Below, piece by piece: positions 1 through 61,398 of a stretch of 61,398 bases of DNA (positions are counted from its first letter, which is position 1; every line of letters starts with the position of its first letter). A model generated the notes under the pieces. The model was not told the DNA's origin. It searched no databases and saw only the letters and a list, made by a program, of their open reading frames with translations. The stretch is from an uncultured Anaerolineaceae bacterium (GTDB lineage: Bacteria; Chloroflexota; Anaerolineae; Anaerolineales; UBA4823). The position numbers and the translations under genes were made by a program. Location of the stretch: positions 1 through 61,398 of the forward strand of contig CAZGIX010000004.1 of assembly GCA_964525785.1 (NCBI GenBank), given 5' to 3'.

Positions 1-1
1 A

Positions 2-421
2 ATGGCGCACGCCTCGCAAGAGGCTGCTGAGCTGGCCCAGCTCAAGATGACGGATATCAACCTGATCGTCCCGCATCAAGCCAACGCCCGCATCATCGAA
101 GCCGCCGCACGCAGCCTGAACTACCCCATGGAGCAGGTGGTGGTCAACGTGGATCGCTATGGAAACACATCCACCGCATCCATCCCCATCGCCATCTGCG
201 AAGCGGTCCAATCCGGACGCCTGCACGCCGGGGACAAGATCGTGCTGGTAGGGTTCGGCGCCGGGCTCACCTGGGGAGCAGCGGTGGTCCACTGGACAGG
301 CCCTTACCCAAGCAAGCGCAGAGTCCGCCCGAAGAGCCTGCGCCTATGGGCCAAGATGCGCTCTTTCTTGCGCAAGCTGGTGCGCCAGATCGAAGGCAAG
401 ATCTGGAAAGACTACTTCTAG
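2..421 (+). CDS. fabH: 3-oxoacyl-ACP synthase III, C-terminal part (truncated by window start)
   Basis: PHQANARII, YGNTSTASIP and GFGAGLTWGA motifs of the KAS III C-terminal domain. Confidence 0.93.
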   Translation: MAHASQEAAELAQLKMTDINLIVPHQANARIIEAAARSLNYPMEQVVVNVDRYGNTSTASIPIAICEAVQSGRLHAGDKIVLVGFGAGLTWGAAVVHWTGPYPSKRRVRPKSLRLWAKMRSFLRKLVRQIEGKIWKDYF

Positions 422-444
422 AGCCTATCTCAAAAACAGGATGT

Positions 445-487
445 TTTGGTGTGTGTGGGGCGGCGATGCCGCCCCACACACATCAAA
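445..487. terminator. Long hairpin between convergent genes, probable bidirectional terminator (REP-like GGGGCGGC/GCCGCCCC core)
   Basis: TTTGGTGTGTGTGGGGCGGC-GAT-GCCGCCCCACACACATCAAA, about 20 bp stem with A/T-rich flanks. Confidence 0.75.
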
Positions 488-518
488 TAATAATTTTTGA
501 GATGACTTCTAGTATCCG

Positions 519-1499
519 CTAGCTCTCTGCACTCTCATTATCTCCGGCTTCAGATAACTGAGCGGTGATCGGAGTCAGGGGAGGTGTAGGGGAAGCTTTT
601 TCCGCCTCCTTCTCCTCTTCGATCTTGAACACCTGCAGCACGCGCTTGATCAGGTCGGTGAAGACGTTCTGCTGGAATCCCGAAAGCCATGCCAGCAGGT
701 AGATCACCAGGGGGGAGTTGATCTCCTGGGCCGGTCCGGTGATCGAGAGCAGGCCCGCACGCAATACCACGAAGATTACCGCACCGACCCCGATTCCCAT
801 CACCGGGCTATTGATATACCACAGCAGGTGCTGGCGGTCAAAATCCTGGTCTTTCGAGATGTGCTTGATCAGCGACAGCCACGCGCCGATCACGCCTCCC
901 AGGCCGCCCCAGGTCATGCTGCCCAACAAAAAGACCACATCGGACGACAGACGGCTCGGAGATGACGTTGTAGAAGATGAAAATGCACCCGTTCCCAGCA
1001 CCAGGAACAGGAAAAGCAGCAGGATAACTGCCCACACGGTTTCATATATGAACAGGCCCATTCCCAGGGAGGTTGACCAGCGATAGACGCGCCCGCTGAA
1101 CGCCACCCGGTATTCAACTTCATTGATATAACGCTCAGCCTGTTCGTAGTTCTCCTTGCCTGCCAGCAGCTCGTTGCGCGCATAGCGGATCTGGTCTAAG
1201 AGCTGGAGCGCAACAGCCGGGTTGTTGATCCGGGCGTCCACTTCCTTCTTTGCCCTGGAAGCGCGCTCCCATAGGTCCCGGAGCTGCTCTTCCCCGACAA
1301 ATAGTGCCACCTGCTTGCGTTTTTCGGGTTTTTCACCCACCAGGTCAAGGGCAACCAATCCGCTGCCCGCCTCTTCGGAGGGTGCACCCTCAGTTTCATC
1401 CACTGCTTCTGGCACTTCCGGTCCCTCTGGCTCTGCCTCTAAGGACTCGTCCAATGGGGGGACCTCATCATCGAATGATGCTCCCGGTAAATCAGCCAT
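519..1499 (-). CDS. Hypothetical membrane protein: acidic N-terminus, helical cytoplasmic region, about 4 C-terminal TM helices
   Basis: Long ORF. Start reassigned to ATG 1499 because GAGGAGG lies just upstream. Hydrophobic segments VWAVILLLFLFLVLG, GGLGGVIGAWLSL, GIGVGAVIFVVL, VIYLLAWLSGF. Confidence 0.8.
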   Translation of the reverse strand: MADLPGASFDDEVPPLDESLEAEPEGPEVPEAVDETEGAPSEEAGSGLVALDLVGEKPEKRKQVALFVGEEQLRDLWERASRAKKEVDARINNPAVALQLLDQIRYARNELLAGKENYEQAERYINEVEYRVAFSGRVYRWSTSLGMGLFIYETVWAVILLLFLFLVLGTGAFSSSTTSSPSRLSSDVVFLLGSMTWGGLGGVIGAWLSLIKHISKDQDFDRQHLLWYINSPVMGIGVGAVIFVVLRAGLLSITGPAQEINSPLVIYLLAWLSGFQQNVFTDLIKRVLQVFKIEEEKEAEKASPTPPLTPITAQLSEAGDNESAES

Positions 1500-1656
1500 C
1501 TGTTTCCTCCTCAATTTAATAAAAGGCAACCACGCCCTTTGGCAAGCGTAGTACAGCCGGACAGCCCGGTTTTCTTAAAGTCGGGGTTTGGGGTCTGTTA
1601 CATTAAGAAAGCCCTGAGCCCATTCGACCCGCAGCCGGGCTGCAAAGATGAGCGTG

Positions 1657-1685
1657 AGTATAGACGATCTCTGTGCAGAAGTCAA
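1657..1685 (-). promoter_or_regulatory. Sigma70-type promoter for the 519-1499 gene
   Basis: Minus strand reads TTGACT-N17-TATACT. Confidence 0.75.
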
Positions 1686-1749
1686 ACGTTAGAGAGATGT
1701 TAGAAATCCCCTTATGGTTTATTTGCTGCTACCAGCCATACCGATAGAT

Positions 1750-1758
1750 TGGTATAAT
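1750..1758 (+). promoter_or_regulatory. Extended -10 promoter element of ftsH
   Basis: TGGTATAAT (TGn-TATAAT) about 45 nt upstream of the GTG start. Confidence 0.6.
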
Positions 1759-1801
1759 CGTACATAATTTATAGGATTCGCTTTTAAGCGTGGAGGTTTC
1801 T

Positions 1802-3664
1802 GTGAATCCAGTTCGTAACCGAAATTCGATCATTTACCTGCTGTTGTTCGTCGCCATTATCGTCATGGTTGTTTACAACTTTCAGCAGCAGGCCACTACC
1901 CAAGAAGTGCTGGCCATCAACCAGGTCGCAGCTGACATCCAGAGCGGCACTGTTGAGCGTATAGTTGAAGACGATAACCAACTGCGGGTAATTTACACCG
2001 ATGGTACAGAACGCGCCTCGCATAAAGAAGAAGGTGCCACCCTGGTGGAGCAGCTCATTTCCCTCGGGGTATCCACCGAAGAGCTGAACTCGAACCGCAT
2101 CGCCATTGAGGTCAAACCGCCGAGCGCCTGGTTGGGCTTGGCGACGGCCTTGGGCTATCTCCTGCCGTTTGTCTTGCTGGCAGGCGTGTTCTGGTTCGTC
2201 TTCCGCCAGGCGCAGGGCAGCAACAACGCTGCCATGTCCTTCGGCAAATCGCGGGCGCGCATGTTCTCCGGCGATCAGCCTACAGTCACCTTTGAGGATG
2301 TCGCCGGGGTGGAGGAAGCCAAGGAAGAGCTCCAGGAAGTGGTGGAGTTCCTGCGCGAGCCAGAGAAGTTCATCTCCCTGGGAGCGCGTATTCCCAAGGG
2401 CGTGCTGCTGGTCGGTCCTCCCGGCACAGGCAAGACCCTGCTGGCGAAAGCCGTCTCGGGCGAGGCTGGTGTGCCCTTCTTCTCGATCTCCGGCTCTGAG
2501 TTTGTCGAGATGTTCGTCGGCGTGGGCGCCAGCCGGGTGCGCGACCTGTTCGATCAGGCCAAGCGCCACTCGCCCTGCATCGTCTTCGTAGACGAGATCG
2601 ATGCCGTCGGGCGCCAGCGCGGCGCCGGACTGGGCGGCAGCCACGACGAGCGCGAGCAGACCCTGAACCAGATGTTGGTCGAAATGGACGGCTTCGACAC
2701 CGACACCAACGTCATCATCGTCGCCGCCACCAACCGCCCGGATATCCTCGACCCTGCCCTGCTGCGCCCCGGTCGCTTCGACCGCCGTGTGATCCTGGAC
2801 AGGCCGGATATGCGCGGGCGTGAGGCCATCCTCAAAGTGCACACCAAGGGCAAGCCCCTGTCTGGGGATATCGACCTGGGCGTGATCTCGCGTTCCACCC
2901 CCGGTTTTGTCGGCGCCGACCTGGAAAACCTGGTCAATGAGGCCGCCATCCTGGCAGCCCGCCGCAACCGCAAGAATATCGGGCAGTCCGAGATGGAAGA
3001 GGCTATCGAGCGCGTCATCGCCGGTCCCGAGCGTAAGAGCCGCCTGATCAGCGAGGAAGAGAAGCGCATCGTCGCCTATCATGAGGCCGGTCACGCCGTG
3101 GTGATGAACTCTATCCCCGAAGCTGACCCGGTGCACAAAGTGTCCATTATCGCCCGCGGCATGGCTGGCGGCTATACCCTCTCGCTGCCGGAAGAAGACC
3201 GCACGCTGATGGCGCGCAAGAAAATGATGGCCGATATGGTCAGCCTGCTGGGTGGGCGCGCCGCCGAGGAGCTGGTATTCGATGATATCACCTCCGGTGC
3301 ATCCAACGACCTGGAGCGGGTCACCCGCATGGCGCGTTCTATGGTCACCCGCCTGGGCATGAGCGACCAGCTTGGTCCGATGGTCTACGGGCAAAAAGAA
3401 GAGCTCATCTTCCTGGGACGCGAGATCTCCGAGCAGCGCGATTACTCCGAGTCAGTGGCTCAGGAGATCGATAAAGAAGTGCGCCAGCTCGTGAATTCCG
3501 CCTATCAGAAAGCCAAGTCCATCCTGATCAAGCACCGCGAGCAGCTGGACGCCGTCGCCCAGCGCCTGCTGGAGCTGGAGACCATCTCGCGCGATGAGTT
3601 CGAGCGCCTCTTCCCGACCCCTGAGCCGAAGAACAGCGGCACCCCGCTGCCGATGCCGGCCTGA
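1802..3664 (+). CDS. ftsH: ATP-dependent zinc metalloprotease FtsH
   Basis: Two TM helices, Walker A GPPGTGKT, Walker [36 protein letters not shown] zinc motif. GTG 1802 is preceded by GGAGG. Confidence 0.98.
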
Positions 3665-3708
3665 GGCGGTGGTGTTCGCCGGTCGATGATCACATATCCC
3701 TTAAGATC

Positions 3709-3750
3709 AAAGACGTGAAATGCTGGCCTCCGCCGCCTTTCACGTCTTTT
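3709..3750 (+). terminator. Probable ftsH terminator hairpin
   Basis: AAAGACGTGAAA / TTTCACGTCTTT 12 bp inverted repeat ending in a T run. Confidence 0.6.
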
Positions 3751-3757
3751 GCTTAAT

Positions 3758-4097
3758 GTCACTCTGAGTATCTCCGCAGTGCATGCGCTCTTTTTTCCGA
3801 GATGACACCTTCGTCATTGCGAGTATATCCACAGCGCCAAGGCGCTCTACTTTCAGAAATGACCCCTTGGTCATTGCGAGGCGATCTTTGCCGAAGCAAT
3901 CTCCGAGCCACCCGGGATGAAGATTGCTTCGTCGCTGCGCTCCTTGCAACGACGGGTCACGTGTCATTAAGAGCGCAGCGAAGAGTCTGGTCGTTTGCTA
4001 TGAAAACCCCCTTCTCAAGTGTTCCCACAACCTCTAAACGCATGTCATTCCGAGGAGCGCCGCGGTCGTTCTGTGACCGCCAGCGACGAGGAATCCC
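3758..4097. repeat. Cluster of five GTCA(T/C)T-led REP-like palindromic modules
   Basis: GTCACTCTGAG 3758, GTCATTGCGAG 3813 and 3870, GTCATTAAGAG 3963, GTCATTCCGAG 4044. Closing arms GAGATGAC 3799, GAAATGAC 3856, CTTGCAACGAC 3943. Internal GAAGCAATC/GATTGCTTC pair at 3893/3922. Confidence 0.75.
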
Positions 4098-4190
4098 TTC
4101 GAACACCGTTTTCCCATCGAGCTTACAGGGGACCTACATGCCTGCCGGTCGCACGATCCCTCACACCACAAAACAGGGGGGCCGTTAACA

Positions 4191-5141
4191 ATGCCTCCCG
4201 ATCCACCCGGCTACCAGGCTGCGCTGCACGGCGCAGTCTACTACCTTCCTCCACAGCCCGGCTGCCTGCGCCTCGGCGACCACGACCGGTCGGCGTTCTT
4301 GCAGCGCCAGACGACCAACGACGTGGACCATGTCGGTCCAGGACATTCTGTAGTGACCGTCCTGGTCTCTCCAACCGGGCGGCTCCTGGACGGCCTGCGC
4401 CTGCTGCCTGATAGTGACACAATCCTGGCGCTGACCCTGCCGGGGCACGCCCCCGACACCGCCCGCTATCTTCAGAAACGCATCTTTTTCAATGATAAAG
4501 TCTGGCTGCAGGATGCCAGCGCGGAGTACGCCCAGGTGGACCTGGAAGGCCCGCGCGCCGGCGAGGTTTTGCTCGAGCTGGGCCTGCCTGCCATCCCCGA
4601 TATCGACGGCATTGCGCAGGTGGAGATCGATGGCACCGTACTACGGGTCATCGGTCAGCGCGGGCTGGTCGGGACGGGCTGGCGCTTGCTGATGCCAATC
4701 GCCGTCCTGGATGGAGTGCTGTCCAGGTTGGCTGCCAGTGGCGCCGAAGAGCTGAGCGCTGAGGGTCGCCACGTCTTGCGCGTGGAGGCCGGGCTGCCCG
4801 AGGCCGGAGCGGAGCTGGTCGAAGCCTACACCCCGCTGGAGGTCGGGCTGGAGCATGCCGTCTCCGGGAGCAAGGGCTGCTACACCGGGCAGGAGGTGCT
4901 CGCCCGCCAGGTCACCTACGACAAGGTCACCCAGCACCTGGCGCGGCTGCAAGCGGACGCGCCGCTCTCGCCGGGTGTGCGCCTGTTGGCGGACGGCAAG
5001 CCGGTCGGCGTGGTCACATCGGCGGCCGTCTCGCCGCGCTTCGGGCCGCTCGCACTGGGGGTGGTGAAGCGGCCCTATCACGAGCCGGGCAGCAAGCTGA
5101 CCGCCGCCGAAGCCGGAGATGTGCGCGTGGTTGTTTGGTAA
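4191..5141 (+). CDS. ygfZ: YgfZ/GcvT-family folate-binding protein
   Basis: KGCYTGQE signature, FLQRQTTND N-terminal motif, GcvT-like C-terminus (VGVVTSAAVSP...ALGVV). Confidence 0.9.
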   Translation: MPPDPPGYQAALHGAVYYLPPQPGCLRLGDHDRSAFLQRQTTNDVDHVGPGHSVVTVLVSPTGRLLDGLRLLPDSDTILALTLPGHAPDTARYLQKRIFFNDKVWLQDASAEYAQVDLEGPRAGEVLLELGLPAIPDIDGIAQVEIDGTVLRVIGQRGLVGTGWRLLMPIAVLDGVLSRLAASGAEELSAEGRHVLRVEAGLPEAGAELVEAYTPLEVGLEHAVSGSKGCYTGQEVLARQVTYDKVTQHLARLQADAPLSPGVRLLADGKPVGVVTSAAVSPRFGPLALGVVKRPYHEPGSKLTAAEAGDVRVVVW

Positions 5142-5179
5142 AACTCTATTACCCAGCCAGCATTGACGGAAATTTATAA

Positions 5180-5400
5180 GTTGGATTTCGCTGCGCTCAA
5201 CCCAACCTATGGCTGAAACGACGACATAGCCATTGCCCGAGCGCGCCCCCGCCCTCGCCTGAATATTGGGCGAGGGCGGCCTGCCTGAGCTTGTCTTGAG
5301 CGCAGTCGAAAGGCGCAGTCGAAGGGGCTCGGGTGGGTGAGGGCGAGGCGTCTCAGCCGGTGGGCCACCCCTCCCCGCTCCCCTCATCCCCAAAAATCCC
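5180..5400. repeat. Mosaic of REP-like palindromes of several families
   Basis: 5180-5210 reads ATAGGTTGGGTTGAGCGCAGCGAAATCCAAC on minus (GTAG-type REP). 11 bp hairpin CCGCCCTCGCC/GGCGAGGGCGG at 5249-5279. CTGAGC...GCAGTCGAAG units at 5285-5324. GGGTGAGGG...CCCCTCCCC unit at 5335-5385. Confidence 0.7.
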
Positions 5401-5500
5401 CCCAAAATTAACCTCTCAGAACACTTGTGCTAAGTATAAATATCTGCTACACTTACATTGATCAATTTCATCACCCGCACCCCGTTCCTTAACAACCTCA

Positions 5501-5633
5501 TGCCGCACTTCAGCGCCTTATTGCCTTATTGCCTTTGCCGCACTTCGGCACCTCGTTGCATAATTATCAATGCCGCACTTCGGCGCCTAATTACCTTGTT
5601 GCCCAATTGCCTTATCACCTGTGCCGCCCTTCG
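5501..5633. repeat. Short direct-repeat array, TGCCGCACTTCGGCGCCT-like unit, 35 bp period
   Basis: Units at 5501, 5536 and 5571, plus a degenerate unit at 5622, separated by non-identical AT-richer spacers. Confidence 0.75.
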
Positions 5634-5714
5634 TTTCTGATTTGTTTTTTCGCGGAACAAATCGGCCTGCCAGGTTCATCAGCTCCAACCCGCCGGAAAG
5701 GCTATAATAAGGCC

Positions 5715-6539
5715 ATGTCCGCTGACACACCTCCCCCACCTCACCCCGACTTCACCGGCAAGCTGGCCCTGGTGACCGGCTCGGGGCGCGGCATCGGGCG
5801 CGCCATCGCCCTGCACATCGCCTCCCTGGGAGCCGATGTGGCGGTCAACTTCTTCCGCAACCGCCTCCCCGCGGAAGAAACCGCCCAGCACATCCGCCGC
5901 ATGGGGCGGCGGGCGATCGTGGTCAAGGCCAATATCGGCGAGATCGACGAACTGGACCGGCTGTTCGACGAGGTCCAGAACCAGCTGGGCGGGCTGGATT
6001 TCCTGGTCCACAACGCCGCCTCGGGCTTTAACCGCCCGGCGCTGGAGCAGCGCCCCAAAGGCTGGGACTGGACGATGAACATCAATGCCCGCTCGCTGCT
6101 CTTCGCCGCCCAGCGGGCTGCACCGCTGATGAGGACACGCCGCGGCGGGGCCATCGTCAGTCTTACCAGCCCCGGCTCGCAGCGCGTGCTGCCGGATTAC
6201 GTGGCTGTCGGCGCCAGCAAGGCCGCCCTGGAAGCGGTGACCCGTTATTTAGCGGTGGAATTGGCGGGGGATAACATCGTGGTCAACGCCATATCGCCCG
6301 GCGTGGTGCTGACCGATGCCCTCAAACACTTCGATGCCATGCAGAGCCAGGAGAACATTATCCGCCAGGCGGCGGCCATCACCCCCGCCGGACGGCTGGT
6401 CACCCCCGAGGAAATTGCTCAGTTAGCCGCCTACCTGTGCTCACCCGCCGCCAGCATGATCCGCGGCCAGATCATCGCCATCGATGGCGGGGCGACGCTG
6501 CCGGGTCCGGGCGTGCCTATCGAGCATAGCGGCCCATGA
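5715..6539 (+). CDS. fabL: Enoyl-ACP reductase, FabL-type SDR
   Basis: TGSGRGIG, NAASG, WDWTMNINA and YVAVGASKAALEAVTRYLAVEL closely follow Bacillus FabL as recalled. Start set at ATG 5715, 6 nt after TATAAT. Confidence 0.85.
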   Translation: MSADTPPPPHPDFTGKLALVTGSGRGIGRAIALHIASLGADVAVNFFRNRLPAEETAQHIRRMGRRAIVVKANIGEIDELDRLFDEVQNQLGGLDFLVHNAASGFNRPALEQRPKGWDWTMNINARSLLFAAQRAAPLMRTRRGGAIVSLTSPGSQRVLPDYVAVGASKAALEAVTRYLAVELAGDNIVVNAISPGVVLTDALKHFDAMQSQENIIRQAAAITPAGRLVTPEEIAQLAAYLCSPAASMIRGQIIAIDGGATLPGPGVPIEHSGP

Positions 6540-7053
6540 GCTGCCCCTGGGCCAGGATGTGGCCCTTCATTTCCTTCTCTACATCGGCTTTCTTCATCCC
6601 CGCTTTGAGGCCCAGCTTTAGGTCCAGGGCATACAGCTTGAAGGTATAGCGGTGAGTGCTGCCCCTGGGCGGGCACGGACCGCCGTAGCCCGGCTTTCGA
6701 AAGTCGTTCACCCCCTGCATGCCCACATTCGCCGCCCCCTCCGGCAGGCCGGTCAGGTCGGGGGGCAGGTCTGCCAGCACCCAATGCACCCACGTGCCTG
6801 CCGGGGCGTCCGGGTCGTCGGCAATCAGCGCCAGGCTGGCGGTGCCCTGCGGCACGCCCGACCAGGTCAGCTCGGGCGACAGGTTCTCACCGTCGCACGT
6901 GAATCTGCGTGGAATGGTCTCGCCTTCTTTGAAGGCGCTGCTTGTCAGCTGGATTGCCATCGTCGTCTCTCCTTCCGGTGTCGGCTCGGCGCGGCAGGCC
7001 GGTAGCGCCAGCATCAAGGATATCCAAACGAAAACCAGTAACGGGCTTCTCAT
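6517..7053 (-). CDS. YbhB/YbcL (PEBP/Raf-kinase-inhibitor-like) protein with predicted lipoprotein signal
   Basis: DGENLSPEL, DDPDAP...WVHWV and YGGPCPP...HRY motifs. N-terminal hydrophobic stretch ends in LPAC. Confidence 0.9.
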   Translation of the reverse strand: MRSPLLVFVWISLMLALPACRAEPTPEGETTMAIQLTSSAFKEGETIPRRFTCDGENLSPELTWSGVPQGTASLALIADDPDAPAGTWVHWVLADLPPDLTGLPEGAANVGMQGVNDFRKPGYGGPCPPRGSTHRYTFKLYALDLKLGLKAGMKKADVEKEMKGHILAQGQLMGRYAR

Positions 7054-7105
7054 AGCTTGAATCTGCCAACATGATAAGGAAAGCGCTGGATCAACCTGCC
7101 TGTAT

Positions 7106-7741
7106 CTAGACCCCGATCAGGATCACCCGGGCGGGAGCGCCGTCGCCGCCTGCCAGCTTGAGCGGCAGGCAGTACAGGCTGTAGCGCCCCTGGGAGACTT
7201 GCGTCAGGTCGAGCCCCTCGATGATCACCATGCCGGCTTTGAGCAGGATCTCGTGCGTAGGGGTGCTTTCCTGGTAGGGCGCCACCGAGAGGTAATCCAC
7301 CCCCACCAGCTTGACCCCGCGCTCCACCAGGAACTGGGCGCCGTCCGGGCTGATAGCCACGAAATCGGTATTGAAGGCGTGGGTGGGATCTGACCACAGC
7401 TGGGAATTGCGCGTCTTGAAGATCAGCCGCCGGGTGCGGGGCGGGATATCGGCCTGCGCCAGGACTTTGGCGGTGATGAGGTCGACATCCGGCAGTTCCA
7501 GCACGTACACCCGCCCGGTAAGGGTCTTCAGCGCCAGCTTATCGACGGTCGGGGCGCTGCCGTCCAGAAAGTGATAGGGAGCGTCAACATGTGTGCCGGA
7601 ATGGGCGCTCATGCGCAGGTAGGTCACATTGCTGCTCGCCCCCTCTTCCATTTTAGACACTCGCTCGATTTCCACGCTGGGGTCGCCGGGCCAGACGGGC
7701 ATATCCGGTCTGAGGGTCAGGGTGATATCGTAGATGCGCAT
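7106..7741 (-). CDS. Cyclase family metal-dependent hydrolase (kynurenine formamidase-like)
   Basis: HSGTHVDAPYH, GVDYLS, H..LL..G..IIEGL and GDGAPAR motifs. Start ATG 7741 with GAGGAGG RBS. Confidence 0.9.
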   Translation of the reverse strand: MRIYDITLTLRPDMPVWPGDPSVEIERVSKMEEGASSNVTYLRMSAHSGTHVDAPYHFLDGSAPTVDKLALKTLTGRVYVLELPDVDLITAKVLAQADIPPRTRRLIFKTRNSQLWSDPTHAFNTDFVAISPDGAQFLVERGVKLVGVDYLSVAPYQESTPTHEILLKAGMVIIEGLDLTQVSQGRYSLYCLPLKLAGGDGAPARVILIGV

Positions 7742-7867
7742 ATTTCCTCCTCTGGTTAAGAAAAGTATAGCCCACTGTCCTTTAAAACGCAACAAAACGG
7801 GGAGGAGGAACACGAAAAGCTGCTCGCACTTCGTGGGCCACGCAAAATGATGAAAATAATGGAATTC

Positions 7868-7946
7868 AACAGGATCGCCAGGATACCCAGGATACAAGGC
7901 ACCACGGAGCCATTCACCCATCCTGTATATCCTGTCCATCCCTGTT
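7868..7946. repeat. Inverted triplets of CAGGAT / ATCCTG hexamers
   Basis: CAGGATCGC-CAGGATACC-CAGGATAC ... ATCCTGTAT-ATCCTGTCC-ATCCCTGT, with a 9 nt period on each side. Confidence 0.7.
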
Positions 7947-7977
7947 CGATCAAATCAGGTATAGTGGAAATCCCGGG

Positions 7978-9090
7978 TTAGACCTGGCGTACGATCATGC
8001 TCTCGATGGTGAAGCGCTCCAGGGCATCCGGGTCGATCTCCACCCCCAGGCCAGGCCCGTCCGGCACGCTGATCGTGCTGTCTGGGTTGAGCTGGAAGCG
8101 CTGGCGGGTGATATCCTGGATGTAGTAGCGGTCAGAGGCCGAGATATCGCCGGGCAGGCTGAAGCCGGGCAGGGAAGCCAGGGCCAGGTTGGCTGCCCGC
8201 CCCACGCCGGTCTCGAGCATGCCCCCGCACCACACCGGCGCCCCCTGCCGGTAGCACAGGTCATGGATGGCAAGCGCCTGGTTGAGTCCCCCTACTCTGC
8301 CGGGCTTGATGTTGATGATGCGGCAGGCGCCCATCTCGAGCGCCTGCCGGGCATGCCGGGCGGAGAGGATGCTTTCGTCCAGGCAGATAGGCGTGGAGAG
8401 CTGCGCCTGCAGGCGGCTGTGATCCCATAAGTCATCCTCCGCCAGCGGCTGCTCGATCAGCAGCAGGTCCAGATCATCCAGCGGGCGCAAAGCCCCGGCG
8501 CTCTCCAGGCTGTATGCCGAATTGGCATCCACCTGCAGGCGCAGGTCTGGATATGCCTCGCGCACGGCGCGTGCCTCAGACACGTCCCGCCCGGGCTTGA
8601 TCTTGATCTTGATGCGCCGGTAGCCCTGGCTCAGGTAACCGCCTATGGTATCCACCAGCGCCGCGGGCGAAGCCTGCAGACCGACCGAAACGCCCACTTC
8701 GACTTCCCGCCGCACGCCGCCCAGCAGCTCGCGCAGACTGCGGCCTTCCCGCTTGCCGGTCAGGTCCCACAGCGCCATCTCCACCCCCGCTTTCGCCATC
8801 AGGTGGCCGCGCACGCCGCTTACCCGATCCTGGAATTCCTGCGGGGAGCCGATATCCTGCCCCAGGATCTGGGGAGCGATGAAGTCCCGCAGAATGTGCC
8901 AGGCCGTGCCGGCTGTCTCGTACGAATAGCCCGGATCGCGGTCGGCGGCGCATTCGCCATAGCCGGTCAGGCCCTGGCTGGCGATCTCGATCAGGATGCA
9001 GTCGCGCGCCTCGATCCGCCCGAAGGACGTCTCGAAGGGAGCCACCAGGGGCATGCGCAGGTGGCGCAGGGTGATCAGGTCGATTTGCAT
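7978..9090 (-). CDS. menC: o-succinylbenzoate synthase / N-succinylamino acid racemase (enolase superfamily, NSAR/OSBS subfamily)
   Basis: MPLVAPFETSFG cap, KIKIKP, metal ligands VDAN/IEQP/LDES, NIKPGRVGG, MLETG, GDIS. Start ATG 9090 after GAGGA. Gene context favours a racemase role. Confidence 0.88.
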   Translation of the reverse strand: MQIDLITLRHLRMPLVAPFETSFGRIEARDCILIEIASQGLTGYGECAADRDPGYSYETAGTAWHILRDFIAPQILGQDIGSPQEFQDRVSGVRGHLMAKAGVEMALWDLTGKREGRSLRELLGGVRREVEVGVSVGLQASPAALVDTIGGYLSQGYRRIKIKIKPGRDVSEARAVREAYPDLRLQVDANSAYSLESAGALRPLDDLDLLLIEQPLAEDDLWDHSRLQAQLSTPICLDESILSARHARQALEMGACRIINIKPGRVGGLNQALAIHDLCYRQGAPVWCGGMLETGVGRAANLALASLPGFSLPGDISASDRYYIQDITRQRFQLNPDSTISVPDGPGLGVEIDPDALERFTIESMIVRQV

Positions 9091-9097
9091 AGGTTCC

Positions 9098-9979
9098 TCA
9101 CAGGGTAGCTTCCCCGTTGACCAGCACATAAAAGCTGCGCGAGTACGTGTCCGGCTGGTGAATAAAATCGGTCGCCAGATAGCCGGCAGCAAACAGATCT
9201 TCGAAAATCCCGCGTATGTGCATGCGCCAGGCGAATGCCAGGGCAGGATCGGCTCTCTTGCGAGCGTTGAAATCCTCGGGGATCTCGACCAGCACAATCG
9301 GCTGCTGGTCATGGCCCCGGACAGCCTCCGCCGGTTGTGAGAGTCCGCGTGTGTCCACGCTGGTCGAGTTGAGCACCTCCACGCCTGCCCCCAGGTAGTG
9401 TTCAAGGGACAGCGGAGCGCGGGCGCGGCGGGTCAAGCGGCGGTTGACTCGCTGTGAGTTCACCCACCAATCCACCTGGAAGCGGTCGGAAGGCAGGCCG
9501 GCGTTGAGGCCATCCCGCAGCTCGCCGTACACGGAGCGTAAGTAGGTGTTGCACACTGCTCCCAGGCGGGCAAGGTTGAGATGTGCATTGCGGCTTAACA
9601 GCGGATCGAACGTCCAGGTGATCCGGTCTATCCCCTGGTGGCGCACCATCTGCCATTGGGCGCGCTTGAGCAGAAACCCTATTTGCCGGTTACGGTAGCC
9701 CGGGTGCACTCCCAGCATGTGCGAGTGGAGCTTGAGGCGCGGTCCATCGGGTGTGGAATACAGCCCCGGAAAGCCGAACACAAAGCCCACCAGCTGCATT
9801 GGGCTGACCTCGTCATCGTACGCTCCCATCACCAGGCCCCCATTATGGACAGCCGCGATCAGCATGTGAGCTGGAACAACCTCCGTCTCGCTTCCGGGCC
9901 ACACCTGGCGCTGCAGGGCTTCCACCGCCAAAAGATCCTCGGGGGATTCCAGGATATATATCGCCGGTTTCTCGTTCAA
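9098..9979 (-). CDS. GNAT-family acyltransferase (COG3375-like, putative D-amino acid N-succinyltransferase)
   Basis: HSHMLGV, ITWTFDPL..RNAHLN and YG...D.LN.GLPSDR motifs. TTG start overlaps the upstream stop (TTGA). Confidence 0.85.
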   Translation of the reverse strand: MNEKPAIYILESPEDLLAVEALQRQVWPGSETEVVPAHMLIAAVHNGGLVMGAYDDEVSPMQLVGFVFGFPGLYSTPDGPRLKLHSHMLGVHPGYRNRQIGFLLKRAQWQMVRHQGIDRITWTFDPLLSRNAHLNLARLGAVCNTYLRSVYGELRDGLNAGLPSDRFQVDWWVNSQRVNRRLTRRARAPLSLEHYLGAGVEVLNSTSVDTRGLSQPAEAVRGHDQQPIVLVEIPEDFNARKRADPALAFAWRMHIRGIFEDLFAAGYLATDFIHQPDTYSRSFYVLVNGEATL

Positions 9980-10938
9980 GATATGCTGCTCCGGCTGCGG
10001 CGGCTGCGCCGTCGCAGCAAATCCCGCCAGCTCAGACCTTGATAGGTGGTGCTTTTGAGATAATCAAGCCGCTGAGACATGCGGGAAGGCATCAGGTTGA
10101 ATATGCGCGGCATGGTATCGAGAGCGCAGGTGCGGTTGATCGCCAGGTAATCCAGCCAGTACACCGAGCTGGGCAGGCCCGGGAAGATTGCTTCCAGGAA
10201 GACGGTCAGCCAGCGCACATACGGGGGGCGGGTGTGTACCAGGCGGCGGTTGATGCCTGCCGCTTGCATCAATAAGGTCATCAGCTGATCAAAGGTGAAG
10301 TATTCCGGCCCGCCAAGCTCGTACGTCTCATTGCGGGTGGTCTCATCATCCAGCGCCCAGGTCAGGCAGGTGACCAGGTCCTCAACCCACAGGGGTTGGA
10401 GCATTGTCTTGCCATCGCCGGGCACAAGAAATATGTAAGGTAAGCCATGCAGAAGCTGCACCAGACCGGTGGTAAATCCGTCCTGCGGGCCGTAAACGAT
10501 TGCTGAGCGTAAGATCGTGTAATCAATCCCGCTGCGGCGGATAAACTCCTCGGCGATGCCCTTGGCCTTGATCACGGGATAAGCTGAGGCGCGGTCAGCG
10601 CCCAGGTGGCTGACAAAAAATATACGCTCCACGCCCGCGTCTGCAGCCGCATCGGTAATGGCGCGCGTGCCGCGGATATCTACCTGCTCCAGGTTTGTGT
10701 ATGCGCCGCCGCGCTCCACACCCGCCAGGTGGTAAACCACATCTACGCCGACCATCGCCGCTCGTAAACCGCGCTCATCTGCCAGGCTGCTCACGGCTAC
10801 CTCGATTGGCACTCCGTGCGGAAGATCCGGAGTGTACGGCGAGGGCCGGATCAGCGTTCGCACCGAATAACCCGCCTGCACCAGGCTGCGCACCAGCGCC
10901 CTGCCGATAAAGCCCGTTCCTCCTGTTACCAGGATCAT
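9976..10938 (-). CDS. NAD-dependent epimerase/dehydratase (NDUFA9-like atypical SDR)
   Basis: MILVTGGTGFIG Rossmann motif, Y...K (YPVIKA), LRSAIVYGPQD, PLWVEDL. Start at ATG 10938. Confidence 0.87.
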   Translation of the reverse strand: MILVTGGTGFIGRALVRSLVQAGYSVRTLIRPSPYTPDLPHGVPIEVAVSSLADERGLRAAMVGVDVVYHLAGVERGGAYTNLEQVDIRGTRAITDAAADAGVERIFFVSHLGADRASAYPVIKAKGIAEEFIRRSGIDYTILRSAIVYGPQDGFTTGLVQLLHGLPYIFLVPGDGKTMLQPLWVEDLVTCLTWALDDETTRNETYELGGPEYFTFDQLMTLLMQAAGINRRLVHTRPPYVRWLTVFLEAIFPGLPSSVYWLDYLAINRTCALDTMPRIFNLMPSRMSQRLDYLKSTTYQGLSWRDLLRRRSRRSRSSIS

Positions 10939-11028
10939 AGTGATGGGATTATAGCATGTGAGAATGTGGGTGCGATCATTCCGCTGAGAAGCTGCAAAGT
11001 TGGCAAACGCCATGTCATTTAGAAGCGA

Positions 11029-11059
11029 GAAGCCGGATTATCTTAGATAATCCGGCTTC
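11029..11059. terminator. Perfect inverted repeat downstream of tRNA-Gln, probable terminator
   Basis: GAAGCCGGATTATCT-T-AGATAATCCGGCTTC, 15 bp arms. Confidence 0.7.
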
Positions 11060-11063
11060 GGCC

Positions 11064-11137
11064 TGGCTGGGGGTCGAGGATTCGAACCTCGGCATACAGA
11101 TCCAGAGTCTGCTGTCCTACCACTAGACGAACCCCCA
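11064..11137 (-). tRNA. tRNA-Gln(CUG)
   Basis: Minus strand: TGGGGGT acceptor arm, D-arm with AGTGG, anticodon arm GCAGA-CTCTGGA-TCTGT, GGTTCGAATCC T-arm, ACCCCCA-G-CCA end. Confidence 0.97.
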
Positions 11138-11153
11138 AGGTTGAGCGGTCGAT

Positions 11154-11182
11154 ATTTTACCACGAAGCGCATCGACCGTCAA
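11154..11182 (-). promoter_or_regulatory. Sigma70-type promoter of tRNA-Gln
   Basis: Minus strand reads TTGACG-N17-TAAAAT, 16 nt upstream of the tRNA 5' end. Confidence 0.8.
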
Positions 11183-11304
11183 ATTAGCTTCATTAAGGGA
11201 AGCGTTTGTTATAATTGGGCGAACAACTACCTGCCCACCAGGGTATCTGCAGCAGCCTTCCACCCTGGTGCTGGTAACGGACTGCACCACTAACGAGGTT
11301 AGCT

Positions 11305-13020
11305 ATGAGCAATAACGCCGAACCGATCCTGACCGGAGAAGAAAACGAGACCAAAGCGCCGAAGGATTTCCTGCGGGCAGCCGTGATGGAAGACCTGCGC
11401 ACCGGCAGGTACGACCGGGTGCATACCCGCTTTCCGCCTGAGCCTAACGGCTATCTGCACATCGGCCACGCCAAGGCGATCTGCATCGACTTCGGCGTCG
11501 CCGAAGAGTTTGGCGGCAAGTGCAACCTGCGCTACGACGACACGAACCCGGTGAAAGAAGACGTGGAATACGTCGATTCGATCAAGGAGGACATCCACTG
11601 GCTGGGTTTTGACTGGCAGGATCGCGAGTTCTACGCCTCTGACTACTTCGAGCAGCTCTACCAGTGGGCGATCAAGCTGATCGAGAAGGGCAAGGCGTAT
11701 GTCGATGACCTGAGCGCCGAGGAGATCCGCCAGTACCGCGGCACGCTCACAGAGCCTGGCAAGGAAAGCCCGTACCGCAGCCGCAGCATTGCCGAGAACC
11801 TGGACTTGTTCAAGCGCATGCGGGCGGGTGAGTTCCCGGATGGGGCGCGCGTGCTGCGCGCCAAGATCGATATGGCCTCGGGCAATATCAACCTGCGCGA
11901 CCCGGTCATGTACCGCATCCTGCACTCCAGCCACCACCGCACCGGCGACCAGTGGTGCATCTACCCGATGTACGACTACGCCCACGGGCAGTCCGATTCG
12001 ATTGAGGGCGTGACCCATTCACTGTGCGACATCGCTTACGAGGACCATCGCCCGCTCTACGAATGGTTCCTGGACGAGCTGGGGATCTACCACCCCCGCC
12101 AGATCGAGTTTGCACGCCTGAACATCACCTACACCGTCCTGAGCAAACGCTTCCTGAAGCAGCTGGTAGATAGGGGCTTTGTACACGGCTGGAATGACCC
12201 GCGCATGCCTACGCTGTCCGGTATGCGCCGGCGCGGTTTCACAACTGAAGCCATCCGCGATTTCATCGACCGGGTCGGCGTGGCGAAAAACGAGAGCATT
12301 GTGGATGTCTCGCTGCTGGAGCACTGCGTGCGCGAAGACCTGAACCGCAGGGCTCCGCGCGTGATGGGCGTGCTGAATCCCCTGAAAGTGGTGATCACCA
12401 ACTACCCCGCCGGGCAATTAGAAGAACTGGAGGCGGTCAACAATCCCGAGGACCCCTCTGCCGGCACGCGCAAGATTCCCTTCAGCAGCGAGATCTACAT
12501 CGATGCAGACGATTTCCGCAAGACGCCGCCGCCCAAGTATTTCCGCCTGGCGCCGGGTCGTGAGGTGCGTCTGCGCTACGGGTATTTTATTAATTGTGTG
12601 GAGGTCATCAAAGACAGCCAGGGCAACGTGATTGAGCTGCGCTGCACATACGATCCTGAGACCCGCGGCGGCTACGCCCCGGACGGGCGCAAGGTGCAGG
12701 GCACACTGCACTGGGTCTCGGCATCCCACGCACTGGATGCCGAAGTGCGCCTCTACGACCGCTTGTTTAACAAACCCAATCCCCTGGAGGTGGCTGAAGG
12801 CCAGACGTTTATGGACAGCCTCAATCCGGACTCGATGCAGGTGCTGAGCAGCTGCAAGGTAGAGCCCAGCCTGATCTCAGCCCAGCCCGGCGACCGGTTC
12901 CAGTTCGAGCGCCAGGGATACTTCTGTGTCGATCCCGATTCACGGGCTGGCAGCCTGATCTTCAACCGCACGATCACACTGCGAGATACCTGGGCAAAGA
13001 TCGAAAAAGCGAATAACTGA
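11305..13020 (+). CDS. glnS: Glutamine--tRNA ligase
   Basis: [53 protein letters not shown]. No C-terminal Yqey extension. Confidence 0.97.
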
Positions 13021-13029
13021 GCAGCATAG

Positions 13030-13809
13030 TTGATTATCCCAACCGCTGAACCTTTCTTTTTCCCCGGTGGACCGGTGGGTTGTTTACTGGTGCACGGCTT
13101 TACGGGTACCCCTAAGGAAATGCGCTGGTTGGGGGAATACCTGGCCGGGCAGGGTCACAGTGTTCTGGGGGTCCGATTGACGGGCCATGCCACGCAGATC
13201 GAAGATATGGCGCGTACCCGCTGGCAGGACTGGCTGGTCAGCGTCGAGGATGGTTATCGATACCTTTCGGGTATCGCAGATAAAATTTATGTCATCGGGA
13301 TTTCTTTAGGTGGTGTGCTTTCGCTGACTTTCGCCTCCGCGCGCCTCACGCCCGGTTGTCCGGTTGCCGGGGTGGTTGCCTTGGCTGCTCCCTACAGCAT
13401 TCCTATCAATCCACGCCTGGTGCCAGCGCTCAAGTTTATCAGCCTGTTTAAGAAGACCAATCCTAAGGCACCCAGTGATTGGCAGGATAAAGAGGCGGAA
13501 AAACTGCACACAGCTTATCCTGTCGACCCAATCAAGGGGGCGCTGGAGTTTAATCTCTTATTATCCGAAATGTACGCTGGATTACCCTTGGTGACCGCGC
13601 CGGCCTTGCTGATTTACTCTAAAGACGACCAAACCGTGCGTCCCCAAGATAAGCATGCCGAGCTGATCTATGAAAAGCTGGGCAGTCCCGAGAAACAGCT
13701 CGTTTGGATCGAAAAGAGCGGTCACAACCTGGCACGCGATCTGCAGCGTCAGACAGTATTTAAAGCGGTCGCAGACTTCATCGTCGAGGTTTCCGGGTCG
13801 TTGGAATGA
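13030..13809 (+). CDS. Carboxylesterase / monoacylglycerol lipase-like alpha/beta hydrolase
   Basis: LLVHGFTGTP oxyanion motif, GISLG nucleophile, DQTV acid, SGH His. TTG start. Confidence 0.88.
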   Translation: MIIPTAEPFFFPGGPVGCLLVHGFTGTPKEMRWLGEYLAGQGHSVLGVRLTGHATQIEDMARTRWQDWLVSVEDGYRYLSGIADKIYVIGISLGGVLSLTFASARLTPGCPVAGVVALAAPYSIPINPRLVPALKFISLFKKTNPKAPSDWQDKEAEKLHTAYPVDPIKGALEFNLLLSEMYAGLPLVTAPALLIYSKDDQTVRPQDKHAELIYEKLGSPEKQLVWIEKSGHNLARDLQRQTVFKAVADFIVEVSGSLE

Positions 13810-13813
13810 GCAG

Positions 13814-13840
13814 AAAAACCCGCCTTACAGCGGGTCTTAT
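13814..13840. terminator. Possible bidirectional terminator between esterase and gltX
   Basis: AAAA-ACCCGC-CTTACA-GCGGGT-CTTAT. Confidence 0.5.
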
Positions 13841-13843
13841 GCG

Positions 13844-15340
13844 TTATGCCATCGCTTCCAGAGTGGCGATTGCCTGCCGGAGGCGTTCCAGCACTTTTGC
13901 CTTGCCAATTACCGCCATACTCTCGAACAAGGGCGGGCTGATCGTCTGACCGGTCACAGCCGCACGCAAGATCCCAAACAGCTGGCCTGCGCTCAAATCC
14001 AGCTGCTCAGCCAGCGCCCGCAGCGGCACCTCGGCAGTCTCGTGGCTGATCTCCGGCAAACCTGCCAGGATCTCGTAAGCGCTCTGGGCTGCCCGTGCAG
14101 ATTCGCTGGCGCTCATCTTCTTCCCCACCAGCTCCTCCGGCGCCGGGTGGACATCTTCCTTGAAGAAGAATCCAGCCATCGGCAGGGCATCATCCAGGCT
14201 GACGATGCGTTCTTGAATGAGCGGGGCAACCTGCAGCAGCTTATCCTCGTCCACGGTGTAGCCGCCCGCCTCGAAGAAGGGACGTACTCGCTGCGCCAGG
14301 TCGGCGCTGCTCAGCTCGCGAATATGCATGCCATTGAAATAATCTAGCTTGGTGAAGTTGATCGCGGCTTGGGATGGATTGAGCTTTTCCAGGCTGAACT
14401 TCTCTACCAGGTCGTGCAAGGTGAAGAACTCCGTATGATCGTCGTAGCTCCAGCCCATCAGGGCAGTCCAGTTGACCACCGCCTCAGGCACATATCCCAG
14501 ATCCTTCAGATCTGTCACGAAGATTGAATAACCGTCCTGCATCAGTTGGGCAGACTCGCGCTTGCTCATCTTACCCTTGCCGCTGGGCTTCAATAATAAG
14601 GATAAATGCACAAATTCCGGCTCCTGCCAGCCGAAAGCGCGGATAATGTGCCCGTGCAGCGGAAATGTAGACAGCCACTCGGCACTGCGCAAGACATGCG
14701 TAATCTTCATCAGGTGGTCATCCACCATGGCCGCCAGGTGATACACTGCCAGACCATCCGACTTCACCAGGATGAAATCATCCAGCACACGGTTCTTGAC
14801 TGTGATCTCGCCGCTCAGGTAATCGCGCACCGTGATGCTGCCTTCGTCGGGAGTCTTGAAGCGCACCACGTGCGGCTCGCCCGCCCTTACCCGGGCCTTG
14901 ACTTCATCTGACTCCAACCGGCGGCAGGTGCGATCATAGAGCATCGGCTCCTTGCGCATCTGCTGCTCCTTGCGCACCACTGCCAGGCGCTCTGGACTGC
15001 AGAAGCAGTAGTATGCATGCCCTCGCTCTACCAGCTCTAGGGCAGACTGCTGGTAAATCTCCTTACGTTGGGATTGATAATACGGCGCATACGGACCGCC
15101 TACATCCGGGCCTTCATCCCAATCCAATCCCAGCCAGTGCAGGCTGTCGATCAGCTCCTTCTCGGCGCCCGGCACATATCGTTTTTGGTCGGTATCCTCG
15201 ATGCGCAGGATAAACTGTCCGCCCGTCTGGCGCGCCAGCAGGTAATTGTATAATGCAGTGCGCCCGCTCCCCAGATGGGTCCGTCCGGTCGGAGAGGGCG
15301 CAAAACGGACGCGCACCGGACTCGCAGTCTTATCGGGCAT
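13844..15340 (-). CDS. gltX: Glutamate--tRNA ligase
   Basis: RVRFAPSPTG..HLGS, LRIEDTD, YYCFC, KMSKR, SPPLFE. Confidence 0.97.
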   Translation of the reverse strand: MPDKTASPVRVRFAPSPTGRTHLGSGRTALYNYLLARQTGGQFILRIEDTDQKRYVPGAEKELIDSLHWLGLDWDEGPDVGGPYAPYYQSQRKEIYQQSALELVERGHAYYCFCSPERLAVVRKEQQMRKEPMLYDRTCRRLESDEVKARVRAGEPHVVRFKTPDEGSITVRDYLSGEITVKNRVLDDFILVKSDGLAVYHLAAMVDDHLMKITHVLRSAEWLSTFPLHGHIIRAFGWQEPEFVHLSLLLKPSGKGKMSKRESAQLMQDGYSIFVTDLKDLGYVPEAVVNWTALMGWSYDDHTEFFTLHDLVEKFSLEKLNPSQAAINFTKLDYFNGMHIRELSSADLAQRVRPFFEAGGYTVDEDKLLQVAPLIQERIVSLDDALPMAGFFFKEDVHPAPEELVGKKMSASESARAAQSAYEILAGLPEISHETAEVPLRALAEQLDLSAGQLFGILRAAVTGQTISPPLFESMAVIGKAKVLERLRQAIATLEAMA

Positions 15341-15348
15341 AGCCCTCC

Positions 15349-16488
15349 TTACTTATTGGTTGTATTCCCCGCCGAGAACTCTAAGGCTTTATGGCGGATG
15401 ATCACGCTCTGCACCAGCCCGATGCCCAGGAGGGCAGATAGCAGCGAGCTGCCGCCATAACTCACAAAAGGCAAGGTCAGCCCGGTGGCAGGCAGCATAT
15501 TGAGATTCACGCCGATATTCACCAGGGCCTGGAAGGCGATCAACGTAGCCACGCCATATGCGATGAGAGCGCCATAGGTGTCACGTGACAGGCGGGCGGC
15601 TCGCAGGCAGCGCAGCACGACGAAGATCAACAAGACCATGATCAGTACAACACCCACGAAACCGAACTCCTCTGCCATGGCAGAGAAGATAAAATCGGAC
15701 CAGCGCACCTTCAAGAAACGCAGCTGAACCTGGGTACCGTGACCATATCCCTGTCCAAACCAGCCGCCGGAACCGATGCTGATCAGCGCCTGCTGGACAT
15801 TGTAGATATCGCCATAACTGGCCTCAGGATTAGGGAAGAGAAAATTCATGATGCGCGCCTGTTGATAATCTGCCAGGAAGGGGAAGGAGATGAAAGGCAG
15901 AACCACGGCCGCACCGATGAAGAGTCCCAGGTGGACTAACCGCAAGCCGGCTGCCCATAACAGGGCAAACCAGACAACCAGGATGACGATCGAAGTGCTT
16001 AAATTAGGCTGCAGCAGTATCCAGATCACAATACCCGACGTCATGAGAAAGCTGCGCAGAACCCACCTTAGATCATGGTTCTCAGTCTGGGTGCGTGCAA
16101 AATACTCTGCCAGCACGAGGATGATGACGATCTTGGCCAGTTCCGATGGCTGGATATTGAAATAGCTGGTCTCGAACCAGCGTGCTGAGCCATAAACCGC
16201 TGCCCCAACGATAAACAGCACTCCCAAAGCAATCACCACCAAGATGTACATCGTACGGCTGATTGATGCCCACAGGTGGTAATCAATCGCTGCTGTAGCA
16301 ATGACGACAAAGAATCCCAGGATCGTGAAGATAATCTGGCGGTTGACGACATTCGTCTCTGTAGTCAGCTCGATATTACCAGCCACAGCTGAGCGGATCA
16401 TGGTAATCCCAAAAATAGTCAGCACTGCTACCGCGCCGAGCAGCCAGAAATCGAAATAACGCCAGTTGGAAGCAATCGTGTTGCGCAT
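15349..16488 (-). CDS. rodA: Rod shape-determining SEDS protein RodA
   Basis: GSARW, IQPSELAK, QPNLST, GSGGWFGQG, HG-like KVRWSDFIF, TGLTLPFVSYGGSS. Confidence 0.93.
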   Translation of the reverse strand: MRNTIASNWRYFDFWLLGAVAVLTIFGITMIRSAVAGNIELTTETNVVNRQIIFTILGFFVVIATAAIDYHLWASISRTMYILVVIALGVLFIVGAAVYGSARWFETSYFNIQPSELAKIVIILVLAEYFARTQTENHDLRWVLRSFLMTSGIVIWILLQPNLSTSIVILVVWFALLWAAGLRLVHLGLFIGAAVVLPFISFPFLADYQQARIMNFLFPNPEASYGDIYNVQQALISIGSGGWFGQGYGHGTQVQLRFLKVRWSDFIFSAMAEEFGFVGVVLIMVLLIFVVLRCLRAARLSRDTYGALIAYGVATLIAFQALVNIGVNLNMLPATGLTLPFVSYGGSSLLSALLGIGLVQSVIIRHKALEFSAGNTTNK

Positions 16489-16522
16489 ACAGATTTAATA
16501 CCAGCTCTAAACGAGGAGAGGC

Positions 16523-16792
16523 TCAGCCTATCTTTCTACGTCCCACTGGGCGCAGGGGGATATCAGCAATCAGGCGCTGCTCGCGGCCTTCCTGCGCAAC
16601 TTGGATCCCGACCGCGCTCGGATCGATCTCGATGTAGCGAGAGATAACCTGGATCAGATCATCTTTCAGGCGATCCAACGCATCAGGGGTCAGGTCGGTA
16701 CGATCATGGATGAGCACGAGCTTCATTCGTTCTTTAGCCTGGCGAGCGCTGCGCTGATCGCGCCCAAGGAGACGGTCGAAGAAACGATTCAT
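16523..16792 (-). CDS. minE: Cell division topological specificity factor MinE
   Basis: N-terminal MNRFFDRLL amphipathic helix, SARQAKERMKLVLIHDR, LIADIP. Confidence 0.93.
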   Translation of the reverse strand: MNRFFDRLLGRDQRSARQAKERMKLVLIHDRTDLTPDALDRLKDDLIQVISRYIEIDPSAVGIQVAQEGREQRLIADIPLRPVGRRKIG

Positions 16793-16796
16793 CTCA

Positions 16797-17594
16797 TTAT
16801 CCTCCCGAGCGAATAAAGCGCGTGAGCCGCCCGAAGAAGCTCTCTTCTTCCATATTCATAAAGGGCACGTCTTCGCCACGCAGCCGGCGAGCAATATTGC
16901 GAAAAGCCTGCCCGGCACGGCTTTTCCCATCCAGGACGATCGGCGCGCCGCGATTGGTGCTGGTGACGATATTTTCGTCCTCAGGCACCATTCCGATCAG
17001 CTCGATCGCCAGCAGCTCCAGGACATCTTCAGCTGAGAGCATGTCTCCACGCCGGACCATATTTGGACGGATGCGGTTGATCAACAGCCTGGCAGGACCT
17101 TTCTCCTCGGCTTCAACCAGGCCGATGATCCTGTCAGCATCGCGGACTGCCGATACTTCCGGATTGGTCACCACCAGGACAGTATCCGCCGGTGCGACCG
17201 CGTTGCGGAAGCCGCGCTCGATGCCCGCCGGTGAGTCGATCAATATCCAGTCATGCTCCTCACGCAGCTCGTTGCACAGGCGCACCATGTCACTGGGTGT
17301 GACTGCGCTTTTATCTCTGGTCTGAGCCGCCGGGATCAGGTACAGATCAGGCAAGCGCTTATCCCGGATCAGCGCCTGCCGTAGACGGCAGCGCCCTTCC
17401 ACCACATCGACCAGATCGTAAACGATGCGATTTTCCAGACCTAACACAACATCCAGATTACGCAGACCGATATCAGCATCTACGCACACAACTCTTTCTC
17501 CGGACACAGCCAGAGCGGCGCCCAGGTTGGCAGTGGCTGTAGTTTTACCCACGCCCCCTTTGCCCGAAGTTACCGTGATCACCTTACCCGCCAT
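16797..17594 (-). CDS. minD: Septum site-determining ATPase MinD
   Basis: SGKGGVGKTT, DADIGLRNLD, IDSPAGIE, C-terminal FFGRLTRF membrane-targeting helix. Confidence 0.97.
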   Translation of the reverse strand: MAGKVITVTSGKGGVGKTTATANLGAALAVSGERVVCVDADIGLRNLDVVLGLENRIVYDLVDVVEGRCRLRQALIRDKRLPDLYLIPAAQTRDKSAVTPSDMVRLCNELREEHDWILIDSPAGIERGFRNAVAPADTVLVVTNPEVSAVRDADRIIGLVEAEEKGPARLLINRIRPNMVRRGDMLSAEDVLELLAIELIGMVPEDENIVTSTNRGAPIVLDGKSRAGQAFRNIARRLRGEDVPFMNMEEESFFGRLTRFIRSGG

Positions 17595-17608
17595 GATTAC
17601 CTTTCGTC

Positions 17609-18289
17609 TTATTTACCCTTCGGATTCCACAACTCTGCAACAACCTGACCGTTGGAAACCATTACCATCTCAGGCTGCGGTTTGCCGCGCCTTTTGGGTG
17701 TGATAGCGATTAAGCCCGCAATACGCAGCTGCGTGGGTGCCAGGTCCAACGCACAGACCACCGCGTTTTCATCCCCTTCGGCGCCTGCATGCACCATACC
17801 GCGCAGATGCCCCCACACAATCACGTTGCCGCTGGCAACGATCTCTGCCCCGGGATTGACATCTCCAATCACAATCACATTCCCGGAATGTTTGAGGCTG
17901 TACCCGGAGCGCAGCGTGCGCCGTACAAGCACCGCCCCTTCGCCTCCACTTATGGTGGTGTTAGCGGGAGGAGCAACCCGGTCAGGAACTGGTTTCGAGA
18001 TGCGGGTCGCTAATCCCAGGGTCTGAGCTGTCTGTTCGGTGACCGGTGAGTTGCTCATTACCGCCCATAGGGATAGCCCCCGGTCGGAGAGCTGGTCGCG
18101 CAGCTGGCCCAGATCAGCTGCTTTAAGGATGCGGTTGCCCACGTCCAACGCCAGGCGAGCACCACGCAGAAAATCAGCCTGTTGATCCAGCTGACCGAAC
18201 AGAGCTTCGCGGATTTCCTCCCAGGCGCCCTCACCCAGGATGATCAACAAACCATCACGGATTCCTTTGATCTGTACGCTAGGCTGCAT
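17609..18289 (-). CDS. minC: Septum site-determining protein MinC
   Basis: VQIKGIRDGL N-terminus, TLRSG, GDVNPGAEIVASGNVIVWGHLRGMVHAG, PTQLRIA. Confidence 0.94.
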   Translation of the reverse strand: MQPSVQIKGIRDGLLIILGEGAWEEIREALFGQLDQQADFLRGARLALDVGNRILKAADLGQLRDQLSDRGLSLWAVMSNSPVTEQTAQTLGLATRISKPVPDRVAPPANTTISGGEGAVLVRRTLRSGYSLKHSGNVIVIGDVNPGAEIVASGNVIVWGHLRGMVHAGAEGDENAVVCALDLAPTQLRIAGLIAITPKRRGKPQPEMVMVSNGQVVAELWNPKGK

Positions 18290-18334
18290 ACTGGCTATTG
18301 GCCTGTGCCACCACCCATCCGTAGAATTATAGCA

Positions 18335-20416
18335 TCACTGAACCTGGATCGCATTGTCGATGCTCTTCAATTCAAAATAAGCATCCAGGAGCTGGAATAC
18401 GATCGGTCCGGCGACGCTGGAGCCTTCACCGCCGTTGTAGACAAAAGCGACGACCGCGATCTCAGGATCATCATATGGAGCATAAGCAACCGTCCAGGCG
18501 TGGGAGGGCCACTCTCCTGGGATACAGCGGTTTTTAGCCAATGCATATTGGTCGCAGTATTCAGCCGTGCCCGTCTTGCCAGCAACAGCAAACGGCAGGT
18601 TGTAGTAATCCTGGATTTTTTTAAGCGTCCCAGCGGTGACCGCCCGCCGCATGCCCTCCTGGACTTTTTCGATGACCCAGGGCTGGACAGTTTTTGTCTG
18701 TCCTTCGATCGCCTCGCAACCGCGGATGGTCGTATCGTAGTATTCCTGGATGATAGTGTCTGTGGTTATATCCCAGCGCTGGTAGGGTTCAAACGGCTGC
18801 ACCACATTACCTTCGCTGTCTAACACTTCACGCACCAGGGCAGGCTCGACCAGTTTGCCATCATTAGCGATGACCGAGGCCGACATCAATACCTGCAGCG
18901 GGGTCGCCAACACATAGCCCTGACCTACGCTGGAGATGTACGTATCGCCGGTAGACCAGCTCTCACCGTGAGTGATCCGCTTCCACTGCGGGTCAGGGAT
19001 CAATCCTTTTTCTTCTTCGGGGAGGTCAATCCCTGGATAATCACCGTAACCTAAGGCGCGGGCGTAAGTGCCCAGCCGGCAAATGCCCAGACCCTCTGGT
19101 ACCTCATCACCGTAGCCGCCGCCCAATTTATAGAAATAGACGTTGCTCGAATTCGAAATACCGCCCAGGAAATCCAGATGACCGAAACCCTCATCAGTCC
19201 AATCGACAAATCTTCTCTGTGTACCAGGATCATTGGCAAAGTACTTCTCGGTTATCGTGATGAATGGCGGGGTTTGGAGTATCTGTTCGGGGGTGACAAC
19301 CCCTTCATTCAAGGCGCCAATTGCGGTTGAGAGCTTGAACACCGAGCCGGCTGGCAGTACGTCTCCGACTGCATGGTTCAATAGAGGATTGGCGGGATCC
19401 TGGATGAGCTGCTCATAGTAATACGATGGGATCAAGCGCGCCATGCGATTGTTCTCATAGGTCGGGTAGGAGACCATCGCCAGCACCTCACCCGTCTTGG
19501 GATTCATGGCGATCACCACCCCGCTGGTAGACCGGATCGTGTTCAGAAAGGTGTTCCAGTAGTTGATCTCACGTTCCAGGATGGCGGTTGCCGCTTGCTG
19601 AAGGCGGGTATCGATGGTCAGGCGCAGGCTGTTGCCTGCGTCAGCCGGCTCAACTTCACCCACTGTTCGCAAAGTCTGTCCGGCGACATCTTTCTCTACC
19701 ATCCGGGTACCATTTTGACCAGCCAGCAGGTCCTGGTATTGAAGCTCCAGTCCGGCGTAGCCAACCTTGTCCCGGTTAGGCACCAGACCCTTGGCGCGAA
19801 ACTCAGACTCTTGAGCTGCCGGAATAGGGCCTAGGAAACCGATCAATGAGGCGGTCAAGGATCCAGTGGGGTAATCACGGATCGGTTGGATCTCAACCGA
19901 AATGCCGGGCCAATCGATAGATCTTTCCTGGACAATCATTGCCAGGTTCTTGTCGACATCACACGCGATCTGGACTCCCTGGTAAGGGGTGGCAGTCTCG
20001 CCATATTCTGCAATTTCAGCAATACCGTGATCTGATATACACGGCACATACGGGTTCTCGGTCGTGAGATCGCCACCGTTCACCGGGATGTCCAGCAGCT
20101 CGGACAGCTCTCGGTATATCTCCTGAACCTCGGCCTCATCATCCGGCAACTCTGCTGCAGTGAGGAGTACATTGTAAGAGGCGATATTGCGAGCCAGTAC
20201 TGTTCCATTACGGTCATAGATCACGCCCCGCGTAGCAGCGATATTTTCGACTTCGGTGCGATTATCTTCCGCTTGGGCAAGCCACACTGGACCTTCAACT
20301 ATTTGCAAGCTGAACAGGCGCGCTACATAGATCAGAAAAACGCCAAAAATCACCAGGATGAAAACCGTGATCCTCCATGTTTGCAGGTGATTATGCAGTG
20401 AAGGTGAATTGCTCAT
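18335..20416 (-). CDS. mrdA: Penicillin-binding protein 2 (class B)
   Basis: N-terminal TM, RGVIYDRNG, SxxK (GSVFK), SxN (SSN), KTG. ATG 20416 overlaps the mreD stop (ATGA). Confidence 0.93.
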   Translation of the reverse strand: MSNSPSLHNHLQTWRITVFILVIFGVFLIYVARLFSLQIVEGPVWLAQAEDNRTEVENIAATRGVIYDRNGTVLARNIASYNVLLTAAELPDDEAEVQEIYRELSELLDIPVNGGDLTTENPYVPCISDHGIAEIAEYGETATPYQGVQIACDVDKNLAMIVQERSIDWPGISVEIQPIRDYPTGSLTASLIGFLGPIPAAQESEFRAKGLVPNRDKVGYAGLELQYQDLLAGQNGTRMVEKDVAGQTLRTVGEVEPADAGNSLRLTIDTRLQQAATAILEREINYWNTFLNTIRSTSGVVIAMNPKTGEVLAMVSYPTYENNRMARLIPSYYYEQLIQDPANPLLNHAVGDVLPAGSVFKLSTAIGALNEGVVTPEQILQTPPFITITEKYFANDPGTQRRFVDWTDEGFGHLDFLGGISNSSNVYFYKLGGGYGDEVPEGLGICRLGTYARALGYGDYPGIDLPEEEKGLIPDPQWKRITHGESWSTGDTYISSVGQGYVLATPLQVLMSASVIANDGKLVEPALVREVLDSEGNVVQPFEPYQRWDITTDTIIQEYYDTTIRGCEAIEGQTKTVQPWVIEKVQEGMRRAVTAGTLKKIQDYYNLPFAVAGKTGTAEYCDQYALAKNRCIPGEWPSHAWTVAYAPYDDPEIAVVAFVYNGGEGSSVAGPIVFQLLDAYFELKSIDNAIQVQ

Positions 20417-20913
20417 ACCTTTATCTCTTCCGGATACAACCAATCAGCCAGCTCAGACGCCAGGGAGTACGCCGGCACAGCAAACAGGATATTCATCAAC
20501 AGGCTGGGCAGCATCACCAGGTTTAATGCCTGTGGGATTGAGATCGAGCTGCCCACCACTCGTAAAGCCAATAAGGTGATGCTCTGAGAAATCAGCGTAC
20601 CTAAAAACGTCACCAGGATCATCGCCAGAACCGGCACCTGCCAGACTCGCCGCCGCAGCAACAAAGCTATGGCGGTGGTCAGGGCGTATCCCAACAGCGG
20701 GATCCCAAAAGGCACCGCTGAGACGATATTGAACATCAGCCCGCCGATTATACACCATTGCCAGGGGGTATCTACGCGCTTCTGCAGCGCCCAGGCCACA
20801 ATCATCAGCAAGATTAGATCGGCAGTGCCGTGCAGCAAAGGCAGACGGCTGACTATACTGGATTGCAGGATAGCCAGAATACCCATGATGGGGATTGAGA
20901 TCAGGGTAGTCAT
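20413..20913 (-). CDS. mreD: Rod shape-determining protein MreD
   Basis: Small polytopic protein between mreC and mrdA; ADLILLMIVAW and FGIPLLGY segments. Confidence 0.82.
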   Translation of the reverse strand: MTTLISIPIMGILAILQSSIVSRLPLLHGTADLILLMIVAWALQKRVDTPWQWCIIGGLMFNIVSAVPFGIPLLGYALTTAIALLLRRRVWQVPVLAMILVTFLGTLISQSITLLALRVVGSSISIPQALNLVMLPSLLMNILFAVPAYSLASELADWLYPEEIKV

Positions 20914-20988
20914 GACTGTGTCGAGGAGGCGAGCATGGCGCGGTAACGAACACTGGCATGTTCATAGCCGATAAGATCTTGCCAGGCT

Positions 20989-21831
20989 TCAGGGTGTCTC
21001 CTCCTGGGGCAGCAGAGGCTCGGTATCGATGGGCTGAAAATTGGTAATGACCAGGACAATCTCCAGCTGTGAGAAATCCACTACTGTCTGGATCGTCGCA
21101 CTCTGGAACAAAGCCTGAGCCTGACTGCGGGTGCTCGACACCTGGCCAATGAGCAAATCGGGGGGGTATCCGCCCCCCAGACCCGATGTAAGCACGAGCT
21201 CGCCAGTCTGGACATTTGCTTCCTGGGGGATCATGTCCAGAAGAACATCGCCAGTGATTTGCCCGGTAAGCACCGCCTGGGCACCCGAGGGCTGTAAGCG
21301 GACATTTACCGAGGATGCCGGATCTGTGATTAATTGTACGCGCGCCGCGCTGGCGGTGACCGCCGCAACTCGCCCTACAAGCCCCGCCTGAGTGACAACT
21401 GGCATACCTCTTCGCAGGCCTTGATCTGAGCCGAGGTTGATTAATACGTAGCGCACAAACGGGCTGGCATCATAACCGATCACAGCCGCAGCCTGGTAGG
21501 TGTTCTCTGGATTGGCACGGGCGAAATCCACCAATGCAGACAGGATATTGGTTACTGAGAGCTGCTGCTGGAGCTCAATCACCTGTGTCTGCAGCCGTGA
21601 AATCTCGGCCTCCAATTCAGCGTTACGCTGGCGGAGCCGGATGGTATCTTGTGGCGCGCTGACGAAATCCTGGATTGCCTGGTAGCGGGTGGCAATCCAC
21701 GTTTGTGCTGTTACCACTGGGTCGAGCAGGATGCGAGAGACCGGCGTCAGGTAGCCGCCCAGAGCCAGACCGACAATGCCCAGAGCGATCAAGATAAAGA
21801 CAATCGATTGCAATGAGCGAGAAAACGTCAT
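20989..21831 (-). CDS. mreC: Rod shape-determining protein MreC
   Basis: TM, coiled coil, then INLGSDQGLRRGMPVV, GLVGRV, TSGLGGGYPP..LIG. Start set at ATG 21831. Confidence 0.92.
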   Translation of the reverse strand: MTFSRSLQSIVFILIALGIVGLALGGYLTPVSRILLDPVVTAQTWIATRYQAIQDFVSAPQDTIRLRQRNAELEAEISRLQTQVIELQQQLSVTNILSALVDFARANPENTYQAAAVIGYDASPFVRYVLINLGSDQGLRRGMPVVTQAGLVGRVAAVTASAARVQLITDPASSVNVRLQPSGAQAVLTGQITGDVLLDMIPQEANVQTGELVLTSGLGGGYPPDLLIGQVSSTRSQAQALFQSATIQTVVDFSQLEIVLVITNFQPIDTEPLLPQEETP

Positions 21832-21900
21832 GTTCAAGTACGTCGATACGTTGGGAGCGCCGGGCACGAATAAGCGAGGGAAGGGCGCTCGATAGGCTGG

Positions 21901-22968
21901 TTAGCTGTGCCTTGTGCTGCCGCGTTCCAGGCCTACCAGCAGGCGGCTTAAGTGATCCAGGTCTTCCAGGATCATCCCTGCGCCGCGGGCAACACAGCTC
22001 ATAGGATCTTCAGCTACCCAGACACGGATATGCAGCTCATCGGTCAGGCGCCTGTCCAGCGCCTGTAAGAGTGCACCGCCTCCAGCCAGGCAGACACCCG
22101 TTTCCATCAGGTCGGCGATGATCTCCGGAGGAGCTTCGTCCAGGGCATCCATAACGGTATCTATGATCGTCTGGACGGAGCCGGATATGGCTTCACGCAG
22201 CTCGACTGAAGAGACTTCAACGGCTTCAGGTAAGCCTGTTACCAGGTTGCGCCCGCGCAGAAGCATGGTCTTCTCTTCTTGTAAGTGGTAAGCCGAGCCA
22301 ATGGCAATTTTCGACTGTTCTGCCATGCGCAGACCGATCAGCAAATTGTATTTATTGCGCATGTATTGGACAATATCTTCATCCATTTCATCGCCAGCCA
22401 CGCGCAGGGAGCGAGAAACTACCACGCCACCCATTGACATCACTGCTACCTCTGACGTACCGCCGCCGATATCAACGATCATGCTTCCGCGGATTTCTGC
22501 CACTGGCAAACCGGCGCCCAGCGCGGCTGCCACTGGCTCTTCTATCAAATACACCTCGCGCGCACCGGCTGACAAAGCCGCATCATAAACGGCGCGCTTT
22601 TCCACCTCGGTTACGCCGGAGGGGATACCAATAACAACCCTCGGGCGAGGCACCGGCACAATGCTCTGTTCGTGAGCCTTACCAATAAAATATTCTAACA
22701 TCGCCTGGGTGATCTCGAACTCAGAGATCACCCCATCCCGCAAGGGGCGGACAGCGACGACATTCGCGGGAGTACGACCGACCATCTCCTTCGCTTCTGC
22801 GCCGATCGCCAGGGGTAAGCGGGTGCGTTTGTCGATGGCTACCCAGGAGGGTTCGTTGATTACAATTCCCTTCCCCCGGACATTCACCAGGGTATTGGCT
22901 GTGCCTAAATCTATGCCGATATCTAATGAGAAGAATCCCAGCAGCCAGTTAAGGGGATTGAATGCCAA
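21901..22968 (-). CDS. mreB: Actin-like rod shape protein MreB
   Basis: IGIDLGTANT, RPLRDGVI, IEEPVAAALG, VDIGGGTSE, LAGGGALL. TTG start with GAGGAG RBS. Confidence 0.97.
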   Translation of the reverse strand: MAFNPLNWLLGFFSLDIGIDLGTANTLVNVRGKGIVINEPSWVAIDKRTRLPLAIGAEAKEMVGRTPANVVAVRPLRDGVISEFEITQAMLEYFIGKAHEQSIVPVPRPRVVIGIPSGVTEVEKRAVYDAALSAGAREVYLIEEPVAAALGAGLPVAEIRGSMIVDIGGGTSEVAVMSMGGVVVSRSLRVAGDEMDEDIVQYMRNKYNLLIGLRMAEQSKIAIGSAYHLQEEKTMLLRGRNLVTGLPEAVEVSSVELREAISGSVQTIIDTVMDALDEAPPEIIADLMETGVCLAGGGALLQALDRRLTDELHIRVWVAEDPMSCVARGAGMILEDLDHLSRLLVGLERGSTRHS

Positions 22969-23081
22969 GTTGTGCTCCTCAGCAGCTGTTATGCCAATCT
23001 GGCATCGCCGATCAAGTGCTGCTCTCTATGCATAATTTTAAGGGGCGGTCTGGCAGGCCCACCCAAATAATCTTGCGTTGC

Positions 23082-23090
23082 ATTATACCA
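23082..23090 (-). promoter_or_regulatory. Extended -10 element upstream of the mre operon
   Basis: Minus strand reads TGGTATAAT. Confidence 0.55.
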
Positions 23091-23175
23091 GAGAACCTTT
23101 AAACCCAATTGCCAGGGGAATCAGGGCCTGCTAAGCGATGGAAGGCCGGATTTCTTGGTACCACTCGGGGCTCAA

Positions 23176-26100
23176 CTAGCCGCGACGGATTGGAACAGCC
23201 AGGTAGAATACACTCCCCTTGCCAAGCTGGCTTTCCACCCATACTTTGCCGCCATGCCGATCGGCAATCGACTTGACGATTGCCAGTCCCAGCCCGGTCC
23301 CATGTGGGCGTCTGCCGCTCTGGGCTGAGCTGCGAAAGAATTTCTCGAAAATGCGCGGTTGATCCAGGGGCGATATACCGCTGCCGGTATCACTGATGAT
23401 AAAGACCATCATATCCTGGCGCACTTCGGCCTTGACCTGCACTTTTCCAAGCGGATCGGTGTACTTGATGGCGTTATCTACCAGGTTGTGCAAAGCTTGC
23501 TGCAGCAGTGCCTGATCCGCTTCAATAAATGGCGGGGTTTGCTGGGGGATATCCGTGCTGAGATGTACTTTCTTCTGCGTTGCCTGGGGCTGTAAAGAAC
23601 TCGTTACCCGCTCGGCCACCTCGCGCACCGGCACCTTACCCACCTGCAGACCGACCCCGGCTTCGATACGCCCCAGATCCAGTAAGTCGTTCACCAACCT
23701 GGACATATCTTCTACCCCGAGGATGATCTTACGAACGTAGCTGGTCTGCTGATCATTAACCTCTCCGACGATTTCCAGCATCGAAGCATAACCACGCACC
23801 AGCGTCAGAGGGGAGCGCAGATCATGGCTGACCGTAGCAACAAACTCAGATTTCAGCGCATCCAGTTCTTTGAACGAAGTGATGTCCCTTAGCACGCAAA
23901 CCCTGCCGACGCGATGGCCCTCTGCAAACACAGAGCTGGCGCTGGCATAGTAGATGCGGCCGTCTGGCATATTCACTTCCACCGCCCGTTTATCATCTGC
24001 CTTGCTATCCAGCAGCGCCAGCAGATCCTTCTGGCTAATCACCTCGTTGATCGGTTTGCCCTCTTCCCACTCCACACCCAGGCCTAACACACGCCAGGCT
24101 GCCGGGTTGGCAAGCAGCAGCCGGTTTTGCTGGTCGGTAACCAATACCGGCTCTGGCGTCGAGGCCAGGATCGCGGATAAACGCTGGCGTCCAATTTCAG
24201 CATTTAAGAACAGGCGTGCGTTCGCGGCTGCCAAAGCTGCCTGACCAGCCAGCGTGACCACAAAGCGCACTTCCTCCTCCGGGAAAGTGTGTGCCTGGTC
24301 ATACGCCACCCACATCGATCCATAGTACTGGTTTTCATGGCGCAGAGCAACCGCCATCAATGAATCCGGGTGAGCATCTGTGGCACCGAAGCGCAGCAGC
24401 CTGGGCCGCATAACGTTATTCATCACTAACCGCTCCTGCTGGCGAGTCAGGCTTAATATTTGGGCATCCAGATAGCTGTATGCCTCGCCTTTGAGACCGG
24501 CAGAGTACGCTACGGGAGAACGATGTACGCCCTCCAATTCGGGTACCATCTTCGGATCCAGGATCACGCGCGCCGCGCTGGCACCTGAACTCAAGGCCGA
24601 GTCGAGCACGGGTTTAACCGCCTGGCTCACTTCCAGGTTGGATGCCACGCCCTGGACCACGGCTAACAATTGGTTCAGCTCATCCAGCCGTTGTTTGAGG
24701 CTTAGGCGCATTTGCTCGAAAGTGCGCCTTAGCTGCCCGACCTCATCCTCGCCATCCACCGTTAAAGGCTCATCTAACTGGCCACGCGCCATGTTGCTCG
24801 ACTGGAGGGCAAGTGTCTGCAAAGAGCTGGTTATGGCTTTCAAGCGGAATCTCAGCACCAGCACGGTAACGATCGCCAGGATAATGAGTATGACCAGCAC
24901 CGGTGCAGCAATTTCCAGAGCGATGCCCTGCACCTGCTGCGCCGGAGCAGTTGTAACCACTGCCCAGGGGTATCCTTCGATAGGCTGGTAAAAAACCAAC
25001 TGGCGAGTCCCGTCCGGAGCGCGGTCATCAAAGAACTCTGCTTCCTCGGGTATGCGACCAGAGTACTCGCTCATCACCAGGGCAGAGTTGGGATGAGAGA
25101 GAATCCGTCCTTTATCGTCCAGCAGCAATCCCTGACCTCCGATCTCATCCATGCTTTGCAGACTGGTGATAATCGGGACAGTAAAGGGATTTTCATCCAA
25201 ATCGGCGCGCGCAACCAGCACTCCCTGAAGCGTCCCTTCTTTATCAGTGATGCGTGCGATAAACGAAACCTGGGCCGCCCGACCTGCGCTCTTGGGTGAG
25301 ATGGCATAGGCATGATACTCAACGCCCTGGAGCGCTACCCGAACACCCACCTGCTCGTCTGTTGGCGCAAGTGCGCTGTCATAATCAGCATTCGGGTACC
25401 CACCGATCGAGTTCCCAGAGGCATCCAGCACATAAAACTGATTGAAGAAGGGCACGCGCAGCATATATTCTGCCAGGGTGGCGCTCAGCTCTGCCGGGCT
25501 TAGGGAGAGCAGTGAGTCTACTCCAGCAACCTTGTTGACCTCGTTCTGACCAACGATCAGAAAATAAGGAATACCTTTCGAAGCCATCTGGGCGACGTCC
25601 CCCATGCGCCCTGCGAGGATCTGGCGAGCTGCTGTTCCTGCCATCACCCAATTCACTGCCAATAAAGCCAGGAAGAGTACCAGGATAATTGGGACGACGG
25701 ACTGGAGAAACCTGGCTTGTAAGCTTTGTTCGGATGGAGCGGGACGCAGCCCGCCCTGCGCTCCCCAATAAGTGGGCAGGCCAAGCTTCACAACCTCAGC
25801 AAACACACCCGCGACCATTAATTCGATCGCCAGGGCGAGCGATACAGGGCTTACCAGGTTTAACGCGTAATCCAGTCGAGTTGCCAGCGAGCCATCCACA
25901 GCCAGCGAGGCGGTGAAAATGAACATGAAGGGATAGAACAAAGCGATAATAATGGCAGCAAAAAACGGGTGGCGCAGTAACCGGTAGAAAAAAGTCCGGT
26001 AGCACTGCTGCATCGCCACACCGAACGCCATCCCTACTACTGCCAGTTCTAAGATTGTAAACGGGCTGTGAGAATCCCAGAGTGCCTGGATCAGACCAGA

Positions 26101-26469
26101 AATGGCGCCAATCAAGGCAGCCCCAGCCGGTCCCAATAAACCAGCCGCCAGGACTGTCGGCAAAGCCGAGAAGACCATCAATGGCAGCCCGGCTGTTTCA
26201 ATCGGCACATTTTGAGGGGATAACGCTTCCGGCGTCGATAGTTCAACACCGATGAAAAGATTGGCAAATGGCATCACGATCGCCAGGGCGATCAGGATAC
26301 CCCAGTACCGGCTGTCGGTTGGACGGTTATAGCTTCGCCAATATCGCAATAGCCCAATAATCACGGCTGCCATCACGAGCCAGCCAAATCCGGTTACAAG
26401 TCGTCCCACCAAACTCTGCGGTATGCTGATTGAAGGGTATGTCGAGAAAATGTTCAGGAGAAATGGCAT
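23176..26469 (-). CDS. Multi-sensor histidine kinase (polytopic N-terminus, Cache-like, HAMP, GAF, PAS, HisKA, HATPase)
   Basis: H-box VSHDLRSPLT, N-box NLVDNAIKYT, DTGSGI, GTGLGLAIVK, HAMP EDEVGQLRRTFEQM, PAS ILASTPEPVLVTD...ANPAA, GAF YYGSMWV. Confidence 0.92.
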   Translation of the reverse strand: MPFLLNIFSTYPSISIPQSLVGRLVTGFGWLVMAAVIIGLLRYWRSYNRPTDSRYWGILIALAIVMPFANLFIGVELSTPEALSPQNVPIETAGLPLMVFSALPTVLAAGLLGPAGAALIGAISGLIQALWDSHSPFTILELAVVGMAFGVAMQQCYRTFFYRLLRHPFFAAIIIALFYPFMFIFTASLAVDGSLATRLDYALNLVSPVSLALAIELMVAGVFAEVVKLGLPTYWGAQGGLRPAPSEQSLQARFLQSVVPIILVLFLALLAVNWVMAGTAARQILAGRMGDVAQMASKGIPYFLIVGQNEVNKVAGVDSLLSLSPAELSATLAEYMLRVPFFNQFYVLDASGNSIGGYPNADYDSALAPTDEQVGVRVALQGVEYHAYAISPKSAGRAAQVSFIARITDKEGTLQGVLVARADLDENPFTVPIITSLQSMDEIGGQGLLLDDKGRILSHPNSALVMSEYSGRIPEEAEFFDDRAPDGTRQLVFYQPIEGYPWAVVTTAPAQQVQGIALEIAAPVLVILIILAIVTVLVLRFRLKAITSSLQTLALQSSNMARGQLDEPLTVDGEDEVGQLRRTFEQMRLSLKQRLDELNQLLAVVQGVASNLEVSQAVKPVLDSALSSGASAARVILDPKMVPELEGVHRSPVAYSAGLKGEAYSYLDAQILSLTRQQERLVMNNVMRPRLLRFGATDAHPDSLMAVALRHENQYYGSMWVAYDQAHTFPEEEVRFVVTLAGQAALAAANARLFLNAEIGRQRLSAILASTPEPVLVTDQQNRLLLANPAAWRVLGLGVEWEEGKPINEVISQKDLLALLDSKADDKRAVEVNMPDGRIYYASASSVFAEGHRVGRVCVLRDITSFKELDALKSEFVATVSHDLRSPLTLVRGYASMLEIVGEVNDQQTSYVRKIILGVEDMSRLVNDLLDLGRIEAGVGLQVGKVPVREVAERVTSSLQPQATQKKVHLSTDIPQQTPPFIEADQALLQQALHNLVDNAIKYTDPLGKVQVKAEVRQDMMVFIISDTGSGISPLDQPRIFEKFFRSSAQSGRRPHGTGLGLAIVKSIADRHGGKVWVESQLGKGSVFYLAVPIRRG

Positions 26470-26527
26470 GTATGACCGCCCAGTGCAACATCCATGCCAG
26501 AATTATAGCATACGTTTATATCCGGGA

Positions 26528-27292
26528 TTAGAGAGGCTCAATCGTCTCCATGGTAGCCTGCGAGATATCCGCATACACCCCCCGGCGATTTTCCGGCAGT
26601 AAGGAAGCCAGGTAATACATTGCTTCGTCGGTCATTAGACGCAGCGTATCTCGATCCCGATAGCTGATACCGGCTCGGGCACGGAAAGGACGACCAAATT
26701 TAACCACCGCCCCGGGTTGGCGCCAGACACGACTGAATCGCAGGGCAGGGAATCCGATCGTCCCATCAATGGCGACCGGGACGACGGTCGCTCTACTCCG
26801 TGCAGCCAGATAAGCCACGCCAACTTTACCGCGTGTCAGGCTTGGGCTGCGCGTACCCTCGGGAGCTACCAGGACGATCTCGCCCGCCCGTAAGACCTCC
26901 AGTACTCCCTGGACTGCCCGGCGGTCGACCTCTTCCCGCCGAACCGGGATAACCCCCCACAGCTTCGGGAAAATACCGACGATGGGGTAGTCGTAAACCT
27001 CTACCTTCGCCAGCGGTACAATATTGCGCGGCAAGACATGCAACACCACGATAGGATCAATAAACGCAATATGGTTGATCATTAATAACGCCGGGCCCTG
27101 AGCAGGGACATTCTCAATACCTTCAACATGATCCAGCTTTGCCAATAAAGTGAATCCGATGTGCTTGAGTAAGAAACGGATAACCCGACGGCGACGCTCC
27201 CACCGGGAGTGGTCGTATTTCGAGGCGTGAAGGCCGTCTATTTCGTGACCCTTCGCCGTCATTTCATCTGGGTCTTCATTCATTCGAGTCAT
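26528..27292 (-). CDS. plsC: PlsC-family lysophospholipid acyltransferase, paralog 3
   Basis: NHIAFID (HX4D), IPVRR, APEGTRS, PVAIDG. Confidence 0.88.
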   Translation of the reverse strand: MTRMNEDPDEMTAKGHEIDGLHASKYDHSRWERRRRVIRFLLKHIGFTLLAKLDHVEGIENVPAQGPALLMINHIAFIDPIVVLHVLPRNIVPLAKVEVYDYPIVGIFPKLWGVIPVRREEVDRRAVQGVLEVLRAGEIVLVAPEGTRSPSLTRGKVGVAYLAARSRATVVPVAIDGTIGFPALRFSRVWRQPGAVVKFGRPFRARAGISYRDRDTLRLMTDEAMYYLASLLPENRRGVYADISQATMETIEPL

Positions 27293-27375
27293 AACGCCCG
27301 GTTTTCATGAGGTATTTCATTAACATTAGGACTAATGCAGTTTGGGGAGGAAGTCTCTCCTGAACTGCGTAACTT

Positions 27376-28092
27376 CTAAATATGATAGGCACCTTGATAC
27401 TCTGCGGGGAGCTGTTTTGCCAGGGTGCGCATGATCTTTTCAGTGCCCAATTCAATGGTGGTTCGCTGGTCTGGATATTGATCCAGCTGAAACACAGAAC
27501 CCACCGTCATGCTGACCGGCGTCCGTTTCAGCCGCCGGAGGTTGGTAAGGATGCGGCTGTTCTCCGTGCCCGTAAAGGTGACCGGCAGCAGCGGCGCGCC
27601 TGATTTGATCGCCAGGTAAGCAGCACCGCCAGTGCCCTCTTCCAGACCTCCAGATAGGCTCTCCCGGCCTTCCGGTGCGATCCCGATCACCCGGCATCGA
27701 CGCAAGGCATCGACTGATGCCCTCAGCGCCCTGCGGTCCGGCTGCCCACGATGCACCCAGATGACGCCATAAGCATTCAGGATCTTCCCCAAAACCGGGT
27801 AATCAAACAAATCCGCCTTGACCAGCAGTTCGATCGGCCGCGGAGAGTATGACAATCCAAGGAGTGCGTCCAGGTCGCCCAAATGGTTCGTAACGACCAA
27901 TAACGGACCTTTGGCAGGGATATTTTCGCGACCAACGACCCGCGAGCGGGTGAACAACCAGATAATCAAGCGCGCCAGCAGGCGCACCACCCTGCGCACC
28001 ACTCGCTTTCCGATCGTGAGCTCAGATAAGCGGGTGATCTCCGGACGGATGGTTTCAGTGCGCGGTTTAGGGGGTATCGACGTATGCGCCAT
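27376..28092 (-). CDS. plsC: PlsC-family lysophospholipid acyltransferase, paralog 2
   Basis: NHLGDLD (HX4D), VHRG, APEGRES, PVTFTG. Start set at ATG 28092. Confidence 0.88.
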   Translation of the reverse strand: MAHTSIPPKPRTETIRPEITRLSELTIGKRVVRRVVRLLARLIIWLFTRSRVVGRENIPAKGPLLVVTNHLGDLDALLGLSYSPRPIELLVKADLFDYPVLGKILNAYGVIWVHRGQPDRRALRASVDALRRCRVIGIAPEGRESLSGGLEEGTGGAAYLAIKSGAPLLPVTFTGTENSRILTNLRRLKRTPVSMTVGSVFQLDQYPDQRTTIELGTEKIMRTLAKQLPAEYQGAYHI

Positions 28093-28753
28093 ACACACCC
28101 CGGTATTCTGCCGGCAGTAATCTGGCAATATGGATCATGATCAAGTCAGCATTATGCTGGCGAGCCTCACGGCGAGATTCCCCTTTGCCTTCGATGGGAG
28201 GCAAGCGAATAGGCTTTCCGATACGCATCTCCAGTGTAGGGCGCTTACCGTACAAGGCACGCTGAAGGAAATCAGTGGTTGTGCCAACAACACCAACCGG
28301 TAAGACAGGCACATTCGCTTTTTCAATGACAAAGGCTACGCCCGGCATTGCCCTTCGCAAACCCGGCGTATGCGACCGTCCTCCTTCAGGCGCGATCAGC
28401 AAAGGCAGTTCAGCCTCTAACGAGGACCAAATCCTCTCGAGCACCCGACGATCGTAATCACCTCGATGCACCGGGATGCCGCCATACAGCCTCGCCAGCT
28501 GCGACTGCCCGGTCCGCTCCCAAATTTCGACCGCACCCACAGCCTCTGGTGCGACAGGCCAGAAAGCAATCATCAGCGGTGGTTCGTATAAAGAGATATG
28601 ATTGATGGCGATGATATATGCACCCGATTTGGGGACGTTTTCAAGCCCGGAAATGCAGACCCTGCTCAGCAGGTGGAACACTCCCCGGAATATAGGCCGG
28701 AAAAGCATCCGAAACAAGCGGACCCGCATTGGAATCGTATACTTGACACTCAC
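28067..28753 (-). CDS. plsC: PlsC-family lysophospholipid acyltransferase, paralog 1 (HX4E variant)
   Basis: NHISLYE, PVHRG, APEGGRS, PVGVVG. GTG start overlaps the cmk stop. Confidence 0.85.
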   Translation of the reverse strand: MSVKYTIPMRVRLFRMLFRPIFRGVFHLLSRVCISGLENVPKSGAYIIAINHISLYEPPLMIAFWPVAPEAVGAVEIWERTGQSQLARLYGGIPVHRGDYDRRVLERIWSSLEAELPLLIAPEGGRSHTPGLRRAMPGVAFVIEKANVPVLPVGVVGTTTDFLQRALYGKRPTLEMRIGKPIRLPPIEGKGESRREARQHNADLIMIHIARLLPAEYRGVYGAYVDTP

Positions 28754-29460
28754 GATTGTTCTTGATCTTCGGCTGGAGCTTGCGAGCCAGCAACCAATCT
28801 CTTCGTCCAGGCGATCACCTGGCTCAGGCTCAAGGCATCCGAATTCAGGATCACAGCATCAGCCGCCGGACGCAGTGGAGAGATCTCGCGGGTAGAGTCG
28901 ATTTGGTCTCGCATTTTCATTGCTTCTAATATGGAGCCATAGTCAGCTTGCTCGCCGCGGGCTATCACTTCTTTATATCGGCGGCGTGCCCTTTCCTCGA
29001 CGGATGCATCCAGGTAGATCTTTAAATCAGCTTCAGGCAGCACTACGGTGCCGATATCGCGGCCGACCATCACCACGCGGCCACGCAGTCCAATGCGACG
29101 CTGCTGGGAAGACAGGGCGCGCCGGACTCCCGGATAGGCGGATACCACCGAGACATTAGCATCCACCTCGGGACGGCGTATTTCCCACGTGATATCCTCT
29201 GTGCCAATCCAAACGTCATAACTGCGCCCATCCTTTTTGGATGGCGGGTGTACATCAATTGGAATGTCCTCAGCCAGGCGGGTTATCGCAACTCCATCTT
29301 CCATTGCCAACCCGCTCTGCAGCGCCAACCAGGTAACGGCCCGGTACATTATCCCGGTGTCGAAATAAAGGTACCCCAGGCTATCCGCCAGGGCCTTCGC
29401 TAGAGTAGATTTTCCAGACCCTGCCGGACCATCGATAGTAATAATATTTGGTTTCTGCAT
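28750..29460 (-). CDS. cmk: Cytidylate kinase
   Basis: IDGPAGSGKST, DTGIMYRA, VMVGRDIGTVVLP, KIYLDAS, RDQIDSTR. Confidence 0.97.
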   Translation of the reverse strand: MQKPNIITIDGPAGSGKSTLAKALADSLGYLYFDTGIMYRAVTWLALQSGLAMEDGVAITRLAEDIPIDVHPPSKKDGRSYDVWIGTEDITWEIRRPEVDANVSVVSAYPGVRRALSSQQRRIGLRGRVVMVGRDIGTVVLPEADLKIYLDASVEERARRRYKEVIARGEQADYGSILEAMKMRDQIDSTREISPLRPAADAVILNSDALSLSQVIAWTKRLVAGSQAPAEDQEQS

Positions 29461-29551
29461 TCTGCCTCGGCTGCACTCAGGAGAGCAGCCACTTTCTTAG
29501 CTGCTTCACGCTGAGTCGCGGAGAAATCCCATGAGCAGAGCGGGTGGGGAA

Positions 29552-31330
29552 TTACTGGGGCAGGTCTTCTCCCTGATCCACTTGCTCGATTGGAGGGGCG
29601 ATCTCGGTATTCTGCTCCAGAACAACTCCTGGGAACAAATCGGCCCTGGCCCATAAAATAATCTCATCCTGTGAAACTGGCACCTCATGGTAGGCAAGCC
29701 ATCTGGGCAGGCTGGCAGGCAGCGCGCCCAGCCAGATGGGGTTATACCACCAGGCGAAATCCTGGCCGCGGTAATTCGCCGCCAGGCTGGGATCCTGCTC
29801 GGATTTACGGGTGATCACCACCGGGACAGACTCCTGTCTTGAGAATTCCTGCCTTTCAGGGATAAAGCTGGCGTTAGGAAATGTGCGCAGCAGCCAGCGC
29901 AGCGAAGGAGCATCCACGGAAGCGACGATCTCGATTGTCTCTTTTCGACCGGTAGACCAGGTAGACAGACCATCCAACGTTTGCTGGAATAAGACCGCCT
30001 GTCCAGCTAAGGGGGCAGGGTCCCAGATCGCCGTCCGATTGGCTGCGGATTGGGAGGCCGCCCACATCCCTGCTGTCCCATACACACTGAGAGATAACAC
30101 CAATCCCCAGGTAAGGCCGCGGACGGCAGTATCCCACGACCATCCAAAACCCACCAGTCCGGTAGACAGAGCGATCATCACCAGGATACCAGCCATTACC
30201 AGCCAGCGCAGCAATCCGGCGCTTTCACTGGGTACGGGCTGGGTGAGTCCCGCTAGATTCAGCCAGAAAAGGGACAGTAAAACGATGACAACTGCAGCCT
30301 GGATAGCTGCTATGGCTCGCTGAGTTTTTTCAACCGGCAGGTAATCAGCCAACAGGATCGCTGCCAGCCCCCACAACGGCACCAGAACCCATACCAGGTC
30401 TGCCATCTGGCGGGCAGGATTGATTAGTACCAATACCAGGGCAGCGACGAGCCAGATGCTCAGCCATTGCGCCGGAGCGGCGTTTTTCTGCCAGCCGCGC
30501 ACCAGGCCGATCAGGCCAAAAATCAACGCCGCCGGTTGGTATACGAGCAAAACCAACAACATACGAGCTGCCGGCACTCCGGATACCGTCACCCATCCCT
30601 GGAGATAGGCAGGCAAAGCCCCAATCCAGGCACCGAGCCCCTGGGGGAAAATGCCGAACAAGCTGCCAGCCAGAAGGATGGTGCCGAGTGTAGATAAGCC
30701 CAGGGGTTTCAGGGTCTGGCGATCGACTACCTCCGTATCTGCTTCAGCAGCTCCCAGCCAGCCGGATCTCTGGAACAGGTGTACCAAAATCCAGACCAGC
30801 GCAAGAATAACAATCCCCTGTATTGCAGACGGACCGGAGAGCAAAGCCAACCCGAGAAAGATCCCCGCCGCGATCGTATAACCTCCGACCAGCAAGCCCA
30901 GGCCGAACAAGCCCAGGCCTACCGCAGTCATTGGACTGCCTGCCAGGCGGGAAAGAGCCACCAGACCAGGATCCAATGCCATCCCCGCAGCCATGATCAG
31001 CGCAGCTGGTCTTCCTATCTTATACCGGAAGTAGTACGGCACCAGGCAGAGAAGAATCCCGGCCAACAACGGCAGCAAGCGGGCCAGGGCATTGCTGCTG
31101 CCCAGGATAGAAAACAGCAGGCCGGTAAGTCCAATATATGCCGGTTGGGAGCCGGGAGCCTGGGGGTCGACGTTCGTACCGGCTGGGAAGAGGCTCAATG
31201 CCTGCAGCGCCCAGGTCGATTCGGAATCAGACAGCGGCCGGGCACCGATGCCCAGCAGGCGCACGCCCAGCGCCAGCACCAAAACCAGGGCCCATAATAT
31301 TTGCTCGATAGTGATTCGCGGTTGCCTCAT
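29552..31330 (-). CDS. Polytopic membrane protein with PMT-like N-terminus (TIGR03663/Agl23-like putative GT-C glycosyltransferase)
   Basis: TM1-R...acidic loop (VRLLGIGARPLSDSE), LARLLPLLAG, many TM helices, soluble C-terminal domain (LRWLLR, YRGQDF). Confidence 0.65.
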   Translation of the reverse strand: MRQPRITIEQILWALVLVLALGVRLLGIGARPLSDSESTWALQALSLFPAGTNVDPQAPGSQPAYIGLTGLLFSILGSSNALARLLPLLAGILLCLVPYYFRYKIGRPAALIMAAGMALDPGLVALSRLAGSPMTAVGLGLFGLGLLVGGYTIAAGIFLGLALLSGPSAIQGIVILALVWILVHLFQRSGWLGAAEADTEVVDRQTLKPLGLSTLGTILLAGSLFGIFPQGLGAWIGALPAYLQGWVTVSGVPAARMLLVLLVYQPAALIFGLIGLVRGWQKNAAPAQWLSIWLVAALVLVLINPARQMADLVWVLVPLWGLAAILLADYLPVEKTQRAIAAIQAAVVIVLLSLFWLNLAGLTQPVPSESAGLLRWLVMAGILVMIALSTGLVGFGWSWDTAVRGLTWGLVLSLSVYGTAGMWAASQSAANRTAIWDPAPLAGQAVLFQQTLDGLSTWSTGRKETIEIVASVDAPSLRWLLRTFPNASFIPERQEFSRQESVPVVITRKSEQDPSLAANYRGQDFAWWYNPIWLGALPASLPRWLAYHEVPVSQDEIILWARADLFPGVVLEQNTEIAPPIEQVDQGEDLPQ

Positions 31331-31396
31331 ACGATTATCAAACGATCAAGGACTGACGCAGTTGGTTAGTAACACCTACTATTATAACTATTGCGC

Positions 31397-34150
31397 TCAT
31401 GGGGCCTCGTAAATGGTCACATTCCCTTGTTGGAAAACGACCTGCAGAGACTGGTCAAATTTAGCCTGGTATAACCCTGTTCCACAGGTGTCGGGCGTGT
31501 ATGCAGACCTCTCTAATGAACCGACGAAAATATAGCGGATTCCGTACTGTTCGATTATGGCTTGCGCTTCATCCCATCTGCGAGAGCAGAACAACCTCTG
31601 GATATCCGCCTGGCGGGTGCTGAGCTCGGCACCTTCACGTCCCCATTGACTCTCGTGACCAGGCCAGCCGAGCACGTTGGGCTGCCCGCTCAATGTGGCC
31701 ACTCGGGCATAAATCGAGTAGCTCCCTCCCACAGCCTCGGCCACCACTCCCGCCGACGCGTCGGATAACCAGCGGATGGCTGCTATGTCATCCGGCGATT
31801 GCTGCTCCATATAGGCCGCACCGTCCAGGCTCCATCCTTGAGATGGAGAGAACCCTTCCGTCTTATTCCAGAAGCCAAGCACAGTATAAGTCAGACCGAG
31901 CCCAAGCAACACGACCAATCCTACACTGTAGGCAAAACCGGCCGCGCCGCGCAGCCCCCTCAGCAGCAGCGCTGACCCAAATGCCGCCACAACCGCCCAC
32001 ATCAGCCAGGCTTGATAGTAGAGCTTGAAGACGGTGTTCATGCGGCTGCCGAATTGATCCCGCAGGTAAAAGAACTCCAGACCTAACACCAGTACTCCAG
32101 CCAGCAGGACCAGCAGCAACGCAAAACCGTCTGCGTTACCGATGCGGATGGCCGACATGCCTGTATTGGCACGGCCCGAGCGCGGCTGGATCTCTCTATC
32201 CGGCCAGAGCAGGGCAACCGTAAACGAAAGCAGCAGCAGTAAGGTTATCCAGGCTCCCGGACTGGCCAGGCGGCGAGCAAAAGAAGCCTGAACCAGCTCT
32301 ACTGCACTGGAGGCTCCCATCAGATTCAGCAATAGATCCCCCACTCCTGGCAGCAGAGTGGCCAATACGCCGATCAGCGTGGAGAAGGCAAATAATAGCA
32401 GCGTCAATGAAACCGTCAATATCGCCCCTCGCCTGAGATTTAACCGGCTGTCGGACGTTGCCCAAAGATAACCTATATAGGCGATTATTGGCAGCAGTAG
32501 AATCCCAAACATCACCCATAGATGCATCCCGCGCGTTACAAAAACCAGGCTGGGAATGACCCCTCCCGCCTGAGAAGAAAAGCTCCAGAAGAAAGGCAGG
32601 TAAGCGATCACACCGGCGATTACCAACAGCACCGCCAGCATCAAGAACTCACGTACGATAGTAGGGAGTGCCAGCGGCTGTTCCTCGCTGATTTCGCCAG
32701 CAATTTCACTTGCAGCTGTTCCGTTTGAGCTGCAGCGCCATAGGACAAAGGCGGCTGCGAACAATGCCACGTAGACCGGAAAGTCCCAGGTGTTGAGAAA
32801 AGCCATTCCGCCTAAGACGACTATCGCCAGCAGCAGACCAGCCGAATCCATGTGAAGGACACAGCCCACCAGGCGCTCACCGGCATCACGGCGAGTTAAG
32901 ATACCCAATCCGTGCTGGCCAATAGCTCCCCGCAGGCCAGCCAGGGTAATCCCGCCGGCAAACAAGCTGACCGCTCCCAGCAAGCTGAAGCTCAGGTTCA
33001 GCGCGCCCAGTCCGCTCCACAGGAGGGCCAGGCCAAAAACAACCAAAACTAATCCCAGCCAGGCCAGGGTACGGTGGCCCACCCGGTGCTGGAACCAGGA
33101 GATCATCCCGGCGCTGCCCCCCAGAGCCAGATTTAATGCCAGTGTCATAGCTAAGAAGGTAAACGGCATCGCCAGCACGTGCGGGTGCAGATCTCCCAGC
33201 AGGTAGGAAAATGCCGGGAACTCGTCAATAATCTCCTTGAACTCACCCTTCAGATTGTAATCCGACAGCACGCGGGAAGCGCGCCACCACCACCAGAACT
33301 TACTTGGGATCCAGGAATATGGCCCCTCAGGCGGCAAGCTCAGGTCCTGGATATCCAGCCACTTCCAAAACGTGGATGTCAGGCTTCCGTCTGGTGCCGC
33401 CTTCCAGAACAGGCCGCGCGTATGCAGCACATGCAGAAAACCTTCCAGGTTCCCAACCAGGAGCACAAAGATTGGTCCCAATACGGGCAGTCCCAGGCTT
33501 GGGCGTTCTGCTCTGCCCTCCCGGCTGGAGCGTGCATGCAGTAAGTTATATACCAGGCCGTACACTGCTGCTGCGCTGAGGGCGAAGACCGACGATAGCC
33601 CCAGGTTGAATGCGATGCTGCCTGGGGTTCCAGCTAATCTGGCGAGCACCGCTACCAGGATGTACCCAAAGTAATAGTATGAGATCGCGTATCCGGACAT
33701 CCAGGGATCATGTGGCGGGAGGGTCGGAGAGCTGAGGATAGCATTGATAAATGCCAGTTCCATCGGCTTTTCGGTGCCCGTGATCTCAGGATTGGCAGCC
33801 CGCACGGCGACCATCCCAACATAAGAAACCAGGAACACCAGTTCGACCGCCAGGATCAAGCGTGAATGTGCTTTCAGCCAGGCTGCCAGCTCCTCCCGAT
33901 CGATCATCAAAATCGCCCAGGTGCTCAACGCCAGGATCAGGAGCAGTGCGAAGAGCAGCCCCCCGAGGTCATTATTCAGCACGCCAAGGGATGCCAGCAG
34001 CCAGAAAATATACCCCCATAGAAGCCACCCTAACACGCGGCAGATGGCATAGCCGCGATCTGCCAAAGCCGGCAGCAGGCGATATGCCAGGGGAAAAGTC
34101 AACCAGCCGAGTAAAGAGAGGATAAGGTACCAGAGAATTGGAGCAAGCAT
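31397..34150 (-). CDS. DUF2298 / Chlor_Arch_YYY membrane protein (putative GT-C glycosyltransferase)
   Basis: EKPMELAFINA, PPHDPWMSG, YYYFG, EFP..S..LGDLHPH, NTWDFP, NTVFKLYYQAW, C-terminal AIRWL...LGWPGHE...YIFVG domain. Confidence 0.85.
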   Translation of the reverse strand: MLAPILWYLILSLLGWLTFPLAYRLLPALADRGYAICRVLGWLLWGYIFWLLASLGVLNNDLGGLLFALLLILALSTWAILMIDREELAAWLKAHSRLILAVELVFLVSYVGMVAVRAANPEITGTEKPMELAFINAILSSPTLPPHDPWMSGYAISYYYFGYILVAVLARLAGTPGSIAFNLGLSSVFALSAAAVYGLVYNLLHARSSREGRAERPSLGLPVLGPIFVLLVGNLEGFLHVLHTRGLFWKAAPDGSLTSTFWKWLDIQDLSLPPEGPYSWIPSKFWWWWRASRVLSDYNLKGEFKEIIDEFPAFSYLLGDLHPHVLAMPFTFLAMTLALNLALGGSAGMISWFQHRVGHRTLAWLGLVLVVFGLALLWSGLGALNLSFSLLGAVSLFAGGITLAGLRGAIGQHGLGILTRRDAGERLVGCVLHMDSAGLLLAIVVLGGMAFLNTWDFPVYVALFAAAFVLWRCSSNGTAASEIAGEISEEQPLALPTIVREFLMLAVLLVIAGVIAYLPFFWSFSSQAGGVIPSLVFVTRGMHLWVMFGILLLPIIAYIGYLWATSDSRLNLRRGAILTVSLTLLLFAFSTLIGVLATLLPGVGDLLLNLMGASSAVELVQASFARRLASPGAWITLLLLLSFTVALLWPDREIQPRSGRANTGMSAIRIGNADGFALLLVLLAGVLVLGLEFFYLRDQFGSRMNTVFKLYYQAWLMWAVVAAFGSALLLRGLRGAAGFAYSVGLVVLLGLGLTYTVLGFWNKTEGFSPSQGWSLDGAAYMEQQSPDDIAAIRWLSDASAGVVAEAVGGSYSIYARVATLSGQPNVLGWPGHESQWGREGAELSTRQADIQRLFCSRRWDEAQAIIEQYGIRYIFVGSLERSAYTPDTCGTGLYQAKFDQSLQVVFQQGNVTIYEAP

Positions 34151-34166
34151 GGCTGTCTCGGATTAC

Positions 34167-37100
34167 CTACTGCTCGGGTACTTCGTAAATGACCGTATCG
34201 CCATCTCGATAGACCTCGCGCCACAAATCGCCATTAGCCATTTGGAATTTCTCCAATCCCAGGCTGGAGGTATAACCGCGCTCGGTGAGCAGGCGCGGCA
34301 GAGTGTAATACCCACGCTCTTGCTGACCAAGGATGATGTAACGGACATTATATTTCTTTAAGAAGTTAATCACCTGCTGCAAATCGGTCGTCAGATAGAA
34401 ATTATCGATCTCAGCAATTCTGTCGCTGACCCAATTGCCAGGCAAGATGGCGCGCTGCTGCTGCTGGTGCCATTCCCAGCCCACCACGCCAGGGAGTCCG
34501 GTGTAAATTGAATAACGTGATCCCCAGCGATACAGGTTGCGCAGGTTGGCCTCGACGATGACCGGCGAGCCAACCACGTTTTCCTGCATCCAGCGGATGG
34601 CGCGATAATCCTGGCTCAGATCCATGCGGCCCCATTCATCGTCATAGCTGGCATACTGCATGTAAGCCATGCCATCTAGTGTATGGGGAGTGCGCGGGTC
34701 CATGCGATCCTCGATCTTCGCCAGCGTGGCCAGCATCGGGAAAAGCGCTGCAGCTGCCACCAATCCCGCCAGGAGCACTTGCCAGGCGGCGCGCCCGCGC
34801 GGGTACCATGCCGGCAGCGCTATGATCACCCAGCCCAATGCCGCTGCGGCGCTGATGGAGAAGAACGTCCATATCTGCAAATAAAACTTGAAGACCGTAT
34901 TCATCCGTCCGATATCGCCCCGCAGGACGATCGCCTCGACCATAAGGGTCAAAACCAGGCCGGTGCCCACCAGGAACAGCACCGCACGTTTGGCATCCGG
35001 CAGGCGCGGGCGCAGCAGAAGCACTCCAGCCCAGGCTGCCAATGGCAAGATAAACCAGGCGATCGAGACCTTGATCAGCACCAGCACCGCCACCAGAGCC
35101 AACAGCAGGACGATAGCCAGCTGGATCCAGATCTTATACTGCTCCAGCTTCTTCAAGGCGGAGAGCGGTGTGGCAGCCAGCCACTCGCGCGTCTCCCACA
35201 CCATCCAGGTGACGATCACAAATAGAAACACGCCCCAGTGAACCAGGTAGCTACCCAGGGGTGTATGCGTGCCCTTCCACAGGTCGATCTTGTTGTAACC
35301 CAGGGCATACCAGTTCGAATATGGCTGGTAAAGCAGCATGGAGAGGGCAACCAGGACCAGGATAGCCCCCCCAGCCGCCACCAGCCGCTGGCTGGAATCG
35401 GGCAGGCTGTAAAAAATCCCAAGGAGAGAAGACCGGCTGCCTTTCTTAGGCTGGTAGTACTTCCATACCGTGTACAGCAGGGCGACGCAGCCCAGTGCGA
35501 GGTAGGTATAGAAATCCCAGGTATTGGTGGGACGCAGTGCTCCAATCGCCAACCCACCCAGGACGAAACCAAAGACCGTCCCCAGAATGCCCTGCCAGCG
35601 GGCACGCCCCAGGATGACGCTGACAGCGAAGGCCAGCACAAGCAAGGTGATTGGCAGCGCCACCAGATGGGCATGCAGATCGCCATATAGGACGGTGAAG
35701 AAGGGGAACTCGGTAATCGGCTCAACATCCCCTGGGGCAGGGATTGCCCGGCTCGGGATCCAGTACCAGTCTCCCAAGCTGTAGGGAAGACCTGCGCTGC
35801 CAAAGGATCTGAAAAATCCCTGGAATGCCCACATCCAGCGCGTCAAAACACCAGCCTCTCCAACCATCCCTCCTGGCGCGACCAGGCGCTGGTAGCCCTG
35901 GAAGATCATGCGCAGCGTGCCCAGATTGCCCAGGAGAGCCGTACCCACGGCTCCTGCCAGCCCCACCCAATACGGCCTGGACCTGGAGGACAGGAACCGG
36001 CCAGAAGCAGGATAGTCGCTTTCTGAACCCGCCCGCGCGGCAGCCAGGTTCCAGGCTAACGAGAACGCTCCCATAGCGATGAGTGCAAACACGGTGGGGA
36101 TGATCAGATTATAGGCAATCGATGGCACGATCCCGAGCAGCTCAACAAGAACACCCATCAAGACGAAGCCATAATAATAATAGTTCAGATAACCGCCGGC
36201 GTACCACGGATCGTAGGGCGGGAAAGAGGTGCTCTTGATCACGGCGTTGAAGTATGAGAAATCCATTGGCCTCTCGCCGCCCTTCCAGGGGTGCCACAGA
36301 TCCGGATTGCCGAAGCGGATCAGCAGGTCCAGGAGGAAAAAGCCCAGGAACAAAGCCTCGACGGCAAGGATATATTTCCAACGCTGACCAAGCTCACGCC
36401 GTAGATCGCCTCGCTGCCGGTAAGCCAGGGTAAGGCTAACCAGCACCATAACTAATAAAAGGATGCTGATAGTAATACGGTTGACCGGGATGCGCACCGA
36501 GCCAGCCAGCCAGGCCAGATACGAAAGCAGCAGCAGTCCGAAGACGCGCGCCAGCGGGTAGCCGCGATCGTTCAACCCGGGCAGCGCCAGACGGATCATC
36601 GGATAAACGATCAGACCCAGCAGCCCAACACTCAGGTACCAGAACAGGACAGCCAGGATTTGGGAGCTGTTCTGTGCTGCGCTGGTATCGAAAATCTCCG
36701 ACCATGTACCGCCCGACTGCTGCTCCGCCCAACGCACCGCAGGCAGCAGCAGGTTGGCGGGATTGGATCCGGCTTTCTTGGGCGTAACATGCACAACCTG
36801 CGTCAGATCCACCGTACCCAGGATTTGGCTCACCTGCTCGGAATCGTGTGCCTCGGTTTTCTTGAAAATCAGCACCTTGGGATGGTCGTAGACAGTGAAA
36901 GCTTCCTCCGCCGACTGGTCGTTGATGCTCAACGCGCCGATCGAAGGATCCGACTGGAAGACTTTGACCAGCTCGAAGCCCAGGCTGCCCTGGAACATGC
37001 CGGGTCGTGCAGCCACATAGCACGAGATGATGCTCCGCTCCGGCGGGCAGCCCAGCAGCTCTCGGTAGTAAACAGTTGTCAGCGGGAAGCGTTCGGGAAG

Positions 37101-39281
37101 GCGCGTCAGGCTGCCCCACTGGCGATTAGAGCTGATCAAGATATAATCCGCCTGGTCCAAAATACCGAGAAAGCGCTGCAGTTTCTCGGCGTTATCGTCG
37201 GTGTACATATTGAAGTTCAGGCCCGCCTGGTAAATGCCGCCAAATGCGTCATATCCGCCGACGCGCAGCGGCAGCCCGTCATCCCAGTCGCCCTCGTTGG
37301 CAGGCGCTTCCCCACTCAGGGTAAAGGCCCCACCACCCTCTTCAAGCGTCAGGGTCAGTTGGTACGACCTGTTCTCCTCTAGATCTACCGGCTGATCCAG
37401 CTGCAGCTTGTACGCCTCGCCGCGCGGGTCATCAACAACTCCAAAAGATGATCTCACTGTTGCGGTGGCGAGGAATTCATCCTCACCCGCCGCTTTGATC
37501 GAGAGGCTTAACAGCTTAGGACTGAGATCGGATTGGATATCCAGCACGTGCACCAGGTGCACTTCCCTCAGCACACCATCCGCGGCGGCAGTCAGGTTAG
37601 CGCTGTATGGCAGCCCGACCTGGATGGCAGCGCCATAGGGGAAGGCCAGCGGCTGGTTGTATATCCCCTCCGGGGTTTCGATCTTCAGATTAATTGGCCC
37701 GTAGATGTTCTGGTAAATCCAGCGTGAGGCTTCCACGCGTGTAATTGGGCGTGTGTATATGCGTGAAAATCCATACGCCCAGGCAAACGTGCTCACCAGT
37801 ACCAGCCCCCCGATAACGGCTGCCAGGAGGGAGCTCCAGCGTATTCGCCTGCCGGTAGTTACTCGCCTGCGGTCATAAAGTGCAAACACCGACCAGGCGG
37901 CAAAGATCGCCAGCGCAGGATAGATCGGAAGCTGGTAGCGCATGGTCGGATTGAACTGCAGCGACTGCCAGACGAAGTAGAAAGCTGTCCAGCCCCACAG
38001 CAGCACATGGCGGTACAGTTCCAGGCGCTCGGAGGATTTATCCGACAGCATCCGCCAGCCCGCCCATAAAAAGCCAGCCCAACCCAGGATGCCCAATGGT
38101 AATCCCAATCCCCACAGGACCATATTCTGAGCGGAGAACCATACCGGACGCCTCGCCCACTGCAGGGAAGGCGGGTAATCGACATCGCCGGTCGCCTGGT
38201 TGCGCTGCTCCTGGATGTCCGCGACCCAATCCGGATTCGGCTTGAGTCCAAAGAATCCCGGCCCGCTGAAGGCATAAGGCTGGAAGGTGCGGAAGATTAG
38301 CACACTGAGCAGCGCACCGACCGCCAGATAACCGATGATCTCGCCCAGGCGCCCGAATCGCCGGTCGGTTGGCTGCTTGAGCCACTGCAAGGCGAAAGCC
38401 GCTGGCAGCATTAAGGCGACCGGCGCAGCATTCAGCTTGGATGCCACTGCGCACCCAAGAGCAATCCCGAAACCGATGCTCAGCAAGAAAAGTGGATTCT
38501 TTATAAAAGCTAACAGCCGGTCGCGGAGTGTAAAGCTGCGGCTGACTGCAGGCAAAACAATTGGATCCGCTTGTGCCTCTTCCTCCAGGATAGACATATC
38601 TATTCTTGGAGCCAGAAGGTTGTCTGGGTTCGTCGGAGGCGCTTCGGCAGCCTGCCACTCACAGGTCGCTACCCGTACTGCAAAGTAGATCGCCAGGTAA
38701 ATGAACAAGTTCAGGAAGGTATCCATGGTGAAGAAGTGAGACTGCTGGATCAGCAGCACCGTGGCAGCCGAGAAAGCCGCCGCCAGCAATCCCACGCGGC
38801 GATCATACAGGCGAGTAGCGATTAAATAAACAACAATCAGAGCCAGCAGATCCGATAGGGCCGAGAGTGCCCGCCCGGCATTGGTCATTTCATTGAAACC
38901 TGAATGACCGTAGACCCACTCCACCACGTAGCGGGTCAGGAACATCGGCAGTGTGCCGTAGACATAAAAGCCGTGTCCGCGATTATTGGGATTCAGGGTG
39001 GAATTGACGGTGTCAAAGTACTCAGAGATGCCCATCCAGGATTTTTTCTCGGCTGGGCAGTCGTTGAGCGAGTATACCGGGTCGCTGCATTTCAGCGGCG
39101 AGATATCTGAACCTACCCAGACCAGAAAGCGTTCGTCAGGGTGCAGGTATTGATACTCCCCCCAATCAAGTCCCACGAAACGGAAAAACGCTCCTGCCAG
39201 AAGGATGACCAGCAGCAGCAGATCAAAGATCAGGGAATAAAGGGCTTTGGGCTTTGCCTGCGATACCGTATATGTTGTCAT
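34167..39281 (-). CDS. 1704 aa fusion: GT39/PMT-like domain, extracytoplasmic domain and DUF2298 domain
   Basis: N-terminal FRFVGLDW...HPDE and YVYGTLP. C-terminal GERPMD, PPYDPWYAG, YYYYG, EFPFFT..YGDLHAH, NTWD, NTVFKFY. Confidence 0.85.
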   Translation of the reverse strand: MTTYTVSQAKPKALYSLIFDLLLLVILLAGAFFRFVGLDWGEYQYLHPDERFLVWVGSDISPLKCSDPVYSLNDCPAEKKSWMGISEYFDTVNSTLNPNNRGHGFYVYGTLPMFLTRYVVEWVYGHSGFNEMTNAGRALSALSDLLALIVVYLIATRLYDRRVGLLAAAFSAATVLLIQQSHFFTMDTFLNLFIYLAIYFAVRVATCEWQAAEAPPTNPDNLLAPRIDMSILEEEAQADPIVLPAVSRSFTLRDRLLAFIKNPLFLLSIGFGIALGCAVASKLNAAPVALMLPAAFALQWLKQPTDRRFGRLGEIIGYLAVGALLSVLIFRTFQPYAFSGPGFFGLKPNPDWVADIQEQRNQATGDVDYPPSLQWARRPVWFSAQNMVLWGLGLPLGILGWAGFLWAGWRMLSDKSSERLELYRHVLLWGWTAFYFVWQSLQFNPTMRYQLPIYPALAIFAAWSVFALYDRRRVTTGRRIRWSSLLAAVIGGLVLVSTFAWAYGFSRIYTRPITRVEASRWIYQNIYGPINLKIETPEGIYNQPLAFPYGAAIQVGLPYSANLTAAADGVLREVHLVHVLDIQSDLSPKLLSLSIKAAGEDEFLATATVRSSFGVVDDPRGEAYKLQLDQPVDLEENRSYQLTLTLEEGGGAFTLSGEAPANEGDWDDGLPLRVGGYDAFGGIYQAGLNFNMYTDDNAEKLQRFLGILDQADYILISSNRQWGSLTRLPERFPLTTVYYRELLGCPPERSIISCYVAARPGMFQGSLGFELVKVFQSDPSIGALSINDQSAEEAFTVYDHPKVLIFKKTEAHDSEQVSQILGTVDLTQVVHVTPKKAGSNPANLLLPAVRWAEQQSGGTWSEIFDTSAAQNSSQILAVLFWYLSVGLLGLIVYPMIRLALPGLNDRGYPLARVFGLLLLSYLAWLAGSVRIPVNRITISILLLVMVLVSLTLAYRQRGDLRRELGQRWKYILAVEALFLGFFLLDLLIRFGNPDLWHPWKGGERPMDFSYFNAVIKSTSFPPYDPWYAGGYLNYYYYGFVLMGVLVELLGIVPSIAYNLIIPTVFALIAMGAFSLAWNLAAARAGSESDYPASGRFLSSRSRPYWVGLAGAVGTALLGNLGTLRMIFQGYQRLVAPGGMVGEAGVLTRWMWAFQGFFRSFGSAGLPYSLGDWYWIPSRAIPAPGDVEPITEFPFFTVLYGDLHAHLVALPITLLVLAFAVSVILGRARWQGILGTVFGFVLGGLAIGALRPTNTWDFYTYLALGCVALLYTVWKYYQPKKGSRSSLLGIFYSLPDSSQRLVAAGGAILVLVALSMLLYQPYSNWYALGYNKIDLWKGTHTPLGSYLVHWGVFLFVIVTWMVWETREWLAATPLSALKKLEQYKIWIQLAIVLLLALVAVLVLIKVSIAWFILPLAAWAGVLLLRPRLPDAKRAVLFLVGTGLVLTLMVEAIVLRGDIGRMNTVFKFYLQIWTFFSISAAAALGWVIIALPAWYPRGRAAWQVLLAGLVAAAALFPMLATLAKIEDRMDPRTPHTLDGMAYMQYASYDDEWGRMDLSQDYRAIRWMQENVVGSPVIVEANLRNLYRWGSRYSIYTGLPGVVGWEWHQQQQRAILPGNWVSDRIAEIDNFYLTTDLQQVINFLKKYNVRYIILGQQERGYYTLPRLLTERGYTSSLGLEKFQMANGDLWREVYRDGDTVIYEVPEQ

Positions 39282-39321
39282 TGTCCAGGTTGCGCCAATT
39301 AACCGAGCTTACCCGTCGCTT

Positions 39322-41496
39322 TCATTGCTGCGGTGGGACAAAATACATATAAAAGTTGTGGTTCTCTACCGCAGAGAAATACTCTTGCAGCACTCCCTGT
39401 GGGTAGAGGCTTTGCAGGGCCAGCAAGCCCTGGGTATCTTCCGGCTTCACCAGGAAGAGTTTGGCGCGTAAATCAGCAGCAGTCTCCTGAAGCTGGTCGG
39501 GCCAGATAGCATAATCTTTCAGCGGATATCCGGCGTTAATACCGACCAGACGGGTATCTACCCAATGTGGAAACGCCACCACCCAGGCGGTATCTGGCGT
39601 ACCGACCGACCCGGTGAACTGTCGAATGACTTTACCCATCTCAGAGGTATTCCAGGATGATTGCCGGTACACGCGCTGGTATTCGTTGAAGACCAGGCGG
39701 TAGTTTTGTACACTTGCCAGGATTACCAGGATGGCAGCCATTCCCCAGGCGAGGTATGATCCCGCGGGCTGGCTCAGGCGAGATTCGGCTGCTGACATCA
39801 GTCCATCCAGGCAGAGAGCCGCGATCAAAAACACAGGCACGATGGCTCCTGCCATACGGTTGAGCGACGGATTTTCGCCGGGAAACGCCAGGGAAAGGAT
39901 CGAGGGCATCAAGAGCATTGGTACGCTGAGCAGCAGAAACAGATCCAACCAATTGCGCTTACGCAGGTAGCGCACGAGCAGCAGCCCACATCCCAGGTAG
40001 AACAATGCCGCCGATATGACATCCAGAGCCGGGCGGTGGGTCACCGAGGTGACCCAGATTTCGCCGTCATCCCAGGCGAACATCGTCAGTGCCTTCCACA
40101 GGTTTTCCAGGAAGATTGTGCCGGCGGGTCCTGGCAAAGGCTGCTCCGTAGTCCCCAGGCGCGAGAAAGCGCGAAAAGAGAACATCCCAGGATTCTCCAG
40201 GGCATACCGCATGAGGGGTAGAAACACCAGCAGCGCCGCCAGCGCCAGCACCCCCAGACACCAGATGGTCTGCTTCCTCAGCCCCAGGCTCTGCCGGTGG
40301 ATCAGATATAAACCAACTCCCACCAGGACAACAACCGGCAAGATTCGGATCGGGGTATAGCCGTGCAGGCCAATCCCCAGAAACAGGCCTGACAATATAA
40401 AATCATTGCGGTTGGAGGTGCGAATACCTCGAATTAGATAATACAAAGTAGGTGCTACGAACAGCGTGTACAGCGGGAAGCGCAGCCCCACCCTCGAGAT
40501 CACATTGGGCCAGTAAGCGATACCAGCCAGAAGCACTGCAAACAAACCGATGCGCCGGCTGCCCAGCTCCTTTCCCAGGGAGTACATAAACGGCAGCGCT
40601 AGCAGGCCTGCCAGGATTGTGCCGATTTTCAGGCTCAAAAACGAGTAGCCAGTGTTTAAAACCTGCACAATTGCTGCCGTCAGGTACATCTGCAAGGCTT
40701 CTCGCCCGGTATTGCGCGGGAAAAAGATGCGCGTCTCACCATGGACGACATCCCAGACATCCAACAGCTTCTCAGCCTGGTCGCTGACCATCTCAGGCGG
40801 CACCTGTTCTAACTGGTATACACGAAAGAAGATAGCCACTGCAGCCACCGCCAGCACCAGAACCGTCCAGCGGGTGATCGTCAATCGCCACTCTCTCTTT
40901 GTAAGCAGTTTGCGCAGCTTATGGAAGATCGACGATCCCCGCTCGCCAGGCAGCCATAATGCGTAGACGATGGCAGCCACAGCCAGAATCCACAGGAGGA
41001 CATTCAGGGAAGTAAACTTGTTGCCGCCCATGCTGACGAAGGCCAGCAGCACCAGCGGGATCCCGGCAAACAATCCATAGCGCCTTACCGTCATAGGCTC
41101 CCCGCGTGGCTCAGCCTCGGGCAAGGAAGCCGGGAGCCATTCGTCTCGCCAGGTGGCGACAAAAAGAAAGGCAAAAGCCAGCAGGTAGAGAAAAACGCCC
41201 GGCAGCCAGGCACGCTGATCGGTCGGTTCCAGCGAGACATGTGCTAGGAGCGCCAGCCCCATCGAGAGCAGCGACAGCCAGGGCAGTACCCTGGCGTCTG
41301 CCTTTATCTTGGGCTCAATCCGGACTTGCTCAATGGATGAGCCAGCTGTAATTTGCTCTGCAGAAGGGGAAATGGTCGCATTTGGCTCGACCGTCAACTC
41401 AACATCAGCAAGTATATGCTCAGCTTGAGGCAGTGAGCTTCGCCAGGGCATTAACCTGGCCTTGAGATAATCCAGGAGACTCGGTTCTTCCATCAC
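39322..41496 (-). CDS. GT39/PMT-like (ArnT-like) membrane glycosyltransferase
   Basis: IFFRVYQLEQVPPEMVSDQAE loop, FPRNTGRE, many TM helices, PNxNR-like PSLNR motif. GTG start overlaps the upstream stop. Confidence 0.75.
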   Translation of the reverse strand: MMEEPSLLDYLKARLMPWRSSLPQAEHILADVELTVEPNATISPSAEQITAGSSIEQVRIEPKIKADARVLPWLSLLSMGLALLAHVSLEPTDQRAWLPGVFLYLLAFAFLFVATWRDEWLPASLPEAEPRGEPMTVRRYGLFAGIPLVLLAFVSMGGNKFTSLNVLLWILAVAAIVYALWLPGERGSSIFHKLRKLLTKREWRLTITRWTVLVLAVAAVAIFFRVYQLEQVPPEMVSDQAEKLLDVWDVVHGETRIFFPRNTGREALQMYLTAAIVQVLNTGYSFLSLKIGTILAGLLALPFMYSLGKELGSRRIGLFAVLLAGIAYWPNVISRVGLRFPLYTLFVAPTLYYLIRGIRTSNRNDFILSGLFLGIGLHGYTPIRILPVVVLVGVGLYLIHRQSLGLRKQTIWCLGVLALAALLVFLPLMRYALENPGMFSFRAFSRLGTTEQPLPGPAGTIFLENLWKALTMFAWDDGEIWVTSVTHRPALDVISAALFYLGCGLLLVRYLRKRNWLDLFLLLSVPMLLMPSILSLAFPGENPSLNRMAGAIVPVFLIAALCLDGLMSAAESRLSQPAGSYLAWGMAAILVILASVQNYRLVFNEYQRVYRQSSWNTSEMGKVIRQFTGSVGTPDTAWVVAFPHWVDTRLVGINAGYPLKDYAIWPDQLQETAADLRAKLFLVKPEDTQGLLALQSLYPQGVLQEYFSAVENHNFYMYFVPPQQ

Positions 41497-42215
41497 GGTT
41501 TTTTGGCCAGGACAATCAGGCTCTCACCCATTCGAAGGGGTATGATACTCCATCCCATGACTGCCTGCAAGCCCCCCGGCGCGCCGAAGACCAGCTTTTG
41601 GAGTTTGGCTGGCAGCCAGGTCAGGTAGGGTGCATCCCAAAAACCGTCCGAGAAAACGCGCCTGATTTGTAATCCCTGCTGGCGGATGCAGCCGAGCCAA
41701 TCAGAAGGTGTCTTCAAGCTGATATGCGTAGGATCTTTGTAGCCCACCCAGTTCTCTTTCTTACGTTTACGCATCGGCGAATCAAGATTAGGAGTAGCCA
41801 GCAGCAGCACCCCACCCGGTGCAAGAACCCGGCCCATTTCAGATATGGCTTTTTCCGGATGCGGCAGATGCTCGACCACGTGCTTGGCGATCACAATTTG
41901 AAAGCTCTCAGACAGGAAGGCGCTTAAATCCTCAGCCGAGAGCATAGCAAAGTTGCCGCCCGGTACATTCTGGCGCGCTTGGGAGAGCGCCCAGGCGTTG
42001 ATATCAGAACCGTAGACCTGGTAGCGGTCCGCCAGCCAGGTCAGCAGATGCCCCAACCCACAGCCGATTTCCAGCACACGCCCTTGAGGTGGGCCGTAGC
42101 GGCGGGCAAGCCTGGCGTAATAGCGATTCGACCACCAGTACTGGCTGTATTTCCGGAAAGAGACATCCGCATAGGCGGCGGTCTTGAAATAGCTTTCGTC
42201 AAATGGGTGGCTCAT
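41493..42215 (-). CDS. Class I SAM-dependent methyltransferase
   Basis: VLEIGCGLG motif I, GSDIN, HVVEHL, VLAPGG..LLATPN. Confidence 0.9.
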   Translation of the reverse strand: MSHPFDESYFKTAAYADVSFRKYSQYWWSNRYYARLARRYGPPQGRVLEIGCGLGHLLTWLADRYQVYGSDINAWALSQARQNVPGGNFAMLSAEDLSAFLSESFQIVIAKHVVEHLPHPEKAISEMGRVLAPGGVLLLATPNLDSPMRKRKKENWVGYKDPTHISLKTPSDWLGCIRQQGLQIRRVFSDGFWDAPYLTWLPAKLQKLVFGAPGGLQAVMGWSIIPLRMGESLIVLAKKP

Positions 42216-42997
42216 GGCTTACGGGCGATATAAAAGGTAAAAACCCCTTGTGGATCTGGAACTGCCTGGCTGTAAGGGCGTACCAGGCGGTCCGTAAGCG
42301 CCAGGTTCCAGCGCACTGGAGCGATGATCCAACGCCGGAACAGAGCATGGGGAAGCAAGGTCGGCGCGCCGAAATAATGGCCCCACTCCAGCACGCGCAT
42401 GGCCTGGGGGGAAAAATAGTGCCACCATTCATCGAGCACGAAACCTGTCCGCTCCAGCCAGGTTTGCCAGGTCTGTGGTGGCTCGGCATGCTGGACGCGC
42501 GACATGCGGCGGAACCAATCCGTGTAGGCCTCGCCCAATCCGAGCAAGCCGAGGGATTTCAGGTGCGCAGGGATCGATAACTGGCTGAGATAACCGGGAT
42601 TAGGCACGCAGAAGATGAAGGGCGCCTCAGACTTCAGCACGCGGGCGGTCTCTGCCAGGACAGCTTCGACATGGGGAATATGCTCCAGGACAGAATTGCT
42701 GATGGCGCTGGCAAAGTAGCCATCCGGAAATGGCAAACGACCACCATCCGCCTGCACCAGGGAGCGATAGCCACCTAGCCGAGCAGCCTGGCGGATCGGC
42801 CCGCCCCACGGATCGATACCTACCTCCAGCGGGCGGTCGAATGCCACGCTGGCGAAGTGCCCATCCCCACAGCCGACATCCAGCGTCGGGGCGGGCAGCT
42901 CGAGGTCCTGGTAGAAGGACGCCTCCACAGCTCGCAGCATGGCGCGGAAATAAGGCAGGTCGCGCAGGTGAAGCCAGAGGAAGTCTTTAGAGGTCAT
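42212..42997 (-). CDS. Class I SAM-dependent methyltransferase
   Basis: LDVGCGDG motif I, GIDP, LPFPDGYF, SNSVLEHIP, CVPN. Confidence 0.9.
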   Translation of the reverse strand: MTSKDFLWLHLRDLPYFRAMLRAVEASFYQDLELPAPTLDVGCGDGHFASVAFDRPLEVGIDPWGGPIRQAARLGGYRSLVQADGGRLPFPDGYFASAISNSVLEHIPHVEAVLAETARVLKSEAPFIFCVPNPGYLSQLSIPAHLKSLGLLGLGEAYTDWFRRMSRVQHAEPPQTWQTWLERTGFVLDEWWHYFSPQAMRVLEWGHYFGAPTLLPHALFRRWIIAPVRWNLALTDRLVRPYSQAVPDPQGVFTFYIARKP

Positions 42998-44144
42998 TAG
43001 TTAAGAGCGTTGTATACAGATTCTCGTATTCCCCAGCCACCGTATCTGAGGAGAACTGCCGGGAAATCCCTGCTGGGTCGCCTCGATAATCCTCGGGCCG
43101 TTCCAGGACTTTGAGAACTGCTTTGGAGAGCATACCCGCATCTGCCGGGGGGATAATCTCGCCCATACCCGTCATCAGCACCGGTTGCCGTACGCCGGGC
43201 AAGTCGGTGGCTACCACTGGAGTGCCGCAGCTCATGGCTTCTACCTGCACCATCCCGAAGGATTCCGTGCTGTTCAGGCTGGGCAGTACAAGTACATCGC
43301 AACTAGAAAGGAAAGCAGTGAAATCGCCATTAGATAATATGCCTAAAAATCGCCAATGGTCGCCCAGGCGTTCAATCAAGGGAGCCAGCCTCTGAGCATA
43401 TGCCTGCTCTCCAAAAACATTCTGGTATTGACCGACAAAAAGGACGCGCGCCTGCGGGTAATGCTCCAGGATAGTGGGTAGTGCCTGTACCAAATACTCG
43501 ACACCCTTTTCTGTGGCCAAACGCGCCGCCATGCCGATTACTGGCTGGCCCACCTGGATGCCCGCCATTCCCCGGAATGCTTCCATTTCAGCCTGCACCA
43601 CGGGTAAGATTTCGACCGGCGGTAAAACATAGCGAAGCTTGGGAAGGTAGGGCTTTAGAAAAGTTGAGTGCTCAGCATAATCGCGGGTGTTTGTGACGAT
43701 CACCCTGGCGGCTGCAGCTGAGATCCGGTTGGCGATATGCGAAACCTGGTTGGCCACCGCGTGGATAAGACCCTGTGGAAGGCGCAGGTCACAGTGGTAG
43801 GTCAGCACTACCGGCTTGCCAAGCCAGCGACCAATCACCGCGATCCCGGCGGCATCCAGCTGAGGGACGTGCAGGTTGATTATATCCGCCTGGCTTGCTA
43901 GCTTCCACGCCCAGACCGGCATGTGCGGCATGATCACCCCTTTGCTGACATGCATCAGCACTGGCATGCGCAGGATCTGGACCCCGTCGCGCTGCTCTCG
44001 CAGGGGCAGATCACGATTGTAGTGAGAAGTTAATATGCTCACCGCATGGCCGCGCCTCGCCAGGGCGCGTGCCAGCCGGTCGGCGTAGATCGTAAGACCG
44101 GAGTAGTGGGGCCGGTAATACGTCAATGCCATCAGAATTCGCAT
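42987..44144 (-). CDS. GT4 (GT-B) glycosyltransferase
   Basis: YYRP..SG N-terminus, RLATEKG, LPS..STESFGMVQVEAM (EX7E). Confidence 0.93.
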   Translation of the reverse strand: MRILMALTYYRPHYSGLTIYADRLARALARRGHAVSILTSHYNRDLPLREQRDGVQILRMPVLMHVSKGVIMPHMPVWAWKLASQADIINLHVPQLDAAGIAVIGRWLGKPVVLTYHCDLRLPQGLIHAVANQVSHIANRISAAAARVIVTNTRDYAEHSTFLKPYLPKLRYVLPPVEILPVVQAEMEAFRGMAGIQVGQPVIGMAARLATEKGVEYLVQALPTILEHYPQARVLFVGQYQNVFGEQAYAQRLAPLIERLGDHWRFLGILSNGDFTAFLSSCDVLVLPSLNSTESFGMVQVEAMSCGTPVVATDLPGVRQPVLMTGMGEIIPPADAGMLSKAVLKVLERPEDYRGDPAGISRQFSSDTVAGEYENLYTTLLTNDL

Positions 44145-44153
44145 TGGATGGAC

Positions 44154-45245
44154 TTACCCCTGCCGCTCGGATTGCAGGCCGCGCACGCGCCGGTACAAGC
44201 CGGCCAGCGATTCCCCGTCCCTGACCAGTGCATATATCCCCAACACACCGGTGACGATGTACTGTAAGAGGTGTGCCGTGATAGCGGCTGCCAGCGCGAC
44301 AGAGGTATCCACGCCAAAGAGCGCCTGCGATCCGACCATGGCGGCTTCGAAGACTCCGACTGCCCCAGGGGAAGAGGGAGCAGCAATCCCCAGCGCAGTC
44401 ACAGCCAGGCTGAAGCTCGACCAGAGCAGCCTGGTGCTGGGGATAAAAGCCAATAGAAGGAAATAAAATTGGAAGATAGCAATTAACCAATCCAGCATGA
44501 CCCAAAACATTGCACGCAGAAACCGTTTGCCATCGGTGAGGATCGAGAGCCCATCGAAGAAGGCCGGTACAGCTCTGCCTAGTAAACGGCGTACTATCGG
44601 CAGCCGGTCCGCGACCCGGTTGAAAATCCCCAACGCCCAGGCGCGGTTCCGTGCCAGCAGGTACATACCCAGGAATGCCAATAGGATGATCACGGCAATG
44701 GAGGCGGCAATTGGAAGCTGGTTGCCGGCGCCTACCACAAATGGCAGTGTGCAAAACAGCAATCCTACAGCCAGAGTCAAGTCCATGATTCTCTCGATGA
44801 TGATGGTGGTCAGCACCTCCCAGAATCCTACGGGAGCCTTACGGCTGAGAAGAAATGCCCGGGCGACCTCCCCCAATCGAAAGGGAAGCAGGTTATTGAT
44901 CAGATAGCCTTCGTTCAGCGTCCAGAATACCGCCGGGTAAGCAGCTTTCTCCTGCAGGAGGGTCCGCCAGAACATCCCGCGCACCATCAGCCAGACGAGC
45001 ATGAAGCCCATTGCCAGGAACACCAGCCGCAGGTCCGCCAACAGCAAGGCCTGTCGGAGCTTTTCCAGATCGGCAAAATAAAAGACGACGATCAGGGAGA
45101 CCAGGCTGACGAGTACACCAGGCAGTATCCGGCGCCACTCGACCCGGCCGCGCCTGTCGTTATCCAGAGGGTTCTGGGCAGGAGCATTAATATTATTCTT
45201 CTCCGTATCGCAACACTGCCAGGAACGCTTCCTGCGGAATCTCAA
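44154..45245 (-). CDS. UPF0104 / LPG_synthase_TM family putative lipid flippase (start uncertain)
   Basis: [44 protein letters not shown]. Confidence 0.85.
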
Positions 45246-46995
45246 CGTTCCCCACCATTTTCATACGCTTCTTACCGCGCTTCTGTTTCTCCAACAGCTT
45301 CTTCTTCCGGGTAATATCCCCGCCGTAGCATTTCGCCAGCACATCTTTCCGCATAGCCTTGATATTAGCCCTCGAGATCACCCTGCCGGTCGCGAATGCC
45401 TGGATGGGTACCACGAAAAGCTGGCGCGGGATAACATCCTTGAGCTTGGAGATGATCGCCTGACCCTTATGGAACGCATCGTTACGATGGACGATCGTTG
45501 CCAGCGCGTCAACCGGCTCGCCGTTGACCAGGATTTCGAGCTTCACAAGGTCATCTGGGCGATACTCGGCAAACTGATAATCTAATGAAGCATAGCCACG
45601 TGTACGGGATTTCAGCTGGTCGAAGAAGTCTACGATCAGCTCCGAAAGAGGGATCTGGAAGCTGAGCTGCACCCGGTCGAGCGAGGGATACTCCTGCTCA
45701 GTAAAAATGCCGCGCCGCTTGGTTGCCAGGTCCATGACGGTGCCGTAGAACTCGGTCGGGGTGAAGATTTGGATATTCATCCAGGGCTCACGGATCTCTG
45801 CCAGCGTGGCTTCATCCGGAAGGGCAGCTGGAGAGTCGATGCGCACCGCACTGCCATCCCGCATGACAATTTCATATTCTACAGAGGGAGCCGTAACGAT
45901 AATATCCAGGTCATATTCACGCTCGAGACGCTCCTGGATGATCTCCATATGGAACATCCCCAGGAAACCGCAGCGGAAGCCGAAATTGAGCGCCTGCGAC
46001 GTCTCTGGTGCATAGACCAGCGAAGCATCATTCAACTGTAGCTTTTCCAGAGCTTCCTTTAAGTTAGCATAGTCCTCGCCTTCTACCGGGTATATACCCG
46101 CGAAGACCATTGGCTTGGGATGCCGGTATCCTGGCAGAGGCTCGTGGGAGGGTCGTGAGACCAGGGTGATCGTGTCGCCAACGCGGCACTCCCGAACGGT
46201 CTTCAGCCCGGTAGCCACATAGCCGACCTCCCCGGCTGAGAGGGTAGATGCAGGTCTCAGGTCAGGTGCGAAAATACCGATCTCGACCGGTTTAACCTCG
46301 GCGCCGCTTGCCATCAGCAGCAAGGTGTCGCTGGCGAGAATCCGCCCATCCACCAATCTAATATAAGCTACCACTCCCTTATAGGGGTCGTAGTGGGAAT
46401 CAAAGATGAGAGCGCGCGCCGGTGCGGTTTCATCTCCTTTGGGGGGCGGTACTTGCTGTACAACCGCCTCCAGGACCGACTTTACGTTCATCCCCACTTT
46501 GGCGGATATGCGCAGGATTTGATCCGCAGGAGTGCCGAGCAGGCTGCTGATATCTTCAGCTACCTTTTCCGGGTGGGCGGAAGGCAGATCGATCTTGTTG
46601 ATCACCGGGATGATCTCCAGATTAGCCTCCAGCGCCATATACAGATTTGCCAGGGTTTGTGCTTCGATCCCCTGAGAAGCGTCGACCACCAGCAGGGCGC
46701 CTTCACAAGCATCTAAGGCACGTGAGACTTCATAGCCGAAATCGACATGCCCAGGAGTATCGATCAGGTTCAATTCATATTCACAGCCGTCGTCAGCGGT
46801 ATACAGCATGCGCACTGCTGAGGCCTTGATGGTCACACCCTTTTCACGCTCGAGATCCATACTATCCAGGACCTGCTCGGTCATATCGCGATCCGAGATC
46901 GTACCAGTGAGCTGGAGCAGACGATCTGCAAGGGTCGATTTGCCGTGATCGATATGGGCGATAATACAAAAATTGCGGATGTGCTCAGTGCTCAT
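45193..46995 (-). CDS. lepA: Elongation factor 4 (LepA)
   Basis: [70 protein letters not shown]. Confidence 0.99.
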
Positions 46996-47024
46996 AAGCG
47001 CCGTGAAGTATACTCGATTTTAAT

Positions 47025-47849
47025 CTAACTCGGCCCAGCCTCTATTGAACGCTCGAACAGCCTGCTCACCAGCGGCTCGAGCGACTGCGCACCCGTCCCG
47101 GGATAATCCAACCGTGCCAGGAACTCGACATTCCCCTTCGGACCCTGTAAAGGTGATTGAATAAGGCCGCGGACAGCATAGTGAATTTCTTGAGCAAAAC
47201 TCAGCACATCCAGCAGGACCTGCCGATGCACAGTGGGGTCACGGATTACACCTTGCCCGCGGGCAACCTGGGCGCGACCAGCCTCAAACTGGGGTTTAAT
47301 CAGAGCGACCACACTTCGGGCAGTTGTATCACTTTGTATAGAAACCGGTTTCAACCAGACCTGTACTACCGGGAGCAGCAGCTTCAGGGATATAAAAGAC
47401 GAATCGATCGTGACCAGGTCGACCGGCTCTGGCAGGCGATCCAGAAACCGGGCATTGGTTCGCTCCATCACAACCACGCGTGGATCCTGACGCAGCCTCC
47501 AGTGTAGGATACCTTTTCCCACGTCGATCGCATACACCCTGGCAGCGCCTTGTTGGAGCAGACAGTCGGTAAAGCCACCTGTGGACGCGCCGACATCAGC
47601 ACAGATACATTTGCCGGCCTCGATCCCAAAAGCCAGCAGAGCGGCTTCCAGCTTCTCACCGCCTCGGGATACGTAACGAGGCCCTTGATCGATCTCGACC
47701 GTGACGTCCGGGGAGAACCAAGCAGATGGTCTGGTAACCACTTCGCCCCCGATCCTTACCTGACCCGCCATCACCAGCCGTTGGGCCAGGTTGCGGCTCT
47801 CTGCCAAACCACGCTCCACCAACAGCACGTCAAGTCGGACTTTCGGCAT
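47025..47849 (-). CDS. tlyA: TlyA family rRNA 2'-O-methyltransferase
   Basis: S4-like RLDVLLVERGL, YVSRGGEKL, DVGASTGGFTD, DSSFISL, LIKPQFE, GPKGNVEF. Confidence 0.95.
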   Translation of the reverse strand: MPKVRLDVLLVERGLAESRNLAQRLVMAGQVRIGGEVVTRPSAWFSPDVTVEIDQGPRYVSRGGEKLEAALLAFGIEAGKCICADVGASTGGFTDCLLQQGAARVYAIDVGKGILHWRLRQDPRVVVMERTNARFLDRLPEPVDLVTIDSSFISLKLLLPVVQVWLKPVSIQSDTTARSVVALIKPQFEAGRAQVARGQGVIRDPTVHRQVLLDVLSFAQEIHYAVRGLIQSPLQGPKGNVEFLARLDYPGTGAQSLEPLVSRLFERSIEAGPS

Positions 47850-48011
47850 AGGTTTATTGTATCATCCACAAGCTCGATCATTAGCCGGGGATGAAGAAAC
47901 CCCAAAGCGCACGCCAATTGTACCGGGGACGTGTATAATTGGCGTGCTCATTTGTAAACCACTGCCCGAATCGTCATTTCCTGATCCGGCGCCGACTTTC
48001 AAGGAGTTAGG

Positions 48012-49391
48012 ATGACCGACCCACGCACTACCGCTCTGCGTTACGCTTACGATAACAATCAAAAACTGCTCGATGAGCTGATCGATTTTCTGCGTATACC
48101 CTCTATTTCCACTGCTCCGGAGAACAAAGGCGATGTGCGCCGAGCAGCCGAATGGATAGCTGCCAAACTGGAATCGATCGGCATGTCTGGAGTGGAAATC
48201 CACTCGACCGCAGGTCACCCGGTGGTATGCGCCGAGTCGAATACTGCTGGGCCGGACGCGCCTAAAGTGTTAGTGTATGGGCACTATGATGTGCAGCCTG
48301 CAGAACCCCTGGAGCTGTGGCGCAGCGGGGCATTCGAACCTGCTGTGCGCGGGGAGAACCTGTATGCGCGCGGCGCCAGCGATATGAAGGGCCAGATCAT
48401 TGCAGTCGTCGGCGCCCTGGAAGCTATCGTACGGACTGGAAACCTGCCCGTTAACTTAAGATTCCTGCTCGAAGGCGAAGAGGAGATCGGCTCACCGAAC
48501 CTATCAGCGTTTATCAGCCTTCACAAAGATTTCCTCGCCAGTGATTTTGCGCTGAACGTGGATACGGGAATCCTGGCAGCTGACCAGCCGAGCATTACTT
48601 ACGCACTGCGCGGGCTGGTTTATTTCGAGATTCGCATCACTGGCCCCGACCACGACCTGCACTCCGGTCTGTACGGTGGCATCGTCCACAACCCGGCTCA
48701 GGTGCTGAGTGAGCTGATCGCCGGGATGCACGACGAGCAGGGGAGGATCACCCTGCCTGGTTTTTACAATAAAGTCCGCCCACTGGATGATGAGGAGCGC
48801 GCAGAGCTGGCCCGCCTGCCGCTGACTGAAGCGACCTATAAAGGATTGACCGGCGTCCCGGCTCTTTGGGATGGAGAAAGCGGCTATACCGCGATCGAGA
48901 GACTTGGCGCCCGGCCCACTCTGGAAGTGAACGGTCTGCTCTCCGGGTACACCGGGGAGGGCTCAAAGACAGTCCTGCCTGGTAAAGCTATGGCAAAGAT
49001 CTCGTGTCGTCTGGTGCCTGACCAGGACCCAAACGAAGTCGAACAACAGCTCCGGCAGTATATCAAGACCCATGCCCCTGAAACGGTGACTTACGAGCTG
49101 ATCAATCATGCTGGCGGGCGGGCTTCGATCTCTGACCGGCATTCAACCAGTGTGGAGGCTATGTTTAAGGCATTGGAGACGGTATGGGACAAACGTCCTG
49201 TATTCCGCCGTGAGGGCGGGAGCGTGCCAGTGGTAGGCGATTTCCAGGAGCTCCTGGGCATCGAAACGGTGAACACCGGTTTCGGTCTCCCCGACGATAA
49301 TTATCACAGCCCCAATGAAAAGCTGCACCTGCCCACCTGGCGGCGTGGGACTGACACTTGCATTCATTTCTTCTTTAACCTGAGACCCTGA
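48012..49391 (+). CDS. M20 family dipeptidase
   Basis: YGHYDVQP, ARGASDMKG, EGEEE, DLHSG, HSPNE. AAGGAG RBS. Confidence 0.93.
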   Translation: MTDPRTTALRYAYDNNQKLLDELIDFLRIPSISTAPENKGDVRRAAEWIAAKLESIGMSGVEIHSTAGHPVVCAESNTAGPDAPKVLVYGHYDVQPAEPLELWRSGAFEPAVRGENLYARGASDMKGQIIAVVGALEAIVRTGNLPVNLRFLLEGEEEIGSPNLSAFISLHKDFLASDFALNVDTGILAADQPSITYALRGLVYFEIRITGPDHDLHSGLYGGIVHNPAQVLSELIAGMHDEQGRITLPGFYNKVRPLDDEERAELARLPLTEATYKGLTGVPALWDGESGYTAIERLGARPTLEVNGLLSGYTGEGSKTVLPGKAMAKISCRLVPDQDPNEVEQQLRQYIKTHAPETVTYELINHAGGRASISDRHSTSVEAMFKALETVWDKRPVFRREGGSVPVVGDFQELLGIETVNTGFGLPDDNYHSPNEKLHLPTWRRGTDTCIHFFFNLRP

Positions 49392-50275
49392 TGAGCGATC
49401 TTAAATTACCTACTTATGGTGGCCAGGCCGTTATAGAGGGTGTGATGATGCGCGGCAAAAGCACTGTAGCGATTGCCATGCGCGCCCCCAATCAGGAGAT
49501 CGTGCTGCACACAGAACCTCTGGGCGGCATATACAAGAGCAAACTAACCAAAATCCCTTTTCTACGCGGGCTTGTTATGTTGTGGGATGCCCTCGGTCTG
49601 GGCATGCGTGCCTTGACCATCTCTGCCAACACACAAACCGAAGAAGACGCCAAGCTTGAAGGCCCGGCATTGTATCTAACCCTTGGGGTATCGCTGGCAT
49701 TCGGCATCGGTTTGTTCTTCCTGGCACCCGCAGTAGGCGGGCAGCTGATCGAGCGCGCCCTGAATGTGAATGCCTGGTGGGGGAACGTAGTGGAGGGATT
49801 GATCCGCCTGGTTATCCTGGTAGGTTATATCTGGGCGGTAGGACGTATCCCAGATATTCGGCGGGTATTCGCCTATCATGGCGCCGAGCATAAAACGATC
49901 AACGCCTTCGAAGCGGGTGCGGATCTCACTCCCGAAAGCGTGGCGCGCTTCTCCCTTGAACATCCGCGCTGTGGCACAGCATTTCTACTCACCCTGGTGC
50001 TGCTTTCGATCATCGTCTTCTCGCTGCTCGGACCGCTGCCGATGTTCTGGCGTCTGGCCAGCAGGCTGCTCATGCTGCCTATCCTGGCTGGCGTGGCTTA
50101 TGAATATATCCGCTGGACGGCCAATCATCTCGACTCTGCCCTAGTGCGCTGGCTGGTTAAACCAAACCTGGCGCTGCAGAACCTCACCACCCGTGAACCC
50201 AGTCTGGATATGCTGGAGGTGTCGATTGCGGCTTTTAATGCCATGCGCGCCAGGGAACAGCAGATCCAACTCTAG
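49391..50275 (+). CDS. DUF1385 domain protein (putative metal-binding membrane enzyme)
   Basis: YGGQAVIEGVMMRG, YHGAEHKTI, HPRCGTAF, TTREP. TGATG coupling with the M20 gene. Confidence 0.9.
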   Translation: MSDLKLPTYGGQAVIEGVMMRGKSTVAIAMRAPNQEIVLHTEPLGGIYKSKLTKIPFLRGLVMLWDALGLGMRALTISANTQTEEDAKLEGPALYLTLGVSLAFGIGLFFLAPAVGGQLIERALNVNAWWGNVVEGLIRLVILVGYIWAVGRIPDIRRVFAYHGAEHKTINAFEAGADLTPESVARFSLEHPRCGTAFLLTLVLLSIIVFSLLGPLPMFWRLASRLLMLPILAGVAYEYIRWTANHLDSALVRWLVKPNLALQNLTTREPSLDMLEVSIAAFNAMRAREQQIQL

Positions 50276-51674
50276 ATTTACCTGTCACCGTCTCAGTAAA
50301 TGGATCATCCTTGCCGCTCTGGCGCTGATAGCCGCGGCATGTATGCCTCCCAGTGGCGAGCTGCCGACGACTACGATATCTCCCACCCCCGCGGCAACGC
50401 TCACCCCTGTCCCGCTGCCTGATCTGGTTATAGATTCCTTGGCGTTTGAGCCCGAGACGCCGACCATATGCTACGATGCTACCGACCTGGGTACCCTGGT
50501 GACGATTATCAACAACGGCAGTGCCGATGCCGGATCTTTCATTGTTGGTCTCAACAGCGCTCAGGTCAGCGTTGAAGATGGGCTGGCAGCAGGCGAAACG
50601 CTCCCCATCTGGTTCAATACATATGCTCAGGAGAATATCGCCACCGTTGATCTCACTTCCCAGATCGAAGAAACCGACGAAGGCAACAACCAATCGACCC
50701 TGACATTCAATATGCCCACACTTTCAGCAGCCTGCGAGCCGACTCAGGAAACTCCCGCCCTCCACGTAAAAGCGCAGGCTGTGCTCACTGGACATACCGG
50801 GAAGGTCTGGGCTGTAGATTTCTCTCCTGATGGGCGCTTGTTGGTCTCTGGCTCGGTCGATAATACCCTTCGCCTGTGGCAGGTGCAAAATGTGTCTCTG
50901 CTGCGCACCATGCTCGGACACCCCTTTCCGGTGCTTACACTGGAAGTGTCTCCCAATAATCAATTGATCGCCACCGGCTCCGATGATGGGCTGGTGCGGA
51001 TATGGCGTATCTCCAACGGCAGCCTGGTGCATACCCTGACCGGTCACGGCGGGTGGATAAACAGCCTGACTTTCTCGCCGGATGGAACCAGCCTGGCAAC
51101 GGCGTCAGACGATTACACGGTACGGATCTGGCGCGTCCTGGACGGCAGGTCGCTGCAGGTAATTGACGAAGGCATGTCGCGCGTTCTAGACATCGCCTAT
51201 TCCCCCACAGGGCAATCGCTGGCATGGTCCGAATCCGATGGGCACGTGCGCGTCTGGCAGCTCTCGGACCGCAGATGGCTGGCAACCCTTGACCCAACCG
51301 AGCAGCCTGCCACCAGTGTAGCGTTCTCGCCCGACAGCCAGTACCTGGCCGCGGGATATGGGGATGGCTATATACGCATCTGGCTACCTGGGGATTGGAG
51401 TCTGGCGAAAACGCTGCAGTACGGGTTGGAGCCGGTCAACGCCATCTCCTTCTCTCCAGATGGAAGGTGGCTGGCTGCTGCTAGCAAAGATGGACAGGTT
51501 GTGATCTGGCAGATGCTGCCGGTTGGTGAAAACGTTGCTCAAGACAGCCCTGCGCTGATCCTTGATGGTCACACTGGTCCGGTGAACTGCGTAACCTTCT
51601 CACCGAATGGGACACTGGTAGCCAGCGCTTCGGATGACCAGACCATCCGCCTGTGGACCCTGCCAGAGCAGTAA
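50238..51674 (+). CDS. Putative lipoprotein with CARDB (Ig-like) domain and WD40 beta-propeller (start uncertain)
   Basis: WIILAALALIAAAC lipobox, Pro/Thr linker, PDLVI...N.G...AGSF.V...VD....E..E.NN (CARDB), about 7 GH...FSPDG...S.S.D..R.W repeats. Confidence 0.82.
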   Translation: MPCAPGNSRSNSRFTCHRLSKWIILAALALIAAACMPPSGELPTTTISPTPAATLTPVPLPDLVIDSLAFEPETPTICYDATDLGTLVTIINNGSADAGSFIVGLNSAQVSVEDGLAAGETLPIWFNTYAQENIATVDLTSQIEETDEGNNQSTLTFNMPTLSAACEPTQETPALHVKAQAVLTGHTGKVWAVDFSPDGRLLVSGSVDNTLRLWQVQNVSLLRTMLGHPFPVLTLEVSPNNQLIATGSDDGLVRIWRISNGSLVHTLTGHGGWINSLTFSPDGTSLATASDDYTVRIWRVLDGRSLQVIDEGMSRVLDIAYSPTGQSLAWSESDGHVRVWQLSDRRWLATLDPTEQPATSVAFSPDSQYLAAGYGDGYIRIWLPGDWSLAKTLQYGLEPVNAISFSPDGRWLAAASKDGQVVIWQMLPVGENVAQDSPALILDGHTGPVNCVTFSPNGTLVASASDDQTIRLWTLPEQ

Positions 51675-51677
51675 GCC

Positions 51678-52556
51678 ATGAGACGCAACTGGATTCTGGG
51701 GGGATTATTCGCCAGCGTGGCCTGCGTGCTGGTAGCCATCCTGACAGGCGCAGCAGCCTGGGGATGGGCTTTTATCCGTTCTCAGCCCAACCCCACGGAC
51801 CAGACCCTCTATCAGGGCGTGACTTACCAGCGCATCGTTCGCCAATCGCCGCGCCTGATGATGATCCACATCATCACCATTGACCTGCAAGCTGAAGGCA
51901 TCCGCTTCCTGGTCACTCCCGGCAATCCCAAAGAGGAGCTTCCCCTGGAGGCAAGCACAACTTCTCAATTCCTGGAGGAGAACAACCTGCAGATCGCTAT
52001 CAACGGCGACGGGTTTGGGCCCTGGTATTCCCACAGTATTTTCAATTACTACCCTCACAGGGGTGACCCGGTGGCCCCCATCGGCCTGGCAGCTTCGGAG
52101 GGCACAATCTACTCATACCAGACTGATAACGAACCTGTGCTGTACATCGCCCGCACCAACCGGGCGCGCTTTAACACACCGATCGGTAAAGTCCACAATG
52201 CCATTTCCGGGAATATAATGCTGGTCCAGCAGGGCCAGGTGCAGGCATTCCCAGACGATGATCGCCAGCCGCGCACAGCAGTCGCCCTGGATAAAGCCGC
52301 CAAACGCATGATCCTGGTGGTAGTGGATGGGCGCCAGCCAAACTACAGCGAGGGAGCCACTCTGACAGAGCTGGCTCAGATCATCATCGAACAGGGTGGC
52401 TATTTCGGCATGAACCTGGATGGTGGAGGGTCATCTACCCTGGTGAAACAGGGCAGCTTCGGCAGGGGAGACGTGCTGAATTCGCCCGTTGACCGGGGTG
52501 TACCGGGCTGGCAAAGACCGGTAGGCAACCACCTGGGCATCTACGCTAAACCGTGA
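51678..52556 (+). CDS. Phosphodiester glycosidase family protein (NAGPA-like), N-terminally anchored
   Basis: AINGDGF, PRTAVAL, VVVDGRQ, MNLDGGGSS, R.VGN. Confidence 0.88.
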   Translation: MRRNWILGGLFASVACVLVAILTGAAAWGWAFIRSQPNPTDQTLYQGVTYQRIVRQSPRLMMIHIITIDLQAEGIRFLVTPGNPKEELPLEASTTSQFLEENNLQIAINGDGFGPWYSHSIFNYYPHRGDPVAPIGLAASEGTIYSYQTDNEPVLYIARTNRARFNTPIGKVHNAISGNIMLVQQGQVQAFPDDDRQPRTAVALDKAAKRMILVVVDGRQPNYSEGATLTELAQIIIEQGGYFGMNLDGGGSSTLVKQGSFGRGDVLNSPVDRGVPGWQRPVGNHLGIYAKP

Positions 52557-52563
52557 AAAGAGT

Positions 52564-52983
52564 TTATTCCCCCATTACCTGCACCACCAGTTCCCTGCGC
52601 CTGGGACGGTTATCAAAATCCACATAGATCACCTGCTGCCACGTTCCCAGGGTAAGGTCGCAGTTGACGAACGGAACGCTGAGCGAGGCGCCCAAAAGTG
52701 CCGCGCGTACGTGGCTGTGACCGTTGCCATCCCCCCAGCGGGCATTATGGGAGTAATGTTTTTCCGGCGGAATAATTTCATCGAACAGGCGCTTTAGATC
52801 GCCCAAGGCGCCTGACTCATACTCAATGGTCGTAAGCCCGCTGGTGGATGACGGACAGAAGACGGTAACTACCCCACTTTTCAAGCCGGATTGGCGGACA
52901 CAACGGGCGACATCGTCTGTAATATCGACCATATCCGCACCGCCGCGGGTGCTCAATTGCAGGGCATGCGTGACAACAGCCAT
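52564..52983 (-). CDS. yjbQ: YjbQ (UPF0047) family protein
   Basis: NGHSHVRAALLG, LGTWQQVIYVDFD...R. Start ATG 52983 with AGGAGG. Confidence 0.9.
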   Translation of the reverse strand: MAVVTHALQLSTRGGADMVDITDDVARCVRQSGLKSGVVTVFCPSSTSGLTTIEYESGALGDLKRLFDEIIPPEKHYSHNARWGDGNGHSHVRAALLGASLSVPFVNCDLTLGTWQQVIYVDFDNRPRRRELVVQVMGE

Positions 52984-53246
52984 TAAGCCTCCTGAGTGGT
53001 GATAAGTTCCAAATCCCTGATTCCACACCTGAACGTATCGAGATGGTGTTTATATAAATAACGTAGAACCCGGAAATTATAGCATTGCACGCGCAGCGAA
53101 CGAGTATATACTATAGAAGTTAAGCAGTTCCGTCAAATTCACCAACTGCGCAAGTTCTCTACAAAACCAAAGAAACAGCCAGTTGGAAATACGGTTGGTA
53201 GGCAAATACGCCGGGCAAATAAACGCATGTAGAAAGGACGACATTC

Positions 53247-55226
53247 GTGAAAATCCTGACCATCTCCGCTGAACAGCGCCGCTTGCTGGTCTATTTCATC
53301 TTGTTTTTTTCCTTCATCCAATTGATCACCGAGTTCGTCGCCGGCATCTATGCCTTCGGTCTATTGGGGACCGGCATCCCGGCTGAGATCATCAGTATAT
53401 TGTTGTTTTTCTCGCCAATCCTGCTGCTCGTGTTCGGGAGAGGGTTTGCTGCCAGGCTCCCATTATTTGCTGGAATATTGGTACTGCTTTGCCGGGCCAT
53501 CGAAGTATTCTTGGATACGCGCGGCCGTATGCTGGTATCGGGCTTGGGGGTGGCGGCTTTTCTGCTCCTGTTGCCTGCCCTCATCTGGGAGCTGGGAAAA
53601 CACAAAGACCGCAATGGTGGTATACAGCTCGGGTCGGGTTTAGCAATCGGTCTTTTATTGGCTATCCTGGACCGCGCATTGAATTCCGGTACTGACCTCA
53701 CCGCTGGGGGATGGGCCAGATTCGTCGGGGTCATCCTGGCGCTGCTGGCAGGTGCCATGCTGCCAGGTATGTTGCAAGAAATCCAGACAGCCAGGGAGGT
53801 TCCCCAACCAAACATCCGGGTCTCATTTGTCCGCATTGCCGGTCACTGTCTGGGCATCGGCGCCGCATGGATCCTGTTATATTTTACTTTCGCCAGCCCA
53901 AATGTTATTGCCCGCTGGAGCGAGGTGAATTACCTGTCCGTCCTGGCGACCATCGCCCTGGGGACAATTTGCTTTGTCCTGATAATCGTAACCAAGGGCG
54001 GATTGCAATGGATCACAGATCGCAGGATTGTGATTGCCTGGAACTCGCTCTTCATCCTTGCCATGCTGCTGGCGATTCTCCCCCACCAGCTGCGCTTCCC
54101 AGTCGATGCAGCTGGCTACCCACTCTACGAGCCTGCTTCCAATCCGGCCGCGTATCTAACTTTATACCTGATGCTATTCTTGTATCCAGTGATCCTGGTA
54201 GATTTCATGCTCTACACCCAGGCATTGGTAGATCTGCAGCCGCCAGCGCGCTCCTTGGGAGGTGGATTTCTGCTCGGCTCGTTCTTCATCCTCTTATTGG
54301 TTCTTTCCCATGTATTCACCACTGTTTACGATTACATTCCGGTGGTCGGCCCATTCTTTCGCGACAAATTCTGGCTGGTGTACCTGGTCGCCGGCATCAT
54401 GTTGTTCCTGCCGCTGCTGTTTAAACGCAGGGAAATGCGCCTCCCTGTCGCTATCAACAGCAGCCTCCGGTATACCCTCGCCAGTGCCAGTCTCCTGACC
54501 GTGCTGGCCGCCGCTCTGATATCTGCGAAACCCTCACCCGCCAGCACAGACGTAAATTCGCTGCGCGTCTTGACGTACAATATCCAACAAGGTTACAGCG
54601 AAAGTGGGGAGCGCAATTTCGATGGCCAGCTCGATCTTATCCGCAGCCTGGATGCTGATATCATCGGGCTGCAGGAATCAGACACCAACCGCATTGCCGG
54701 GGGCAACAACGATGTGGTGCGCTACTTTTCCGACAGGCTTGGCATGTATTCGTACTACGGTCCAAAGACTGTATCAGGTACTTTCGGCATCGCCCTTTTA
54801 TCGAAATACCCGATCATGCAGCCACAAACCTTCTTCATGTTCAGTGAAGGCGAACAGACCGCCACGATCCACGCTCAGGTCATTGTGGGTAGTAAAACCA
54901 ACAACCTGTTTATCACCCACCTGGGAAACGGCGGACCCATTGTCCAGCAGGAAGCGTTCTTAGAAGAGGTGGACAACCTGGAGAATGTGATCGCAATGGG
55001 AGATTTCAACTTCGAGCCAGATACAGAGCAGTACCACCTGACTCGCAGCCTGTTGGAGGATGCCTGGCTGATCAAGTGGCCCGATGGCATAGACGACCAG
55101 GGTTACAACCCTGTGGAGCGCATCGACCACGTATTTGTCACGCCCGGGACGCGCGTCAGTGAGGCGCGTTTCCTAACCGGACCCGAGTCGGACCACCCGG
55201 CGCTGTTTGTTGAGATTACCTGGTAA
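53247..55226 (+). CDS. Polytopic membrane protein with C-terminal endonuclease/exonuclease/phosphatase domain (Cwh43/PGAP2IP-like)
   Basis: Many TM helices, then TYNIQQG, DIIGLQE, GIALLSKYP, MGDFN, RIDHVF and SDH EEP motifs. GTG start with AAGGA RBS. Confidence 0.85.
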   Translation: MKILTISAEQRRLLVYFILFFSFIQLITEFVAGIYAFGLLGTGIPAEIISILLFFSPILLLVFGRGFAARLPLFAGILVLLCRAIEVFLDTRGRMLVSGLGVAAFLLLLPALIWELGKHKDRNGGIQLGSGLAIGLLLAILDRALNSGTDLTAGGWARFVGVILALLAGAMLPGMLQEIQTAREVPQPNIRVSFVRIAGHCLGIGAAWILLYFTFASPNVIARWSEVNYLSVLATIALGTICFVLIIVTKGGLQWITDRRIVIAWNSLFILAMLLAILPHQLRFPVDAAGYPLYEPASNPAAYLTLYLMLFLYPVILVDFMLYTQALVDLQPPARSLGGGFLLGSFFILLLVLSHVFTTVYDYIPVVGPFFRDKFWLVYLVAGIMLFLPLLFKRREMRLPVAINSSLRYTLASASLLTVLAAALISAKPSPASTDVNSLRVLTYNIQQGYSESGERNFDGQLDLIRSLDADIIGLQESDTNRIAGGNNDVVRYFSDRLGMYSYYGPKTVSGTFGIALLSKYPIMQPQTFFMFSEGEQTATIHAQVIVGSKTNNLFITHLGNGGPIVQQEAFLEEVDNLENVIAMGDFNFEPDTEQYHLTRSLLEDAWLIKWPDGIDDQGYNPVERIDHVFVTPGTRVSEARFLTGPESDHPALFVEITW

Positions 55227-55237
55227 ACTGGTCTGGT

Positions 55238-55888
55238 TTAATTCTGCTTCGCACCGCACTCGGAGCAAAATTTGACACCCGAATCGATCTTTGCTCTGCA
55301 TTCAATGCAGAATTTCTCTGATTTGATCTTAGTCCCGCACTCCGGACAGAATTTTGCATTTTTGGCGAGTGGAGCTTCGCAGTTCGGACAAGCAGCGACT
55401 ACGCCTTCTCGCCAGCTGGATTCTTTCAGCATCTCCCGGTCTTCCTCAGTCATCTTGGAGTGCGCCCAAATCTCCTCGACAGTCCGGCTCGATTGGGCAG
55501 CAGCCATCTCCACACCCAGATCGGGGGAGCATTCCTTGCACAATCCTTTGGAAGGATTCCAGCAGTTCTTTCGGCATACCCAGCTTGAACAGCGCGGGCA
55601 TTGGATAAATTCGGACTTAACCTCTTTCATCGCTCTGACGAAGGCATCGTCGTGAGCGCGTTCCCAACCCGCCGACCGGACCCTCTCGCTTACATCCGCA
55701 GCTTGACCGAATATTCCCCCAAACAGACCGCTGGCGGTATCCAGGGCCCCCGATATCATGCTGATACCTGAAGACTGGAATCGGGTACGGTAGCCCATTC
55801 CACAGCGATTGCAATTGAACTCAAACTGGAAGCCCTGGTCGGTGCTCATATCCGAATAGTTGTTGGTGAACTCAATTCTTCCTTCCAT
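55238..55888 (-). CDS. Multi zinc-ribbon protein (double zinc ribbon C-terminus)
   Basis: 16 Cys in CxxC/CxxxC pairs (CNRC, CPRC, CRKNC, CKEC, CPNC, CPEC, CIEC, CSEC). Start ATG 55888 with GGAGG. Confidence 0.82.
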   Translation of the reverse strand: MEGRIEFTNNYSDMSTDQGFQFEFNCNRCGMGYRTRFQSSGISMISGALDTASGLFGGIFGQAADVSERVRSAGWERAHDDAFVRAMKEVKSEFIQCPRCSSWVCRKNCWNPSKGLCKECSPDLGVEMAAAQSSRTVEEIWAHSKMTEEDREMLKESSWREGVVAACPNCEAPLAKNAKFCPECGTKIKSEKFCIECRAKIDSGVKFCSECGAKQN

Positions 55889-56121
55889 CCAGCATGCCCT
55901 CCCAATTGACGCAGTCATCAGCACCAAAATCAATTATGTTTTTCTATTATACAACGCAGCCTCGTCCTGATACTTGAGAATGGGCTTACATTTCCCTTAG
56001 GGCCGTTGAATAAGACTTCCACAAGAATCCGAAAATCCGGGTTTCCCCTCGCTAAGGGGAAGGAATTGGCTGCAGAAAGTGAATGCTTTACGTTTGAGGA
56101 TAAATGTTGTAGACTTCATCC

Positions 56122-58644
56122 ATGCAGATTGACCTGGAATTGTACCGGCGCAGCGTTCGCATCGCTGCAGATCCACCCCTGTATTTATCTGTCATCGACA
56201 TCCATCCCGACCAGCCCCAGCGTACAATCGTATTCTTACATGGTTTTGGTGGCAGGGCTCGCCAGTGGGTCTATCAGCTGCAGAATTTCTCCGCATCCAG
56301 CCGGGTGATCGCCATCGATCAGCGCGGGCACGGTCATTCCAGCAAACCGGGCGGTAAATATACCATGTCTGTTTTGGTCACCGACCTGCTGGCGGTGCTG
56401 GACACTTTTGGCATCAATGAAAAAATCGTACTGGCAGGACATTCCTTTGGCGGCGCAATTGCCACAGATTTTACCGCCCGCTATCCCGAGCGGGTGGAGC
56501 GCTTGATCCTGATCGCCACACCCGGAGAGTATCGGCTCAACCCGGTTTACCGCAACCTGCTGCGCCTGCCCGCCACCACCCTGCAGGCGCTGACGCCTTT
56601 TACTCGAAGCTGGCTCGGAGCTCCGCCGCCGATCCTGAAGGCATGGCATGAGGATGCATTAATCACCTGGAACAGCTGGCAGCGGTACGGAGAAGTAAAT
56701 GTGCCAACCCTGGTAATTCGCGGCTACCAGGATCAGGTGTTTAAACGACCGCTCTACGAAGAGGTCGCCCGCACTATCCCAAACTCAGAAGAGATCGATG
56801 TGGGCGCCTCCGGACACATGGTAATGCTGGAGCGGCGCGATGCGGTTAACCGAGCCATCAGCCGCTTCCTTGAAACCTCTAACCGCTCATGGCGAGAGGA
56901 TGAAGGACAGGAGCAGGAACAGCGGCAAAACGACCTTAACCATGAGCGTCCCTGGCTTCCATATTACGCTGCTGGAACGCCCCAGACAGTAGCCATCCCG
57001 CGCGTTCCGCTCCCATCCCTGCTCGATTCGGCTGCCCGCCGCTACCCAGGCCGCATTGCCGTCCACTTCGAGGGTCGCCGCATTACTTACCGCCGTTTAG
57101 AGCGGGAGGTAAATCGCTTTGCCAATGCCCTGCTTGGATTGGGCTTGAATAAGGGTGAGCGGGTGATGTTACTTCTGCCCAACCTGCCTCAAATGGTCAT
57201 TGCTTTTTACGGCACGTTGAAAGCTGGCGGGGTAGGGGTTTTTACGCTGCCGACCACCGAGGTGAGTGAGCTGATCCGACAGGTGAACGATTCCGGCGCA
57301 ACCGTGCTGGTAACCCTGACCCAATTCGATGAGCTGATCCAACGCTTGAAGCAGCAGCTCGATGAGCGAGGCAGCTCGCCATTAAAGCATATCATCTTCA
57401 CCCATGTTAGCGATTACCTGCCGCTCTACAAACGGTTGGCTTTCGGTTTGTCTCCCCGAAGGCGGCTGCTGCACCTGCTGGACATTCCCATGGATGCCAG
57501 TATGCACGTCTTAAGCCAGCTATTGCGAAGCGCCAGCCAGGAAATCCCAGAAGTCCAGGTAGCCTCCACAGATATGGCATGCATCATCTATACGGGCGGC
57601 ACCACGGACACACCCAAGGGCGTGATGCTGTCGCATACCAACCTGGTGGCAAACACCCTGCAGACCCGCCACTGGTTTGCCATGGCAGAGGAGGGTGTAG
57701 AGCGATTCCTGTGTGTGCTGCCCTTCTCTCACAGCTACGGTCTGACAACGGCATTAAATGTGCCTCTGTCGTTGGGAGCAACCCTGATCGTCAAAGCTCA
57801 GTTTGAGATCACTGATATCCTGAAAACGATCCGCCGCCAGCGACCGACGATCTTCCCGGGAGTTCCTCAGATGTACGTGGCGATCAAGGACGCACCCGGG
57901 GTGCGCAAATTCGGGATCGACTCGATCAAAGCCTGCATCAGCGGATCGGCTCCCTTGCCGGTAGAAGTGCAGGAGGCTTTCGAAAAATTAACGCATGGTC
58001 ACCTGGTGGAGGGCTACGGATTAACAGAGGCATCACCAGTCACTCATGCCAATCCATTGAATGGATTACGAAAGGTTGGCAGCATCGGCATCCCACTGCC
58101 TAATACAGACGCGCGTATCATGGATTTAAAGACCAGCCGGCGACGCGTACCAACTGGTCAGATCGGAGAGCTGGCGGTGCGCGGACCCCAGGTGATGGTC
58201 GGCTATTGGCAGCAGCCTGATGAAACCGAGCGCGCCCTCTCTCTAGATGGATGGCTGCTCACCGGGGATATTGCCCAGATGGATAGTGATGGCTATTTCC
58301 GCATTATTGCCCGCAAAGCTGATATGTGGTATCCCTCCAGGCAGCGGGACAAGCCGGCTTTTCCACGCGATATCGAGGAAGTTCTCTACGAGATCCCCCA
58401 AGTGAAGGAGGCTGCAGTTATCGCTATTGCCAACCAGCCGATCGCCTTCGTGATCAGCGGTAAAGACCGCCCTTCCTCAGAATCCGTCATCGGGTACTGC
58501 AAACGTCGCCTGCCGCCAGAGCTGGTGCCGCGCCTGGTCATATTCCTGGATGAGTTCCCGCGCACATTTATTGGAAAGGTGCTGCGCCGTGAGCTGGCTC
58601 GGCGCATCGAGCTTTCCAGCCAAACAACTTTTCATTTCAAGTGA
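56122..58644 (+). CDS. Fusion of alpha/beta hydrolase and long-chain acyl-CoA ligase-like adenylation domain
   Basis: N-terminus HGFGG, DQRGHG, GHSFGG, GHMV. C-terminus RPWL..Y, YTGGTTDTPKG, EGYGLTE, WLLTGD, GKVLRR. Confidence 0.88.
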   Translation: MQIDLELYRRSVRIAADPPLYLSVIDIHPDQPQRTIVFLHGFGGRARQWVYQLQNFSASSRVIAIDQRGHGHSSKPGGKYTMSVLVTDLLAVLDTFGINEKIVLAGHSFGGAIATDFTARYPERVERLILIATPGEYRLNPVYRNLLRLPATTLQALTPFTRSWLGAPPPILKAWHEDALITWNSWQRYGEVNVPTLVIRGYQDQVFKRPLYEEVARTIPNSEEIDVGASGHMVMLERRDAVNRAISRFLETSNRSWREDEGQEQEQRQNDLNHERPWLPYYAAGTPQTVAIPRVPLPSLLDSAARRYPGRIAVHFEGRRITYRRLEREVNRFANALLGLGLNKGERVMLLLPNLPQMVIAFYGTLKAGGVGVFTLPTTEVSELIRQVNDSGATVLVTLTQFDELIQRLKQQLDERGSSPLKHIIFTHVSDYLPLYKRLAFGLSPRRRLLHLLDIPMDASMHVLSQLLRSASQEIPEVQVASTDMACIIYTGGTTDTPKGVMLSHTNLVANTLQTRHWFAMAEEGVERFLCVLPFSHSYGLTTALNVPLSLGATLIVKAQFEITDILKTIRRQRPTIFPGVPQMYVAIKDAPGVRKFGIDSIKACISGSAPLPVEVQEAFEKLTHGHLVEGYGLTEASPVTHANPLNGLRKVGSIGIPLPNTDARIMDLKTSRRRVPTGQIGELAVRGPQVMVGYWQQPDETERALSLDGWLLTGDIAQMDSDGYFRIIARKADMWYPSRQRDKPAFPRDIEEVLYEIPQVKEAAVIAIANQPIAFVISGKDRPSSESVIGYCKRRLPPELVPRLVIFLDEFPRTFIGKVLRRELARRIELSSQTTFHFK

Positions 58645-58647
58645 GCA

Positions 58648-59508
58648 TTGAATAGATCGTCCCGAACAATGGAATATAGCAATAACAGCTCAGGGATCAA
58701 TTATCTTGTCCAAGGGGACGGTATCCCGGTCCTGTTGATCCATGGCATGGCAGCCTCGTTGCAGGATTGGGCCAGTTTATCCCCGTCTTTGGCTCTCGCC
58801 GGGTTCAGAGCCTACCGCCTCGATCTTCCCGGACACGGGCAGAGCGAAAAGCCGGATGATCCCAGCCAATACCACATCGAAGCTTTCTCCTCGCGTTTGA
58901 GCGGCTGGATCGACAGCCTTCAGTTGCCGGAGCCGCCGCTGCTGGTTGGTCACTCGCTGGGAAGCTATCTGAGCTTAAACTATGCCATGTGCCACCCCGA
59001 AAACGTCCGCGGGATGGTGCTGATCAACCCGCTGTACAGTCCCGAACAGCTGGCACCCATCTTGCGGGTCATCCGGCGCAGACCGGCCCTGGGTGTTAAG
59101 GCCATGCGTGCCGTGCCGGAATGGCTGATTAATTTATTCCTTGGGTGGGATCCGAGCAGCGCAGCGAACTTCTCTCCCGAAATCCGCCAGCAAATCGCCA
59201 ATGACTACAAGCGCGCTTCTCCGCACTTTCTCTACATCACCAGGGATTTCCCCGACTTATCTGGCTCACTGGGGGTGATCAATATCCCCGTGCTGGTGAT
59301 CTGGGGTGAGCATGATCTCACGCTCAACCCAGATTCATTCCAGCACTTGGTCCAGTGTCTGCCAAACGCCACTGGACACGCAATACCAGGAAGCGGTCAC
59401 CAGCCCCATATCGGGAATCCCAACCTGGTGAACCGTCTAACTGTGGAGTTTGCCAGATCGGTTTCTACTAAGCCACTTCTAGATAACGCTCAACTTCCCA
59501 GTCCGTAA
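58648..59508 (+). CDS. Alpha/beta hydrolase (start may be ATG 58669)
   Basis: LLIHGMAAS, LDLPGHGQS, GHSLG, IWGEHD, GHQPH. Confidence 0.9.
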   Translation: MNRSSRTMEYSNNSSGINYLVQGDGIPVLLIHGMAASLQDWASLSPSLALAGFRAYRLDLPGHGQSEKPDDPSQYHIEAFSSRLSGWIDSLQLPEPPLLVGHSLGSYLSLNYAMCHPENVRGMVLINPLYSPEQLAPILRVIRRRPALGVKAMRAVPEWLINLFLGWDPSSAANFSPEIRQQIANDYKRASPHFLYITRDFPDLSGSLGVINIPVLVIWGEHDLTLNPDSFQHLVQCLPNATGHAIPGSGHQPHIGNPNLVNRLTVEFARSVSTKPLLDNAQLPSP

Positions 59509-60805
59509 CACGCATACGGGATTCTTCCACCTCCGCCCATTTGGCGCGTAAGAAGGCCTCATAGGTGATCGGACCGAGAGTCTCCTGCAGGAAAGTGTCT
59601 TTCTCAAGCTCCCGAAGGGCTTCTGCCAGGGAGCCAGGCAGCTCAGCGATGCCCATTTCGGCGCGTTCCTCGGCTGTAAGATGGTATACGTTGACATTGT
59701 TCAACGGCGTCGGGCAGGCAGTGTTATTCTCGATACCATCCAGAGCTGCCGCCAGCATAACGGACAACGCCAGGTAGGGATTTGCAGATGGGTCAGGGAA
59801 GCGCAGCTCGGCGCGCATGGATTTCTCTCTTCCAGGTGTGAAGCGCGGAATGCGGATCAACGCCGAGCGGTTGATCTGCGCCCAACCGATATATACCGGG
59901 GCCTCGTAGCCAGGCACCAGACGTTTATAGGAGTTTACAGTTGGCGCAACAATCGCAGCCATAGCGCGGGCATGCGCCAGCTGACCACCGATAAACCCAT
60001 AAGCAATAGGTGATAGGTGAAATTCCTCGCTCTCTTCGAAGAACAGGTTGTTGCCTTGATAGTCGAACAGCGACTGGTGACAATGCATCCCGGAACCATT
60101 GATGCCGAAGATCGGTTTGGGCATGAAAGAAGCGATCAGACCATGCTGGGCAGCGATAGCCTTGACCGTATACTTGAGGGTCAGGATGTTATCAGCTGCG
60201 CGTAGTGCATCCGCGAAACGAAAATCGATCTCGTGTTGTCCTAAAGCCACCTCGTGGTGGCCCATCTCAACTTCCAGCCCCATACTGGATAAAGCCGCCA
60301 TTAGCTCGGTACGTACCCGGACGGCCTCATCGTTGGCGGAGAAATCGAAGTAGCTGCCAACATCATGCGGCACAGGGTGGATCATATCTGGGCCATTGTG
60401 CCGGAACAGGAAGAATTCCGGCTCCGGACCGACGTTAAAGGTCCACCTGCGTTTTTCGATCTGCTGCAAAATTCGCTTGAGCGTACCACGCGGATCACCT
60501 GTGAACGGCGCTCCATCTGGCTGATAAATATCGCAAAAGACACGCGCCCGCCGCAGCTCTGGCGGTGTCCAGGGGAGTACTGCATAAGTGTCTGGGTCGA
60601 TCACCAGGCGCATATCGCTCTCCTGGATGCGAGCGAAACCCTCCACCGACGAGCCATCGAACCACACACCGTCCTCCAGGGCGCCTGCCAGGCGGGCGAC
60701 GGGAATATCGACGCTCTTTACTACGCCGGTGACATCAGTAAATTGTAAAGCGATGAATTTAATGCCATCTGATTTAACTTGGTTAAGTAGTGCTTCGTTG
60801 TCCAT
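59468..60805 (-). CDS. glnA: Glutamine synthetase type I (GSI-alpha-like)
   Basis: FDGSSVEG, EPEFF, HHEVA.GQHE, FMPKP..G.NGSGMH, YKRLVPGYEAP, NRSALIR, ELRFPD, WEVERYL. GGAGG RBS. Confidence 0.96.
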   Translation of the reverse strand: MDNEALLNQVKSDGIKFIALQFTDVTGVVKSVDIPVARLAGALEDGVWFDGSSVEGFARIQESDMRLVIDPDTYAVLPWTPPELRRARVFCDIYQPDGAPFTGDPRGTLKRILQQIEKRRWTFNVGPEPEFFLFRHNGPDMIHPVPHDVGSYFDFSANDEAVRVRTELMAALSSMGLEVEMGHHEVALGQHEIDFRFADALRAADNILTLKYTVKAIAAQHGLIASFMPKPIFGINGSGMHCHQSLFDYQGNNLFFEESEEFHLSPIAYGFIGGQLAHARAMAAIVAPTVNSYKRLVPGYEAPVYIGWAQINRSALIRIPRFTPGREKSMRAELRFPDPSANPYLALSVMLAAALDGIENNTACPTPLNNVNVYHLTAEERAEMGIAELPGSLAEALRELEKDTFLQETLGPITYEAFLRAKWAEVEESRMRVTDWEVERYLEVA

Positions 60806-60844
60806 GTCAATCCTCCATAGGTTCTATAGATAAATGCTAAGAGA

Positions 60845-60869
60845 GACGCCTGTCACCTGGGCGTCTCAT
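60845..60869. promoter_or_regulatory. Palindrome upstream of glnA (terminator or operator)
   Basis: GAGACGCC-N9-GGCGTCTC in the fmdB-glnA intergenic region. Confidence 0.45.
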
Positions 60870-60923
60870 TTTATACAACCATACAAATTGTGTTTTAGGT
60901 CGACCCCCGTTCACGTGCTTCGG

Positions 60924-61220
60924 TCATTCACTGTCCTGCTTGGACTGGTTCCCAGTAGTTGTGTTGCTGGAGCTCGTTTCAGCTTCCTTCTTTTCCTCAG
61001 GCGCCTTGTCTTTGGCGGTAGTCCGGCTTGCTCCAGATGGGGAGCGATGATCGGTCGAATAGAAGCCCGAGCCCTTAAATACAATTCCAACTGGCAGATA
61101 AACTTTCCGCAGCGCCTTCTTGTTGCACTCCGGACAGCGTGTCAACGGCGGATCAGTAAAATGTTGCTGGCGTTCAAACTGCACACCGCAATTTTCACAC
61201 CGGTAGGTATAGATAGGCAT
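60924..61220 (-). CDS. FmdB family zinc-ribbon regulatory protein
   Basis: MPIYTYRCENC...CPEC...IVFKGSGFYSTD, low-complexity tail. Start ATG 61220 with GAGG. Confidence 0.9.
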   Translation of the reverse strand: MPIYTYRCENCGVQFERQQHFTDPPLTRCPECNKKALRKVYLPVGIVFKGSGFYSTDHRSPSGASRTTAKDKAPEEKKEAETSSSNTTTGNQSKQDSE

Positions 61221-61271
61221 GCGATTACCTCTACAAATCCAAATACTTGCCTTGAGAAACCACAAAAGTTG

Positions 61272-61300
61272 ATTATAGCGCGCTCAGCTTGCATTGGCAA
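61272..61300 (-). promoter_or_regulatory. Sigma70-type promoter of the FmdB-family gene
   Basis: Minus strand reads TTGCCA-N17-TATAAT. Confidence 0.7.
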
Positions 61301-61398
61301 GTTAAACGGCCCGCCGGTGTAGGGTGAACGCATCTAAATTCCACTAGACAAAAACGAGGAACTTGGCTTATCCTCATCCAACACTCGACAAATGAGGA

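What the first reader, a model, noticed from the sequence alone, without database searches (positions are those of the whole stretch)
29552..45245. Top candidate system: lipid-carrier-dependent surface glycosylation cluster resembling archaeal agl loci
Seen: eight co-directional, mostly overlapping genes in this order: UPF0104 flippase, GT4, two SAM methyltransferases, GT39-like protein, GT39-DUF2298 fusion, DUF2298 protein, TIGR03663-like protein. That is five predicted GT-C modules. Known: GT-C enzymes use polyprenyl-phosphate sugars outside the membrane; the Chlor_Arch_YYY and TIGR03663 families co-occur in Archaea and Chloroflexi with function largely unknown; Haloferax agl clusters combine GTs, a methyltransferase and flippases. 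Inference: a cytoplasmic GT4 plus methylation builds a methylated lipid-linked sugar, which is flipped and polymerised or transferred by the GT-Cs onto a protein, S-layer, sheath or lipid acceptor. The order even follows that logic. The acceptor and sugars are unknown.
Basis: partly seen in the sequence, partly recalled or inferred. Interest (0 to 1): 0.8.

Follow-up and report, generated by a model that had tools for sequence, protein, structure and literature searches.

The report
Anaerolineae membrane glycosyltransferase gene cluster
Eight co-directional genes of an uncultured Anaerolineae (Chloroflexota) bacterium encode a flippase-like protein, a sugar transferase, two methyltransferases and four large membrane proteins with five lipid-sugar-dependent glycosyltransferase-type modules; the set is conserved across the class beside cell-wall growth genes and probably builds an unidentified surface glycan, but nothing about it has been tested experimentally.

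Summary
Three GT-C modules are firm. g5 and the N-terminus of g6 hit Pfam PMT_2/PMT. The g8 AlphaFold model matches ArnT, STT3, ALG9 and AglB. The two DUF2298 (TIGR03662) modules are probable GT-Cs. A good g7 model has one significant PDB neighbour, the C-mannosyltransferase DPY19, and its C-terminal domain resembles the AglB globular domain.

The four GT-C genes stay adjacent in 80 Anaerolineae genomes, even where the flanks change. Elsewhere PMT-like and two DUF2298 modules are fused into one protein. GT4, methyltransferases and the flippase-like gene are usual but dispensable neighbours. The block lies between lepA and cmk-plsC-HK-mreBCD-pbp2-rodA.

No STT3/AglB orthologue and no polyprenyl-phosphate GT2 are present, and g8 fails the Agl23 (TIGR03663) cutoff. 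It therefore works like an agl or mycobacterial-type lipid-carrier pathway but is a member of neither.

Acceptor, sugars and donor are unknown. No function is published for DUF2298.

Verdict: a real, uncharacterised variant of extracytoplasmic GT-C glycosylation, of moderate to good interest.

The parts
44154..45245 (-). g1: stand-alone UPF0104/MprF-flippase-domain-like membrane protein (363 aa, about 8 TM helices). It has no aminoacyl-PG synthase domain.
   Evidence: PF03706 at 1.9e-42 and TIGR00374 at 85 bits against a cutoff of 43. The TTG start overlaps lepA by 53 nt. It lies upstream of g2 in 17/25 relatives with enough sequence, and the gene on its other side is lepA in some and tlyA in others.
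42987..44144 (-). g2: cytoplasmic GT4 (GT-B) glycosyltransferase, 385 aa.
   Evidence: Glycos_transf_1 at 5e-31 and Glyco_trans_4_4 at 1.7e-17. No NCBIfam equivalog reaches its cutoff. The nearest solved proteins are sucrose-phosphate synthase Tll1590, PimA and PimB', matching the C-terminal domain only. Present in 45/53 relatives.
42212..42997 (-). g3: class I SAM-dependent methyltransferase, 261 aa.
   Evidence: Methyltransf_11 at 2.3e-15. Present in 40/55 relatives. It shares 31% identity with g4 over 98 aa.
41493..42215 (-). g4: second class I SAM-dependent methyltransferase, 240 aa. It is an accessory gene.
   Evidence: Methyltransf_23 at 5e-25. The nearest PDB entry is the phosphatidylethanolamine N-methyltransferase 8ys9 at 2e-9, a generic match. 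Present in only 18/55 relatives.
39322..41496 (-). g5: PMT_2-type GT-C membrane protein, 724 aa. It has four extra N-terminal TM helices before the GT-C core. The first-loop motif is S238-D239-x-A-E242-K243.
   Evidence: PMT_2 at 2.6e-9, 37.9 bits against a cutoff of 26.1. 112 residues are at least 90% conserved in 51 orthologues, including the acidic first-loop motif. Adjacent to g6 in 54/58 relatives.
37776..39281 (-). g6 N-module (residues 1-502): PMT/PMT_2-type GT-C with the first-loop motif H47-P48-D49-E50.
   Evidence: PMT_2 hits 26/26 orthologues (best 6e-14) and PMT hits 14/26 (best 2e-10). H47, P48 and D49 are invariant. There is also a weak partial hit to archaeo_STT3 TIGR04154 at 4.8e-4.
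36660..37775 (-). g6 middle domain (residues 503-874): a conserved acidic soluble domain of unknown fold, probably extracytoplasmic.
   Evidence: No Pfam or PDB hit, either as a single sequence or as a profile. Many residues are invariant, including the C745/C754 pair. The stretch has no TM segment.
34167..36659 (-). g6 C-module (residues 875-1704): DUF2298 / Chlor_Arch_YYY module plus a C-terminal soluble domain of about 180 aa.
   Evidence: TIGR03662 at 503 bits against a cutoff of 300, and PF10060 at 2.5e-117. It is about 31% identical to g7. 86 positions are at least 90% conserved in both paralogue lineages.
31397..34150 (-). g7: stand-alone DUF2298 / Chlor_Arch_YYY protein, 917 aa, with about 17-20 helices and a C-terminal alpha/beta domain.
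   Evidence: TIGR03662 at 457 bits. The AF2 model has pLDDT 83 and pTM 0.88. The Foldseek top hit is DPY19 7zlh (E 3.3e-4, prob 1.0, TM 0.29/0.38). The C-terminal domain matches the AglB-S2 globular domain 3vu0 (prob 1.0, TMt 0.54). Invariant motifs are GTEKPME 125-131, D148, YYY 158-160, WWWRASRV 287-294 and DxHPH 320-324.
29552..31330 (-). g8: orphan GT-C-fold protein, 592 aa, ArnT-like, with about 13 TM helices and a C-terminal beta-rich domain.
   Evidence: The AF2 model has pLDDT 88. Foldseek gives ArnT 5f15 at E 1.8e-8, TM 0.56/0.61, and all 17 hits below 1e-3 are GT-C enzymes. E37, R24, R84, D120 and R128 are invariant. TIGR03663 scores only 49.6 bits against 126. Adjacent to g7 in at least 64/71 relatives. 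The L049 copy missed by tblastn is recovered by hhalign at prob 99.5.
26528..29460 (-). Syntenic neighbours whose membership is uncertain: cmk (29460-28750) and three PlsC-family acyltransferase paralogues (28753-26528).
   Evidence: Pfam Cytidylate_kin at 4e-68 and Acyltransferase three times. cmk follows the cluster in 60/64 relatives and a plsC in 51/62. Both are absent next to the GT-C core in L050 and L057.

Best explanation
This is a conserved Anaerolineae operon for lipid-carrier-dependent glycosylation of an envelope component on the outer face of the cytoplasmic membrane.

The core machine is four polytopic proteins carrying five GT-C-type modules:
- g5, PMT_2-like;
- g6, a PMT-like module, a soluble domain and a DUF2298 module in one chain;
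- g7, DUF2298;
- g8, ArnT-fold.

These modules take sugars from polyprenyl-phosphate carriers. They add them, each module with its own linkage or step, to a growing glycan. The PMT-like and DUF2298 modules probably work as one physical complex.

In most Anaerolineae an inner-face feeder is attached. The GT4 g2 glycosylates a membrane-bound lipid or lipid-linked primer. One or two SAM methyltransferases modify it. The MprF-type flippase-like g1 moves a lipid-linked species across the membrane.

The enzyme that charges the polyprenyl phosphate is encoded elsewhere.

My ranking of the acceptor:
- a wall-associated glycopolymer or lipoglycan of the poorly understood outer layers of the Chloroflexota envelope, about 0.4;
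- surface proteins, about 0.35;
- a membrane lipid head group, about 0.1.

Shown here: gene content, folds and families, co-conservation, and domain fusions. Inferred: every catalytic activity, the donor, the acceptor and the role of each module.
For: Family and fold:
- PMT_2/PMT hits are above the curated cutoffs for g5 and g6N.
- The g8 model matches only GT-C enzymes. ArnT gives TM 0.56-0.61, followed by STT3, ALG9, AglB and ALG12.
- The only significant neighbour of the g7 model is the GT-C enzyme DPY19, and its C-terminal domain resembles the AglB globular domain.
- Every module keeps a conserved acidic motif in the loop after a TM helix, plus conserved Arg/Lys/His. These are g5 SDxAEK, g6N HPDE, g8 PLSDxE and DUF2298 GTEKPME with DxHPH.
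- Both DUF2298 paralogues keep the same 86 positions, so neither is degenerate.

Coupling of the genes:
- Adjacency to g7 is 63/66 for g6C, 57/61 for g6N, 54/58 for g5 and at least 64/71 for g8, across 80 genomes.
- The four GT-C genes stay together in L050 and L057, where the flanks are different genes.
- They also stay together in L049, where g6 lacks the PMT module and no methyltransferase is present.
- A 2434-aa protein elsewhere fuses PMT/PMT_2 with two DUF2298 modules.

Flippase-like gene:
- g1 stays with g2 whether lepA or tlyA is upstream.
- UPF0104 proteins are homologues of the MprF flippase domain. In Archaea they are linked to PMT/STT3-like proteins (PMC5898192).

Envelope context:
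- mreBCD-pbp2-minCD-rodA lies downstream in the window.
- An RpfB-like cell-wall gene is adjacent in L050 and L057.
- GC content matches the flanks, so this is a vertical core trait.
Against: - No activity has been tested for any DUF2298 protein, and I found no functional literature.
- The DUF2298-GT-C link rests on one Foldseek hit with low global TM (0.29/0.38). There is no sequence or profile support. hhalign also failed on the positive control, g8 against g6N, so that test has no power.
- No polyprenyl-phosphate GT2 or priming transferase is in the window.
- The flanking housekeeping genes are just as syntenic as g1-g4. Synteny alone therefore cannot tie the feeder genes to the core.
- The only tested TIGR03663 protein (Agl23), to which g8 shows only a sub-cutoff match, behaves as a flippase rather than a transferase (PMC11182771).
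- TPR and NHL-propeller fusions in relatives, and the protein-modifying nature of PMT, DPY19 and AglB, pull towards a protein acceptor rather than my first choice.
Confidence: 0.6

Rival explanations
1. Protein glycosylation system. The PMT-like modules O-glycosylate Ser/Thr of secreted or surface proteins from polyprenyl-P-sugars. The DUF2298 modules act as STT3/DPY19-like transferases that recognise peptide. g2, g3, g4 and g1 build, methylate and flip a short lipid-linked glycan, as in archaeal agl or Campylobacter pgl pathways.
For: - g6N hits PMT and carries the DE motif.
- The best structural neighbours of g7 are DPY19 and the AglB C-terminal domain.
- Relatives fuse PMT_2 to an NHL propeller, and DUF2298 pairs to TPR repeats, as in TMTC-type protein mannosyltransferases (the TMTC comparison is from my own knowledge).
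- pgl and agl pathways use GT4 enzymes, a methyltransferase and a flippase (established knowledge).
- From my memory of the TIGR03662 description, the family is shared with Archaea, whose envelopes are glycoprotein based.
Against: - No STT3 family hit and no WWDYG-type motif were found in the C-terminal domain.
- PMT MIR domains are absent.
- No candidate acceptor protein lies in the cluster.
- Five modules are more than known O-mannosylation systems need.
- TPR and propeller domains also bind polysaccharides.
Confidence: 0.35
2. Membrane-lipid head-group modification, for surface charge or stress adaptation. This would be an ArnT/MprF-like system in which a lipid is glycosylated or otherwise modified, flipped by g1 and decorated outside. 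The adjacent histidine kinase would regulate it and the plsC paralogues would feed it.
For: - The best match of g8 is ArnT bound to undecaprenyl phosphate.
- g1 belongs to the MprF flippase-domain family.
- The nearest solved relative of g4 is a phospholipid N-methyltransferase.
- cmk, three PlsC paralogues and a large sensor kinase follow in most genomes.
Against: - Five GT-C modules, two of them about 900 aa with large soluble domains, are far more than a head-group modification needs.
- The cluster is a universal core trait rather than a conditional resistance module.
- cmk, plsC and HK are absent beside the GT-C core in L050 and L057.
- The methyltransferase match is generic.
Confidence: 0.1
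3. Not one system. The eight genes are an inherited arrangement of independent envelope genes. Only g6 and g7, perhaps with g5 and g8, work together. g1-g4 serve other pathways. Some 'GT-C' modules (g8, DUF2298) are lipid-linked-sugar flippases or scaffolds rather than transferases.
For: - Flanking housekeeping genes (lepA, tlyA, cmk, plsC, HK) are equally syntenic.
- g4 is present in 18/55 relatives, g3 in 40/55 and g1 in 17/25. All of g1-g4 are missing next to the core in L050 and L057.
- Agl23 of the TIGR03663 family flips lipid-linked oligosaccharide in vitro (PMC11182771).
Against: - g1-g2 travel with the core whether lepA or tlyA is upstream.
- The 4-nt and 11-nt overlaps from g2 to g5 suggest translational coupling.
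- All modules keep GT-C-style acidic loop motifs.
Confidence: 0.2

Closest known systems
Archaeal UPF0104 (arCOG00899) / PMT-STT3-like (arCOG00563) / AglD neighbourhood, and haloarchaeal agl pathways (AglD, AglP, AglR, AglS, AglB; Agl22/Agl23)
   Same: - A MprF-flippase-domain homologue sits next to a PMT-like GT-C protein (PMC5898192).
- Cytoplasmic glycosyltransferases and a SAM methyltransferase are present.
- The logic of outer-face transfer from a polyprenyl-type phosphate-sugar is the same.
- g8 has a distant, sub-cutoff match to the TIGR03663 family that contains Agl23.
   Different: - There is no AglB/STT3.
- There is no AglD/Agl22-type GT2 that charges the lipid carrier.
- The flippase is not Wzx/AglR-like.
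- g8 fails the Agl23 family cutoff.
- The host is a bacterium, where the carrier is presumably undecaprenyl-type rather than dolichol.
- There are five GT-C modules instead of one or two.
Mycobacterial PIM/LM/LAM and arabinogalactan assembly (PimA/PimB' GT4; PimE, MptA-C, Emb and Aft GT-C enzymes)
   Same: - Cytoplasmic GT4 steps act on a membrane lipid.
- A flipping step follows, then several different GT-C enzymes extend one glycan outside from polyprenyl-P-sugars.
- Both are core envelope traits of a monoderm-type lineage.
- PimA and PimB' are among the nearest solved relatives of g2.
   Different: - None of the GT-C families match by sequence (no GT87, GT53 or GT85 hits).
- The similarity of g2 to PimA is limited to the generic nucleotide-sugar-binding domain.
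- The adjacent acyltransferases are PlsC-type, not PatA-type.
- No lipoglycan has been described in Anaerolineae.
ArnT (GT83), undecaprenyl-phosphate-Ara4N:lipid A transferase
   Same: It is the best structural match of g8 (TM 0.56-0.61). Both have an acidic first-loop motif and conserved Arg residues.
   Different: Identity is only 14-16% and there is no sequence-level hit. Chloroflexota make no lipid A, and no ArnC or ArnEF partners are present.
DPY19 (GT98) C-mannosyltransferase and STT3/AglB oligosaccharyltransferases
   Same: DPY19 is the only significant structural neighbour of the DUF2298 model. The DUF2298 C-terminal alpha/beta domain resembles the AglB C-terminal globular domain.
   Different: - Identity is about 10% and the global TM-score is low.
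- DUF2298 has more helices (about 17-20 against 13).
- Its conserved motifs are different: GTEKPME, YYY, WWWRASRV and DxHPH.
- No STT3 or Dpy19 Pfam hit appears even at E 10.
TIGR03662 (Chlor_Arch_YYY) with TIGR03663 co-occurrence, as recorded by the TIGRFAMs/NCBIfam curators
   Same: g6C and g7 are clear TIGR03662 members. A PMT-like partner gene lies next to them. Two-copy and TPR-fused forms exist.
   Different: The partner g8 is below the TIGR03663 cutoff and forms its own family without a Pfam model. The curators' record describes co-occurrence only and gives no function.

Membership tests
Pfam PMT_2 / PMT (GT-C clan; GT39/GT83-like) | A hit above the curated gathering score | tested here: met
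   g5 scores 37.9 bits against 26.1. g6N scores 34.8 on PMT_2 and 23.3-30.6 on PMT against 22.7. PMT_2 is found in 26/26 g6N orthologues.
Pfam PMT_2 / PMT (GT-C clan; GT39/GT83-like) | A conserved Asp/Glu motif in the first extracytoplasmic loop | tested here: met
   In g6N, H47-P48-D49 are invariant and E50 is at least 90% conserved. In g5, D239 and E242 are at least 90% conserved in 51 orthologues. The topology is inferred from hydropathy only.
Canonical protein O-mannosyltransferase (GT39 PMT) | A luminal MIR domain between TM helices, and full-length PMT plus PMT_4TMC architecture | tested here: not met
   Neither g5 nor g6 has a MIR or PMT_4TMC hit. The PMT match covers only about 70 residues.
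TIGR03662 Chlor_Arch_YYY / Pfam DUF2298 | A score above the curated cutoff, and the YYYxG motif | tested here: met
   g6C scores 503 bits and g7 457 bits against 300. Y158-Y159-Y160-x-G162 is conserved in both paralogue lineages.
GT-C fold (structural superfamily) | The predicted structure superposes on solved GT-C enzymes | tested here: met
   For g8, the model has pLDDT 88. All 17 PDB hits below 1e-3 are GT-C enzymes, with ArnT at TM 0.56/0.61.
GT-C fold (structural superfamily) | The predicted structure of DUF2298 superposes on solved GT-C enzymes | tested here: inconclusive
   For g7, the model has pLDDT 83 and pTM 0.88. The single significant hit is DPY19 (E 3.3e-4, prob 1.0) with TM only 0.29/0.38. 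The next hits are noise. There is no sequence or profile link, but the hhalign control also failed.
TIGR03663 / Agl23 (flippase activity-associated protein) | A score above the curated cutoff of 126.25 bits | tested here: not met
   g8 scores 49.6 bits. Its orthologues mostly carry no Pfam domain.
Archaeal/bacterial N-glycosylation cluster (agl/pgl type) | An STT3/AglB/PglB oligosaccharyltransferase gene | tested here: not met
   No STT3 Pfam hit was found. TIGR04154 scores 18.6 bits against 450, on g6N only.
Archaeal/bacterial N-glycosylation cluster (agl/pgl type) | A priming phosphoglycosyltransferase or a polyprenyl-phosphate GT2 in the cluster | tested here: not met
   No PF00535, PF00953 or PF02397-type protein is among the ORFs of at least 150 aa scanned across the window. 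One may exist elsewhere in the genome, which is not available.
MprF | The PF03706 membrane domain plus a C-terminal aminoacyl-PG synthase domain (DUF2156) | tested here: not met
   g1 has PF03706 only and is 363 aa long. It is a UPF0104 stand-alone protein, not MprF.
Mycobacterial PIM/LM/LAM pathway | PimA/PimB' equivalogs and GT87/GT53-type GT-C enzymes | tested here: not met
   g2 matches PimA only over the C-terminal domain (2.7e-17) and reaches no equivalog cutoff. No GT87 or Arabinose_trans hits were found.
Any of the above | Demonstrated transferase or flippase activity, and identified donor and acceptor | not testable with these tools
   This needs biochemistry or genetics.

The most novel reading that the evidence does not exclude
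DUF2298/Chlor_Arch_YYY is a previously unrecognised GT-C family with an STT3/AglB-like C-terminal domain. Together with its PMT-like partners, which are fused to it in g6 and in the 2434-aa protein found elsewhere, it forms a multi-module outer-face glycan assembly machine. That machine would build the chemically undefined outer layer(s) of Chloroflexota envelopes. A homologous machine in Archaea might be served by Agl23-type proteins.
Probability: 0.25. Interest if true: 0.8.

Novelty: new variant of a known kind. Interest (0 to 1): 0.55.

Why it matters
The chemistry and biogenesis of the Chloroflexota envelope are unresolved. The phylum lacks the LPS and BAM pathways. Even so, electron microscopy and cryo-tomography show extra, sometimes diderm-like, layers that are proposed to be polysaccharide or protein (PMC13319060, introduction).

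This cluster offers concrete candidate genes for that question. It is conserved class-wide, encodes five GT-C-type modules and sits beside the elongasome genes.

It would also give a first function to DUF2298. That family has about 8,700 representatives at 50% clustering and no experimental literature.

It could also clarify the relation between bacterial and archaeal outer-face glycosylation.

If the product is instead an ordinary wall polysaccharide made by routine GT-C chemistry, the gain is limited to annotation.

Tried and rejected
- Sequence (phmmer) searches of g5, g6, g7 and g8 and profile (hmmsearch) searches of the g6N, g7 and g8 alignments against PDB found nothing relevant.
- hhalign between the module profiles found nothing. 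This includes the positive control of g8 against g6N, so the method has no power here and its negatives are discarded.
- A Pfam scan of 36 DUF2298 proteins at E up to 10, looking for recurrent weak GT-C hits, found none.
- Pfam scans of the soluble domains (g6 middle, g6 tail, g5 tail, g8 tail) found nothing.
- The promoter and terminator scan gave no intergenic sites, so operon boundaries remain undefined.
- Rfam and tRNA scans found no regulatory RNA near the cluster.
- A horizontally acquired island is rejected. GC is 0.556-0.587, like the flanks. The positive AT skew over 30-46 kb is what T-rich membrane-protein codons on the minus strand would give (my inference).
- A defence-system reading from the 'GT4-conflict' Pfam hit of g2 is rejected. 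It is a 46-residue match inside the ordinary GT4 domain.
- Membership in agl clusters, MprF, Agl23 and canonical PMT was tested and not met (see the membership test).
- Archaeal neighbourhoods of TIGR03662/TIGR03663 could not be examined. The single genome-collection scan returned only the 80 best loci. All are Anaerolineae-type, and two carry probably mis-binned labels. Protein searches list only the closest relatives.
- The Agl22/Agl23 paper (doi 10.1111/mmi.14577) is not held in the library.
- The third homologue search and the third fold search were left unused because no query promised decisive information.

Full report
**Observation**

The window carries eight co-directional minus-strand ORFs from 45245 to 29552.
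- g1 is a stand-alone UPF0104/LPG_synthase_TM protein (PF03706 at 1.9e-42; TIGR00374).
- g2 is a GT4.
- g3 and g4 are class I SAM methyltransferases.
- g5 is PMT_2.
- g6 (1704 aa) has PMT_2/PMT at its N-terminus and DUF2298/TIGR03662 at residues 874-1670.
- g7 (917 aa) is DUF2298/TIGR03662.
- g8 (592 aa) has only a sub-threshold TIGR03663 match (49.6 bits against 126).

Three junctions overlap, by 11, 4 and 4 nt. The other gaps are 9-66 nt. The TTG start of g1 overlaps lepA by 53 nt, and no alternative start follows.

**Context**

- Upstream lie tlyA and lepA.
- Downstream lie cmk, three PlsC-family paralogues and a 1097-aa sensor kinase. These are followed by mreB, mreC, a small ORF in the mreD position, PBP2, minC, minD and rodA.
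- All of these are on the same strand.
- No intergenic promoter-like or terminator-like site separates them.
- GC content equals that of the flanks. The positive AT skew over 30-46 kb is what T-rich membrane-protein codons on the minus strand would give (my inference).
- No polyprenyl-phosphate GT2 and no priming phosphoglycosyltransferase are found among the ORFs of at least 150 aa scanned across the 61 kb.

**Are the five modules GT-C?**

- g5 and g6N pass the curated PMT_2/PMT cutoffs. PMT_2 is found in 26/26 g6N orthologues.
- Both have conserved acidic motifs after a TM helix: HPDE in g6N and SDxAEK in g5.
- g5 has four additional N-terminal helices.
- g8 has no Pfam family. A confident AlphaFold model (pLDDT 88) matches ArnT (E 1.8e-8, TM 0.56/0.61), followed by STT3, ALG9, AglB and ALG12. 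All 17 hits below 1e-3 are GT-C enzymes. g8 is therefore a GT-C-fold protein.
- Its invariant residues E37, R24, R84, D120 and R128 fit an active site that handles a phosphate-sugar. This reading of the residues is inference.
- For DUF2298, the g7 model is good (pLDDT 83, pTM 0.88).
- Its only significant PDB neighbour is the GT-C C-mannosyltransferase DPY19 (E 3.3e-4, prob 1.0), but the global TM is low (0.29/0.38).
- Its C-terminal alpha/beta domain resembles the C-terminal globular domain of an archaeal oligosaccharyltransferase (3vu0, prob 1.0, TMt 0.54).
- No sequence or profile method links DUF2298 to other GT-C families. The same hhalign test also fails between g8 and g6N, which are both GT-C, so these negatives mean little.
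- I rate DUF2298 as probably GT-C, at about 0.75.
- g6C and g7 are paralogues of about 31% identity. They share 86 positions that are at least 90% conserved in both lineages, including E127, D148, R293, E310, D320, H322 and H324. Both therefore look functional.
- Between the two g6 modules lies a conserved 372-residue acidic soluble domain with an invariant Cys pair. It has no detectable relatives in Pfam or PDB.

**Co-conservation**

- g7 has thousands of relatives. The closest are from Anaerolineales.
- A profile search of 1.84 billion representatives finds 8,717 DUF2298 proteins at E below 1e-3.
- A scan of one genome per species returned 80 loci. Nearly all are Anaerolineae, including the cultured Ornatilinea apprima.
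- I ran tblastn with the window proteins against these loci. Each count is out of the loci that hold enough sequence on that side of g7:

| Gene next to g7 | Found |
|---|---|
| g6C | 63/66 |
| g6N | 57/61 |
| g5 | 54/58 |
| g8 | at least 64/71 |
| cmk | 60/64 |
| a plsC | 51/62 |
| g2 | 45/53 |
| g3 | 40/55 |
| g4 | 18/55 |
| g1 | 17/25 |

- g1 is flanked by lepA in some genomes and by tlyA in others.
- In L049, g6 lacks the PMT module and there are no methyltransferases. The 588-aa gene in the g8 position was missed by tblastn. It is a g8 family member by hhalign (prob 99.5).
- In the divergent loci L050 and L057 the flanks are different. An RpfB-like DUF348-G5-3D gene lies upstream, and there is no cmk, GT4 or methyltransferase.
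- Even so, the order g6-like fusion, DUF2298, a 580-aa PMT_2 protein and a PMT_2-NHL-propeller protein persists.
- Elsewhere a 2434-aa protein fuses PMT/PMT_2 with two DUF2298 modules. A 2713-aa protein carries two DUF2298 modules and C-terminal TPR repeats.
- The four GT-C genes are therefore a functional unit. g1-g4 are frequent but dispensable companions. Synteny alone cannot separate cmk and plsC from inherited adjacency.

**Literature**

- Only two held papers mention DUF2298, and neither addresses function.
- UPF0104 proteins were identified as homologues of the MprF flippase domain. In Archaea they are linked to PMT/STT3-like proteins and AglD (PMC5898192).
- Agl23 of the TIGR03663 family is a putative Dol-P-hexose flippase of Haloarcula hispanica. 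It also flips Man5GlcNAc2-PP-Dol in proteoliposomes (PMC11182771).
- The composition of the extra envelope layers of Chloroflexota is still open (PMC13319060).

**Mechanism**

The best-supported reading is an outer-face, polyprenyl-phosphate-sugar-dependent glycan assembly system. Its core is g5-g8. The PMT-like and DUF2298 modules act together, as the fusion evidence indicates. In most Anaerolineae an inner-face feeder accompanies the core: the GT4, one or two methyltransferases and a flippase-like protein. All catalytic steps, the donor and the acceptor are inferred.

I rank the acceptors as follows:
- a wall-associated glycopolymer or lipoglycan, about 0.4;
- surface proteins, about 0.35;
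- a lipid head group, about 0.1.

For a glycopolymer or lipoglycan:
- the many modules, as in mycobacterial LM/LAM and arabinogalactan synthesis;
- the GT4 plus flippase logic;
- the cell-wall gene neighbours.

For a protein acceptor:
- the PMT, DPY19 and AglB resemblances;
- the TPR and NHL fusions.

**Comparison and membership**

The cluster works like archaeal agl pathways and like mycobacterial GT-C assembly lines, but it is a member of neither:
- no STT3/AglB;
- no carrier-charging GT2;
- g8 is below the Agl23 cutoff;
- g1 is not MprF;
- g2 is not a PimA equivalog;
- no MIR domains.

It is a clear member of TIGR03662/DUF2298 and of PMT_2.

**Verdict**

The cluster is real, vertically inherited and functionally coupled, and it is uncharacterised. 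It is a new variant of a known kind of system rather than a new principle. Interest is moderate to good. It assigns a testable role to a large DUF family and offers candidate genes for an open question about Chloroflexota envelopes.

Noticed in passing
window 15349-22968 (-): A complete rod-shape and division block lies directly downstream of the cluster's neighbours on the same strand. It comprises mreB, mreC, a 170-aa ORF without a Pfam hit in the mreD position, PBP2, minC, minD and rodA, followed by gltX.
   Followed up: partly
window 26528-28753 (-): Three tandem PlsC-family acyltransferase paralogues, 30-36% identical to each other, follow cmk. One to three copies occupy the same place in most Anaerolineae relatives. 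Their lipid substrates are unknown.
   Followed up: partly
window 23176-26469 (-): A 1097-aa sensor histidine kinase has an N-terminal multi-TM region (weak ECF_trnsprt match) and dCache, HAMP, GAF and PAS domains. It is syntenic with the cluster in 36/57 relatives, and no response regulator lies next to it.
   Followed up: no
L038 and L082: Contigs labelled Methanosarcinales archaeon and Syntrophothermus sp. carry Anaerolineae-type synteny. L038 has tlyA-g1-g2-g3-g5-g6-g7-g8, and the short L082 has only g6C-g7. Both are probably mis-binned. They should not be read as archaeal or Firmicutes occurrences.
   Followed up: no
L050 1963-17574; L057 3893-19217: In divergent Anaerolineae the GT-C core is preceded by an RpfB-like DUF348-G5-3D cell-wall protein. 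It is followed by a PMT_2 protein fused to an NHL beta-propeller.
   Followed up: partly
P0348 (2434 aa), P0375 (2713 aa): Giant relatives exist. One fuses PMT/PMT_2 with two DUF2298 modules. Another has two DUF2298 modules and C-terminal TPR repeats.
   Followed up: partly
L001 14567-17008 versus L002 14567-16683: Two assemblies carry an identical g7 orthologue but differ right after g8. The complete genome CP070639 has a 66-aa cmk fragment followed by two GT4/GT1 genes. The other assembly has intact cmk-plsC. This is either strain variation or an assembly error.
   Followed up: no
window 51678-55226 (+): A NAGPA-type phosphodiester glycosidase (292 aa) lies at 51678-52556. A 659-aa protein with a C-terminal Exo_endo_phos/PGAP2IP-like domain lies at 53247-55226, with a small minus-strand UPF0047 gene between them. 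A 493-aa WD40 protein lies upstream at 50193-51674. A link to surface glycans is possible but was not examined.
   Followed up: no
window 56122-58644 (+): An 840-aa protein fuses an alpha/beta hydrolase with an AMP-binding (acyl-adenylate-forming) enzyme. A second alpha/beta hydrolase follows it.
   Followed up: no
window 1784-3394 (-) versus 1790-3664 (+): A 536-aa minus-strand ORF without any family hit lies entirely antisense to the FtsH gene. It is almost certainly spurious.
   Followed up: no
window 11064-13020 and 13844-15340: Both a GlnRS-type gene (11305-13020, +) and a GluRS-type gene (13844-15340, -) are present. tRNA-Gln(CTG) at 11064-11137 is the only RNA gene found in the window.
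   Followed up: no

What the first reader, a model, noticed from the sequence alone, without database searches (positions are those of the whole stretch)
53247..55226. Bacterial Cwh43/PGAP2IP-like protein, a relative of the GPI-anchor lipid remodelase
Seen: a large polytopic domain followed by an EEP domain with GLQESDTNRIAGGNND..MYSYYGP...GIALLSKYPI. From memory, yeast Cwh43 has GLLETDTQRITMGNRD..MYADFGP...GCVLLSKFPI and the same TM+EEP layout; this is a recalled comparison, not a search. Known: Cwh43 exchanges the lipid moiety of GPI anchors. Inference: a prokaryotic glycolipid headgroup-transfer or remodelling enzyme. With nearby GT-Cs and acyltransferases it raises the possibility of a GPI-like glycolipid pathway.
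Basis: partly seen in the sequence, partly recalled or inferred. Interest (0 to 1): 0.65.

Follow-up and report, generated by a model that had tools for sequence, protein, structure and literature searches.

The report
Prokaryotic Cwh43/PGAP2IP-like membrane phosphodiesterase
This Anaerolineae gene encodes a real prokaryotic relative of the core of the eukaryotic GPI-anchor lipid remodelase (Cwh43/PGAP2IP): a transporter-like 12-helix membrane domain joined to a fully intact outward-facing phosphodiesterase, of unknown substrate and not part of any conserved gene cluster.

Summary
The ORF (53247..55226, +, 659 aa) and the quoted motifs are exactly as described.

**Homology.** Homology to Cwh43/PGAP2IP is real and covers the whole protein.
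- The EEP domain passes the Pfam PGAP2IP-EEP model (82 bits against a cut-off of 27).
- A retrieved yeast-type Cwh43 aligns co-linearly by hhalign from TM2 into the EEP domain (prob 99, E 4e-18).
- TM-only comparisons pair lobe 1 with 6TM_1st (E 3e-4) and lobe 2 with 6TM_2nd (E 7e-4). Controls are negative.
- The Cwh43 EEP half scores about 50 bits on this family and about 20 bits on other PF23226-type EEPs.

**New here.**
- The membrane domain has an MFS-transporter-like 6+6 fold plus a 13th helix that puts the EEP domain outside the cell.
- The prokaryotic EEP keeps every canonical catalytic motif (N, E, H, GDFN, IDH, SDH). The two Cwh43 proteins examined lack GDFN, IDH and SDH.

**Distribution.** The family occurs in at least 229 species: mostly Anaerolineae, plus Heimdall-, Hod- and Promethearchaeota.

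**Not supported.** The proposed link to the nearby GT-C/acyltransferase cluster fails. Neighbourhoods are not conserved.

**Prior notice.** A 2023 JBC paper noted, without studying it, an 'Asgard/Chloroflexus group' beside Cwh43.

**Function.** Most likely a Mg2+-dependent phosphodiesterase or transferase acting on a membrane-embedded phospho(glyco)lipid. This is inference only.

The parts
53233..53238 (+). Shine-Dalgarno-like AAAGGA, 8 nt before the GTG start
   Evidence: Read directly from the sequence.
53247..55226 (+). Whole gene: 659-aa MFS-like 12-TM domain, linker TM helix and extracytoplasmic EEP phosphodiesterase
   Evidence: ORF; Pfam; AF2 model with pLDDT 81 and pTM 0.84.
53268..53789 (+). 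N-lobe, TM1-6 (res 8-181); counterpart of Pfam 6TM_1st_PGAP2IP
   Evidence: AF2 helices. hhalign of the broad family profile against Cwh43 6TM_1st gives E 3e-4 over 143 columns, with controls at E>=0.05. E47 and P57 align with Cwh43 E296 and P306.
53826..54419 (+). C-lobe, TM7-12 (res 194-391); counterpart of Pfam 6TM_2nd_PGAP2IP
   Evidence: PF23021 hit at res 201-392 (E 0.16 for the window; best family member 7.7e-5; broad consensus 8.6e-5 over profile 2-177/181). hhalign E 7e-4.
54315..54374 (+). Outer-face TM11-TM12 hairpin motif FTTVYDYIPVVGPFFRDKFW (res 357-376), shared with Cwh43 (WTVAYAFVPGGFLLRER)
   Evidence: Invariant F357, T358, Y361, Y363, I364, P365, R372, D373 and W376. Aligned with Cwh43 T581, Y584, P588, R594 and E595 by hhalign and by single-sequence phmmer.
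54459..54521 (+). 13th TM helix (res 405-425) that carries the chain to the outside
   Evidence: AF2 helix 405-425. K/R-rich loop 392-404 on the cytoplasmic side.
54552..55223 (+). EEP domain (res 436-659) with a full catalytic set: N445, E477, H558, D586/N588 (GDFN), D627/H628 (IDH), D649/H650 (SDH)
   Evidence: PF23226 82.3 bits and PF03372 68.8 bits. Residues invariant in 26 relatives. Motif check. Foldseek hits to EEP enzymes.
54651..54815 (+). Cwh43-like block DADIIGLQESDTNRIAGGNND...MYSYYGP...GIALLSKYPI (res 469-523)
   Evidence: 29/55 identical to yeast-type Cwh43 P0299. This is the core of the hhalign and phmmer EEP alignment.

Best explanation
The gene encodes a prokaryotic member of the PGAP2IP / Cwh43 C-terminal family. 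Twelve TM helices form a two-lobe, MFS-transporter-like bundle with the N-terminus in the cytoplasm. A 13th helix crosses the membrane once more and places a complete, canonical Mg2+-type EEP phosphodiesterase domain on the outer face. The conserved polar residues of the membrane domain lie in the outer half of the bilayer, next to the EEP domain. The most likely mechanism is as follows. The MFS-like domain binds a membrane-embedded amphiphile, such as a phospholipid, a phosphoglycolipid (possibly inositol- or ceramide-based) or a lipid-linked glycan. It presents that molecule's phosphodiester to the EEP active site. The EEP domain then hydrolyses the bond or transfers the phosphoryl-linked group to another lipid. 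This is the same type of chemistry proposed for Cwh43, which exchanges diacylglycerol or phosphatidic acid for ceramide or ceramide-phosphate. Shown here: the architecture, topology prediction, fold, intact catalytic residues and homology. Inferred: enzymatic activity, a lipid substrate, and hydrolysis versus transfer.
For: Homology:
- PF23226 scores 82.3 bits (cut-off 27) in the window protein and hits all 26 relatives.
- hhalign of the family against two genuine Cwh43 proteins (Frag1 + PF23022 + PF23021 + PF23226, each 172-402 bits; eukaryotic contig) gives one co-linear alignment, 47-566 vs 296-795, prob 99.0, E 3.8e-18.
- TM-only hhalign: lobe 1 vs 6TM_1st E 3e-4, lobe 2 vs 6TM_2nd E 7e-4, whole TM E 1.3e-4. 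Cross, Frag1, EEP and reversed controls are all E>=0.05.
- The Cwh43 EEP N-half scores a median of about 50 bits on the TM+EEP family and about 20 bits on other PF23226/EEP fusions.

Fold:
- The TM-only AF2 model has pLDDT 84.6 and pTM 0.89.
- 48 of its 50 top Foldseek PDB hits are MFS transporters by name (the other two are labelled only 'protein A'), including the lipid transporters MFSD2A, SPNS2 and EfpA. TM-scores are 0.45-0.54 and alignments span the whole domain.

Topology:
- K+R count is 17 in the proposed cytoplasmic loops and 7 in the outer loops.
- About 29 of 35 invariant TM-region residues lie in the outer half or outer loops.

Catalysis:
- All EEP motifs are invariant.

Substrate class:
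- The characterised relatives in this EEP subcluster are GlcNAc-6-phosphocholine/ethanolamine phosphodiesterases, clustering next to sphingomyelinases (PMC10704324).
- The best PDB sequence hit is the Bt3783 mannosyl-6-phosphatase.
- The same EEP type is fused to a Wzx flippase (P0126), NAGPA, GH3, GT4 and type-I phosphodiesterase domains.
- Anaerolineae are proposed ceramide producers (PMC11334938).
Against: - There is no biochemical or genetic evidence for any member of the family.
- No partner gene is conserved. The commonest neighbour family occurs in 13 of 79 loci and is lineage-local ABC-transporter synteny.
- TM-only profile comparisons are only moderately significant (hhalign probability 27-54%). 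The Cwh43 template had just two sequences, and the window protein is below Pfam's cut-off for PF23021 (12 vs 27 bits) with no hit to PF23022.
- An MFS-like fold could equally indicate a genuine transporter.
- Cwh43's own mechanism is unproven, and its EEP domain lacks GDFN, IDH and SDH, so function may not transfer.
- No transcript evidence was found.
Confidence: 0.55

Rival explanations
1. Scavenging machine. The outward-facing EEP domain hydrolyses an extracellular or cell-surface phosphodiester, such as a phosphocholine- or phosphoethanolamine-decorated glycan, a glycerophosphodiester or a nucleic acid. The fused MFS domain is a real transporter that imports the released product.
For: The TM domain has an MFS fold whose best matches include sugar porters. 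Characterised relatives of the EEP domain release phosphocholine or phosphoethanolamine from GlcNAc (PMC10704324). The gene is stand-alone, like many uptake genes. ABC-transporter genes are the commonest, though lineage-local, neighbours.
Against: No MFS Pfam model is matched by any family member. Only a Leu-rich consensus touches MFS_1, at E 0.006. No motif-A-like G-x-x-x-D-R-x-G-R-R is visible in the TM2-TM3 loop (FGRGFAARL). Invariant residues cluster at the outer face and not around a central or cytoplasmic gate. In one relative, a lipid-linked-glycan flippase replaces the TM domain on the same EEP type (P0126). The homologous eukaryotic protein acts on a lipid.
Confidence: 0.2
2. Cell-envelope glycan phosphodiesterase. 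The EEP domain trims phosphodiester-linked substituents from a wall polymer, S-layer glycan or exopolysaccharide, and the 13-TM domain serves only as an anchor or scaffold.
For: The EEP subclade contains sugar-specific phosphodiesterases (PMC10704324) and a mannosyl-6-phosphatase. Secreted or wall-associated fusions occur with NAGPA, GH3, PASTA/SLH and T9SS signals. One variant carries a C-terminal GH16-like domain (P0122).
Against: A mere anchor would not keep 35 invariant positions over 430 residues, nor stay recognisably conserved from bacteria to Asgard archaea to eukaryotes. One helix would be enough for anchoring.
Confidence: 0.15
3. True functional orthologue of Cwh43. It would be part of a GPI-like glycolipid pathway together with the GT-C (DUF2298, PMT_2), GT4, LPG-synthase-TM and acyltransferase genes at 26.5-45.2 kb.
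For: Whole-length homology to Cwh43-C. A glycoconjugate cluster is present in the same window. One relative has a TMEM260/PMT_2-type GT-C directly upstream (L004).
Against: The cluster is on the other strand, at least 8 kb away, behind lepA, tlyA, an M20 peptidase and other genes. Its genes recur near homologues in 0-1 of 79 loci. There is no Frag1/PGAP2 domain. The catalytic motifs differ from those of Cwh43. No GPI-anchored proteins are known in bacteria (general knowledge).
Confidence: 0.05
4. A generic membrane-anchored EEP nuclease or phosphatase whose resemblance to Cwh43 is only superfamily-level.
For: Public annotation says only 'endonuclease/exonuclease/phosphatase family'. Foldseek on the whole model gives nucleases (TDP2, LINE-1 EN, nocturnin) at E of about 1e-7. 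In divergent family members the generic PF03372 model outscores PF23226.
Against: The Cwh43 EEP half prefers this family by about 30 bits over other EEP fusions. The TM domains are homologous and co-linear. Exonuclease III models score far below threshold.
Confidence: 0.03

Closest known systems
Yeast Cwh43 (C-terminal two-thirds) / mammalian PGAP2IP, the putative GPI-anchor ceramide remodelase
   Same: Same domain order, 6 TM + 6 TM + linker + EEP, aligned co-linearly. Shared TM2 Glu/Pro pair and TM11-12 hairpin motif. Shared EEP block GL[QL]E[ST]DT.R..GN.D ... Y..YGP ... G.ALLSK[YF]PI, 29/55 identical. The EEP domain lies on the non-cytoplasmic side.
   Different: There is no N-terminal Frag1/PGAP2 domain. 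The protein keeps GDFN, IDH and SDH, which the two Cwh43 proteins examined lack, and N445 aligns with Thr/Cys in them. It scores 82 bits on PF23226 where genuine Cwh43 scores about 400, matching only profile positions 9-134 of 239. The hosts are not known to make GPI anchors. The eukaryotic sequences sit on a very long branch.
GlcNAc-PDase family (the 'Clostridia group' of EEP sugar phosphodiesterases; J Biol Chem 2023, PMC10704324)
   Same: Same EEP subcluster as Cwh43/PGAP2IP. These are metal-dependent phosphodiesterases that remove phosphocholine or phosphoethanolamine from GlcNAc-6-P. The paper places an 'Asgard/Chloroflexus group' in the same cluster, which matches this family's taxonomy.
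   Different: Those enzymes are soluble, secreted proteins of 219-357 aa without TM segments. The window protein has a 430-residue membrane domain. The Asgard/Chloroflexus group was not studied biochemically.
EEP-type sphingomyelinases / phospholipases C (Bacillus cereus SMase, Streptomyces SMase C 7cne, human neutral SMase 8j2f)
   Same: The same catalytic fold and residues acting on a lipid phosphodiester at a membrane surface. They appear among the Foldseek hits and form a neighbouring sequence cluster (PMC10704324).
   Different: Sphingomyelinases are soluble or monotopic and lack an MFS-like domain. Sequence similarity is only at superfamily level.
Lipid-handling MFS proteins (MFSD2A, SPNS2, EfpA, Rv1410 homologue)
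   Same: The same 6+6 helix fold (TM-score 0.34-0.47 for these four; the best MFS hits reach 0.54). They bind amphiphilic lipids through a lateral opening (general knowledge).
   Different: There is no sequence-level MFS membership and no motif A. Conserved residues concentrate on the outer face. An extra TM13 and an enzyme domain are fused on.
Bacteroides thetaiotaomicron Bt3783 mannosyl-6-phosphatase (PDB 4c1r / 3mpr)
   Same: Best PDB match by sequence profile (E 0.012) and among the top structural matches for the EEP domain. It acts on a sugar phosphate in a glycan.
   Different: It is a soluble periplasmic enzyme, and the similarity is weak and limited to the C-terminal half of the EEP domain.

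Membership tests
PGAP2IP / Cwh43 C-terminal module | EEP domain matches Pfam PF23226 (Exo_endo_phos_PGAP2IP) above the gathering score | tested here: met
   82.3 bits against a cut-off of 27, E 4e-23. All 26 relatives match. Only profile positions 9-134 of 239 are covered, and PF23226 also matches many unrelated prokaryotic EEP fusions, so this feature alone is not specific.
PGAP2IP / Cwh43 C-terminal module | EEP domain is specifically closer to Cwh43 than other EEP proteins are | tested here: met
   The Cwh43 EEP N-half scores a median of about 50 bits on about 350 family members and about 20 bits on 38-44 other PF23226/EEP fusions.
PGAP2IP / Cwh43 C-terminal module | Second 6-TM domain (Pfam PF23021) | tested here: inconclusive
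   The window protein scores 12.2 bits (E 0.16), below the cut-off of 27. Five of 26 members hit (best 7.7e-5), P0177 hits at 0.0019, and the broad consensus scores 22.9 bits over profile 2-177/181. hhalign lobe 2 vs Cwh43 6TM_2nd gives E 7e-4, with negative controls. The evidence supports homology but does not reach the curated threshold.
PGAP2IP / Cwh43 C-terminal module | First 6-TM domain (Pfam PF23022) | tested here: inconclusive
   No hmmscan hit. hhalign lobe 1 vs Cwh43 6TM_1st gives E 3e-4 over 143 of 169 columns, while controls against 6TM_2nd, Frag1 and reversed sequences give E 0.05-0.5.
PGAP2IP / Cwh43 C-terminal module | Co-linear architecture TM1-lobe, TM2-lobe, linker, EEP in one alignment | tested here: met
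   hhalign aligns 47-566 with 296-795 of Cwh43 (474 columns, prob 99.0, E 3.8e-18). phmmer with P0303 aligns window residues 20-568 co-linearly.
Cwh43 (fungal full-length type) | N-terminal Frag1/PGAP2-like domain (PF10277) | tested here: not met
   No Frag1 hit, and hhalign against the Cwh43 Frag1 region gives E 0.4-0.8. Mammalian PGAP2IP also lacks this domain, so the window protein corresponds to PGAP2IP and not to full-length Cwh43.
Cwh43 / PGAP2IP | Role in exchanging the GPI-anchor lipid for ceramide | not testable with these tools
   This needs lipid biochemistry or genetics. No conserved neighbours suggest a GPI-like pathway.
EEP superfamily (PF03372) active enzymes | Complete catalytic and metal-binding residue set | tested here: met
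   N445, E477, H558, D586/N588, D627/H628 and D649/H650 are invariant in 26 relatives. GDFN, IDH and SDH motifs are present. PF03372 scores 68.8 bits over the full length.
Major Facilitator Superfamily | 12-TM, two-lobe (6+6) MFS fold | tested here: met
   Foldseek with the TM-only model: 48 of the 50 top PDB hits are MFS proteins by name. TM-scores are 0.45-0.54, E 1e-4 to 2e-3, and alignments cover 425-520 columns.
Major Facilitator Superfamily | Sequence membership (Pfam MFS models, motif A in the TM2-TM3 loop) | tested here: not met
   No MFS model appears among the hits of 26 members at E<=10. Only a Leu-rich consensus touches MFS_1, at E 0.006 and below the cut-off. No motif-A-like sequence is visible in the alignment. 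So the domain is MFS-like in fold and is not filed as an MFS transporter.
GlcNAc-PDase 'Clostridia group' | Soluble secreted single-domain EEP of 219-357 aa | tested here: not met
   The protein is 659 aa with 13 TM helices. The paper itself separates the Asgard/Chloroflexus group by size and domain organisation.

The most novel reading that the evidence does not exclude
These prokaryotic proteins would represent the ancestral, catalytically canonical form of the eukaryotic GPI lipid remodelase. In this reading, an MFS-like lipid-binding domain feeds a phospholipid to an outward-facing EEP domain, which swaps the lipid moiety or head group by phosphodiester exchange. In Anaerolineae, a class recently proposed to make ceramides, this could mean converting a diacylglycerol-based phospholipid into a ceramide-based one. 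Eukaryotes would have inherited the module from an Asgard or bacterial donor and then let the EEP half degenerate. If so, the bacterial enzyme offers a tractable model for the still unproven Cwh43 reaction.
Probability: 0.2. Interest if true: 0.8.

Novelty: new variant of a known kind. Interest (0 to 1): 0.55.

Why it matters
Cwh43/PGAP2IP is the least understood step of GPI-anchor lipid remodelling. It is still called a 'putative' or 'so-called' ceramide remodelase, and no structure of it turned up in either the sequence or the fold search of the PDB.

Four results make that long-standing question more testable:
- Its whole catalytic core (both membrane lobes plus the EEP domain) exists as a compact single protein in hundreds of bacteria and in Heimdall-, Hod- and Promethearchaeota.
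- In those organisms it has an intact canonical active site.
- The membrane part has an MFS-like fold.
- The prokaryotic proteins can be expressed without the eukaryotic partner domain.

The finding also bears on the origin of a eukaryotic endomembrane lipid pathway, and it defines a large family that is currently annotated only as 'endonuclease/exonuclease/phosphatase'.

The novelty is limited in three ways. Pfam already tags these proteins with the PGAP2IP EEP model. One paper has already noted the Asgard/Chloroflexota group. The function remains inferred.

Tried and rejected
1. Sequence search of the PDB with the protein and with the family profile found nothing for the TM part and only weak EEP hits.
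2. Foldseek with the full-length model returned only generic EEP enzymes in the top 50, so a TM-only model was needed.
3. A word-index search with the protein written twice, to exclude the 660-aa family by length, gave only six longer bacterial variants. A 6xEEP profile at E<=10 finally retrieved two Cwh43 proteins.
4. The exhaustive representative search was saturated by the family itself (419 at E<=1e-30), so its top 150 did not reach eukaryotes.
5. Consensus sequences scanned against Pfam raised PF23021 to 22.9 bits, but also raised unrelated TM families to similar E-values, so I treat this as weak evidence.
6. Divergent family members did not hit the PGAP2IP TM models and score higher on generic PF03372.
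7. Neighbourhood analysis of 79 loci plus five annotated contigs found no conserved partner. NAGPA adjacency occurs only in the closest relative, and GT-C cluster genes are absent near homologues.
8. The two lobes show no sequence similarity to each other.
9. Asgard copies are not closer to Cwh43 than bacterial ones, and the tree backbone is unresolved, so an Asgard origin cannot be tested here.
10. No RNA run holds the gene.
11. The rest of the window holds no sphingolipid or inositol-lipid genes.
12. The genome search and the fetch from genomes were shut, so no genome-wide co-occurrence test could be run. The Umemura 2007 paper is not in the held library.
Full report
**Observation.** The window holds one ORF at exactly 53247..55226 (+), with a GTG start, encoding 659 aa. 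AAAGGA lies 8 nt upstream. The flanking genes are a UPF0047 gene upstream and a zinc-ribbon gene downstream, both on the opposite strand, so the gene looks monocistronic. Hydropathy analysis and an AlphaFold2 model (mean pLDDT 81, pTM 0.84) show 13 TM helices (res 8-425) followed by an alpha/beta EEP fold (436-659).

**The family.**
- The word-index search gave 818 relatives. The top 120 are all 640-690 aa, about 50% identical, from Anaerolineae/Anaerolineales bins, and are named only 'endonuclease/exonuclease/phosphatase family'.
- An exhaustive profile search found 419 cluster representatives at E<=1e-30.
- A scan of one genome per species found relatives in 229 species. The best 80 are mostly Chloroflexota. 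They also include full-length copies at 39-43% identity in Hodarchaeota, Heimdallarchaeota and Promethearchaeota, and one in SAR324. A Hydrogenedentota member was identified separately.
- Among 26 relatives, the canonical EEP residues are invariant: N445, E477, H558, D586/N588, D627/H628 and D649/H650. So are 35 positions in the membrane region.

**Is it related to Cwh43/PGAP2IP? The EEP domain.**
- Pfam's PGAP2IP-specific model PF23226 scores 82.3 bits (cut-off 27), above the generic PF03372 (68.8 bits).
- That alone is not decisive. PF23226 covers only profile positions 9-134 of 239.
- In divergent family members the generic model wins.
- PF23226 also tags many prokaryotic EEP domains fused to NAGPA, GH3, GT4, type-I phosphodiesterase, Wzx, PASTA/SLH or secretion domains.

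I therefore needed real Cwh43 sequences for a direct comparison. A profile of tandem EEP domains, used with the length filter, retrieved P0299 (949 aa) and P0303 (892 aa). Both carry Frag1, 6TM_1st, 6TM_2nd and PGAP2IP-EEP at 172-402 bits each in P0299. P0299 lies on a compact yeast-like eukaryotic contig. Used as a query, the alignable N-terminal half of their EEP domain scores a median of about 50 bits on about 350 members of the TM+EEP family. It scores about 20 bits on the other PF23226/EEP fusions. The 55-residue block 469-523 is 29/55 identical to P0299.

**Is it related to Cwh43/PGAP2IP? The membrane region.**
- PF23021 (the second PGAP2IP TM domain) is the top TM-family hit at the right place (res 201-392, nearly the whole profile). 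It is sub-threshold: E 0.16 for the window protein, a best of 7.7e-5 among 26 members, and 8.6e-5 for a broad consensus.
- Profile-profile comparison of the family with the two Cwh43 proteins gives a single co-linear alignment: 47-566 against 296-795, 474 columns, prob 99.0, E 3.8e-18.
- On the TM regions alone, with a 116-sequence family profile: lobe 1 matches 6TM_1st (E 3e-4, 143 of 169 columns), lobe 2 matches 6TM_2nd (E 7e-4), and the whole TM region matches at E 1.3e-4. Lobe 1 vs 6TM_2nd, lobe 2 vs 6TM_1st, either lobe vs Frag1 or EEP, and all reversed controls give E 0.05-0.9.
- Single-sequence phmmer alignments from Cwh43 typically begin around TM11. They run through a shared outer-face hairpin (FTTVYDYIPVVGPFFRDK against VFTaaYaFVPgGvyFRER), the linker helix and the first half of the EEP domain. 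For the window protein the alignment is co-linear over residues 20-568.
- The TM2 Glu/Pro pair (E47/P57) aligns with Cwh43 E296/P306 at identical spacing.

I conclude with about 0.9 confidence that the whole protein is homologous to PGAP2IP, that is, to Cwh43 without its Frag1 domain. The curated Pfam thresholds for the two TM models are not reached.

**Differences from Cwh43.**
- There is no Frag1/PGAP2 domain.
- All alignments stop at THLGNGG / sHnGQEED. Beyond that point, the two Cwh43 proteins have no GDFN, IDH or SDH motif, while the window and Asgard proteins have all three.
- N445 aligns with Thr/Cys in Cwh43.
- This agrees with genuine Cwh43 scoring about 400 bits on PF23226 and only 26-29 bits on the generic EEP model.

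So the prokaryotic enzyme is a canonical, complete EEP hydrolase, and the eukaryotic domain is derived. That limits direct transfer of function in either direction.

**Fold and topology of the membrane domain.** A TM-only model is confident (pLDDT 84.6, pTM 0.89). Searched against the PDB, 48 of its 50 best hits are Major Facilitator Superfamily proteins by name. They include PfHT1, GLUT1/3/5, VMAT1/2, MelB, NupG, OxlT and FLVCR1, and also the lipid-handling MFSD2A, SPNS2, EfpA and an Rv1410 homologue. TM-scores are 0.45-0.54, and the alignments span the whole domain. The remaining two hits are labelled only 'protein A'.

The '6TM_1st' and '6TM_2nd' domains are therefore the two lobes of an MFS-like fold. 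I found no statement of this for Cwh43 in the held literature. There is no sequence-level MFS membership and no visible motif A. The lobes are not detectably similar to each other.

K+R counts are 17 in the proposed cytoplasmic loops and 7 in the outer loops. Together with the MFS rule that both termini are cytoplasmic, this places the N-terminus inside. After TM13, the EEP domain is outside. About 29 of the 35 invariant membrane-region residues lie in the outer half or outer loops, next to the EEP domain.

**Genomic context.** The immediate neighbours in the window are unrelated to each other:
- LepA
- TlyA/FtsJ
- an M20 peptidase
- DUF1385
- a WD40 protein
- a NAGPA-type phosphodiester glycosidase
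- UPF0047
- a zinc-ribbon protein
- a hydrolase-acyl-CoA-synthetase fusion

Five annotated contigs of homologues each have different neighbours. Clustering all ORFs within 5 kb of the gene in 79 loci found no neighbour family in more than 13 loci, and that one is lineage-local ABC-transporter synteny. The window's own neighbours recur only in the closest relative.

It comprises two PlsC-type acyltransferases, two DUF2298 proteins, a PMT_2 GT-C, two methyltransferases, a GT4 and an LPG-synthase-TM protein. Its genes recur near homologues in 0-1 of 79 loci. The pathway idea is therefore not supported.

In Hod- and Heimdallarchaeota the gene sits in a conserved trio: a TM+EEP paralogue, a roughly 300-aa protein that looks nitroreductase-like by eye, and then the gene.

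**What it most likely does.**

Shown:
- an outward-facing, catalytically complete EEP domain
- a rigidly conserved MFS-like domain fused to it, with its conserved residues facing the same side
- an EEP subclade whose characterised members are GlcNAc-6-phosphocholine/ethanolamine phosphodiesterases, clustering next to sphingomyelinases (PMC10704324)
- a mannosyl-6-phosphatase as the best PDB sequence hit
- a relative in which a Wzx lipid-linked-glycan flippase replaces the MFS-like domain on the same EEP type (P0126)

Inferred: the MFS-like domain binds a membrane amphiphile and presents its phosphodiester to the EEP site for hydrolysis or transfer. This is the type of reaction proposed for Cwh43, namely exchange of diacylglycerol or phosphatidic acid for ceramide or ceramide-phosphate (PMC4962981).

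One lead concerns the substrate. Anaerolineae were recently proposed as ceramide producers, on the basis of Spt-like genes in 218 Black Sea Chloroflexota MAGs and ceramide abundances that correlate with Anaerolineae (PMC11334938). Several homologue-bearing MAGs have 'BS150m/BS750m' names that suggest the Black Sea. I could not test co-occurrence because the genome-search tools were shut. The window itself holds no sphingolipid or inositol-lipid genes.

**Rivals.** The main rivals are a transporter-coupled scavenging system and a wall-glycan phosphodiesterase that uses the TM domain as an anchor. The fold and the fusions of related EEP domains keep both alive. The pattern and depth of TM conservation argue against the anchor idea. 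The lack of MFS sequence motifs and the outer-face clustering of invariant residues argue, less strongly, against a true transporter.

**Evolution.** The eukaryotic sequences sit on a very long branch. The main Asgard copies form a supported clade. That clade groups with SAR324, Hydrogenedentota and a divergent subfamily, apart from Chloroflexota. The backbone is unresolved. Asgard proteins are not closer to Cwh43 than bacterial ones by score. The origin of the eukaryotic gene cannot be decided here.

**Novelty and verdict.** The homology is partly anticipated. Public databases already attach PF23226 to these proteins. A 2023 paper placed an unexplored 'Asgard/Chloroflexus group' of different size and domain organisation in the same EEP cluster as Cwh43p and PGAP2IP (PMC10704324). 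It is the only paper in the held library that mentions PGAP2IP.

New in this analysis:
- the homology extends over both membrane lobes
- the membrane domain has an MFS-like fold
- the prokaryotic proteins keep a canonical active site that the Cwh43 proteins examined have lost
- the gene has no conserved partners

I file it as a new variant of a known kind, a prokaryotic PGAP2IP-like enzyme. Interest is moderate to good, mainly because it offers a tractable route into the unresolved Cwh43 mechanism. No expression evidence was found.

Noticed in passing
window 26528-45245 (-): A long same-strand glycoconjugate/lipid cluster. It holds two PlsC-type acyltransferases, cytidylate kinase, an unannotated 592-aa protein, a 917-aa DUF2298 protein, a 1704-aa DUF2298+PMT_2 giant, a 724-aa PMT_2 GT-C, two methyltransferases, a GT4 and an LPG-synthase-TM (MprF-like) protein. 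It is not linked to the finding by synteny.
   Followed up: partly
window 51678-52556 (+); P0286/P0341 (Virgibacillus): A NAGPA-type 'phosphodiester glycosidase' lies two genes upstream. In Virgibacillus the same domain is fused to a PF23226-type EEP domain and a FIMAH domain. The adjacency in the window recurs only in the closest relative.
   Followed up: yes
P0299 res 793-949; P0303 res 728-892: The two eukaryotic Cwh43 proteins lack the GDFN, IDH and SDH motifs of the EEP superfamily, and the first catalytic Asn aligns with Thr/Cys. This suggests the eukaryotic EEP domain is catalytically non-canonical. Only two sequences were examined.
   Followed up: partly
L047, L050, L065, L068 (about 3000-8000 in each locus): Hod- and Heimdallarchaeota carry two paralogues of the TM+EEP gene, separated by a conserved protein of about 300 aa that looks nitroreductase-like by eye. 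The upstream paralogue sits on a very long branch.
   Followed up: partly
P0126 (757 aa), P0122 (982 aa), P0283 (1096 aa): These are domain-swap variants of the same EEP type. P0126 has a Wzx/Polysacc_synt_3 flippase in place of the MFS-like domain. P0122 has an extra C-terminal GH16-like domain (E 0.002). P0283 is an M48-peptidase fusion in Verrucomicrobiota.
   Followed up: partly
window 56122-58644 (+): An 840-aa fusion of an alpha/beta-hydrolase domain with an AMP-binding (acyl-CoA-synthetase-like) enzyme, followed by a second alpha/beta hydrolase at 58648-59508.
   Followed up: no
window 55238-55933 (-): A 231-aa Cys-rich protein with double zinc-ribbon domains converges on the gene, ending 12 nt after its stop. 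Another first-stage note (e1-5128397) covers it.
   Followed up: no
window 50193-51674 (+): A 493-aa bacterial WD40 beta-propeller protein with strong matches to eukaryotic-type WD40 models.
   Followed up: no
L007 ('Cytophagia'), L025 ('Bacillota'): Two bins labelled outside Chloroflexota carry copies that nest among Anaerolineae sequences in the tree. This suggests mis-binning or recent transfer.
   Followed up: no
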